Origin: Ruminococcus albus 7 = DSM 20455
GTDB taxonomy: Bacteria; Bacillota; Clostridia; Oscillospirales; Ruminococcaceae
Assembly (NCBI RefSeq): GCF_000179635.2
Contig: NC_014833.1
Coordinates: 960,001 to 992,000 of the forward strand
Length of the DNA stretch: 32,000 nt
Direction: 5' to 3'
Notes under the pieces: generated by a model
Told to the model about the DNA's origin: nothing
Database searches by the model: none
What the model saw: only the letters and a program-made list of their open reading frames with translations
Shown: positions 1-32,000 of the stretch, one piece after another
Position numbering within the stretch: the first letter of the stretch is position 1
Layout of the letters: each line of letters opens with the position of its first letter
Translations under genes and position numbers: made by a program

Positions 1-841
1 CTGTTTCATCTTTGAATACACCGAATGAGTATACATCATAAGAAGGATCCCACGAACTGAAATAGTTGCATACACTTTGTGCAAGTGTCAGTATCATAGG
101 CAGAGCCTGATTGTGCGTATAACCGTACATAATTGTCTCACCTTCATCAAGATCAACACTTACTCTCCATACTATCCCAAGTCTGTCAAGACGGTCTATT
201 ATGCTTTGTACCTTTTCTTCGGGGAGATCAAGGCGTTTGGACATAACGTTGACAGAATGCATTTTGTTCCGTCTTCCGCTTCCAAGGTAACTGATGATAC
301 GTATGGCATCTTCATCAGCCAGTGTTTTCAAAAGACGAGCCATATTCTTTGGTGTAGTAAAATATCCGTTTACTCCGTTTTCGGGATTTTCAAGGTATAT
401 GAAATATCGCAGGTCAGAGTTAAGGCGTGCAAGTGCTATATCCTGATCAGTCTTTACGCCTGCGTAAGTTTCTTTGTCGTATTTACTGTGCATACGTCCT
501 GCTTGGTGAAATGAAGGATTATAGGCATATATGATCGAATATAACATCTGCATTACAAATTCGGAGCGCTTTTCAGGTGCAACAGTCTGCACACGGTCAT
601 GGATAAGCTGAAGTATATCTGTTTCCGGATCACTGTTTTTTGATCCGAAAAGAGAGTCGATCGATGTACCGAGTGCCTTGGCAAGCATGGGAAGTAATTC
701 AGAATCGGGATAACTTGAATTTTCCCATTTTGATACAGCTTGTGCAGATACATTGAGTTTCTGGGCAAGCATATCCTGTGTAAGTCCAAGTTCTTTTCTG
801 CGTTTAACAAGATTTTTCCGAAAAACATTTTTTTCATCCAT
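1..841 (-). CDS. XRE-family helix-turn-helix transcriptional regulator; the C-terminus runs off the left window edge
   Basis: Absent from the supplied ORF track because there is no stop in the window. Reading the reverse complement from ATG at 841..839 gives 280 open codons down to position 2: MDEKNVFRKNLVKRRKELGLTQDMLAQKLNVSAQAVSKWENSSYPDSELLPMLAKALGTSIDSLFGSKNSDPETDILQLIHDRV... The N-terminus is a classic HTH_3 (Cro/C1) motif. It is followed by >200 aa of non-HTH domain (…RIISYLGSGRRNKMHSVNVMSKRLDLPEEKVQSIIDRLDRLGIVWRV…, winged-helix-like). Track ORFs 553..837(-) and 77..514(+) are out-of-frame or antisense shadows of this gene. Confidence 0.85.
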   Translation of the reverse strand, partial: MDEKNVFRKNLVKRRKELGLTQDMLAQKLNVSAQAVSKWENSSYPDSELLPMLAKALGTSIDSLFGSKNSDPETDILQLIHDRVQTVAPEKRSEFVMQMLYSIIYAYNPSFHQAGRMHSKYDKETYAGVKTDQDIALARLNSDLRYFIYLENPENGVNGYFTTPKNMARLLKTLADEDAIRIISYLGSGRRNKMHSVNVMSKRLDLPEEKVQSIIDRLDRLGIVWRVSVDLDEGETIMYGYTHNQALPMILTLAQSVCNYFSSWDPSYDVYSFGVFKDET

Positions 842-1087
842 AAACTTACCTCCTGAAGCTTTTTATATATACATTATAACATATATAAAACTCTGTTTCA
901 ATATTTATTTATGTACAACTGTCAGTTTAGTTTGTTCTACATACAGTTGATATCTATATATAATCGCTCAATTGAACTCAACTATACAGTATGATACAAT
1001 CAAATCATAGGGAGTTAATTGAAGGTGAACTGCGCATTAATGTGCAATATCACCCGGATCAATTCAATTGAGAAAGAGGGTATTTTT

Positions 1088-2815
1088 ATGTGGAAAAAGA
1101 CTTTAGCGTTTACAGCCGCACTCGGAATTCTGTTTCAGACTATTCCATTTTGCACAGCAACAGCTGCTGAAATAAGATATGAAGCAGAAGATGCTGCTCT
1201 GACCGGTAAGCTTGAGTGTATTTCTGAAAGCAGTGCTTCAGGCGGCAAGGTGGTAGGAAAATTTGCTAACAGCGATGATGTGATTACTTTTACGGTGAAT
1301 ATTCCGGCTGATGGAGCTTACGATCTTATCATCAATTCAATGGGCTATGGCGGAGACAAAACGAATAAGATCTCCATCGACGGAACTTATGTAGGCACTT
1401 TTGTAACAAAGGCTGAAGTATATAATGATGCTGTACTCAGTCGTGTTATCATGAAAGCAGGCACACATAAGATTTCTATCACTAAATCATGGGGATGGAT
1501 CGCAGTGGACTATTTAAAGATCATACCTGCCGAAACGATCCCTGATTCCGCATATCAGGTAAGCAAAACGCTCAGTGATCCTAATGCCACAGCAGAAACA
1601 AAAGCACTTTTTTCCTATCTCTGTGACGGTTACGGAAAACAGGTGCTTTCGGGACAGGTGGCTGATGACGGACTTGACAGTAATGAGTTTAAGGCTATAT
1701 ATGAAGTTACAGGCAAAAAGCCTGCCATACTCGGACTTGACATGATGAGATATACTCCGTCAAGAAATGCTTTCGGAGACCCTAATTTCAAAGCAGTTGA
1801 ACGTGCAGTTGATTTTCATAATGAAAACGGCATAGTTACATTCTGCTGGCACTGGAATTCTCCGGGAATGTATCTTAAAAGCGGAAATGATGAAGAAAAT
1901 GGAAATCCGCGCTGGTGGGGCGGCTTTTATACAAGGAATACTACGATTGATATTGAGGCGATCATGAACGGAAAGGACAAAAAGGGACTGGAGGCCATTG
2001 ATGCTGATATTGCAGGGATAGCAAAACAGCTTCTTCGTTTGCAGGATGCAGGTGTACCGGTACTCTGGAGACCGCTTCACGAAGCATCAGGCGGTTGGTT
2101 CTGGTGGGGAGCGAAAGGTGCAGAGGCATATAAAAAACTCTACATTTACCTCTATGATCAGCTTACAAATAAATACGGATGTCATAATCTTATCTGGGTA
2201 TGGAACGGTCAGAATCCGAACTGGTATCCGGGAGATAAATACGTTGATGTTATCGGTGAAGATCTATACCTTGACAAGCATTCATATTCTGCCAGTGCTT
2301 CAAAGTTCTCTGAGATCCTCGAGTACTCCAAGGGCAAGAAGATGATAGCCCTGAGTGAAAACGGTGTAGTATTTGATATTGATAATGTGATCGCATCGGG
2401 TACAAAGTGGGCTTGGTTTGGCACATGGAACGGAAACTTTATTACAAAAAACGGCAAGTTCTCGGATGAATACACAGAAGCCTATGTTCTTAAAAAGACT
2501 TATCAGAGTAAGTATGTTATCACTCTTGACGAACTTCCGGACTGGAGTACTTATTCAGCAGGCACAACTCCAATGAGTTATTATATTGCAGGTGATGCAA
2601 ATTGTGATGGTACAGTAGATCTTGCTGATGTAGTTCTAGTACTTAAGGTGATATCTGATCCCGGTAAATACGGTGAAAAGGGAACAAACGCAACTCATAT
2701 CACTGTTCAGGGTGCAAAAAATGCAGATGTTTACGAAAGAGGCTCAGGACTTACCTCTCAGGATGAAATTGAGATACAGAGATACCTGCTGAAGATGGTT
2801 CATTCTTTAAAATAA
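1088..2815 (+). CDS. Secreted cellulosomal glycoside hydrolase: signal peptide, CBM6/35-like module, GH26 (beta-mannanase family) catalytic domain, C-terminal type I dockerin
   Basis: Track ORF 1019..2815. I prefer ATG 1088 (MWKKTLAFTAALGILFQTIPFCTATAAE is a signal peptide), which lies 7 nt downstream of GAGAAAGAGGG (1070-1080). CBM-like beta-sandwich IRYEAEDAALTG...WGWIAVDYLKI (~1170-1540). GH26-type signature VLWRPLHEASGGWFWWG (~2060-2110) plus CWHWNSPG and LSENG. Dockerin Ca-binding repeat GDANCDGTVDLADVVLVLK, then a second, longer repeat NADVYERGSGLTSQDEIEIQRYLL (~2585-2812). Confidence 0.85.
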   Translation: MWKKTLAFTAALGILFQTIPFCTATAAEIRYEAEDAALTGKLECISESSASGGKVVGKFANSDDVITFTVNIPADGAYDLIINSMGYGGDKTNKISIDGTYVGTFVTKAEVYNDAVLSRVIMKAGTHKISITKSWGWIAVDYLKIIPAETIPDSAYQVSKTLSDPNATAETKALFSYLCDGYGKQVLSGQVADDGLDSNEFKAIYEVTGKKPAILGLDMMRYTPSRNAFGDPNFKAVERAVDFHNENGIVTFCWHWNSPGMYLKSGNDEENGNPRWWGGFYTRNTTIDIEAIMNGKDKKGLEAIDADIAGIAKQLLRLQDAGVPVLWRPLHEASGGWFWWGAKGAEAYKKLYIYLYDQLTNKYGCHNLIWVWNGQNPNWYPGDKYVDVIGEDLYLDKHSYSASASKFSEILEYSKGKKMIALSENGVVFDIDNVIASGTKWAWFGTWNGNFITKNGKFSDEYTEAYVLKKTYQSKYVITLDELPDWSTYSAGTTPMSYYIAGDANCDGTVDLADVVLVLKVISDPGKYGEKGTNATHITVQGAKNADVYERGSGLTSQDEIEIQRYLLKMVHSLK

Positions 2816-2832
2816 TACTTATGATAAAGGTG

Positions 2833-2868
2833 CAACAGCTTCGGATTGTAACAATTGTTGATTTTTTT
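2833..2868 (+). terminator. Weak candidate intrinsic terminator after the GH26 gene
   Basis: CAACA (2833-2837) can pair with TGTTG (2856-2860). The 3' arm sits inside the 12-bp palindrome CAACAATTGTTG (2849-2860) and is followed by A + T7 (2861-2868). The stem is short and AT-rich, so this call is low confidence. Confidence 0.3.
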
Positions 2869-2944
2869 CCTATTTCAGCTTAATTTCAACTTGGCATAGA
2901 TCACCCAGATAATGCATTTAAGACAGTTTAAATACACCACAAAA

Positions 2945-2990
2945 AGAGCGTCCGGCACTGCCATTACAGTGTGCCGAACGCTCTGATTTT
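2945..2990. terminator. Bidirectional rho-independent terminator between the convergent GH26 and lipoprotein genes
   Basis: AGAGCGTCCGGCAC (2945-2958), a 12-nt loop, then GTGCCGAACGCTCT (2971-2984): a 14-bp stem with one G-U position. It is flanked by AAAAA upstream (UUUUUGUGG on the minus-strand transcript, 15 nt after the lipoprotein stop) and by GATTTT downstream on the plus strand. Confidence 0.8.
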
Positions 2991-2998
2991 ACCATCTA

Positions 2999-4513
2999 TT
3001 ACTTTACGTTGTATACAGTGACCTTTCCGTCCTTTACTATGCAAAGACGTCCGTAAGCCATTGATGCTTTGTCGATATCCTCGAACAGCTTTTCGCCTGT
3101 TACCAGATCGTATACAACATGATCCTGGTATACGTAAAGCATATTTTTTCCAAGATATGTTCCCGAATTTTTCAGCTTCAGGGAGAATTCACCTGTACCG
3201 AGTATAAGATAGTTGTATTCGCCGTTGCTGAGATAATAGGGAGTATCTAAGGTGTACAGACTGTCATCACCGGATTCGGTGTACAGTACCTTACCTGTCC
3301 TGTCAACAAGGGAGCTAACATTGTCCTTGGTACGGCAGGTGAAGAATCCGGGTACGGGCTCGCTGATAATGTGATAGTCTGCAGGAGTAAGCTCGGTGCC
3401 GTCAGCCTTCAGGATACCGTAGTTTTCACCTGTGTTGTACTGGAAGTATCCTTCACTGAGATTATATATCTGATCGTACTTAGGCTCGATGATAGTTCTG
3501 CCTTTTTCGCTCATTATGCCGGATTTTGAGTTCTCATAATCCCTGATGATGTAGTAATAGTCACTATTATCAAGATTGTTTACATTATAGTCGGTGGCAA
3601 TTATCTCATTCATGCTGTGATCTGCTACAACGTATTTGCCGTCCTTGGAACCGATAAGGAAGTCTTCACCTACGGGAACGAAGTCTGAGTCAAATTCCAG
3701 CACCTCATCATCTGCATTTACATATACGGTGTTGTTGTCTGCATCGTAGAAGCTTATGATATCGCCGTACACGGTAACCCTGGGATCGAAAGTGCAAGCG
3801 GTGTTTTCAAGGAACTTCTTGTTCTCAAGGTCGTATATCTTTACGGTGCCCTTGTAGAATGTATCGTTATTGCCGGGTGTTATGCTGAACTGGTTTGGTG
3901 TAACGTAGTATATAGCCTCGTCTTCGTTGGTGGTAGCACCTTCGGGGATATATGCCTTTACAAAACGTTTGTTGATGGATTCAAAAGTACCTACGTGTTC
4001 ATCTATGGAAAGTATCTCATTTCCGTCTGCATCCATAAGACCTTCGTATGTCATATCGCCCTCAAATTTGGTGAAGGTATATACATCCTCAGTATATTTG
4101 AGCTGTGTTACCAGCTTTACGCCGCCGCCCAGCAGCTTTTTGCCATTGATATCGTAAACATCGATGTTATCGTTGCTGTCACCAGTGTATATGCAGGTAT
4201 TGTTGTAGAAATTGAGCTTTCCGAGATCGAACTCGTTTGCCTTCTCGAGAACAGGGCTCTTTATCTCATATTCTGCGGGTGGATCTTCAGGTTCAAGCTC
4301 CTTTGGAGGTTCTGTCTCTGCCTCAGAATCAGAATCTTCGGGAGCAGTGGTCTCGTTCTCACCGTCGTTGGAAGTTGCTTTTTCGGTGGTGGTCACAGCA
4401 GACTTGTCGCTGTTATCGTCCTTATCATCGTCTGAATTTGAGCAGGCTGAAAGACTTATAGTCATAGCCGCTGCAAGAAGTACAGCCAGTTTCTTATCAA
4501 AGCTGTTTTTCAT
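2999..4513 (-). CDS. Lipoprotein of unknown function with an acidic low-complexity linker and WG-like beta-repeat body
   Basis: Track ORF of 504 aa. On the minus strand GGAGGA (4526..4521) lies 7 nt upstream of ATG 4513. MKNSFDKKLAVLLAAAMTISLSAC is an SPII signal with lipobox L-S-A-C. A ~70-aa D/E/S/T-rich linker follows. The rest has repeated beta-hairpin motifs (YDINGKKLL, MDADGNEIL, SEKGRTIIEPKYDQIY, LKADGTELTPADY, VDRTGKVLY, VKDGKVTVY) reminiscent of WG/KWG-repeat proteins. Confidence 0.8.
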   Translation of the reverse strand: MKNSFDKKLAVLLAAAMTISLSACSNSDDDKDDNSDKSAVTTTEKATSNDGENETTAPEDSDSEAETEPPKELEPEDPPAEYEIKSPVLEKANEFDLGKLNFYNNTCIYTGDSNDNIDVYDINGKKLLGGGVKLVTQLKYTEDVYTFTKFEGDMTYEGLMDADGNEILSIDEHVGTFESINKRFVKAYIPEGATTNEDEAIYYVTPNQFSITPGNNDTFYKGTVKIYDLENKKFLENTACTFDPRVTVYGDIISFYDADNNTVYVNADDEVLEFDSDFVPVGEDFLIGSKDGKYVVADHSMNEIIATDYNVNNLDNSDYYYIIRDYENSKSGIMSEKGRTIIEPKYDQIYNLSEGYFQYNTGENYGILKADGTELTPADYHIISEPVPGFFTCRTKDNVSSLVDRTGKVLYTESGDDSLYTLDTPYYLSNGEYNYLILGTGEFSLKLKNSGTYLGKNMLYVYQDHVVYDLVTGEKLFEDIDKASMAYGRLCIVKDGKVTVYNVK

Positions 4514-4562
4514 GTTTGTTTCCTCCGTTTCATAAATACAATCAAATCTATTACATTTTTAT

Positions 4563-4591
4563 ATCTTATCACATCGCGTTATCGAAGTCAA
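4563..4591 (-). promoter_or_regulatory. Candidate sigma-A promoter for the lipoprotein gene
   Basis: The minus strand reads TTGACT (4591..4586), a 17-nt spacer, then TAAGAT (4568..4563), with an extended -10 TG (…GATGTGATAAGAT). It lies ~50 nt upstream of the start codon at 4513. Confidence 0.5.
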
Positions 4592-4842
4592 TAAAATACG
4601 TTCTTGTTTGGCGTTTTAACTGTCGGAACTCAATGAACAGAGTGTGATTTTGTTGTATATTGCTATTTTATTAGATGCGATAAATCAATATATCTGCAAG
4701 GTATCATTAAAGTGCTGATACGATACGATGAAAGGAACATGGATCACCACTTATCATTGATAACCTGTGTTTTCAGAGGAAAGACGTAGAATGGAGGTTT
4801 ACACCGAATTATAATTTGTTCATTATGCTGACAAAAAAACTA

Positions 4843-4871
4843 TTGACAGACGCTGTGAAATATAGTATAAT
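4843..4871 (+). promoter_or_regulatory. Consensus sigma-A promoter at the head of the biosynthetic operon
   Basis: TTGACA (4843-4848), an exactly 17-nt spacer, then TATAAT (4866-4871). Both hexamers are perfect consensus. The predicted TSS is ~4877-4879, which leaves a ~260-nt leader before the first cluster CDS (ATG 5138). Confidence 0.7.
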
Positions 4872-4898
4872 TATTACCGTTGATTTATCATGTGTTAG

Positions 4899-4915
4899 AG
4901 TTAGTTAAGTCTAAC
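4899..4915 (+). promoter_or_regulatory. Leader palindrome copy 1 (AGTTAGTTAAGTCTAAC); candidate operator or RNA hairpin
   Basis: GTTAG-N6-CTAAC inverted repeat at about +21 to +38 relative to the predicted TSS. It is identical at 15 of 17 positions to the copy at 5085-5101. An extra GTTAG half-site lies immediately upstream (4894-4898). Confidence 0.5.
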
Positions 4916-5084
4916 TGACATTCTGAAATGCGGCTCGGCTTGGTGGATCTCATGGTCGGGACAGGAAACTGACAAAAGATGCTGTATGGAAATGTATCAC
5001 TCGGTCACGGTATGTGGGGGTAAAATATGAGGTTTTTGATCTCTGCCATTGAGCCGCTTGTGTCGTAGGTTCAGCAGATGCGCT

Positions 5085-5101
5085 AGTTAGTTAATACTAA
5101 C
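5085..5101 (+). promoter_or_regulatory. Leader palindrome copy 2 (AGTTAGTTAATACTAAC); candidate operator or RNA hairpin
   Basis: Same GTTAG-N6-CTAAC inverted repeat, 186 nt downstream of copy 1 and ~18 nt upstream of the GGAG Shine-Dalgarno (5120-5123) of the first cluster gene. Confidence 0.5.
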
Positions 5102-5137
5102 CAAATCTATAGCCAAAAAGGAGTGGATATCGGTTCA

Positions 5138-5908
5138 ATGGATCAAAACATAAAAAAATGGTTTCCGTTTTCTACATACGACATTACAGACGATCACAGG
5201 GAGAAACTGATCTGCTTTCACTATGCAGGAGGGAGTGCTTCTGTTTTCAGGCAGTGGACGCTTGAGCCGCATGGTTTTAATGTTCTCTGTGCCGAGCTGC
5301 CCGGAAAGGGAACGAGAACAGGCGAAGCATTTGTAACTGATATAAAGGACTTGTTGGAACCGCTTTGCGCTGCGGTAGATGCAGTTGTGGAAAATGGAAA
5401 GTACACGCTGTTCGGACATAGTATGGGTGCGGCGATCGGATTCTATGTGGCAGACCGCATGACAAAAAATTACGGAAAACAGCCTTCGTGTCTTATCGTT
5501 GCCGGAAGACAGGCACCCGATACAGAAAACGAAGGAGAGTTCAAAAGCTGGATGAGCGATGATGCTTTGATAAAGGAGATGCGGATGTACGGGGGAACAC
5601 CGGATGATGTCCTTGAAAACAAGGAACTGATGGATATTCTGATCCCGCGGATACGCAAGGACTACGAATTGAACGATACGCTCATTTATCATGGTGAGAA
5701 GCTGCATATTCCTATTGTGGCACATTCAGCTTTGGAAGACAAAGGAGCGACTCCGGATATCATGGAACACTGGAGTGCCATGACAACAGGCAAATTCTCG
5801 ATCAGGAGTTTTGAGGGACGGCATTTCTGGGTCACGGACGATGAAACTTATTTTCTGCAAATTCTGAAAGAATTGGAAGGGACGAATCATGGAAATTCTG
5901 AAAATTGA
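5138..5908 (+). CDS. Type II (editing) thioesterase, alpha/beta hydrolase
   Basis: Track ORF 5123..5908 begins at a GTG that overlaps the SD, so I prefer ATG 5138 (GGAG at 5120-5123). Motifs: LICFHYAGGSASVFRQW (oxyanion/N-terminal TEII motif), nucleophile elbow GHSMG (5414-5428), C-terminal EGRHFW (catalytic His). About 256 aa, the typical TEII size. Confidence 0.85.
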   Translation: MDQNIKKWFPFSTYDITDDHREKLICFHYAGGSASVFRQWTLEPHGFNVLCAELPGKGTRTGEAFVTDIKDLLEPLCAAVDAVVENGKYTLFGHSMGAAIGFYVADRMTKNYGKQPSCLIVAGRQAPDTENEGEFKSWMSDDALIKEMRMYGGTPDDVLENKELMDILIPRIRKDYELNDTLIYHGEKLHIPIVAHSALEDKGATPDIMEHWSAMTTGKFSIRSFEGRHFWVTDDETYFLQILKELEGTNHGNSEN

Positions 5909-6830
5909 TCATCTAAAAAAAGAATTCAAGGATATGACAGCTGTCAACGGGCTGGATCTTACTATCCAGGAGAAGGATGTTCACGGTATACTTGGACCGA
6001 ATGGTGCCGGAAAAAGTACAACGATCAACTGTATACTTGGATTATTGGGGTATGAGGAAGGATCTGTGACATTTGCAGGTGGAGAATCTATTCGTAAATG
6101 GGGAAAGAATATAGGATATGTACCGCAGGATCTGGCGATCTATCCCGATCTTACTCCTACCGAAAATATTCGTTTTTTCTGTTCACTTTACGGATTCAAG
6201 GGTAAAGAACTGGAAGAACGTGTTACAAAGGCTTTGGATTTTGTAGGGCTTACAGATGTCAAGGATAAAAAATCAGGCGAGTTTTCGGGGGGCATGAAAA
6301 GACGTCTGAATATGGCGTGCGGTATTGCACACAGTCCGAAACTGATCATAATGGATGAACCGACAGTCGGCATTGATCCTCAGTCTAGAAACCGTATACT
6401 TGAAAATGTCCGCACGCTGAATGAACAAGGTGCAACTATTCTTTATACGACGCATTATATGCCTGAGATCGAGGAGATCTGTAATCGTATCACGGTCATT
6501 GATCATGGCGCACTGGTAGCAACAGGAACCAAAGAAGAAATAATGAACCGTATGGGAACAGATCAGATGATGAATCTTTCCTTTGCTGAGGGTAAAGGAG
6601 ATATGGATGCGTTTGTTGCTGAAGCTTCTCAGATCGATGGGATCCACCAGACCGATCCTGATGGCTGGAACTGCAAGATCCGCCATGATAAAAAGACTGT
6701 TGTTCTCAATAAGGTGATCGATGCTGCGATACGCAGCGGTCTGGAAATTGAACATATCACGAATGAAGAACCGTCACTGGAAGAGATATTCCTTATGCTG
6801 ACGGGCAAGGAACTCAGAGATCAGAAATAA
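5889..6830 (+). CDS. ABC transporter ATP-binding protein (partner of the two ABC-2 permeases)
   Basis: Walker A GPNGAGKST, signature FSGGMKRRL, Walker B LIIMDEPTVGIDP, H-loop TTHYM, followed by a ~90-aa C-terminal accessory domain. ATG 5889 overlaps the TEII 3' end by 20 nt, consistent with translational coupling. Confidence 0.9.
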   Translation: MEILKIDHLKKEFKDMTAVNGLDLTIQEKDVHGILGPNGAGKSTTINCILGLLGYEEGSVTFAGGESIRKWGKNIGYVPQDLAIYPDLTPTENIRFFCSLYGFKGKELEERVTKALDFVGLTDVKDKKSGEFSGGMKRRLNMACGIAHSPKLIIMDEPTVGIDPQSRNRILENVRTLNEQGATILYTTHYMPEIEEICNRITVIDHGALVATGTKEEIMNRMGTDQMMNLSFAEGKGDMDAFVAEASQIDGIHQTDPDGWNCKIRHDKKTVVLNKVIDAAIRSGLEIEHITNEEPSLEEIFLMLTGKELRDQK

Positions 6831-6845
6831 GGTAGGCGATGTAAT

Positions 6846-7988
6846 ATGTTCTGGCTGTTATGGAAAAAAGAAATAAAAGTATTCTTTACTAATAAAGGAA
6901 ATCTCGTATTTATGATCCTCCTTCCGATCCTGCTGATCTCGATATTCAGCTTTGCACTCGGTGACTATATCAAGGGGGATTATGGCACATTTAAAAATGG
7001 TCAGGTGTTTTACTTGCAGGATGGTGCCACGGATCAGATGAACAGCCGATTTGATGCGATTTCCAAAAAGATCACGGAACAGACTGGTGTTTCGTTTACG
7101 GAAGTGACAGATGCTGAGCAGGCGAAGAAGGATGTGGAATCAAGCAAAGCTTATGGTCTGATCACGATCGGCAGTGAGTCGTTCTCCTATTTCCGTTCAT
7201 CGTTCAATGAACCTCAGGGCGGACAACTGGTAAGGACTTTGTTCACGGAGCTTGCCAGGGACGGTGTGACATCTGTAGAAACAACATCGGGAAACGCTCC
7301 GTCTATCAAACGTACTGTGATTGAAGGCAGTCATCTGGATTCAAAAGTGTATTACACTTTTGCGGCACTGACGTTTTCAATACTTTTCATGGGTGTTCTT
7401 GTCGGACATTCTGTCTTTGACGAAAAAGAACTTGGTACGCTCACAAGGATAAGGATGTCCAAAGCAGGTGTCAGAATTGTTGTTGTTGTCAAGATCCTGA
7501 CCGGTATCCTGTGTGGAGCTGGGCAGATCCTTTCTGCGTTTGTCTTTTCTAATCTTGTGCTTAAAGTAGATTGGGGGGATAAGCTGCCGCTGATACTGCT
7601 GGTATTGCTTTGCCTGGTGACACTCAGTTCAACATTCGGAGCAGTAGTGGGTAGTTTTGCACCTAACAAATCCATGTGTCAGAGTACTGTCATGATGACA
7701 ACCATGCTCTGCGGATATCTGGGCGGAGCTATCACTCCGTTGTATCTTCTTGAGAATATGCCGATCCTTGGTTATATTGTTAAGATCAGTCCGCTTTACT
7801 GGACTAACCAATCTATGACCTACCTGTACAACGGTGTTGTTAACAGCAAATTCGGTATTACGATTAGTGTGCTTCTGGGTCTGACAGCTCTGCTTCTGAT
7901 CGTGTATGCAATATTCACAGCTAAGTTATCGGTCAATGTAAGTACACCTGTTGCTAAAACAGTGAAAAAGGAGGGAAAGACGGCATGA
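6846..7988 (+). CDS. ABC-2 type transporter permease (exporter subunit 1)
   Basis: 380 aa. An N-terminal TM helix (LVFMILLPILLISIFSFAL) is followed by a ~150-aa extracytoplasmic loop and then ~5 hydrophobic helices. This is the typical ABC-2/YhgE-like topology. AAGGTAGG SD lies upstream. Confidence 0.8.
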   Translation: MFWLLWKKEIKVFFTNKGNLVFMILLPILLISIFSFALGDYIKGDYGTFKNGQVFYLQDGATDQMNSRFDAISKKITEQTGVSFTEVTDAEQAKKDVESSKAYGLITIGSESFSYFRSSFNEPQGGQLVRTLFTELARDGVTSVETTSGNAPSIKRTVIEGSHLDSKVYYTFAALTFSILFMGVLVGHSVFDEKELGTLTRIRMSKAGVRIVVVVKILTGILCGAGQILSAFVFSNLVLKVDWGDKLPLILLVLLCLVTLSSTFGAVVGSFAPNKSMCQSTVMMTTMLCGYLGGAITPLYLLENMPILGYIVKISPLYWTNQSMTYLYNGVVNSKFGITISVLLGLTALLLIVYAIFTAKLSVNVSTPVAKTVKKEGKTA

Positions 7989-9013
7989 AAAATATTATCC
8001 GTAATACTGTGCTGATCTTTCGGAAGAATAAGGAGTTTATCTATCTTATTACGATTCAGCCGGTCATGATCTTTCTGCTGATGTCCTTTCTGCTGCCGTA
8101 TTCCACAGCGCACAATATCGCTGTCATAAATACAGACGGCGGTGCGGCGAGCGCTGCGATAGAGGAATCTGTAAAACGTCTGGAGGGTGTAGAATTTCAG
8201 AACGTTAAGTTGGAGGATGCTGCAGAAAAACTGCTTTCCTCTAATATTGAACTGGCGGTGGTTATACGTGAGGGTACTGATGCTGATGATCCACAGGTAG
8301 AGATAATGAGCCTTGGAAATTCCGAAGTCGAACGTTCTGTGACGCTTTGTGTGGAGCAGGCACGTGAAGAAAATCCTGACAGCAGTTTGACAGAAGTCAA
8401 TTCTGTTAAAAAGAAGGGCATGACAGTTGCTAATTCTCTGGGATTCATGATCTTCAAGACGCTGACGTCTGCGAATCTGCTGGCAGCCCTTATTATTCAG
8501 GAGCGCAACCGTCGTATGCGTGACCGTATTCTTTTGAGCAAGACCACAACAGGCGTCTACCTCGGCGGTATGGCAATGGTCTATCTGTTCTTTATGATGA
8601 TCGGATCGGTAGTATATTATCTGGCAGGTCTGTTATTCCGATTTGATTTCGGTATGAGGCATTCGATCGGATTCCTGCTGGTATTGTTTACGGCTAATGT
8701 ATTATCGGTCACACTTTATCTTTTTGCATCGACACTGGTCAAGAAAGAGGATTCACTCTGGCCGCTGGCATCATTTGTGATCTTGCCTATGTCACTGTTT
8801 TCGGGCGTTCTGTTTCCGTATGAATTTATGCCGAAGGCGATGAAGGCAGTTGGTGCATTTATGCCGCAGCGATGGATCGCACACGGGATAGAGTCGATCC
8901 AGGAAACTGGTTCTATAGCAGCAGGTATCCCGGATATGGCTTTGGTGCTGGGACTTTCGGCACTCCTGTACATTGTGGCTGTTATCCGTACAAAGCGGAT
9001 CCAGCCTTCCTGA
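7985..9013 (+). CDS. ABC-2 type transporter permease (exporter subunit 2)
   Basis: 342 aa with the same topology as the previous gene (TM1 IYLITIQPVMIFLLMSFLL, soluble loop, 5 C-terminal TM helices). ATGA start/stop overlap with the upstream permease (7985-7988). GGAGGG SD at 7970-7975. Confidence 0.8.
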   Translation: MKNIIRNTVLIFRKNKEFIYLITIQPVMIFLLMSFLLPYSTAHNIAVINTDGGAASAAIEESVKRLEGVEFQNVKLEDAAEKLLSSNIELAVVIREGTDADDPQVEIMSLGNSEVERSVTLCVEQAREENPDSSLTEVNSVKKKGMTVANSLGFMIFKTLTSANLLAALIIQERNRRMRDRILLSKTTTGVYLGGMAMVYLFFMMIGSVVYYLAGLLFRFDFGMRHSIGFLLVLFTANVLSVTLYLFASTLVKKEDSLWPLASFVILPMSLFSGVLFPYEFMPKAMKAVGAFMPQRWIAHGIESIQETGSIAAGIPDMALVLGLSALLYIVAVIRTKRIQPS

Positions 9014-9056
9014 TATATTTGATAAACAAGGTTCCTATGATCGGAGGAGGTCATTA

Positions 9057-10634
9057 ATGGTTAAAGATTATGAAGCAGCAGGCTATTGGGAAAAGAAGAC
9101 CCTCTGGGACAGACTTGAGGAGTGGAAAAACAGCTATGCAGATAGATGTGCATTGGTGGATGAAGATATCCGTATCAGCTATCAGCAATTGTATGACCAC
9201 GCACTGCAGTATGCTGCAGCATTTGCGGCAGACGGTATACACGAAGGAGATACTGTTGCGGTACAGCTTCCTAATTGCGCAGCGTTTGTGGAAATGGTGT
9301 TCGGCTTGTTCCGGATAGGTGCAGTTCCTATCTTTGTTTTGCCGGCGCACCGTGAAAAAGAGATAACAGGTATTTTTAATGCGGCTTCTCCGAAGGCATA
9401 CATAACTGCGAGAACTTTTTTGGGCTTTGATTATACAGCTATGGCAGAACGAATCCTGAAAGAGCGTTCTGATCAGCAGATAAGATACTATGTTGCGGAT
9501 GAACTGCAAAACACAGCAAAGCTCGCTGATGTGACAACACTTTCCTCTGACGGACCTTGCTACAGGGATACAGCATTTCTGCTGTTATCAGGTGGAACAA
9601 CAAATACCCCTAAACTGATCCCCAGGACGCATTGTGACTATGCGTATAATTTCCGTATGGCTGCAGAGAAAAGCTGGCTGGATTCGGACAGTGTCTATCT
9701 GGTGACACTTCCGATCGAGCATAATTTCCCGTGGGGAATGCCGGGTGTACTGGGAACCCTTTCTGTAGGCGGCAAAGTAGTTATCGCCAAAACATCGAGC
9801 TTTGACGAAGTTTTTCCGCTGATAGAGGAGGAGAAGGTAACTATCACCGCAGCTGTACCGGCTGTCCTTCAGACCTGGCTGGAAGCACTGGAATGGGAAG
9901 ATTCCTATGATCTGGGATCGCTGCGACTGATCCAGGTGGGAGGTGCAAAGCTTCTCGATTCGATAGCAAGAAAAGTCAGACCTGCTTTTAATTGTACCTT
10001 ACAGCAGGTGTTTGGCATCGCTGAGGGGCTGATCACTTTTACATCTCCCGATGATACGGAGGATATAATCACCACCTGCCAGGGCAAACCGTTGAGTGAA
10101 GGCGATGAGATACGAATTGTTGATGAGCAGGAGCAGGATGTTGAAGATGGTGAATTCGGACAGCTTCTTATGAAAGGGCCTTACACTATACGCGGCTATT
10201 ACGGATGCCCTGAATTCCAATCGGATATTTTTACTGAGGACGGATTTTTCCGTACAGGTGACAAGGCGTGTATCACTAAAGAAGGGAACCTGCTGGTGGA
10301 CGGTCGTATTACTGATCAGATCAACCGCGGAGGAGAAAAGGTAATGCCCACGGAGATCGAGGAACTTCTGCTGGAGCATGAAGCTGTACAGGAAGCGATC
10401 GTTGTCCCTGTCCCTGACGAACAGTTCGGTCAGAAAAGCTTTGCTTTTCTGAAATGCAGCCGTGAAGTATCTTTTGCAGAGGTGTATGAATTTTTAAAGT
10501 CCAGAAGACTTGCAAGATACAAATATCCTGACTATATCCGCTTTTTGGACAGGATACCTCTTACCAATATGGGAAAAACCAATCGCGCAGAATTAAAGAA
10601 AATGGCAGTGGAGGACATAAATGAAAGAACTTGA
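9057..10634 (+). CDS. Aryl-acid adenylating enzyme (DhbE/EntE/YbtE family, stand-alone A domain)
   Basis: Track ORF 8973..10634. I prefer ATG 9057, 6 nt after GGAGGAGG (9043-9050). The N-terminus MVKDYEAAGYWEKKTLWDRL is typical of this family. Motifs: LLSGGTTNTPKLIPRTH (A3), HNFPWGMPG (9720-9746, specificity region), QVFGIAEG, FRTGD, GRITDQINRGGEKV (A8, family hallmark), PLTNMGKTNRAELKK (A10). Confidence 0.85.
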   Translation: MVKDYEAAGYWEKKTLWDRLEEWKNSYADRCALVDEDIRISYQQLYDHALQYAAAFAADGIHEGDTVAVQLPNCAAFVEMVFGLFRIGAVPIFVLPAHREKEITGIFNAASPKAYITARTFLGFDYTAMAERILKERSDQQIRYYVADELQNTAKLADVTTLSSDGPCYRDTAFLLLSGGTTNTPKLIPRTHCDYAYNFRMAAEKSWLDSDSVYLVTLPIEHNFPWGMPGVLGTLSVGGKVVIAKTSSFDEVFPLIEEEKVTITAAVPAVLQTWLEALEWEDSYDLGSLRLIQVGGAKLLDSIARKVRPAFNCTLQQVFGIAEGLITFTSPDDTEDIITTCQGKPLSEGDEIRIVDEQEQDVEDGEFGQLLMKGPYTIRGYYGCPEFQSDIFTEDGFFRTGDKACITKEGNLLVDGRITDQINRGGEKVMPTEIEELLLEHEAVQEAIVVPVPDEQFGQKSFAFLKCSREVSFAEVYEFLKSRRLARYKYPDYIRFLDRIPLTNMGKTNRAELKKMAVEDINERT

Positions 10635-13600
10635 AGCCAAACAATATCTGTTGGATCTGTTGCCTGCGCATACAGAGATAACTGACGACACAAACCTCAT
10701 AGAAGCAGGACTGGATTCGCTGAGTATCATGAAGCTTAACAGCATCTGGCGCAAAGCAGGTTCAAAAGTATCATTTGCAAAGCTTATCTCTGATCCGTTT
10801 TGGAGTGCCTGGAGAAGCTATCTTAACTTTGAGTCAGATACCTCATCGGCAGATCAGTCTCTACAGTCTGCATCTTCCGAGGTAAATGATCCGTCCGCTC
10901 CGTTTCCTCTTACACAAGTGCAGTATGCATACTGGGCAGGCAGACAAAAACATCAGATCCTTGGGGGATTTGGGTGTCATTGTTATGTCGAACTGGATGG
11001 TACGGATATCGACACGCAGCGTCTGGCAAAGGCATGGTCACTGCTGTTGATGCGGCATCCGATGCTGAGGGTGAGATTTTTAGATGACGGTACCCAGCAG
11101 TATATGTCTGAGCCATACAATAAGGATATTACTATATATGATCTTCGTGATTGTGATCCTGATCAGGCAGAGCAGGAATTGATTTCGATCCGTTCAGGTC
11201 TCAGTCACAGACAGTTCAGGATAGAACTTGGTGAAGTTGCGGGTCTTGGTATAGCACTCCTTCACAATAACAGACATCGTATTTTCTTTGATGTTGATCT
11301 GCTTGTGGCGGATGTGCATTCTTTCCAGATCATTCTGAATGATCTTGGCAGACTATACCGTGAACCGATAAATACCATATCTGACTTTCATTTTGGAACG
11401 TATCTCCGTAAGGAAGCAGAGCAAAATCGAAGTGCATTGGAAAATGACCGCAATTACTGGATGCAGAAGATTGATACTATGCCTCTGGCACCGGTGCTTC
11501 CGCTTGCAAAAGAGCCGTCATCGGTCAAGGATGCCTATTTTACAGCGAGAAAACACAAACTTCCGGAAAAAGTATGGAAGTGCCTTAAAGCTCAGGCATC
11601 GAAGTACGGTGTGACGCCTTCGATGGTATTGCTTTGTGTCTACGGGTTAGGTATAGCTAACTATTCGGAACAGCCTGATTTTCTGATCAATATCCCGACT
11701 TTTAATCGTAATACCGAGATCAGTGGTATCGAGGATGTTGTTGCAGATTTTACAAGACTGAGCTTGCTGCCTTTTCATAAGAAGGATGGTGAGAGTTTTG
11801 CGGAAACTGTCAGAAGAACAGCAGCAGATTTCTATGAGATCATGGAACATCCCGCATACTCAGGTGTAGAGATAATTCGAGAACTGAATAGGAAATACGG
11901 TCAGGAAATGCCTGTTGCACCTGTAGTATTTGCCTGCAATATTGAAACATCACTTACAGATCATATTGTTGAAACGACCCTTGGAACGTGGAATTATATC
12001 ATCTCTCAGACACCTCAGGTATGGCTCGATTTTCAGATGTATGAGGATCACGGTTCACTGCTGCTGAAATGGGATAGTGTACGTGAATTATTTGATCCGG
12101 AATTCCTGGATCTGATGTTTGCAGATCTGACGGCATTCCTGGAGAAAGCAGCTGAATGCGACTGGAACAGTGAGATACTGTGCAGAAGGCATGATCTGCT
12201 GCAGGTGGACATCCCACAGGATGCAAATATCTACAGCGACTATGAGATACATGAAGGATTTTTTGAAACAGCCGTAAACGATCCCGATCTGCCAGCACTT
12301 ATCAATGCTGTAACAGGTGAGGAACTGTCCTATGGACAGGCAGCAAAAGCGGCTCTCGGTATCGCACACGAACTGCAGGAGCGGGGATTCTGCGGAGAAA
12401 AGATCGCGGTCATGATGCCGCGTGGTATACGTCAGATAATTGCGATACTTGGCATAGTTGCATCAGGAAACTGTTATGTTCCTGTAAATCCGGAATATCC
12501 CCATGATAGGCAGGCGTATATTTTTGAGAAGGCTTCAATACAGTATGCGCTTACGTCAGAGATCTGCAAGGATAATATCAGCGACAAGGTGCAGGCTCTG
12601 ATCACCGATAATATCGAACCTGCCGAAGAGATCGCAGACTGGAAACACTCTTCTCCCGACAGTTCGGCATATATTATTTTTACCTCCGGTTCTACAGGTA
12701 ATCCCAAAGGAGTGGAGATCAGCCATCGCAGTGCTGTAAATACGATCCGTACGATCAATGAACAATATGGTATAGAGAAGAATGACAGGGTACTTGCTGT
12801 TTCGGCAGTGGATTTCGATCTTTCTGTATACGATATCTTCGGGACATTGAGTGCTGGAGCAGGTCTGGTCATACTTGATGATGCACATAAAAAAGATGCA
12901 TTGTTCTGGCATCAGACAGTGACACGCTTTGGTGTTACGTTCTGGAATTCTGTACCTGCTTTTGTGGAAATGCTCTGTATTGTTACCAAAGAGCAGGATC
13001 GTCCTCTGGATAGTCTGCGGCATATTCTTATGTCCGGTGACTGGATAGCTGTTGATCTTCCCGAACGCTTGCAGAAGGTTGCGCCGAATGCGAAAGTAGT
13101 ATCACTTGGCGGAGCAACAGAAGCTGCTATATGGTCGAATTTCTTCGATGTTAAGCTTCCGATCCCTTCAGGCTGGCGGTCTATTCCTTATGGAAGTGCT
13201 CTAAAGTATCAGAAATACCGTGTAGTTGATGAAAAAATGCACGATTGCCCTCCTTATAAAAAGGGAGAATTACTGATCGGCGGCATTGGTCTGGCTATTG
13301 GATATGTAGGAGATGAAAAACTCACAGCAGAACGTTTTATATACGATCAGGGTGAACGCTGGTATAGAACAGGTGACTTTGGACGTTACTGGGCAGACGG
13401 AACTATCGAATTTCTTGGCAGAAATGACGATCAGGTAAAACTTAACGGCTACAGGATCGAACTTGGCGAGATAGAACAGCATCTCAGCCGCTATAAAGGG
13501 ATCCGTGAAGCCAAAGCTGTTGTGATCACCAGAAATGCAGGTCAGAGTCTGACGGTATTTATTTGTCCTGAAAATCCTGATGATACACCCGATGAAGCTG

Positions 13601-16600
13601 AATTACGTTCTTATCTTCAGAAAAAAATACCACATTATATGATACCGAACCGCTTTGTGACCGTATCGGAATTGCCGCTGAACAGGAACGGAAAGGTCGA
13701 TGTCAAGGCTCTGAGATCTATGGAAACAGCGATCGGTGAAGAACGGAAGCTGGAATTGCCTCATCCGGGAATGGAGTCAGAAATTGCAGAGGAATGGATA
13801 GCTATTCTGCAGATCGGAAGGGTGGATAGGAATACGTCGTTCTTTGAACTGGGCGGCGATTCACTGACTGCGACATCTCTTTGTATGCGGCTCAGAAAAA
13901 AGATTGATATTGCTATACCTCTTGAAAAGATGTTTGAGTGGAAAACGATACGTCTTCAAGCGGAAGGGATCGAAAAGATGCAGAAGAGTGCTGCACAGCG
14001 TCCGGAACATCTTCCCAAGGTGGAGCATGAAGAAAAGAAACGTTTTGAGAAATTTGAATTGTCGGATATTCAGACCGCGTACTGGCTCGGGAAAACAGGT
14101 GACTATGCACTAAGCGGCATCAGTACTGTGTTCTATTATGAGCTAGAAACCGGCATATTGGAACCTGACCGCCTGCAGCAGGCACTCAGAAAACTCATTT
14201 ACCGACATGATATGATGCGCACTGTATTGATCAAAGGCGAGGCAATGCAGCAGGTACTGGCAACCGTACCTGAATATACGATACCCGTCACGGATCTGAC
14301 GGTCTCGGGTCAGACACCCGAACAACTCCGTGAGGAGATGTCACATCCTGTTTTTGATGAAAGTGTTTGGCCGCTGTTCAAGATGCATCTGGTCAGAATA
14401 TCTGAAAGTACTATGCGTCTTATGATGTGCTTTAACAATATAATCTACGATGGTTACAGTATTGCTATACTTCTGGATGAGCTGGGAACATTTTACCGTG
14501 AACCTGAACGCCCTGTGACCCGTGAATCTATAACATTCCGCGATTATCTTGAAACGATGCGAAATTGGAAACGCGGTAAGGAATATGAGGCAGACAGAGA
14601 GTACTGGATGCAACGTGCAGAAACTATGCTGCCTGCTCCCGAACTGCCTGTTGTGCAGGGATCCGATAGAATTGCAGGGGAGCGGCTTTCACATATTGAA
14701 GCACGTTTGAGTGCTGCACAGTACGAGCGTTTGCGAAGCAAGGCTGCTGCTCTGGATATTACACCGACAGCTGTGCTGCTGTCTGCTTATGGGGCAGTGC
14801 TGGCAGGCTGGAGCAAAACCAGACATTTTACCCTTAATCTGACCAGATTCAATCGTATTCCGTTCAGTGATGAGATACATCAGGTGGTTGGAGATTTTAC
14901 TTCGCTGGTGCTGGCAGATATTGACTGCAGACCTGAACTTTCCATTACAGAATTTATGCAGGAAACCCAGAAGAAACTGGCAGAAGATCTTTCACATCCC
15001 TATTACAGCGGTGTGGATGTCTTGAGGGAATATGCCAGAAGAAACGAGATAGTCGGCAAGGAAAGTATGCCGATCGTATTTACAAGCGCATTGGGATTTG
15101 CGGGAAAAGTTACCCGTGAACACGCACTTGGACGTCGTGTGTATAATTCCTCGCAGACACCGCAGGTGTGGCTGGATCATCAAGTGATGGATGATGAAAA
15201 TGAACTGATACTATCATGGGATTATGTCGAAAAACTGTTTACGAACGGCATGATCGAAGATATGTTTAATACTTATGTACAACTACTAGAAGAACTTGCA
15301 AAGGATGATGAGATATGGGATAAAAAACGCGATTATCTTCACATTCCTTATATGGAGGAACGTCAGCTTGCAAATTGTACCGATGCACCTGTTTCAGAAC
15401 TGACGTTGTTGGATCTGTTTGCACAGAATCTGCCTGACGGAGAAAAACGTATTGCGATACGTACAACGGATCGGGATCTTACCTACGGTGAAATAGATAA
15501 GATATCATCGTGTATCGCTGAAACACTGATCAACAACGGTGTGAAGCCGAATACACTGGTCGCTGTTGTTATGGACAAGGGCTGGGAACAGATCGCTGCA
15601 GCGGTTGCAGCACATAAAAGCGGTGCTGCCTACTATCCGATAGATATCAACTTCCCGTCCGAACGCATACAGGAACTTTTGGAGATGGGAGAAGTTACAG
15701 TCGTTCTTACGCAGTCGTCTGCCGTACGGAAATGGGATACCACACGGTATCTGACCATTGATGTGGATCTGGCAGACAGCAGCAGTAAGATAGAAGCGAC
15801 GGTACACGTATCACCTGATGATCTTGCCTATGTCATCTGCACATCAGGAACGACAGGAACACCCAAGGGTGTAGAGATCACGCACAGAGGCGCAGTAAAT
15901 ACGATCCTGGACGTAAATCGAAGGTTCAGTATCATCGCTCAGGACAGCACGATCGCTCTTTCAAATCTGAATTTCGATCTTTCAGTGTATGATATTTTTG
16001 GAATGTTTCAGGTCGGTGGAACTATCGTTGTTCCGGATGCCGAAAAAAGAAAAGAACCTAAGCATTGGATACACCTGATCGAAGATCTTGGAGTGACTGT
16101 CTGGAACACTGTTCCGATGTATATGGAGATGCTGGTGACATATGCTGAGAATACAGCTCCGTTTCACTGCGGGCTGCAAAAGGTTCTGCTGAGCGGAGAC
16201 TGGATCGCGCCTACTCTGCCTGACAGAATGCGAAAACTATGGGGTGATATGGATATCATTAGTCTGGGTGGCGCAACAGAAGCATCGATCTGGTCGAATT
16301 ATTATGTAACACATGGAATCTGCGGCGAAATGAGGAGCATCCCTTATGGCAGACCGCTGACGAATCAGAGATTCTATGTTTTGGATGATTGTATGCAGGA
16401 TCGTCCTGTGCTTGTACCCGGAAAGCTGTACATCGGCGGACTTGGACTTGCACGCGGCTATTGGAAACAAGCTGAGAAGACCCGTGAAAAATTTGTTGCC
16501 AATCCTGTGACGGGAGAGCGGCTGTATGATACGGGAGATATGGGACGTTACCTGCCCGGCGGAGAGATAGAATTTCTTGGAAGAAGCGATCATCAGGTAA

Positions 16601-18267
16601 AGATAGGCGGATACCGTATCGAACTAGGAGAGATCGAGAACGTTCTTGAACGTATCGAAGGGATAAGGAATGCTGTTGTGACGGTTGTTGAACAGAACAA
16701 TTCCAGACAGTTAGGCTGTCATCTTATACTGGATGAAAACGGAAAGAGATCCTTAATGCTTCCTGATGAAAACAGTACAACAGTACTTCCTATCAGACAA
16801 GATTTCTTTGAAAAAACGGTCATTCCTAAGGAGGACATCGATCAGATACAGATATTCCATCAGGCGATGGATGCGGTTTCGATGGAGCTCGTTCTTTCTT
16901 TTATCGGAAGAGGAACATTTGATGCGCATAGTATACGTCAGAGCATTGCTCCGGAATATGTACATATGACAGAGCAGTGGTGTGAATATCTCTGTGCTGA
17001 CGGATTGCTGGAACAGCAGGGCGATGGTTACATCTGGAAACAGGATCCGTTTGAATATTATAAAGATCAGGCATCGGGGAACGAACTGCGTAATGATCAG
17101 TATCGTATGTGGCTCGGTGAGATCCGTGAAAGGCTTGAAAAATATCAGACTGCGTACAGCGATGTACTGAAAGGACACAAGGAAGCGATCTCATTCTATC
17201 TTGAAGATGACGGCGGACTGACACCAAAGGTATTCGGAAAATATGCGGTGTATGACGGAAAAGCAGCTTCAGCAGTAAATGAACTTGTGACAGAATGGTG
17301 CAGGGAGGCAAAGCAGCCGCTTCAGATACTCGAACTTGGTACACGAGTACAACCTCTGCTGGAAAAACTGTATCCGTTGGTTGAAACGTATCATGCTGAG
17401 TATACCTACATGGATGAATCAGACACATTCCTGAAGCAGGCAGAAAAGCTCATTACAGAACACGACCATTTGCATCTGCTTGAAAAGGATATTGAACAGA
17501 TCTGTGAGATCGGAGAAAATGATCTGCTTGCCGATGTTATTTTAGCAAACAATACACTTCACAGACGCTGTAATCTTGACAAGGTCATGGATAATGTCAG
17601 CGGATCATTGAAAACAGGCGGAATGCTTATTATGATCGAACAGGTACAGATACGCAGGTTTGTACGGAATGTGATCGGTATCTATGAAACAGAGGAACCG
17701 GATCGTCAGCTTTTCCTGAACGATACGCAGTGGTGCTCTGTACTTGAACGGCATGGGTTCCGTATCGAAGGAATATTGCCTGTCGGTGAGACACATATAA
17801 TATCTGCAAGCTATCAGGGAATCCACAGGCATACTGATGTGGAGAAGCTACGCACACTTGCGGGAACACTTCTGCCGGATTATATGGTACCGCGCTATTA
17901 CAAGGTATTTGAAAACTATCCTGTGAGCAGTAATGGCAAGGTGGATCGCAAGCAGCTGGCTAAACTTCTGGAGGTGATAGAAGAACCGCAGGAGCAGAGA
18001 ATGACAGCCCCTGAGAATGAGACTGAACAGCTTTTGCAGGAGATCTGGAAAAAGTGTCTGGATCAGGAGAATATAAGTACAGAGGACACTTTCTTTATGC
18101 TTGGCGGTGATTCGCTAAAAGCGATCCGGTGCATCAACGAGATACAGAAGCAATTCAGCATTACCCTGAGTCTCAAGCAGATTTTTCAGAACCAGACTAT
18201 CCGTGCACTGGCAGCCATTATCGATAAGCAGCGTGATGATGGCAATGACGAGATCGGAGAGATCTGA
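10621..18267 (+). CDS. Non-ribosomal peptide synthetase, ArCP-Cy-A(Cys)-T-Cy-A(Cys, MT-like insert)-T
   Basis: 2548 aa. GGAGGA at 10610-10615; 14-nt overlap with the adenylase gene. Domains (approximate nt): ArCP 10621-10830 (LDSLS, Ser codon 10717-10719). Cy1 10900-12170 (FPLTQVQYAYWAGRQ; DLLVADVHS, i.e. DxxxxDxxS, at 11296-11322; SQTPQVWLD). A1 12235-13715 (TSGSTGNPKG 12682-12711; FDLSVYD; NSVP; ILMSGDW; LGGATEAAIWSN; YRTGD; GRNDDQVKLNGYRIELGEIE; NGKVD). T1 13770-13980 (GGDS, Ser 13861-13863). Cy2 14053-15310 (FELSDIQTAYWLGK; NNIIYDGYS at 14434-14460; SQTPQVWLD). A2 15400-17960 (TSGTTGTPKG 15841-15870; FDLSVYD; NTVP; VLLSGDW; LGGATEASIWSN; YDTGD; GRSDHQVKIGGYRIELGEIE; LPDYMVP 17872; NGKVD), with a ~355-aa insert between A8 and A9 (~16740-17840). 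T2 18010-18230 (GGDS, Ser 18112-18114). The hand-extracted 10-residue code of both A domains is DLYNLSLIWK, the Cys code of Cy modules. Confidence 0.9.
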   Translation: MKELEAKQYLLDLLPAHTEITDDTNLIEAGLDSLSIMKLNSIWRKAGSKVSFAKLISDPFWSAWRSYLNFESDTSSADQSLQSASSEVNDPSAPFPLTQVQYAYWAGRQKHQILGGFGCHCYVELDGTDIDTQRLAKAWSLLLMRHPMLRVRFLDDGTQQYMSEPYNKDITIYDLRDCDPDQAEQELISIRSGLSHRQFRIELGEVAGLGIALLHNNRHRIFFDVDLLVADVHSFQIILNDLGRLYREPINTISDFHFGTYLRKEAEQNRSALENDRNYWMQKIDTMPLAPVLPLAKEPSSVKDAYFTARKHKLPEKVWKCLKAQASKYGVTPSMVLLCVYGLGIANYSEQPDFLINIPTFNRNTEISGIEDVVADFTRLSLLPFHKKDGESFAETVRRTAADFYEIMEHPAYSGVEIIRELNRKYGQEMPVAPVVFACNIETSLTDHIVETTLGTWNYIISQTPQVWLDFQMYEDHGSLLLKWDSVRELFDPEFLDLMFADLTAFLEKAAECDWNSEILCRRHDLLQVDIPQDANIYSDYEIHEGFFETAVNDPDLPALINAVTGEELSYGQAAKAALGIAHELQERGFCGEKIAVMMPRGIRQIIAILGIVASGNCYVPVNPEYPHDRQAYIFEKASIQYALTSEICKDNISDKVQALITDNIEPAEEIADWKHSSPDSSAYIIFTSGSTGNPKGVEISHRSAVNTIRTINEQYGIEKNDRVLAVSAVDFDLSVYDIFGTLSAGAGLVILDDAHKKDALFWHQTVTRFGVTFWNSVPAFVEMLCIVTKEQDRPLDSLRHILMSGDWIAVDLPERLQKVAPNAKVVSLGGATEAAIWSNFFDVKLPIPSGWRSIPYGSALKYQKYRVVDEKMHDCPPYKKGELLIGGIGLAIGYVGDEKLTAERFIYDQGERWYRTGDFGRYWADGTIEFLGRNDDQVKLNGYRIELGEIEQHLSRYKGIREAKAVVITRNAGQSLTVFICPENPDDTPDEAELRSYLQKKIPHYMIPNRFVTVSELPLNRNGKVDVKALRSMETAIGEERKLELPHPGMESEIAEEWIAILQIGRVDRNTSFFELGGDSLTATSLCMRLRKKIDIAIPLEKMFEWKTIRLQAEGIEKMQKSAAQRPEHLPKVEHEEKKRFEKFELSDIQTAYWLGKTGDYALSGISTVFYYELETGILEPDRLQQALRKLIYRHDMMRTVLIKGEAMQQVLATVPEYTIPVTDLTVSGQTPEQLREEMSHPVFDESVWPLFKMHLVRISESTMRLMMCFNNIIYDGYSIAILLDELGTFYREPERPVTRESITFRDYLETMRNWKRGKEYEADREYWMQRAETMLPAPELPVVQGSDRIAGERLSHIEARLSAAQYERLRSKAAALDITPTAVLLSAYGAVLAGWSKTRHFTLNLTRFNRIPFSDEIHQVVGDFTSLVLADIDCRPELSITEFMQETQKKLAEDLSHPYYSGVDVLREYARRNEIVGKESMPIVFTSALGFAGKVTREHALGRRVYNSSQTPQVWLDHQVMDDENELILSWDYVEKLFTNGMIEDMFNTYVQLLEELAKDDEIWDKKRDYLHIPYMEERQLANCTDAPVSELTLLDLFAQNLPDGEKRIAIRTTDRDLTYGEIDKISSCIAETLINNGVKPNTLVAVVMDKGWEQIAAAVAAHKSGAAYYPIDINFPSERIQELLEMGEVTVVLTQSSAVRKWDTTRYLTIDVDLADSSSKIEATVHVSPDDLAYVICTSGTTGTPKGVEITHRGAVNTILDVNRRFSIIAQDSTIALSNLNFDLSVYDIFGMFQVGGTIVVPDAEKRKEPKHWIHLIEDLGVTVWNTVPMYMEMLVTYAENTAPFHCGLQKVLLSGDWIAPTLPDRMRKLWGDMDIISLGGATEASIWSNYYVTHGICGEMRSIPYGRPLTNQRFYVLDDCMQDRPVLVPGKLYIGGLGLARGYWKQAEKTREKFVANPVTGERLYDTGDMGRYLPGGEIEFLGRSDHQVKIGGYRIELGEIENVLERIEGIRNAVVTVVEQNNSRQLGCHLILDENGKRSLMLPDENSTTVLPIRQDFFEKTVIPKEDIDQIQIFHQAMDAVSMELVLSFIGRGTFDAHSIRQSIAPEYVHMTEQWCEYLCADGLLEQQGDGYIWKQDPFEYYKDQASGNELRNDQYRMWLGEIRERLEKYQTAYSDVLKGHKEAISFYLEDDGGLTPKVFGKYAVYDGKAASAVNELVTEWCREAKQPLQILELGTRVQPLLEKLYPLVETYHAEYTYMDESDTFLKQAEKLITEHDHLHLLEKDIEQICEIGENDLLADVILANNTLHRRCNLDKVMDNVSGSLKTGGMLIMIEQVQIRRFVRNVIGIYETEEPDRQLFLNDTQWCSVLERHGFRIEGILPVGETHIISASYQGIHRHTDVEKLRTLAGTLLPDYMVPRYYKVFENYPVSSNGKVDRKQLAKLLEVIEEPQEQRMTAPENETEQLLQEIWKKCLDQENISTEDTFFMLGGDSLKAIRCINEIQKQFSITLSLKQIFQNQTIRALAAIIDKQRDDGNDEIGEI

Positions 18268-18299
18268 TTCGATACCGATCATAACCCGACAAAAAATAA

Positions 18300-18340
18300 G
18301 ATGCGCTGCTGTCTTTTGCAGCGCATCAGTTTAAAATTTA
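18300..18340. terminator. Strong GC-rich hairpin between the NRPS and the ECF transporter genes (terminator/attenuator-like)
   Basis: GATGCGCTGC (18300-18309), loop TGTCTTTT, GCAGCGCATC (18318-18327): a perfect 10-bp stem. The plus-strand tail AGTTTAAAATTTAT is only moderately U-rich. The opposite strand has the better tail (TTATTTTTTGT, complement of 18290-18299). Confidence 0.55.
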
Positions 18341-18361
18341 TATTATAAAGGAAGTATTTTT

Positions 18362-18976
18362 ATGAGTATTTCAAAAACAAATCACAGAAAGACAATTGGA
18401 TTCAAGGATGTAGTTACTGTTGTACTGTTTTCAGTACTTACTTTTATTGTCAGCTTAGTGACAGCTATCCCGTTTTCGGGCAGTGTATATGGAATGTTGT
18501 TTGGCGGCTATGCGCTGATGGCACTCATCTGCGGTCCGATCTATCAGATCATGATCAACAAAGCTCCCAGAATAGGTACACAGATCTTGTTCTTTTCAGT
18601 AAAGGCACTGTATATGCTGATCTGTGGTCAGCTGCTGACAGCTGCGGTATTCTTTGTCGGAGGTCTGATCTGTGAGGCGATCTGTCTTGGCGACGGCTAC
18701 AGAAACATGGTAAAAAGTACCGCAGCCTATGCTCTTCACACGACCCTGTACGGCTTTGGTTCATTCTTCCCGGCAATATTCCTGACAGAGTCATACTCAG
18801 CAAGGATGACTGCAGCAGGAGCATCTCCCGAGTCCGTTGCCGCAACTATCGGTGTTTATCATCAGCCGCTGACAATGCTGGGTGTAGCAGTGGTTCTGAT
18901 AGCGTTTTCTATTATTGGCGTATTAATTGGTACAAAGATGTTCCGTAAGCACTTTGCACCTGCTGGCATCGCCTGA
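18362..18976 (+). CDS. Putative ECF transporter substrate-capture (S) component, MptD/Trep_Strep-like polytopic membrane protein
   Basis: 204 aa with ~6 hydrophobic helices (VVTVVLFSVLTFIVSLVTAIPF, YGMLFGGYALMALICGPIY, ILFFSVKALYMLICGQLL, AAVFFVGGLICEAI, LYGFGSFFPAIFL, LGVAVVLIAFSIIGVLIG). AAGGAAG SD upstream. It sits directly upstream of EcfT-like and fused EcfA genes. The family assignment rests on size, topology and gene context, not on a search. Confidence 0.6.
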   Translation: MSISKTNHRKTIGFKDVVTVVLFSVLTFIVSLVTAIPFSGSVYGMLFGGYALMALICGPIYQIMINKAPRIGTQILFFSVKALYMLICGQLLTAAVFFVGGLICEAICLGDGYRNMVKSTAAYALHTTLYGFGSFFPAIFLTESYSARMTAAGASPESVAATIGVYHQPLTMLGVAVVLIAFSIIGVLIGTKMFRKHFAPAGIA

Positions 18977-18979
18977 GTG

Positions 18980-19681
18980 ATGAAAAAAACGGATATTGAT
19001 ACCCGTGTTGCTTTCATTGTTATGGTGGCAGCAGCGTGTCTGATCTTTGCACTTAAAACAGAAGCAGCATTGGTAAGTCTTATGGTGATACTGGTACTCT
19101 GGCTTGTTGTTTCAGGTTATCCGAAGGAGGCGCTGAAAAATGCGGTATTGTTTGCGGTACTATGGGGTCTGGTGTTCCCTCTGAGCCGTAACCCGCATCT
19201 TGGCAGCCTGGCGATGATCTGTATTTATGCCAGAAGAATGCTGCTGCCATTCATGGCGGCAGTGCCAATAAGCCGCGGTTCTACTGGAAAACTGATCGCG
19301 ACACTTTCAAGGATACGTGTACCGCGGATAGTCACGTTGTCGATCTCGATCATGTTCAGGTTTCTGCCTACGATAGGGACAGAGTACCGTCTGATCCGTG
19401 ATTCACAGAAATTCCGCGGCATAGGGACAAATATACTGACAGTGGTCATTCATCCGTACCGCACACTGGAATACATACTGGTACCGTTGCTGATCCGCAC
19501 CAGTAAAGTGGCAGATGAATTATCTGCAGCGGCAATGGTCAGAGGGATGAGCCTGAATGGAACGATGAATCCTTATACAGAAGTCAGATGGAAGAAAACA
19601 GATACGCTCCTGACTCTTTTGTATGGAGCCGCAGTCAGTGGGAGCATCGTTCTTGACAGAACATTACAGGGAGTAGGATAA
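18980..19681 (+). CDS. ECF transporter transmembrane (T) component, EcfT/CbiQ family
   Basis: The track ORF starts at GTG 18977, immediately after the upstream TGA; ATG 18980 is equally possible. It is a polytopic membrane protein with the two short Arg-containing coupling motifs expected of EcfT (…SQKFRGIG… and …AAAMVRGMS…, A-x-x-x-R-G type). Confidence 0.7.
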   Translation: MKKTDIDTRVAFIVMVAAACLIFALKTEAALVSLMVILVLWLVVSGYPKEALKNAVLFAVLWGLVFPLSRNPHLGSLAMICIYARRMLLPFMAAVPISRGSTGKLIATLSRIRVPRIVTLSISIMFRFLPTIGTEYRLIRDSQKFRGIGTNILTVVIHPYRTLEYILVPLLIRTSKVADELSAAAMVRGMSLNGTMNPYTEVRWKKTDTLLTLLYGAAVSGSIVLDRTLQGVG

Positions 19682-19683
19682 GG

Positions 19684-21132
19684 TTGCTGGAATTAAACGA
19701 TATATCTTTTCGGTATGGTCTTGCTGAAGAAGAAAAGGAGAAAGATCTTCAGGATATCGATCTGAAGATCTATGACGGTCAGTTCATAGTGTTTGCAGGA
19801 GAGAGCGGATGCGGAAAGACGACTCTCTCAAGGATAATGAATGGCTTATGCCCCTCATTTTATGAGGGCGATTTGTCAGGAAGCTACTTTATTGACGGAG
19901 AAAATGCAGAAAATAAGACTATTGATCAGATCGGACTTAATATAGGCAGTGTTTTTCAGGACCCGCGAAGTCAGTTTTTTGCTACAAATTCTACGGATGA
20001 GATCGTACTTGCTATGGAGAACCGTGCATACGATCGGGATGTTATGCGTACACGTCTGAAGGAAGTATCACAACGGATGGATATGGGATCTCTGCTCGAT
20101 AAGTGTATGTTCATGATGTCAAGCGGTGAAAAGCAAAAGATAGCCATCGCATCCGTATGCACAGTGAAACCAAAGGTGATCATGCTGGATGAACCGTCTG
20201 CAAATCTTGACCCGGAAGCTATGGAGAATCTTGCAGGGATGCTGGAAGAACTAAAGCAGGAAGGTTATACGATACTGGTACTGGAACACAGACTGTATTA
20301 TCTTCGGAAACTCATGGATAGGCTGATAGTGCTCAGCGGCGGTCGCATAATACGGGATATTGACAGTACAGCGATCGCTAAGCTGACCGGAAAGCAGATG
20401 GAATCACTCGGTCTGCGTGTACTGGAGGAGACAAGACTGCAATATTCACCTCTGGCGGCTGAGGATGACTCACCGTTTGTTGAAATGAAACATATAAGCT
20501 ACAAAGTCAAGCGCAAAGAGATACTGAGTGATATCAATATCCGCGTTCAGAAAGGTGAGATCCTTGCACTGACAGGTCAAAACGGTGCAGGTAAATCCAC
20601 AACCTGCCGCATACTTTCAGGACTTGTTAAGGAGTCAGGCGGTGAAGTATATATCAACGGACAAAAATGCAGTAAAGGAAAGCGGATAAGACACAATTTC
20701 TTTGTGCAGCAGGATTCGGATTATCAGCTGTATGCTTCAACGGTCTACGAGGAGATCACTCTCGGTATCCGTTCAAGGAATATTGACCGTGATGAAGTTA
20801 TCGGGCTGCTGGAACGTCTGCATCTGAGGCAGTATGTAAACAGGCACCCCGGTTCACTGTCCGGAGGACAGAAACAGCGCGTTCTGATCGCAGCTTCCAT
20901 TCTCAAGAAGAAGGAACTTCTGATCCTTGATGAGCCTACCAGCGGATTGGATGGAAAGCATATGCGAGAACTTGCTGTGCTGCTTCGGGATATTGCAGGA
21001 AAGGGGACAACTATACTGCTGATCACGCATGATATGGAATTTATTTCTCTCGTTGCAGACAGCACTGTTGAATTGGCAAACGGCAAGACTTCCGAAAAAC
21101 GGAAGATACTGCGCCGTATTCCACAAGAATAA
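19684..21132 (+). CDS. Fused tandem ECF/ABC ATPase (EcfA-EcfA')
   Basis: 482 aa with a TTG start 2 nt after the EcfT stop. NBD1: Walker A GESGCGKTT, signature MSSGEKQKI, Walker B VIMLDEPSANLD. NBD2: Walker A GQNGAGKST, signature LSGGQKQRV, Walker B LLILDEPTSGLD, H-loop LITHD. Confidence 0.85.
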   Translation: MLELNDISFRYGLAEEEKEKDLQDIDLKIYDGQFIVFAGESGCGKTTLSRIMNGLCPSFYEGDLSGSYFIDGENAENKTIDQIGLNIGSVFQDPRSQFFATNSTDEIVLAMENRAYDRDVMRTRLKEVSQRMDMGSLLDKCMFMMSSGEKQKIAIASVCTVKPKVIMLDEPSANLDPEAMENLAGMLEELKQEGYTILVLEHRLYYLRKLMDRLIVLSGGRIIRDIDSTAIAKLTGKQMESLGLRVLEETRLQYSPLAAEDDSPFVEMKHISYKVKRKEILSDINIRVQKGEILALTGQNGAGKSTTCRILSGLVKESGGEVYINGQKCSKGKRIRHNFFVQQDSDYQLYASTVYEEITLGIRSRNIDRDEVIGLLERLHLRQYVNRHPGSLSGGQKQRVLIAASILKKKELLILDEPTSGLDGKHMRELAVLLRDIAGKGTTILLITHDMEFISLVADSTVELANGKTSEKRKILRRIPQE

Positions 21133-21148
21133 GGAGAAAACGCAGAAA

Positions 21149-21931
21149 ATGTTTCTGCGTCTTAAAAAATTGGATATGAATAAATGGATTAATCACATAG
21201 TAGATCACAAGGAAAGCAGGATAAATTTGTTCTGCTTTCCTCATGCCGGTGCCAGTTCCGCATTTTTTGCAAAATGGGGATCTTATTTTACGGAGCAGAT
21301 CAATCTCCGAACGATCCAGTACCCGATGAGGGATCTGCGATATCAGGAGCCAATGCCCGGATCTATTCAGGAAATGGCACAGAATCTTGCGATGGAAGGC
21401 GCAGAACTTTTCTGTGAACCTTTCGCTTTTCTCGGACATTGTGCAGGCGGGATCATAGCCTATGAAACGGCAGCCGCACTGAAACGTTACTTTAATATTG
21501 AACCTGCATACCTGGTGATATCTTCGGCGATCTCTCCGGGAACAACGCATCTTGTATCTACCGCTGCCATGAGCGATGAAGAATTCTGTCGACACTACAG
21601 TGTGACGGAGGATATGTTCGGCGGGAATGAGGATCTGATGCGATTTTTTCTGCCGATCATGCGTGCCGACTATGAATTGTGTGAGCGTTATGAAAGCGGT
21701 ATAGCAGAACGTCTGGAATGCCCCATATTCGCTGTGTGCGGAGCACAGGATCCACAGATCGAACGTATCGAAGATGTTGAGGATTGGCAGAATTATACTG
21801 ACGGTCCATTTGAACTATGCCTGACAAAAGGAGATCACTTCTATTTTCAGAATGATCCCGGAACTATTTGCAGGAAGATCGAAGAGAAACTGCTTGCCTG
21901 CAATGCAGGATATGAGATCGACGAAATTTAA
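21149..21931 (+). CDS. Type II thioesterase-like alpha/beta hydrolase with a Cys in the nucleophile elbow (GHCAG)
   Basis: Track ORF 21029..21931 overlaps the ATPase gene, so the real start is probably ATG 21149 (AAGGAG at 21131-21136, 12-nt spacing) or ATG 21176. Motifs: LFCFPHAGASSAFFAKW, elbow LGHCAGG (Cys codon TGT 21440-21442 where TEIIs carry Ser), CGAQDP, KGDHFYF (His). Confidence 0.8.
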   Translation: MFLRLKKLDMNKWINHIVDHKESRINLFCFPHAGASSAFFAKWGSYFTEQINLRTIQYPMRDLRYQEPMPGSIQEMAQNLAMEGAELFCEPFAFLGHCAGGIIAYETAAALKRYFNIEPAYLVISSAISPGTTHLVSTAAMSDEEFCRHYSVTEDMFGGNEDLMRFFLPIMRADYELCERYESGIAERLECPIFAVCGAQDPQIERIEDVEDWQNYTDGPFELCLTKGDHFYFQNDPGTICRKIEEKLLACNAGYEIDEI

Positions 21932-21964
21932 GGAATGTCAAACCCAATCGAAAGGAGTTATAGA

Positions 21965-24900
21965 ATGAATCAGCAGGTCGTGCGTGATATGGATATTGCT
22001 GTCATCGGAATGGCTGGACGTTTTCCACATGCTGCGAACATAGAGGAATACTGGAAAAATATCAGCGAGGGAAAGGACTGCATCGATCGTACCGGCGTGA
22101 AGAAAGAAAATTTCGTGGACGCTTACGGACAGCTCGATGATATGTATTTTTTTGATGCAGAATTTTTTGGTGTGAATCACAGTGATGCAGTTTGCATGGA
22201 TCCGCAGTTCCGTATCGTAATGGAATGTGTTTATCACGGTTTGGAGGATGCAGGTTATGCACAGGATACAGGAGATCGTGAGATCGGACTGTTTCTGGGA
22301 GCAGATGAAAACTATTATGTCTGGAATCATTACTATAGCAAGAAGTACAGTGGGCAAACTTTTGACCGTGTATCAATGTTTCTGCAGAATACACTGGCAA
22401 GCAGCATTTCCTATAAGCTGGATCTGCAAGGTCCGTCGATGGTGATGCGTGCTGCTTGTGCCACATCACTTGCTACAGTTCATTACGGCATACAGAGTCT
22501 GCTGAACTATGAATGCAATCTGGTTGTTGCAGGCGGTGTGAATATCCGTGAATATGATGAAGGATACCAGATAGTTGACGGAGTTTCCTCCTCCAGCGGT
22601 GCACTGAGGGCGTATGATGAAAATGGGGACGGTTATGTTCCGGGTAATGGTATGGGAGTTTTGGTAATGAAGCGGGCAGAAGATGCTATCCGCGACGGAG
22701 ATCATATCTACGCACTGCTTAAATCCAGCGCATTGGTCAACGATGGAAGCAGGAAAGCAGGATATCATGCCTCCAGTGTGCAGGGAGAAGCAGAAGCGAT
22801 GGTGAAGGCTCTGGAACTGTCAGGTGTTTCTCCTGAGGACATACAGTATATTGAAGGCCACGGTACAGCAACCCCACTTGGAGATCGTGTGGAGATCCAG
22901 GCGATCGACCGTGCTTATGGATCATTTACAGGAAACTATCAGGTGGAGATCGGTTCAGTGAAATCCAACATAGGGCATCTTAATGTTGCTGCAGGTATCG
23001 CCGGGCTGATAAAAACGATCCTCTGTGTTGAAAAGGGTATGATCCCGCCAACTATCAATTTTGCAAAAGAAAACCCTGAACTTCTGAAATATCAAGGAAA
23101 GATCAGTGTCAGTACATCGCTGCATCCGTGGAAGAAAAACGGAGTCAGACGTGCTGCTGTCAGCTCATTCGGATTTGGCGGATCTGATGCTCATGTTATA
23201 GTAGAACAAGCACCGGAAGTACATAAATCGGCACCACAGGCTATGGATCATTTCTTAGTTCCTGTCAGCGGTATCACGGAAGCAGCTCTTGAACGGAATA
23301 TTGAGCTTCTGAAAGCCTTTATTGCCAAGCATCATGATATGACGGCAGAGATTGCCTATACCTATCAGGTCGGGAAACGGCATTGTAGGTGCCGCAGTTA
23401 CCTGATACTGGATGCACACGGGGAGATCGTCACTGAATCCGTGAACGATATGTTCTTACGTCTGAAATCACTGGGAGAACGTTATGTCGGCGGAGAGGAT
23501 ATTGACTGGAATGCTGAATGGGAACAGAAACCTTCAAGGATACCGACAACCGGATATGCGTTTGAAAGAACGGAATACAAACATCCGGAAACCGAGTTCG
23601 TATCAGCACAGAGAACATCTGTCAAAAAGCGTGTACTGATCCAGGATGGTCTTTCGGACAGCCGATATGCATTAAGTTCGTATATTGCTAAACGTCCGGA
23701 GGTCAAACTCTATCTTGCAGAAAGAGAGGATCGTAACCGTAGTTTTGTGATCGGTGATCCGTCGGAAGTATGGCAGAAAACCTCCCAAAATGCAGAAAGA
23801 TTGTGTGAGGCTTCACAGATCCACCTCATAGGAGCTGATAGTTCGGCAAAACAGGATATGGAACAGTTGTGCCGTTTAGGTGCAGCATATTTTCTTAGTG
23901 TATGCCGTTTTTCAGGATCGCATCTTACTATGCATCAATGGATGGCAGATAATGAATTTCTCACTGAGAATGTGCATTTTCTGAGGTTCATTATCGGACT
24001 GATCAGGGATGCTTCCATTCTGATAACAAAGGATGACAGGCTCACACTACTGAATGCTGAGAAGATGAAGGAGATGGGCGGAGCATTTGATGCAGCTGTC
24101 ATTACATTCTGTAAGGATCATCCTGAATTTGCAGATATTGCAGAACTTCTGGCAGAAAGTGTGCATCACTACATGGAATTTGCACAGGGCAAGAGAAACG
24201 GTAATGATATTCTGCGTCAAGGCGGCAGCATCAACAGTTTACAGAACGTAGGACAGACCGCTACAACAGAAACTGTTTATTGCAAACTTCTGGCACAGAT
24301 CCTGAAGCAGGGCAAACAGAGCGGCAGCGAATTGTCTGTAATGGAGATAGGCGGCGGTACCGGTCAGCTGACAGGAGAGATCGTTAAACAGCTTGGCTCT
24401 GAACAGCTGCGCTACCTGTTCACTGATGTTGGCAAGGGATTCGTGCAGAATCAGAGATTGTCAGCTAAGCAGAATCAATGGGATTTTATGGAGTTCTCGG
24501 TCGTGGATGCAATGGAAGATCTCACAATGCAGGGTATTGCCAAGGACAGTTTGGATGTTATGGTAGAAGATAATATGCTGCATCTGCTAAAGGATCTGCC
24601 TGCTGGACTTAAAAATATCCGTCAGGTACTAAAACCGGGAGGATATCTGGCGGCTGTCCAGGTAATTCTCACTTACGATGTACAGGAATGTGTATTTGGT
24701 ATACTTCCCGGCTGGTGGAATTATAAAGATTCAGTTCCTGCACGTGAACGGCCTTACTTGAGTATAGAGGAATGGAAACGCTGCTTCCGCGAAGCAGGCT
24801 TTGAATTGGTGCTGTCTTTTCCCGAAACCGATGCACCTGAATTGACAAATACGGCGATCTTCCTGTTGCGAAAACCTGAAAATGCTGAAGGAACACTGGA

Positions 24901-25402
24901 TGTGGTCAGAGAGGAACGCCTTGCGTCCCTGCAGAAAAATGCAGGTTCTGCGCAGGTCATGTTCTATAGGAATGAAGATGAACTTGCTCAGATCTGCAAT
25001 AGTCTTTTTGATGCTGAACAGCTTCTTTGCGAAGATACGTGTAAGATAACAGCAGTGGATACTGTACAGAAAAAGAGTGCAGAAACAACGCTTCTGGATG
25101 AATTGAAAACCATCGCTACTGAGATCCTGAATATTGATGATATCGCGGTCGATGAAGATATTATGGACTATGAATTTGATTCACTTTCTGTCCTTATACT
25201 TAATGCTAATATCAAGGAGAAATATCACACAGATATTGGGATAGCTTCTTTGTATGAACTTGGTTCACTTCGTAATATATCGGAATATCTTGAAAACAGG
25301 ATGTCACAGGAAAGTGAAGGCGGCATGGATCATGGAGATCAGTCAGCTGCTGAAGAGGAAAAATACAGTCCTGAGGATCTTCTGGATGAATTGTTTGAAT
25401 GA
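21965..25402 (+). CDS. AT-less polyketide synthase module KS-(linker)-cMT-ACP
   Basis: The track ORF starts at 21935. ATG 21965 has GGAG (21954-21957) 7 nt upstream and is preferred. KS ~21992-23215 (DIAVIGMAGRFP; active-site AACATS with Cys 22457-22459; EGHGTATPLGD; SNIGHLNVAAG). The KS-flanking linker FLVPVSGITEAALERN…AYTYQVGKRH runs directly into the post-AT-type motif IPTTGYAFERTEY (~23540-23580), so no AT is present. Class I methyltransferase ~24150-24870 (VMEIGGGTGQLTG at 24341-24370; DVMVEDNMLHLL; LKPGGYL). ACP ~25075-25300 (EFDSLSV, Ser 25181-25183). No KR/DH/ER recognised. Confidence 0.85.
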   Translation: MNQQVVRDMDIAVIGMAGRFPHAANIEEYWKNISEGKDCIDRTGVKKENFVDAYGQLDDMYFFDAEFFGVNHSDAVCMDPQFRIVMECVYHGLEDAGYAQDTGDREIGLFLGADENYYVWNHYYSKKYSGQTFDRVSMFLQNTLASSISYKLDLQGPSMVMRAACATSLATVHYGIQSLLNYECNLVVAGGVNIREYDEGYQIVDGVSSSSGALRAYDENGDGYVPGNGMGVLVMKRAEDAIRDGDHIYALLKSSALVNDGSRKAGYHASSVQGEAEAMVKALELSGVSPEDIQYIEGHGTATPLGDRVEIQAIDRAYGSFTGNYQVEIGSVKSNIGHLNVAAGIAGLIKTILCVEKGMIPPTINFAKENPELLKYQGKISVSTSLHPWKKNGVRRAAVSSFGFGGSDAHVIVEQAPEVHKSAPQAMDHFLVPVSGITEAALERNIELLKAFIAKHHDMTAEIAYTYQVGKRHCRCRSYLILDAHGEIVTESVNDMFLRLKSLGERYVGGEDIDWNAEWEQKPSRIPTTGYAFERTEYKHPETEFVSAQRTSVKKRVLIQDGLSDSRYALSSYIAKRPEVKLYLAEREDRNRSFVIGDPSEVWQKTSQNAERLCEASQIHLIGADSSAKQDMEQLCRLGAAYFLSVCRFSGSHLTMHQWMADNEFLTENVHFLRFIIGLIRDASILITKDDRLTLLNAEKMKEMGGAFDAAVITFCKDHPEFADIAELLAESVHHYMEFAQGKRNGNDILRQGGSINSLQNVGQTATTETVYCKLLAQILKQGKQSGSELSVMEIGGGTGQLTGEIVKQLGSEQLRYLFTDVGKGFVQNQRLSAKQNQWDFMEFSVVDAMEDLTMQGIAKDSLDVMVEDNMLHLLKDLPAGLKNIRQVLKPGGYLAAVQVILTYDVQECVFGILPGWWNYKDSVPARERPYLSIEEWKRCFREAGFELVLSFPETDAPELTNTAIFLLRKPENAEGTLDVVREERLASLQKNAGSAQVMFYRNEDELAQICNSLFDAEQLLCEDTCKITAVDTVQKKSAETTLLDELKTIATEILNIDDIAVDEDIMDYEFDSLSVLILNANIKEKYHTDIGIASLYELGSLRNISEYLENRMSQESEGGMDHGDQSAAEEEKYSPEDLLDELFE

Positions 25403-25414
25403 GGTAAAGTGATA

Positions 25415-27127
25415 ATGAGCTTTTTGAAAAGAGTGGCGCAGTTAACGCCGGAACAGCAGAGGGTACTCAAGGAAAAGGCTGAAACAGACGGTGCACGGTA
25501 CGGTTTGTATCCGCTTTCTCCGGAACAACGCAATATGTGGTTTATCTATCAGTATCAGAAGCAGGATATTAGCTATGTCAGCCGCTATCAGATCTCATTT
25601 GAGGGGCATTATAGCATTGATATCATTGAGAGATCTTTCCGCTGCCTGTTAAAAAAGCACAAGATCCTGCGTACGGTTTATCCGGTCATAGCCGGTAAGC
25701 CTTTCCAGATGGTTCAGGATGCAGACAGTGTACCACATCGGGTCGTACATCTGTCAGGCAGAGCGGATGAGGATGCAAAGCAAATCGAGTCAGAAGCGAC
25801 AACGGTTTTCGATCTTGCTGCAGAGATCCCGCTTCGTTACACACTGTTTATCAGAAGTGATACATCTGCAATGCTTCTGCTGTCTATACATCATATTGCA
25901 CACGATGGCTGGTCACTGAGTATTCTGCGGGATGAATTATTTTCGGTATACAGAACGCTGGCAGCCGGAGAAATTCCCGAATTGGAGCCTGAACCTTTCA
26001 GCTATCTTGATTATGTGTGCTACACTAATTCAGAAGCGGCAGATTATGCAGAGGAGCGTGCATACTGGAATACTCATTTTGATCCGGAAATCTGTGAGAT
26101 ACCGTTTCAGGAAAGTGGATATCCGGCAGAAAACGGAAATGTCATAAAGCAGCTTAGTTTCCCTATGTATCAGAAGCTTAAAACCTATGCGTCTGAAAAC
26201 AAGCTCACGCTCAGTGAGATATGTTTTACCGCTTTGGGAGAGTTGTTGTGCAAGGGAAGCGGATGCGGGAAGATAAACATCGGGATGCCCGTCCTGAACC
26301 GCGAAAAGAAGTATCTGAACACTGTTGGATATTTCTCAAATACGACCGTATTTCAATATGATCAGCAGCCGGAAACCGATGCCGATGAACTGCTGCGGCG
26401 AGTACATCTCCAGATGGCTGATGTACTTAATGCTTCACGCATACCTCTGGAGGAACTGGTAAAGGACGTTGCTGTTAAACGCACGACCAAAAAACGGCTG
26501 TTCAATGTCATTTATAGTTTTCAGGGAAAGAATTATTACGGCGGTCAGCGTAAGGAACAACTTCCGGATGCACAGGCAGAATTCTGTATTTTCTACAGTG
26601 AACGAAAGGCATCCACCGATTTTGCTATGACTTTTCATGTCATTGAAGAGGAAAACGGTATTCGATTCGGTATAGGATATCAAGGTATCTACATTTCAGG
26701 GGATACAGCAGAAAAAATGTTGGAACAGTATGTTAGTATATTGAGTGCGCTTTTGAAGAATGAACGGCTCTGTGCGGAAGATGTACGTCAGAATGTTCAT
26801 CTGCGCCTTGCTGTTCCGGAACTCAATAAGCATACCGAAACCTCGGAAAATACCGCAACTATGCAGAAAATATACAGAATATGGGTTAAGGTACTGGGTG
26901 AGATCCCTTACGAACCTGAAAAACCGTTCTTTTCGCTGGGCGGAACATCCTTCCAGAGTTTTCAGGTTCTGGAGGAGCTCAATGCAGATTTCGGGATTCA
27001 GCTGTCTATAGCAGATTTCTTTCAATACAGTTCGATCGCTGAACTTGCCAATCTTGTCGATACACGCATCGGAACGACTTCTGACGGTTCTGATGCTTCA
27101 GATGAGATGGAGAGCCTTATGTTCTGA
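25415..27127 (+). CDS. Free-standing NRPS condensation-thiolation (C-T) didomain protein without an A domain
   Basis: The track ORF starts at GTG 25409. ATG 25415 lies 10 nt after GAGG. C domain ~25500-26750 (LSPEQRNMWFIYQ as C1; LRTVY; HHIAHDG at 25889-25909; VGYFSNTTVF as C5). T domain ~26860-27070 (FFSLGGTSFQS, Ser 26948-26950). No adenylation motifs anywhere in the protein. Confidence 0.85.
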   Translation: MSFLKRVAQLTPEQQRVLKEKAETDGARYGLYPLSPEQRNMWFIYQYQKQDISYVSRYQISFEGHYSIDIIERSFRCLLKKHKILRTVYPVIAGKPFQMVQDADSVPHRVVHLSGRADEDAKQIESEATTVFDLAAEIPLRYTLFIRSDTSAMLLLSIHHIAHDGWSLSILRDELFSVYRTLAAGEIPELEPEPFSYLDYVCYTNSEAADYAEERAYWNTHFDPEICEIPFQESGYPAENGNVIKQLSFPMYQKLKTYASENKLTLSEICFTALGELLCKGSGCGKINIGMPVLNREKKYLNTVGYFSNTTVFQYDQQPETDADELLRRVHLQMADVLNASRIPLEELVKDVAVKRTTKKRLFNVIYSFQGKNYYGGQRKEQLPDAQAEFCIFYSERKASTDFAMTFHVIEEENGIRFGIGYQGIYISGDTAEKMLEQYVSILSALLKNERLCAEDVRQNVHLRLAVPELNKHTETSENTATMQKIYRIWVKVLGEIPYEPEKPFFSLGGTSFQSFQVLEELNADFGIQLSIADFFQYSSIAELANLVDTRIGTTSDGSDASDEMESLMF

Positions 27128-27177
27128 TCGGATCTAAACCGAATATACAAATCCACAATATGTAGGAGAAAAAGGAT

Positions 27178-30100
27178 ATGTTATATCAAGATAAAATCGC
27201 AGTGATCGGGATGGGCGGAGTATTTCCCGGTGCTGATGGATTAGAAGAATTTCAAACCCAACTGGAAAAAGGAGTGGATTGCATCCGTCCTATACCCCGG
27301 ACAAGACTGGATCTTGTCGGACTGCACGACCCGTCGCTATATGTTGAGCGCGGATATATAGATGACATCGCATCGTTTGATCATGAGTTCTTTGGTTATT
27401 CTAAAGGTGAAGCGGTCCTGCTAAATCCGTCTCACCGTATTGCGCTGCAAACTGCAGTCCACACAATGGAATATGCCGGTTACACCAGAAAGAAACTGCG
27501 TGATTCCAATACAGGTGTGATACTGGCTGTTGGGAATAACAGCTATCTGCAAACGTTGGGCGATACTTCCGGTGCTGCTTATAATGCCAATGAAGCAGGC
27601 ATGGCAGCTGCACGTATTTCCGATTTTTACAAACTGCGCGGCAAGTCATATACGCTTGATACCACCTGTTCATCTTCCCTGATGGCTATACACCAGGGTG
27701 TTATGGAACTGGAATCCGGAGAGTGTGATCTTATCCTCTGCGGTGGTGTCAATATACAGATCGAACCATATACCAAAAAAGAATTTGAGAATACATCCTT
27801 TGGCATAATTGCAGATTCTTACCGAAGCAAGTCATTTGATTCACAGGCATCGGGCACAGGTGTGGGAGAAGGCTGCGCGATGGTACTGCTCAAACGAATG
27901 GAAGATGCTGTGCGGGACGGAGATCATATCTATGGTGTGATCCTTGGATCGGCTGCCAATCATAACGGCGGCAGATGCAACAGCCTTATTGCTCCGAGTT
28001 CTTCAGCACAGACCGAGTGTATCATACGTGCATGGGAACGCAGCGGCATTGATCCTGCGAAGATAGGCATGGCAGAAGCCCATGGTACCGGAACGAAGAT
28101 CGGAGATCCCATCGAAATGAAAGGTTTGCAGGATGCCTTTGCTCATTTTGGGGTGATGAAAGAGCATAGCTGCGCCCTTACCGCAGTCAAAAGTAATATC
28201 GGACATCTTGGCATGGCAGCAGGAGCTGCTTCATTTATCAAAGCACTCATTGCCATATATGCTGAGAAGAAATATCCGCTGGTGCATTTTAAGCAGGGAA
28301 ATCCTCAGATCGCATGGGAGCATTCAGTTGTTTATCCGTGCAGACAAACGGAGAAATGGAACGATGCGGAACGATATGCGTGTGTCAATTCATTGGGATT
28401 ATGCGGTACGAATGTCCATATGGTCATAGGTAACGCACCAGAAAAACTTGAAAAGCCAAAACATCTCACAGAGAATATACTGAAACTAAGTGCATCATCA
28501 CCTGAAACTCTGCGTGATTATGCAGCGGCATATGCAGGATTCATTGACACTCATCCTGATATATGTCCGACTTCATTGGCATTCTCAGCAAATACAGGAC
28601 GGGATGATGCAAACTTCCGTACGGCATTTTCTTTCAGAGATCTGGAACAGCTTCGTAAAAAACTGTCAGAAGATATCGGAGGCTCCAAAACATCATTCAG
28701 TCAGTTTTATCTGCTTGTTGATGGCAGTGTTTCAGAAATGACGGTACTTGAACATCTTGCCGCGTGTGTACCGCAGATGGCACATCAGTTTGACTTGCTT
28801 AAAAAGGCACACAGCAGTCTGACACCTGACGGGACACAGCTGCTTCTGTATACGGCACTTGTGAACAGTTTCAAGGTAATGGGACTTAACTGTCGCGGTA
28901 TCGTGGGAATACGCGGAGGACAGGCGATCGTGAATCTCATCAATGGCAAGATCACACCGGAACAGGCTGCAGATGGCGTTCGGGATATGTCAAAAAGCGA
29001 TTTTGACCGCGAGAAATTTATGGCATTCGCTGAAAAAAAGACTGATGCACTGCTGATCGGATTTGGAAAAGACAGTGAGATGATGCGCCTTCTGGAAGGA
29101 CATGAACGAATATTGCAAGTCACACAGGATGATCCGCTTTTACTGTTTGAAACGCTGTACTGCGGAGGCTTATATATCGACTGGGATGCATTTTATCACG
29201 AAAAATTGGAAAGAACATCAGTGCCGGCATATCCGTTTGCAAAGAAAAAATGCTGGCAGTATGTGAAAGCAGAAACTGTACAGTCAGCATCACTTGCAGA
29301 GGCAGAAGTTATGCAGAAAAGTAAAGATCCTGTAGAACAGTATGTGTACAGGCTTTTTATTGAAAACCTGAAACTGGATGATGTAGGACTTGAGGATGAT
29401 TTCTTTGAACTTGGCGGAAATTCTATCATGTCACTTAAAATCATCCAGAAACTCAAGGAACGCTATGGCGATACCATAGAATTGGATGATCTTTATGAAT
29501 ACGCCACCATACGGGAGATCGCCGAACTTATAAAGGAACAGTCTGATGTATCGGTGCAGGCAGATGGCAAAGCACCTTCCGTCAATGATCCCTATCAAAT
29601 GAAAAAAGCACCTGATATGGAGTATTATCCGGTATCGGATGCCCAGAAGCGTATGTGGATCATGACTATGACCAACAGCAGTGATACCGCTTACAATATG
29701 CCTGCTTGCATGGAGATCAATGGTAAACTGGATGTCAAGAGGTTCGTGGATGCTTTTGAACGTATCGCACAGATACATGAGAGTTTCCGTACAACATTTC
29801 ATCAGGTGGAGGGCAGTGTTTTACAGAAGATCGAGGATTCAGCACATTTCAAGGTGGAACTTCTCGATGATCCTGAACTGGATGTCCGTACACTAATCCG
29901 ACCGTTTGATCTTGAGCATGGTCCGTTGATGCGTGTTGTGCTTATCAGGCGTGGGCAAGATAGGTATACAGCATTTCTGGACATTCATCATATCATAGGT
30001 GACGGGACTTCTATGGGGATCATGTTGAGGGATTTCCTGGATCTGTATCAAGGACATGAGGTGAAAGAACCTCCATACAATTACCGCGACTTTACCCTCT

Positions 30101-30939
30101 GGCAAAATGAATTCAAACAGTCCGCATTCAAGCTGAAACAGGATGATTACTGGAGAGAAGAACTGCGGGATATAGTTAATTTTGAGTCTACACTGCCATT
30201 GGATTTCGATCGTCCGAAAGTTCGTACAAATGAAGGTGATCTCTATGAGATGGTATTTGATGCAGAGTTTACGAGAAGGCTCAAGCAATTTGCAGGTGAT
30301 CAGAAATGCACTCTGAATATTCTGCTGTTGTCCGCGCTGTTTCTGGTGCTGGGCAGATGCAATCATCAGGATACTGTTGTGATAGGTATGCCTATCTCAG
30401 GCAGACACGGTGATGATCAGCATCGTATAATCGGAATGTTTGTGAATATGCTCATTATCAAGATTCATCTGGATCCGGATATGTCATATCTTCAAATGCT
30501 GGATTCACTTAAAAGGAAAGCATTCCGTGCATACGAGAATCAGGATTCACAATTCAATGATGTAACAGAGATGATGGAATTTGAGCGCGAAGCCAACAAA
30601 AATCCATTCTTTGATCTGGTATTTGCATTGCAGGAGATCGATATCCCGCGTCTGGAATTGCCTGAACTGACATTCACTTCACAAAATCTGGATATGTCCT
30701 CGAAATTTGATCTGGTTTGTACCGCTTATGGAATGGGCGATGAGATCAGACTTTCGATGCGCTACTGGATCCGTATTTTCAAGGAGGAGACCGTTAAGCA
30801 GATCATGCAGGATTTCCGAGAAATCCTCGGTGAGATCCTGGATTCACCGGACAGAAAACTGTCCGTGATCGGAATGCGGAGCATGGAGAAGCTGCAGAAG
30901 GACACCACTTTTGATGAGATCAATTTTTCATTTGATTAA
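27178..30939 (+). CDS. Hybrid PKS-NRPS protein KS-(vestigial AT)-T-C
   Basis: 1253 aa; AGGAGAAAAAGG SD upstream. KS ~27190-28440 (KIAVIGMGGVFP; DTTCSSS with Cys 27667-27669; EAHGTGTKIGD; SNIGHLGMAAG). AT-like remnant ~28680-29000 (FYLLVDGSVSE where ATs have FxFxGQGSQ; GIRGGQ at 28906-28923 where ATs have GHSxGE), followed after only ~90 aa by the post-AT motif VPAYPFAKKKCW. Carrier domain ~29330-29540 (FFELGGNSIMS, Ser 29422-29424). Complete LCL-type C domain ~29610-30900 (YPVSDAQKRMW; FRTTF; HHIIGDG at 29986-30006; YRDFTLW; IGMFVNMLIIK; NKNPFFD). Confidence 0.85.
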   Translation: MLYQDKIAVIGMGGVFPGADGLEEFQTQLEKGVDCIRPIPRTRLDLVGLHDPSLYVERGYIDDIASFDHEFFGYSKGEAVLLNPSHRIALQTAVHTMEYAGYTRKKLRDSNTGVILAVGNNSYLQTLGDTSGAAYNANEAGMAAARISDFYKLRGKSYTLDTTCSSSLMAIHQGVMELESGECDLILCGGVNIQIEPYTKKEFENTSFGIIADSYRSKSFDSQASGTGVGEGCAMVLLKRMEDAVRDGDHIYGVILGSAANHNGGRCNSLIAPSSSAQTECIIRAWERSGIDPAKIGMAEAHGTGTKIGDPIEMKGLQDAFAHFGVMKEHSCALTAVKSNIGHLGMAAGAASFIKALIAIYAEKKYPLVHFKQGNPQIAWEHSVVYPCRQTEKWNDAERYACVNSLGLCGTNVHMVIGNAPEKLEKPKHLTENILKLSASSPETLRDYAAAYAGFIDTHPDICPTSLAFSANTGRDDANFRTAFSFRDLEQLRKKLSEDIGGSKTSFSQFYLLVDGSVSEMTVLEHLAACVPQMAHQFDLLKKAHSSLTPDGTQLLLYTALVNSFKVMGLNCRGIVGIRGGQAIVNLINGKITPEQAADGVRDMSKSDFDREKFMAFAEKKTDALLIGFGKDSEMMRLLEGHERILQVTQDDPLLLFETLYCGGLYIDWDAFYHEKLERTSVPAYPFAKKKCWQYVKAETVQSASLAEAEVMQKSKDPVEQYVYRLFIENLKLDDVGLEDDFFELGGNSIMSLKIIQKLKERYGDTIELDDLYEYATIREIAELIKEQSDVSVQADGKAPSVNDPYQMKKAPDMEYYPVSDAQKRMWIMTMTNSSDTAYNMPACMEINGKLDVKRFVDAFERIAQIHESFRTTFHQVEGSVLQKIEDSAHFKVELLDDPELDVRTLIRPFDLEHGPLMRVVLIRRGQDRYTAFLDIHHIIGDGTSMGIMLRDFLDLYQGHEVKEPPYNYRDFTLWQNEFKQSAFKLKQDDYWREELRDIVNFESTLPLDFDRPKVRTNEGDLYEMVFDAEFTRRLKQFAGDQKCTLNILLLSALFLVLGRCNHQDTVVIGMPISGRHGDDQHRIIGMFVNMLIIKIHLDPDMSYLQMLDSLKRKAFRAYENQDSQFNDVTEMMEFEREANKNPFFDLVFALQEIDIPRLELPELTFTSQNLDMSSKFDLVCTAYGMGDEIRLSMRYWIRIFKEETVKQIMQDFREILGEILDSPDRKLSVIGMRSMEKLQKDTTFDEINFSFD

Positions 30940-30966
30940 ACCATTCAAATGATCCGGAGGTATTAC

Positions 30967-32000
30967 ATGAAACATTTATATGAACAAGAGGTACTGCTTT
31001 CTGATCCCGGCCTTCAGGATGAGATCAGTTTCTGGGAAGAGCAGTTTAAAGGTGAATGGGAACTGTCGGAGATAAGGGCAGAAGCAAACGAAAACGAAAT
31101 GGGTTTCCGTGAGATCCGTTTTGAACTTGAAGCGAAAGCTGCTCAGCGTCTTCACGAGATATGCAGAGGATCGGCACAGGCAGAATATATTGTTTTTCTG
31201 AGTATTGTATCTGTGCTGGTTTCACGCTATACAGCGCTCCCGGATGCGGCATTCAGTGTCCCTCTGATGACACATGATCCAGATCAGATAAACGATTATC
31301 TGCTGCTGCATACGGAGATCGATCCCACGGATACGCTTAAATCACTGCTTAAACGCGTCACAGCCAATATTAAAGAGCTGTACGCACATCAGAATGCACC
31401 ACTGCTGGCACTTCTGAAAAGAAACGGACGCATCAGCAGCAGCGAATATGTTATGAAGATCTGTGTGTGCAGTGAATTGCTGCAGGATAAAGGGATCTTT
31501 GAAAAACATGGATGCGGGGTAGGTTTTTCGATACTGACGAAGGATCATAATACGACAGCGGGTATCACTTATCGCAAGGATTTGTATCCTCAGTCCATGA
31601 TGGATACAATGGCAGATGTTTTGCAGGATCTTTGCTGTGAGATGATCATGCATCCTGATCAGCGTGTGAAGGATCTCCGACTGCTGGGAGATGAAAAAAT
31701 CACAGACAGTATGTTCTGGGGTGAGCAGTTTCAGTATGAACCTGTCGGATTTTTGCAAAAATTCCGTGAACACGTACAGGCACATCCAGAAAAAAATGCT
31801 TTGATAGACGATACCTGCAGCTATACATACGAAAAGTTGGACCGATTTTCAAATCAGATCGCTCATTTTGTTAAAAACTATGCTTCGGGACAAACGGAGG
31901 AGCGCGTTGGTATACTGATAGAAAACTCCGTGCTGCAGGCGGCTGCTGTACTGGGTGTCATGAAATCCGGATGCGTATATGTGCCGATCGATGTCAAGCT
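30967..32000 (+). CDS. NRPS, 5' part only (C-terminal half of a C domain followed by the start of an A domain); continues beyond the window
   Basis: Not in the track because there is no stop in the window. ATG 30967 lies 7 nt after GGAGG (30955-30959) and is open for 344 codons to the edge: MKHLYEQEVLLSDPGLQDEISFWEEQFKGEWELSE…AQAEYIVFLSIVSVLVSRYT…LYAHQNAPLLALL…DLYPQSMMDTMADVLQDL. This matches the C4-C7 half of a C domain, with no HHxxxDG. The A domain then begins: HPEKNALIDDTCSYTYEKLD (A1) and MKSGCVYVPIDVK (A2). Track ORFs 31046..31252(-) and 31342..31785(-) are antisense shadows. Confidence 0.8.
   Translation, partial: MKHLYEQEVLLSDPGLQDEISFWEEQFKGEWELSEIRAEANENEMGFREIRFELEAKAAQRLHEICRGSAQAEYIVFLSIVSVLVSRYTALPDAAFSVPLMTHDPDQINDYLLLHTEIDPTDTLKSLLKRVTANIKELYAHQNAPLLALLKRNGRISSSEYVMKICVCSELLQDKGIFEKHGCGVGFSILTKDHNTTAGITYRKDLYPQSMMDTMADVLQDLCCEMIMHPDQRVKDLRLLGDEKITDSMFWGEQFQYEPVGFLQKFREHVQAHPEKNALIDDTCSYTYEKLDRFSNQIAHFVKNYASGQTEERVGILIENSVLQAAAVLGVMKSGCVYVPIDVK

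Follow-up and report, generated by a model that had tools for sequence, protein, structure and literature searches.

The window, a stretch of 32,000 nucleotides, derives from Ruminococcus albus 7, as indicated by its identity to the ADU21398, ADU21403, and ADU21404 proteins of this strain. From a promoter at position 4843 to the window edge, 14 genes on the + strand follow each other, either overlapping or separated by no more than 94 nt (Table 1). The full-consensus promoter and the domain assignments proposed in an earlier note are borne out: runner-up promoter sites in the region reach only 9/12, and HMM (Pfam, NCBIfam), motif, and fold checks agree with all domain calls. The cluster continues to the right, as the note had expected. 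The whole operon comprises about 46 kb and 22 genes, of which the window holds the first 27 kb; the eight downstream genes were read from contigs L001, which is identical, and L005, which is 99% identical. Among their products are a Cys-specific Cy module, a KS, and a thioesterase, each the third of its kind in the cluster, as well as an EqbM-like oxidoreductase, a PPTase, and a keto-acid A-KR-T protein. Hence, among the functions that had been noted as missing, a PPTase, a releasing-type TE, and a reductase-like gene are encoded downstream, whereas an aryl-acid synthase, a trans-AT, and MbtH are absent also from the complete 22-gene cluster. Neither an Irp3-type reductase nor an integrated TE was found in the complete cluster, which contains no AT gene anywhere. 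The locus is a real but orphan biosynthetic gene cluster; a literature search found no paper on it and no report of its product. The host, previously taken for a cellulosomal anaerobe, is indeed strictly anaerobic and fibrolytic, but the cellulosomal label needs correcting: R. albus 7 possesses dockerin proteins but no scaffoldins and a single putative cohesin (PMC4300822), and the GH26 dockerin scores 19.7 bits, below the Pfam threshold of 22.9.

Table 1. Features of the R. albus 7 operon within the window (positions counted from the first nucleotide of the window).
Feature	Position	Strand	Details
Sigma-70-type promoter TTGACA-17-TATAAT, operon start	4843..4871	+	12/12 consensus
Operator-like palindrome AGTTAG-N6-CTAACT	4899..4916	.	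~28 nt downstream of -10 box
Palindrome, copy 2	5085..5102	.	~36 nt upstream of TE1 ATG
TE1, type II thioesterase, GHSMG	5138..5908	+	PF00975, 1.3e-37
Exporter ABC ATPase, DrrA-like	5889..6830	+	ABC_tran, DrrA1-3_C
ABC-2 permease 1	6846..7988	+	ABC2_membrane_3, 8.7e-29
ABC-2 permease 2	7985..9013	+	ABC2_membrane_3, 9.5e-21
ArA, stand-alone aryl-acid adenylating enzyme	9057..10634	+	TIGR02275 DHB-AMP ligase, 534 bits, under 723 cut-off
NRPS1 (2548 aa), ArCP-Cy1-A1(Cys)-T1-Cy2-A2(Cys, MT-like insert after A8)-T2	10621..18267	+	
Cy1 domain, DLLVADVHS	10903..12210	+	
Palindrome, copy 3, intragenic, within Cy1	11645..11662	.	
Cy2 domain, NNIIYDGYS (first Asp replaced by Asn)	14056..15309	+	
MT-like insert in A2, degenerate SAM loop ILELGTRVQ	16708..17820	+	Methyltransf_12, 5.5e-7
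ECF S component, MptD/Trep_Strep family	18362..18976	+	PF09605, 2.6e-34; TIGR02185 above cut-off
ECF T component, CbiQ	18980..19681	+	PF02361, 2.8e-12
ECF duplicated ATPase (A-A')	19684..21132	+	two ABC_tran domains
TE2, TEII-family thioesterase, Cys nucleophile (GHCAG)	21149..21931	+	PF00975, 5.8e-35
PKS1, KS(AACATS/HGTAT/NIGH)-linker-cMT(VMEIGGGTG)-ACP(DSLS), no AT	21965..25402	+	
C-T didomain protein, HHIAHDG, no A domain	25415..27127	+	
PKS2, KS(TTCSSS/HGTGT/NIGH)-linker-vestigial AT(GIRGG)-T-C(HHIIGDG)	27178..30939	+	
NRPS2, 5' part (full protein 1105 aa), C-terminal-lobe C remnant, A, T	30967..32000	+	

The aryl-thiazoline front end resembles those of yersiniabactin and pyochelin, as first recognized, with Cys codes, Cy motifs and scores, and a salicylate-type ArA in agreement. 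ArA, whose start was corrected to 9057, is an aryl-AMP ligase of the DhbE/YbtE family (Pfam/NCBIfam); its best PDB matches are the salicylate-AMP ligase 5WM2 (487 bits), DhbE, and PchD (425 bits). The specificity code, read by hand off alignments to these matches, is salicylate-like (N-F-M-A-Q-G-V-I-T-K); at position 240, R. albus 7 has Met, whereas the orthologues have Ile and Sporomusa has Cys. ArA is predicted from sequence to load an aryl acid onto the ArCP of NRPS1, which comprises three carrier, two condensation-class, and two A domains with an embedded MT-like insert. The Cys code DLYNLSLIWK is found in each of the two A domains. The closest PDB matches of Cy2 (BmdB, 296 bits; HMWP2, 289 bits) identify it as a true Cy domain, with ordinary C domains scoring at most 69 bits. 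The MT-like insert is matched weakly by PKS C-methyltransferases, and the GxGxG motif is lost in its alignment to CurJ. The C-terminal tail of NRPS1 reads DEIGEI, and all NRPS1 homologues end with xGEI or GII.

The front end is flanked by genes for transporters and thioesterases. Both parts of the duplicated ECF ATPase score slightly under their cut-offs (ECF_ATPase_1, 2e-93; ECF_ATPase_2, 1e-87). The ECF S component shares 82% identity with its L093 orthologue and 29% with the S component of a siderophore-type locus of Sporomusa; it is the most conserved protein between the orthologous clusters (NRPS1, 63%; KS3, 51%). TE1, whose nearest match (207 bits) is the TEII of the simple Sporomusa cluster, probably starts at 5138, the start favored by the ribosome-binding site, though its reading frame is open from a GTG at 5123. 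TE2 finds its best PDB matches in RifR, RedJ, and YbtT. Its Cys nucleophile is kept by the orthologues of L093 and L088, and the TE adjoining the third Cy module of L094 and L095 has it too; this conserved TEII may act at the third Cy module or later.

The unusual part of the cluster is the PKS/NRPS extension, which matches no characterized pathway, just as the earlier note had found for the modules beyond the C-methyltransferase. Such an extension onto an equibactin/yersiniabactin-type core was seen in three lineages only; two orthologous clusters have all genes intact, at 39–82% identity. PKS1, which probably starts at 21965, though its ORF is open from 21935, has an intact MT (VMEIGGGTG) closest to PKS C-methyltransferases (CurJ, 99.5 bits). 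The dead AT postulated for PKS2 yielded no AT match in an HMM search, but the AlphaFold model of the region (pLDDT 84) has fold matches to both KS-AT didomains and isolated AT domains, with GIRGG in place of GHSxG. The A domain of NRPS2, whose full sequence was read on contig L001, has a Leu-like code (DAWFLGNVVK) and contains an MT insertion between A2 and A3. Vestigial ATs are present in three KS modules, and all KS domains retain Cys-His-His. The complete cluster has 11 carriers against 9 condensing domains; two carriers that follow KS domains bear PCP-like GGxS motifs.

The half C domain, the C remnant, the dead ATs, the MT remnants, and the Cy variant could also mark a decaying cluster that yields no product or only a shunt product. 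These vestigial segments are real, and in one metagenomic variant, the X-A-T gene is broken into two ORFs. Decay is nevertheless quite improbable, because every large ORF of R. albus 7 is intact across about 46 kb, because orthologues at 39–63% identity keep the same vestigial parts, and because the KS, C, A, T, and TE domains retain all their catalytic motifs.

The third Cy module is a separate TubC_N-Cy-A(Cys)-T protein located 32 kb downstream and carries the only TubC_N docking domain of the whole cluster. It shares 46% identity over 985 aa with a TubC_N-Cy-A-MT-T-TE protein of Sporomusa, from which it differs by the loss of the TE and most of the MT. In L088, the gene order is NRPS1, ECF, SDH, TubC_N-Cy-A-T, and Cys-TE, followed by the PKS genes. 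Gene order in R. albus 7 therefore probably differs from biosynthetic order. The conserved xGEI tail, the sole TubC_N domain, and the arrangement in L088 suggest that NRPS1 passes its chain to the third Cy module rather than to KS-cMT; the scaffold formed by docking of the tail onto TubC_N would thus be an aryl-tris-thiazoline, with two heterocyclizations predicted for the Cys-specific Cy modules of NRPS1 and the third for the downstream protein. A transfer from NRPS1 to KS-cMT, analogous to that from HMWP2 to HMWP1, is thus doubtful.

The same core is found in Sporomusa ovata, Clostridium senegalense, Lacrimispora brassicae, and MAGs, and equibactin-type lines are already on record for C. kluyveri and C. 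difficile RT023 (PMC3672683, PMC6814731); such lines are thus nothing alien to strict anaerobes, contrary to what the earlier note implied. The simple clusters of the three named species encode an NRPS1 of the same architecture (38–41% identity) with the xGEI tail and share the TubC_N-Cy-A third module, the EqbM-like gene, the ECF transporter, and TEII; the EqbM-like protein of R. albus 7 is 29% identical over its full length to its relative in a core-bearing cluster (E = 1e-42). Core and ECF transporter co-occur also in C. senegalense, Lacrimispora, and one MAG; in Sporomusa, they adjoin a TonB receptor and a chorismate-binding fusion, and Lacrimispora likewise has a Cys-type TE, which adjoins its third module. 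Unlike R. albus 7, the simple clusters lack PKS genes and end after three rings, with either MT-T-TE and an Irp3-like reductase or a T-R reductase. The existence of such cores and the contiguous insertion of the PKS block would fit two independent neighbors, an equibactin-like cluster and an unrelated PKS/NRPS cluster. This is highly unlikely, however, because core genes lie on both sides of the block (ArA, NRPS1, and ECF at the 5' end; EqbM-like, third Cy module, and PPTase at the 3' end), the TE and most of the MT are gone from the third module, the co-directional, tightly packed genes share a single promoter and a common operator motif across the locus, and the whole set is kept together in three lineages.

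We consider it fairly probable that the operon is an expanded derivative of an equibactin/yersiniabactin-type aryl-thiazoline pathway, whose product is exported and re-imported, probably as a metal complex. Alongside the core, the operon encodes an NAD(P) oxidoreductase resembling EqbM, a TEII for editing, a PPTase of the Sfp type, and both an ABC-2 exporter and an ECF importer. The aryl acid may be scavenged, as for equibactin, and malonyl units may come from an AT encoded elsewhere, such as housekeeping FabD (cf. FK228). Extension might proceed via KS-cMT-ACP, C-T, KS-T-C, the methylating Leu-type module, T-C, the third KS, and the keto-acid A-KR-T; the module order past the third Cy module is guesswork. 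Release could involve the free Ser-thioesterase TE3 or a terminal C domain. The product is probably a sulfur-rich, metal-binding small molecule, for which a metallophore role is plausible.

The palindrome matches the window six times (three sites, both strands), against 0.27 matches expected by chance, and recurs at equivalent places in two orthologous clusters but at none of 89 other loci (~1.5 Mb); the L093 orthologue (63% identical) has copy 3 at an unchanged codon position (+1024), but the L088 orthologue lacks it. Less favorable to a metallophore, no Fur or IdeR/DtxR box was found in the promoter region. The sole regulator seen in a relative, in L088, is of the TetR type; it adjoins the exporter, and its operator overlaps TTGACA promoters. 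The exporter is DrrAB-like; this exporter type and TetR-type regulators are each commoner with antibiotics. Ferrous iron is soluble in the rumen, which makes the need for a siderophore questionable. Alternatively, the product might be an antibiotic or toxin with the thiazoline-aryl head as pharmacophore, the ABC-2 pump with its DrrA-like ATPase providing export and self-resistance, and the ECF transporter either importing a precursor (e.g., the aryl acid, for which the cluster lacks a synthase) or representing a relic of an ancestral siderophore cluster. The extension by at least six modules, including a depsipeptide-type A-KR-T, is likewise atypical of siderophores. We nevertheless regard an antibiotic or toxin as rather unlikely, because the high conservation of the ECF S component is not that of a decaying relic, because the S/T/AA set is present in every related cluster seen, one of them beside a TonB receptor, and because the equibactin transporter of this type brings in the iron-loaded product (PMC3672683).

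By gene content, the core is assigned to the equibactin/yersiniabactin type (aryl ligase, ArCP-Cy-A-T-Cy-A-T, third Cy module, ECF importer, EqbM-like gene, TEII, and PPTase). FK228 (romidepsin; dep) and colibactin (ClbI/ClbK) resemble the R. albus 7 cluster in mechanism only, through PKS modules with a missing or vestigial cis AT; their products and gene content are unrelated. FabD supplies the function in the AT-less dep cluster (PMC12994790), and the fold matches of the vestigial AT region include ClbI and ClbK. Pyochelin shares the PchD-like adenylase and the ArCP-Cy-A-T plus Cy-A(MT)-T logic of PchE and PchF, fused into one protein in R. albus 7, which lacks the PchG reductase, the terminal TE, PchAB, and the SAM loop in the insert of its second A domain but adds the third Cy module and the extension. 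Yersiniabactin (HMWP2/HMWP1, YbtE, YbtU, YbtT) shares the aryl cap, the Cys code, an A domain with an MT-like insert, a Cy domain matched by HMWP2 Cy1, a TEII related to YbtT, and a PKS module with a C-methyltransferase. However, its KS-AT-MT-KR-ACP module, with its own AT and KR, lies between rings 2 and 3, whereas the PKS modules of R. albus 7, without AT or KR, probably act after ring 3 and are followed by further modules; yersiniabactin also has YbtU, YbtS, and a terminal TE, and is imported by YbtPQ.

The nearest characterized relative, compared through published descriptions of the Eqb proteins, is equibactin (eqbA-N) of Streptococcus equi ICESe2, which also has an ECF importer (eqbHIJ) and a protein of the saccharopine dehydrogenase family (EqbM) and likewise lacks a salicylate synthase. 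EqbHIJ are S, T, and AA components required for equibactin-dependent iron import, EqbM is essential, and salicylate must be supplied (PMC3672683, PMC8754150). Both systems have a stand-alone salicylate-type adenylase, an ArCP-Cy-A(Cys) NRPS, three heterocyclizations in total, TEII, PPTase, and hosts among the Firmicutes, including strict anaerobes (PMC3672683, PMC8754150, PMC6814731). Equibactin differs in that one A domain serves three carriers, whereas each Cy module of R. albus 7 has its own, and in its thiazoline reductase EqbF, terminal TE, DtxR-like regulator, and YbtPQ-like ABC proteins. Equibactin has no PKS; R. albus 7 adds three KS modules and at least four further NRPS-type proteins.

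Fourteen co-directional genes run from a sigma-70 promoter to the edge of the window, and the domain calls of the earlier note each agree with Pfam and NCBIfam. The genes beyond the edge were read from L001, a contig identical to the window across a 4823-bp overlap, and L005, a metagenomic contig with 99% identity, and extend the operon to about 46 kb and 22 genes. Exact sequence matches link PKS2, the C-T protein, and the ECF S component to ADU21404, ADU21403, and ADU21398 of R. albus 7 (= ATCC 27210; 3,685,408-bp chromosome). The GC content is 0.43–0.47 across the cluster (5000-32000), compared with 0.38–0.44 upstream (1-5000). A PPTase, which the earlier note did not see in the window, is encoded downstream, whereas an aryl-acid synthase, an AT, an MbtH protein, and a thiazoline reductase, which the note had also sought in vain, are absent from the whole cluster. 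A six-frame scan of all cluster loci found no MbtH signature, and no Rfam family was detected in the window, including the 250-nt leader. In L005, the gene of the C-remnant-A-T protein is called as two ORFs of 206 and 605 aa, compared with a single ORF of 813 aa in L001; the difference is due either to polymorphism or to an error of assembly. The cluster itself is real and intact, and it is an orphan. Its sequence has stood in a public genome since 2011, and antiSMASH would flag it; full-text literature searches found no description of the cluster or its product.

Features of the R. albus 7 operon, its flanks, and related loci (window coordinates unless a locus is named)
Feature	Position (nt)	Strand	Basis or detail
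ORF	77-514		apparently spurious
CBM35-GH26 protein	1019-2815	+	secreted, mannanase-type
WG-repeat protein	2999-4513	-	lipoprotein-like
Sigma-70 promoter	4843-4871	+	12/12 consensus
Palindrome AGTTAG-N6-CTAAC	4899-4916; 5085-5102; 11645-11662		third copy inside NRPS1 Cy1
TE1	5138-5908	+	Pfam/NCBIfam; GHSxG
DrrA-like ABC ATPase and two ABC-2 permeases	5889-9013	+	Pfam/NCBIfam
Aryl-acid adenylase	9057-10634	+	Pfam/NCBIfam
NRPS1, 2548 aa	10621-18267	+	Pfam/NCBIfam
ECF S (MptD/Trep_Strep), T (CbiQ), duplicated ATPase	18362-21132	+	Pfam/NCBIfam
TE2	21149-21931	+	Pfam/NCBIfam; GHCAG
PKS1, KS-MT-ACP	21965-25402	+	Pfam/NCBIfam
C-T	25415-27127	+	Pfam/NCBIfam
PKS2, KS-T-C	27178-30939	+	Pfam/NCBIfam
NRPS2 start: C-terminal lobe of C domain only, then A	30967 onwards	+	Pfam/NCBIfam
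NRPS2 in full: C remnant-A-T	downstream		Leu-like code DAWFLGNVVK; MT inserted between A2 and A3
T-C protein	downstream		motif HHLYSDE
TE3	downstream		Ser nucleophile (GHSxG)
C-remnant-A-T protein	downstream		code DAKNIGVSVK
KS3, free KS with linker, 675 aa	downstream		
A-KR-T protein, 1298 aa	downstream		6ULW match in both halves
Saccharopine-dehydrogenase-family protein, 360 aa	downstream		Sacchrp_dh_NADP, EqbM-like
TubC_N-Cy-A-MT remnant-T (third Cy module)	downstream		Cy motif EFIIADWTS; Cys code
PPTase	downstream		Sfp-type
C-remnant-A-T gene	L005 2079-4539; L001 19476-21917		two ORFs in L005, one in L001
Palindrome, 63% relative	L093 198-213; 415-430; 6948-6963		two upstream of TE1, one in NRPS1
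Palindrome, 47% relative	L088 2353-2368; 6553-6568; 19253-19268; L092 10855-10870		
MetK, 63% relative	L007 20617-21798		between third Cy module and PPTase
Phage-type integrase, 47% relative	L088 389-1447		left border
Adenylase fusion, Sporomusa ovata	L090 6977-9957		
Aryl adenylase, C. senegalense	L091 5422-7011		
T-R, Lacrimispora brassicae and MAG	L094 17762-19234; L095 17847-19319		directly after NRPS1

The extended cluster was seen in only two other lineages. The closer relative, a metagenome contig, shows full synteny (identities of 63% for NRPS1, 82% for ECF S, and 51% for KS3). The more distant one (47% for NRPS1, 39% for KS3), whose borders are an integrase with a TetR gene at one end and sugar-transport genes at the other, encodes a single KS-T-C-T protein in place of KS-cMT-ACP plus C-T. 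The 63% relative has its own SAM synthetase, in keeping with the pathway's three methyltransferase domains; on the R. albus-type contig, the third Cy module is directly followed by the PPTase, with no MetK between them. NRPS1-type proteins of the same architecture (36–41% identity) are common in anaerobic Firmicutes, which contradicts the view of the earlier note that aryl-thiazoline lines are unusual for anaerobes. The simple clusters share a core of adenylase, NRPS1, EqbM-like gene, TubC_N-Cy-A third module, ECF S/T/AA genes, and TEII. Sporomusa ovata and C. senegalense complete it with an Irp3-like reductase and an MT-T-TE extension of the third module, to which the Sporomusa cluster adds a TonB receptor; the clusters of Lacrimispora brassicae and a MAG complete it with a free Cys-type TE and a free T-R (thioester reductase) protein, which implies release as an aldehyde or alcohol. 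The third module of R. albus is 46% identical to that of Sporomusa over 985 residues, yet most of its MT and the entire TE are gone, and the EqbM-like proteins of the two clusters are 29% identical over their full length. The ECF genes are present here and in all relatives examined; a word-indexed search with the S component returned only five close relatives.

The adenylase at the head of the line is a stand-alone member of the DhbE/YbtE/PchD clade. It scores 534 bits against TIGR02275, below the equivalog cut-off, and among PDB entries matches the salicylate-AMP ligase 5WM2 (487 bits) better than DhbE (472) and PchD (425). Its code, read against alignments of these three enzymes (N-F-M-A-Q-G-V-I-T-K), follows the salicylate pattern (Phe236, Ile330), but Met occupies the position that is Cys in salicylate and Ser in DHB enzymes (codes tabulated in PMC3672683). 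This position is Ile in the orthologues and Cys in Sporomusa, where the adenylase is fused to a chorismate-binding domain. The fusion, which is salicylate-synthase-like in this part and apparently split by a frameshift in the assembly, adjoins genes of a DAHP synthase, TonB, and a TonB receptor. In C. senegalense, Lys replaces the otherwise invariant Asn235 (HKFALSMPG), suggesting a different aryl or acyl substrate.

An ArCP-Cy-A(Cys)-T initiation module is present, together with at least two Cy-class domains. The DxxxxD motif is canonical in Cy1 (DLLVADVHS), starts with Asn instead of Asp in Cy2 (NNIIYDGYS), and shows a D-to-E exchange in Cy3. Judged by its PDB scores (BmdB-Cy, 296 bits; HMWP2-Cy1, 289 bits; ordinary C domains, at most 69 bits), Cy2 is a genuine heterocyclisation domain despite this substitution. 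Specificity codes of A domains were extracted by alignment with GrsA; the GrsA reference sequence gave back its own code (DAWTIAAICK), which validates it. Both A domains of NRPS1 carry the Cys code DLYNLSLIWK, and a Cys code is found in all three Cy-module A domains, including that of the third module. The MT-like insert that follows A8 of the second A domain has a glycine loop of ELGTRVQ, as opposed to ExGxGxG, and its PDB relatives, all weak matches, are solely PKS C-methyltransferases; the insert probably has no methyltransferase activity.

The docking elements bear on where the chain goes next. All NRPS1 homologues of both simple and extended clusters end in xGEI or GII, and in the simple clusters, the protein that follows NRPS1 starts with TubC_N, a docking domain of a type that binds a short C-terminal tail of an upstream protein. 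The R. albus cluster has a single TubC_N, located 32 kb downstream of NRPS1 at the start of the third Cy module, and the gene order of the 47% relative (NRPS1, ECF, EqbM-like, TubC_N-Cy-A-T, Cys-TE, PKS genes) is colinear with a transfer from NRPS1 to that module. The tail, the lone TubC_N, and this gene order together lead us to infer an aryl-Cys-Cys-Cys intermediate with three rings before the first KS; on the same grounds, the direct hand-off from NRPS1 to KS-cMT-ACP proposed earlier is probably wrong. Past the third ring, where 11 carriers face 9 condensing domains, any order is conjecture. One scheme that employs all parts would lead from KS-cMT-ACP via C-T and KS-T-C to the Leu-type module; KS3 would extend the chain onto the carrier of the T-C protein, whose C domain would esterify it to the hydroxy acid on A-KR-T, while the free A-T protein would supply the A-less C-T carrier and TE3 would release the product.

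The KS modules lack a functional cis AT. The Cys-His-His residues are kept in all three KS domains, and PKS1 has an intact MT (VMEIGGGTG), which groups with the cMTs of PKSs (CurJ, 99.5 bits). The 226 residues between KS-linker and carrier of PKS2 gave no match to Acyl_transf_1 even at E = 10 and at most 3 bits with a custom AT HMM based on 39 cis-AT homologues. Nevertheless, residues 370-730 as modelled with AlphaFold (mean pLDDT 84) match the KS-AT didomains of CurL (E = 1e-12), DEBS, and ClbI, as well as isolated AT domains (ZmaA; TM 0.43–0.50), and the nucleophile elbow reads GIRGG in place of GHSxG. The ‘dead AT’ of the earlier note thus finds no HMM support but agrees with the AT-like fold and the lost GHSxG, and we accept the segment as a vestigial AT, although the model alignment included cis-AT proteins, which may bias the result. 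No free-standing AT gene is present among the 22 genes here or in the fully bounded 47% relative. The nearest outside homologues of KS3 are 31–34% identical and include many cis-AT PKSs, suggesting that the ATs were lost by decay; a scan of GTDB species genomes found no relatives of KS3. The A-KR-T protein is homologous in both halves to a keto-acid-selecting depsipeptide module (6ULW; 434 bits, with 331 over A and 98 over KR-T), and its A domain matches McyG-A (390 bits). The A pocket appears to lack Asp235, as its code begins with T, not D, at a point where the alignment is uncertain.

TE2 belongs to the TEII family and has an alpha/beta-hydrolase core (PF00975, 122 bits; RifR, 100; YbtT, 65; RedJ also matches), but GHCAG stands in place of the GxSxG of a Ser-His-Asp triad. 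Both orthologues keep this Cys, and so does the free TE located behind the TE-less third module of Lacrimispora and the MAG. Among the closest 150 representatives in a library of 1.8 billion proteins, Cys occurs in 74 of 179 aligned TE domains, which makes the Cys-type TEs a sizeable clade; the homologues include tandem Cys-TE pairs at the C-termini of NRPSs of 1500–2700 aa. The searches made here found no characterised member of this clade; in the literature, the Cys TEs that have been characterised belong to type I and produce beta-lactones or beta-lactams (PMC6668435, PMC11298585). An origin of TE2 as a split-off TE of the third module was rejected, as no similarity was detected between it and the TE domains that Sporomusa and C. 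senegalense have in module 3. A SyrC/CmaE-type aminoacyl shuttle was also considered; by sequence, TE2 falls into the TEII family, leaving only a functional analogy.

The palindrome AGTTAG-N6-CTAAC occurs three times in the window, where 0.27 matches are expected by chance, and recurs in both relatives. In the 47% relative, two copies lie 4 nt after TTGACA boxes, one of them between the divergent TetR gene and the exporter, and the motif also follows such a box ahead of the adenylase gene. In 89 other loci (about 1.5 Mb), the motif does not occur, and by this comparison it is specific to the three extended clusters, which points to a dedicated repressor (TetR-type in the 47% relative) whose operator it probably represents. 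No regulator gene was found in the window, and no Fur or IdeR boxes are present near the promoter. The copy in Cy1 lies at an identical codon (+1024) in R. albus and the 63% relative, in proteins that are only 63% identical, and in both it is formed with TTA for Leu and GCT AAC for Ala-Asn; the third cluster lacks this copy, which may be a regulatory site within the gene or coincidental, through common descent. Upstream of the operon, the dockerin of the GH26 protein scores below threshold (19.7 bits; Ca loop DANCDGTVDLAD), and the protein's nearest relatives among species-representative genomes, Ruminococcus MAGs, are only 74–77% identical. According to the literature, equibactin-type clusters are located on ICEs or transposons; horizontal acquisition of the R. 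albus cluster is likely.

A metal-binding product that is re-imported by the cell has an even or slightly better than even chance of being the correct reading. It is favoured by the homologous core of the equibactin type, the potential ligand set of a phenolate and three N,S-heterocycles, and the importer, which is kept in every relative and is the best-conserved protein. The TetR-type control, the DrrAB-like pump, a tail that is long, unlike those of siderophores, and the iron chemistry of the rumen speak against a metallophore; an antibiotic-like role of the product is rather unlikely. A metallophore would be chemically new, produced by an obligate anaerobe, and imported by an ECF transporter, and would offer a handle on metal competition in the rumen. 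We know of no nonribosomal or polyketide product from R. albus 7, a model rumen cellulose degrader. In rumen genomes, PKS-containing clusters are rare (75 of 14,814 BGCs; PMC8241843).

The most far-reaching reading, a new class of ECF-imported hybrid metallophore in a strict rumen anaerobe, is improbable. It would combine an aryl-tris-thiazoline head with a methylated polyketide-depsipeptide tail; the PKS modules that build it would be AT-less, in a cluster that has no AT gene. TE2 would act as a transacylase instead of an editor, moving chains or amino acids among the several A-less carriers or loading extenders as a substitute for the AT, and the cell would obtain the aryl cap from plant phenolics of the rumen, so that production would be coupled to the degradation of fibre. 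As a natural experiment, the cluster is compact: a three-ring siderophore line has been rebuilt as a hybrid line of much greater length, losing its TE, reductase, and ATs and retaining a free Cys-type thioesterase, as is common to the TE-less relatives; this enzymology is directly testable in vitro.

The core of the R. albus cluster is of the equibactin type, which provides the front end and the ECF genes with a characterised precedent in Firmicutes. In S. equi, the import of iron through equibactin requires eqbHIJ, the saccharopine-dehydrogenase-family protein EqbM is essential, and salicylate has to be fed because no synthase is encoded (PMC3672683). According to their annotation, eqbH, eqbI, and eqbJ encode ECF S, T, and duplicated-ATPase components (PMC8754150). 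The strict anaerobe C. kluyveri has a homologous cluster (PMC3672683), and a related one is carried by a transposon of C. difficile RT023, where it was called a rare occurrence in anaerobes (PMC6814731). As in equibactin biosynthesis, the R. albus cluster comprises a dedicated ECF importer and an EqbM-like protein. Unlike the known pathways, it lacks a counterpart of the YbtU/Irp3, PchG, and EqbF reductases; a thiazolinyl imide reductase (GFO_IDH_MocA plus Irp3-like_C) is absent from the complete cluster and both orthologues but present in the simple clusters of Sporomusa and C. senegalense. The known aryl-thiazoline pathways also have a type I TE fused to the last module, whereas the complete R. 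albus cluster encodes only three free thioesterases and the T-C protein; chain release, which the earlier note did not find in the window, may plausibly fall to TE3. The novelty of the cluster is an equibactin-type core that is re-plumbed into a long AT-less PKS/NRPS line.

Follow-up and report, generated by a model that had tools for sequence, protein, structure and literature searches.

The 32-kb stretch of Ruminococcus albus DNA analysed here (the window) carries an ECF transporter module embedded in a long run of NRPS and PKS genes. The genes from 5123 to 30939 all lie on the plus strand and overlap or are separated by at most about 50 nt, bar a 94-nt gap before the gene for the ECF S component. 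The features are as follows.

4843–4871, plus strand: candidate promoter of the cluster operon, TTGACA-17-TATAAT, 12/12, by consensus match only
4900–4915, no strand assigned: operator-like palindrome box 1, GTTAGTTAAGTCTAAC, about 30 nt downstream of the -10 hexamer
5086–5101, no strand assigned: operator-like palindrome box 2, GTTAGTTAATACTAAC, about 20 nt upstream of the first gene's ribosome-binding site
5123–5908, plus strand: type II thioesterase, first gene of the operon (PF00975, 130.7 bits; the ATG at 5140 is the likelier start)
5889–6830, plus strand: ABC-2 ATPase, DrrA-like (PF00005, PF13732; TIGR01188, 257 bits)
6846–7988, plus strand: ABC-2 permease 1 (PF12698, 101 bits; PF01061)
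7985–9013, plus strand: ABC-2 permease 2 (PF12698, 74.7 bits; PF01061)
9054–10634, plus strand: stand-alone aryl-acid (DHB/salicylate-type) adenylating enzyme (TIGR02275, PF00501)
10621–18267, plus strand: NRPS, carrier-Cy-A-PCP-Cy-A (embedded methyltransferase)-PCP, from Pfam domains and Cy motifs
18300–18327, no strand assigned: 10-bp G+C-rich hairpin in the 94-nt gap just upstream of the S gene, the operon's only sizeable gap
18362–18976, plus strand: ECF S component, MptD/Trep_Strep family (PF09605, TIGR02185, structure model)
18977–19681, plus strand: ECF T component, CbiQ/EcfT (PF02361, FRG and VRG coupling motifs)
19684–21132, plus strand: fused A-A' ECF ATPase (two PF00005, TIGR01166, TIGR04520)
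21176–21931, plus strand: second type II thioesterase (PF00975, 122.7 bits)
21935–25402, plus strand: PKS module KS-methyltransferase-ACP, from a domain search that detected no AT domain
25409–27127, plus strand: Condensation (HHxxxDG type)-PCP, from domains and motif
27178–30939, plus strand: KS-ACP-C hybrid module, from domains and motif
30949–32000, plus strand: further NRPS gene that continues past the window edge, with the C-terminal part of a C domain and then the first part of an A domain

Profile searches with Pfam and NCBIfam identify all three parts of the ECF module, in agreement with the initial annotation, which had described a membrane S protein of about 200 aa and MptD type, an EcfT/CbiQ-like protein with Arg-Gly motifs and a fused double ATPase, and had proposed profile searches of these families. 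The S component (204 aa, in a hydrophobic family whose norm is about 190–210 aa) scores 119.3 bits against PF09605 and 92 bits against TIGR02185 (cut-off 76.45), and Trep_Strep is the sole Pfam/NCBIfam family that it matches at E ≤ 0.01. Its AlphaFold model is an all-helical membrane bundle (pLDDT 90, pTM 0.85). The protein ends in ...TKMFRKHFAPAGIA and carries the basic motif RKHFAPAG (family form K-H-F-x-x-A-G), with residues K196, H197, F198, A201 and G202 each at least 90% conserved across 40 relatives. The T component (234 aa) exceeds the cut-off of PF02361 CbiQ (47.2 bits, cut-off 25) and aligns with the solved L. brevis EcfT (4HUQ/4HZU, E about 1e-6), such that FRG (146–148) and VRG (188–190) fall onto the two Ala-Arg-Gly motifs of that protein. 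The ATPase (482 aa) contains two PF00005 domains and scores 242.6 bits against TIGR01166 cbiO (cut-off 211.8) and 312.6 bits against TIGR04520 ECF_ATPase_1, slightly below 315. The genes are separated by 0 nt (S-T) and 2 nt (T-A) and lie, as had been noted, between the NRPS and the second thioesterase. On these profile matches and motifs, the S-T-AA' trio is a dedicated group I ECF module with an MptD-family S component. Within it, the S component would bind the substrate in the membrane, with the CbiQ/EcfT protein as scaffold and the fused double ATPase as the third part.

Comparisons of the S component with solved structures were less informative. A PDB sequence search with the protein alone matched nothing, and the Trep_Strep family profile reaches a single solved structure, YkoE (5EDL), marginally and over the N-terminal half (E 0.0045). 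Foldseek of the model against the PDB gave no match with E below 0.6, and TM scores of at most 0.3, among the matches listed, YkoE being absent from these, and helical membrane bundles are hard for this method. YkoEDC of Bacillus subtilis (HMP/thiamine precursor) likewise belongs to the group I ECF transporters and combines a dedicated S component and a T component with a fused double ATPase. It takes up a vitamin precursor, and the similarity of the window's S component to YkoE is marginal. YkoEDC is controlled by a TPP riboswitch. The vitamin-specific S families in Pfam/NCBIfam (BioY, RibU, ThiT, FolT and others) gave no match to the S component at E ≤ 0.01; a match of this kind, with RibU, BioY and ThiT as examples, is what the initial annotation had singled out as telling against its reading.

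The surrounding genes have the composition of a metallophore-type pathway. The adenylating enzyme scores 533.8 bits against TIGR02275 DHB_AMP_lig, under the equivalog cut-off of 723, and the NRPS carries Cy motifs of the DxxxxDxxS type at residues 226 (DLLVADVHS) and 1272 (NNIIYDGYS). The product of the operon would be an aryl-capped, thiazoline/oxazoline-containing NRPS-PKS metallophore of the yersiniabactin/pyochelin/equibactin type, and the arrangement of the genes suggests that the ECF trio is apparently co-transcribed with metallophore-type NRPS/PKS genes on one long operon. Searches for Peripla_BP_2, FecCD and other binding-protein genes found none among the window's ORFs, in line with the earlier remark that a substrate-binding lipoprotein gene is missing; the cluster runs off the right edge, so this absence holds for these 32 kb only. 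Within the same 32 kb, from which the cluster continues past the right edge, there is no salicylate or DHB synthase gene. Genes for DtxR, Fur, TetR and AraC regulators are also absent from the window, beyond which the cluster extends, and the sole regulator-like ORF is an XRE-type HTH ORF on the minus strand (2–841).

The cluster leader carries a conserved operator-like motif. The 16-bp palindrome GTTAG-N6-CTAAC occurs three times in the window against 0.02 expected; two of the copies are in the leader of the operon, and none was found in front of the S gene. Ahead of related ABC/ECF operons the motif was found 79 times against about one expected, and at one related locus (L013) it also precedes a ZIP metal transporter. 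We infer a regulator that binds this palindrome. A DtxR/IdeR-like reading of the two leader boxes (13–14 of 19 matches by eye) was dropped because the conserved unit is the 16-bp palindrome with its 6-nt spacing, not the 19-bp IdeR box. The hairpin at 18300–18327 (dG -21.5 kcal/mol, z -2.9) is scored by a terminator scan on the minus strand only, and it could partly uncouple expression of the S gene from the upstream genes. As a conserved regulatory RNA it was rejected: the hairpin found there in the related locus L001 is a different one with no homology to it, and hence there is no evidence for a conserved element before the S gene.

The ABC-2 transporter at 5889–9013 had been described as a distinct and separate exporter. 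A distinct ABC-2 system is indeed present, but it is a conserved operon partner of this ECF clade and not a separate system: in five related lineages (S identity 42–56%), on contigs without NRPS genes, the ABC-2 trio immediately precedes S-T-AA' in a single six-gene operon. Its ATPase is 61–73% identical to the ATPases of these orphan ABC-2+ECF cassettes. In the Ruminococcus albus window, the aryl ligase and NRPS genes stand between the ABC-2 trio and the ECF trio, and in more distant relatives the ECF module is paired with two fused ABC half-transporters instead. In the window, and at almost every other locus of sufficient length, the S gene is followed by a CbiQ-type T gene and a duplicated ATPase. 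The six-gene ABC-2/ECF pairing, the pairing with fused half-transporters in more distant relatives and the GTTAG-N6-CTAAC motif are new in this analysis. The two transporters would form one ancestral six-gene unit under the conserved operator, and in the window lineage the biosynthetic genes would sit inside and around this transport unit.

Locus searches used 8 closer sequences because the 40-sequence alignment was too diverse. Of the 47,978-bp contig JAMQYI011500430.1 (GCA_024712465.1), which carries a cluster of this kind, positions 3702–24355 were covered. A survey of genomic context, as the initial annotation had proposed, confirms that the association of MptD-like S components with NRPS genes recurs and shows also that most relatives lack it. 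NRPS genes lie within 10 kb of the Trep_Strep ECF operon in three of 18 well-flanked lineages (window/L001; L057; the L051/L069/L088 group), with a Cy-type motif confirmed in all three (window/L001, L057, L088), and the other 15 have no NRPS neighbours. These relatives have TetR or AraC regulators, as is typical for drug or ligand-responsive transport. Genes for AraC proteins (about 330 aa; for example L010 5305–6345) and TetR proteins (for example L006 246–839 and L013 6102–6680) recur beside these operons. A Paenibacillus homologue is found amid an esterase, a Peripla_BP_2 protein, an MFS_3 protein and an AraC regulator, and one relative adjoins a corrinoid adenosyltransferase.

Several described systems share this architecture. 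In the equibactin locus of Streptococcus equi ICESe2, published annotation makes eqbH (SEQ_1239) the ECF S component, eqbI the T component and eqbJ the duplicated ATPase (PMC8754150; supplement of PMC3672683). As in the window, this trio comes directly after the NRPS genes, in a cluster of yersiniabactin-like type that is aryl-capped and heterocyclising. Both loci have an aryl-acid adenylating enzyme, Cy-domain NRPS, type II thioesterase(s) and one further ABC transporter. The likeness is one of architecture by published annotation, not of sequence alignment. A broader-alignment protein search returned 1126 members of the S family, with no S. equi entry among the 120 listed; a tblastn search of plasmids for EqbH gave no match, and a scan of genome contigs for EqbH returned only 9 MAG loci. 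The equibactin locus differs in its partner transporter (EqbKL, a fused permease-ATPase pair of YbtPQ-like type, whereas the window has an ABC-2 ATPase and two permeases), in encoding the DtxR-like EqbA, for which the window has no counterpart, and in its lack of the PKS modules found in the window. EqbHIJ is the only such case with genetics and is required for product-dependent iron import (PMC3672683, PMC8754150): deletion of eqbHIJ abolishes equibactin-dependent 55Fe accumulation, and active product builds up outside the cell (PMC3672683).

MptDEF (with MptABC) on LSP14 of Mycobacterium avium subsp. paratuberculosis, which gives the S family its name, similarly places an S component, a CbiQ-type permease and an ATPase beside NRPS genes; it adjoins fused ABC transporters and is metal-regulated: mptDEF, with the sid NRPS as its neighbour, is switched on by zinc starvation (PMC4298942). 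It differs in coming from an actinobacterium, in its Zur/zinc regulation and in an NRPS of thioester-reductase type. The earlier statement that the MptD family is linked to metal or iron acquisition stands for metal, but iron is not established, as the name-giving locus responds to zinc and not to iron (PMC4298942); the function of MptD is still unknown (PMC4132290). An ECF importer has also been remarked in an equibactin-like NRPS cluster of Staphylococcus lugdunensis, where it argues for a nutrient-scavenging product (PMC12709192, 2025), a likeness that rests on a published bioinformatic remark only. LhaSTA of the same species shows ECF iron acquisition via a metal-organic complex (PMC7299338), with the differences that host haem and not a self-made metallophore is the substrate and that the genes lie outside NRPS clusters. 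FecCD + Peripla_BP_2 importers and YbtPQ/IrtAB carry out the task proposed for the window module, uptake of a metal-metallophore across the cytoplasmic membrane, and none of their hallmark domains is found in the window.

The most likely function of the module is ECF uptake of the metal-loaded product of the cluster; we infer substrate, metal and direction of transport together and hold this reading as probable. It is the best one, and its strongest support comes from the published genetics of the architecturally equivalent eqbHIJ (PMC3672683). In such a pathway, the S component would take the place that a lipoprotein binding protein has in classical siderophore importers of Gram-positive bacteria, and the ABC-2 system at 5889–9013 would secrete the free ligand or re-export it after release of the metal. 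The aryl-AMP ligase family, the two Cy-type domains, the tight packing of the genes, the published precedents, the recurrence of NRPS neighbours with Cy-type motifs in three lineages and the metal-related surroundings of the Paenibacillus homologue and of L013 speak for import of the product; the 15 of 18 relatives without NRPS, the TetR/AraC neighbours, the lack of a significant Foldseek match and the hairpin before the S gene speak against it. Re-import of a metal-bound product by an ECF transporter is plausible and not new: the initial annotation saw here an uncommon and poorly characterised route, a view overtaken by eqbHIJ (2008), mptDEF/sid and the S. lugdunensis cluster.

The genes can be read in other ways. 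The ABC exporter and ECF cassette could be a self-contained, ligand-regulated unit for some other scarce or toxic small molecule, for example a cofactor or a xenobiotic under import/export balance, that merely adjoins the biosynthetic genes or hitch-hikes with them without carrying their product. The five lineages with all six genes and no NRPS on the contig would fit such a unit, as would the predominance of lineages without NRPS within 10 kb, the adjoining TetR or AraC regulators and the corrinoid adenosyltransferase beside one relative. In the window, however, the cassette is split by biosynthetic genes and tightly packed with them behind a shared promoter/operator region, and uptake cassettes without biosynthetic neighbours are commonplace in siderophore piracy. 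Heterocyclising NRPS genes accompany the module in three of the lineages surveyed and in no fewer than three published loci. Rfam searches of the window and of nine related loci turned up no riboswitch in control of these operons, so that there is no vitamin clue to another substrate. On balance we regard a cassette of independent purpose as rather unlikely. Import mainly for signalling, in which a small amount of product acts on a cytoplasmic TetR or AraC regulator and bulk metal supply is secondary, would account for the recurrence of such genes beside the operons and for the shared operator-like motif ahead of them. The AraC-type regulators YbtA and PchR are a precedent for an imported product acting on a cytoplasmic regulator. 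Yet the window contains no such regulator gene, eqbHIJ accounts for most 55Fe accumulation, and signalling is compatible with nutritional import and does not exclude it; as the main purpose of import it is distinctly unlikely.

Import of a biosynthetic precursor such as salicylate or another aryl acid in place of the finished metal complex, which the initial annotation had offered as an alternative, would suit a window that lacks a salicylate or DHB synthase gene, and equibactin production does need exogenous salicylate (PMC3672683). In S. equi, however, when 10 uM salicylate is supplied, the eqbHIJ eqbA mutant still makes active product and over-accumulates it (Table 2C, PMC3672683). The cluster also continues beyond the window, so the precursor pathway may lie outside, and a precursor would be of no use to apparent non-producers that carry an orphan cassette; this role is very improbable. 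That the module imports a free transition-metal ion of the Co/Ni type, like CbiMNQO/NikMNQO, is scarcely credible. The T and A components do match 'cobalt' family models (PF02361, TIGR01166), but these names reflect the shared energising module only, whereas the S component belongs to Trep_Strep and no ORF of the region matches CbiM, CbiN or NikM at E ≤ 0.01.

Beyond the import of a metal-loaded product at this locus, it is a tentative possibility that the GTTAG-N6-CTAAC operator governs a regulon widespread among gut and rumen Clostridia, composed of the ECF transporter and the ABC exporter paired with it, which would capture and then recycle or detoxify thiazoline-type metallophores, including those of other species (piracy). 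Taken as a whole, this equally tentative proposal includes direct binding of the metal-ligand complex by the MptD-family S component and a pathway assembled onto a pre-existing transport operon. No description of such a regulon was found in the literature searched. If it exists, a siderophore-type compound would for the first time be a substrate of an ECF transporter; binding of a metallophore has so far been demonstrated biochemically for no ECF S component, and the genetic case of eqbHIJ has had no follow-up for 18 years, its product, equibactin, never having been isolated (PMC3672683).

Such clusters may also be under-recorded. Metallophore-cluster detectors rely on FecCD/Peripla_BP_2-type domains and use no ECF markers, and metallophore clusters have been reported in only 0.3% of genomes of the phylum class 'Firmicutes' (PMC12971057). 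The 32 kb of the window lack both chelator-biosynthesis genes and transporters of the TonB, FecCD or Peripla_BP_2 kinds, so both current ways of recognition would probably miss clusters of this kind. The combination of PF09605, CbiQ and a duplicated ATPase could serve as a marker to correct under-detection in anaerobic gut Firmicutes. The cassette, at about 3,898,091–3,905,574, and the operator-like motif, 19 nt upstream of the S gene, are also present in the cultured human-gut species Marvinbryantia formatexigens (CP102268.1), which offers a handle for finding the regulator, the metal and the ligand.

Domain searches and comparative analyses indicate that the NRPS-PKS cluster described here carries a complete ECF transporter, with a substrate component (S), a scaffold (T) and a fused double ATPase (AA'), as proposed in the initial annotation. 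The 204-aa S protein (ORF 18362-18976) matches the Pfam family PF09605 Trep_Strep at 119.3 bits, against a cut-off of 28.7, and the T protein (ORF 18977-19681) matches PF02361 CbiQ at 47.2 bits, confirming both families. T also aligns with the solved Lactobacillus brevis EcfT (4HUQ/4HZU, E about 1e-6), and its segments QKFRGIG and AAMVRGMS fall onto both Ala-Arg-Gly coupling motifs of EcfT, bearing out the Arg-Gly motifs noticed from the sequence. AA' (ORF 19684-21132) contains two ABC_tran domains, with ECF/CbiO ATPases as its top family matches (TIGR01166, 242.6 bits, cut-off 211.8; TIGR04520, 312.6 bits), and the S-T and T-AA' spacings are 0 and 2 nt. The window has a G+C content of about 45%, and all genes from 5123 to its right edge lie on the plus strand.

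Features of the window (coordinates, strand, description)
2-841, minus: XRE-type HTH regulator with a long C-terminal domain, cut by the left edge
1019-2815: GH26 mannanase with CBM35
2999-4513, minus: WG-repeat protein
4900-4915 and 5086-5101: GTTAG-N6-CTAAC palindromes in the cluster leader
5123-5908, plus: type II thioesterase
5889-9013, plus: ABC-2 ATPase (DrrA-like) and two permeases
9054-10634, plus: stand-alone aryl-acid adenylating enzyme (TIGR02275 DHB_AMP_lig, 534 bits, under the equivalog cut-off)
10621-18267, plus: NRPS of 2548 aa, carrier-Cy-A-PCP-Cy-A(MT)-PCP, Cy motifs DLLVADVHS and NNIIYDGYS
11646-11661: intragenic GTTAG-N6-CTAAC palindrome
18362-21132, plus: ECF trio S, T, AA'
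21176-21931, plus: second thioesterase
21935-25402, plus: PKS module KS-MT-ACP
25409-27127, plus: C-PCP
27178-30939, plus: KS-ACP-C module
30949-32000, plus: further NRPS gene, leaving the window at its right edge

The domain content points to an aryl-capped heterocyclic metallophore pathway of the yersiniabactin/pyochelin/equibactin class. The sub-cut-off TIGR02275 score is presumably what a salicylate-type ligase would give. The second Cy domain (14434-14460, NRPS residues 1272-1280) has Asn for the first Asp of DxxxxDxxS; its orthologue in L001, a syntenic cluster, reads DNIIFDGFS. The genes upstream fit a fibre-degrading gut anaerobe. A stable hairpin at 18300-18327, in the 94-nt NRPS-S gap (dG -21.5 kcal/mol, z -2.9), has an A-run before it and only a weak T-run after it, making it terminator-like for the minus strand only, on which no gene ends there; it is not conserved in L001, where the corresponding gap holds a different hairpin.

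The strongest evidence for S as a substrate component is its obligate synteny: in nearly every sufficiently long locus the gene order is Trep_Strep, CbiQ, duplicated ATPase. The initial annotation had named a match to a vitamin-specific S family as counting against its reading; the S protein has no such match at E ≤ 0.01, and direct sequence searches with S found no solved Trep_Strep member. When 40 relatives were combined into a profile, it matched a single PDB entry, that of YkoE, which serves the dedicated YkoEDC transporter as S component; the match (E 0.0045) covers the N-terminal half and spans the conserved G...E of helix 4. The AlphaFold model (25 sequences) is all-helical, with pLDDT 90 and pTM 0.85, and Foldseek of this model against the PDB returned nothing significant. 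As the annotation had stated, a substrate-binding protein gene is lacking: none of the ORFs in the 32-kb window has a binding-protein, FecCD or TonB-type domain.

A 1.4-kb metagenome contig (L021) carries an S gene identical to that of the window, L001 lies on a 48-kb MAG contig (GCA_024712465.1; identities to the window of 82% for S, 70% for T and 69% for AA'), and all nine genome-collection relatives are gut or rumen Clostridia MAGs (Oscillospiraceae, Lachnospiraceae, Suipraeoptans, Eubacteriales). In Paenibacillus sp. OSY-SE (L018, 3685-15005), an operon of AraC and S-T-AA' genes sits amid an esterase, a Peripla_BP_2 protein and an MFS_3 (EntS-type) protein, a classical siderophore context in a cultured Firmicute. 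In L098 a corrinoid adenosyltransferase gene (BtuR/CobO, 3525-4085, minus strand) diverges from the Trep_Strep S gene with a palindrome between them, and no cobalamin riboswitch was found in that lineage. A group II intron domain match about 290 nt upstream of S in L092 (9644-9713) and a fluoride riboswitch about 1.1 kb upstream of S in L029 (8821-8898) are probably unrelated neighbours.

The ABC-2 ATPase and its two permeases were also recovered by domain search, but their description as a separate exporter does not hold. Comparison of the window proteins with 100 fetched loci by tblastn places the ABC-2 ATPase and both permeases immediately upstream of S-T-AA' in every one of the five lineages with an S 42-56% identical to that of the window (L002; L003/L004; L006; L007; L013-L016 with L022 and L023), with ABC-2 proteins 48-73% identical to those of the window. 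These six-gene cassettes have gaps of a few nt and often a divergent TetR gene, and no NRPS was found on their contigs. Only in the window and L001 do an aryl ligase and NRPS (9.3 kb) lie between the two halves. Judged by this gene order, the ABC-2 system is the predicted operon partner of the ECF module. More distant relatives (24-45% identity) instead have two fused permease-ATPase proteins (PF00664 + PF00005) of the EqbKL/MptAB type, accompanied by a TetR gene, an AraC protein of roughly 330 aa, or both (L005, L008-L010, L017, L024-L030, L033-L037, L041-L042, L048-L054, L057-L063, L086-L090, L101). In several loci (L010, L036, L048, L002) there are two or three cassettes in tandem, or additional S genes standing alone.

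Collapsing the loci at 80% S identity gave 36 lineages, a sample biased to gut metagenomes and to the peptide patterns used for scanning. Of the 27 lineages with 4 kb or more upstream, 19 have a second ABC system next to the ECF genes, and the window lineage is one more. The suggested survey of NRPS neighbours found such genes within 10 kb in 3 of 18 long-flank lineages (window/L001; L057; the L051/L069/L088 group), each with a confirmed Cy-type motif. L057 is an independent case of an embedded trio, with the ECF genes and two fused ABC genes between Cy-A NRPS modules (1190-18896) and an S only 24% identical to that of the window.

A shared operator-like motif further connects these loci. The leader of the cluster contains TTAGTTAAnnCTAAC twice, at 4901 and 5087 (0.42 expected), and across 1.07 Mb of related loci there are 79 copies of the 16-bp palindrome GTTAG-N6-CTAAC, where about 1 is expected and shuffles gave 0-3. 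Nearly all copies lie between genes and precede an ABC/ECF operon by 15-90 nt, the first gene of the operon encoding an ABC-2 ATPase, a fused ABC protein, S or AraC (for example L006 948, L013 6797, L010 6380 and L101 9967); in the cultured Marvinbryantia formatexigens (CP102268.1) the palindrome lies 19 nt upstream of S. The arms are invariant and the 6-nt centre is variable, which fits protein recognition of DNA rather than an RNA stem. In ABC-2-type cassettes the palindrome occupies the spacer from a perfect TTGACA to a TAACNT -10-like hexamer, a placement that, from sequence, is that of a putative repressor operator. Both leader copies in the window lie downstream of a candidate promoter with a 12/12 consensus match (4843-4871), and none precedes the S gene, which speaks for joint control of the ECF genes and the cluster. 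The regulator could be one of the adjacent TetR proteins or a metal-sensing repressor from another part of the genome; the genes of the window include no candidate. The intragenic copy, in the first Cy domain, recurs at an identical codon position in L001 (3247-3262) and could reflect coding constraint or an internal site. In L013, palindromes at 12805, 18089 and 18171 precede an enolase gene and, in two copies, a ZIP-family metal transporter gene, with a MarR gene and an HMA P-type ATPase between them (genes at 12865-14259, 15464-18010 and 18242-19006), hinting at a wider metal-related regulon.

We consider it fairly probable that these parts form one system. Departure of a repressor from the GTTAG boxes would switch on the operon, the NRPS-PKS line would make an aryl-thiazoline ligand, and the ABC-2 system would export it, or re-export it once the metal is released. 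The MptD-type S component would capture the metal-ligand complex on the external side of the membrane and topple against T, with AA' driving delivery to the cytoplasm. Toppling is the established mechanism of ECF transporters generally and is applied to the MptD-type family by analogy. Candidate metals are suggested by the links of equibactin to iron (PMC3672683) and of the mpt locus to zinc (PMC4298942).

ECF import of a metallophore is a reasonable reading that matches known, under-studied systems, but the idea is already in the literature. In S. equi, deletion of eqbH, eqbI and eqbJ reverses the iron-toxicity phenotype of an eqbA mutant (Heather et al. 2008, PMC3672683), lowers 55Fe accumulation and leaves more active product in the medium, which indicates import and not export (PMC3672683). 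EqbI is a 'cobalt transport membrane protein' homologue and EqbJ has an implied length of >419 aa (Table S2, PMC3672683); the three genes were later annotated as S, T and duplicated ATPase of a predicted ECF transporter (2022 genome paper, PMC8754150), and it is this published annotation that sets their likeness to the window trio. In M. avium subsp. paratuberculosis, the genes for MptD, the cobalt-type permease MptE and the ATPase MptF come after the IrtAB-like mptABC and adjoin the sid NRPS, and the whole set is induced by zinc starvation via Zur (PMC4298942). For S. lugdunensis, a survey from 2025 makes explicit mention of an ECF importer in an equibactin-like cluster (PMC12709192). EqbKL and MptAB are fused permease-ATPase partners, whereas the partner in the window is an ABC-2 system.

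The importer and 'exporter' pair also persists in loci without biosynthetic genes, which suggests piracy of foreign metallophores and a second transporter that does more than secrete new product. That the trio belongs to an unrelated ligand-regulated transport cassette and merely neighbours the pathway seems unlikely to us. Import that serves mainly to signal to the AraC or TetR regulators is less likely still, and would be compatible with uptake of the metal complex. The initial annotation had also offered a precursor as substrate, which the S. equi salicylate-feeding result disfavours and which we regard as improbable; free-ion import, with no CbiM/NikM-type components, is excluded in practice and has a very slim chance of being correct.

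The ECF feature is thus real and was correctly described from the sequence. Its practical value lies in marking metallophore clusters missed by current detectors (PMC12971057), and the conserved cassette with its operator is a more interesting lead than the trio itself. What is new here is the occurrence of a known, under-studied type of system in gut Clostridia, with an ABC-2 partner in place of a fused-ABC one.
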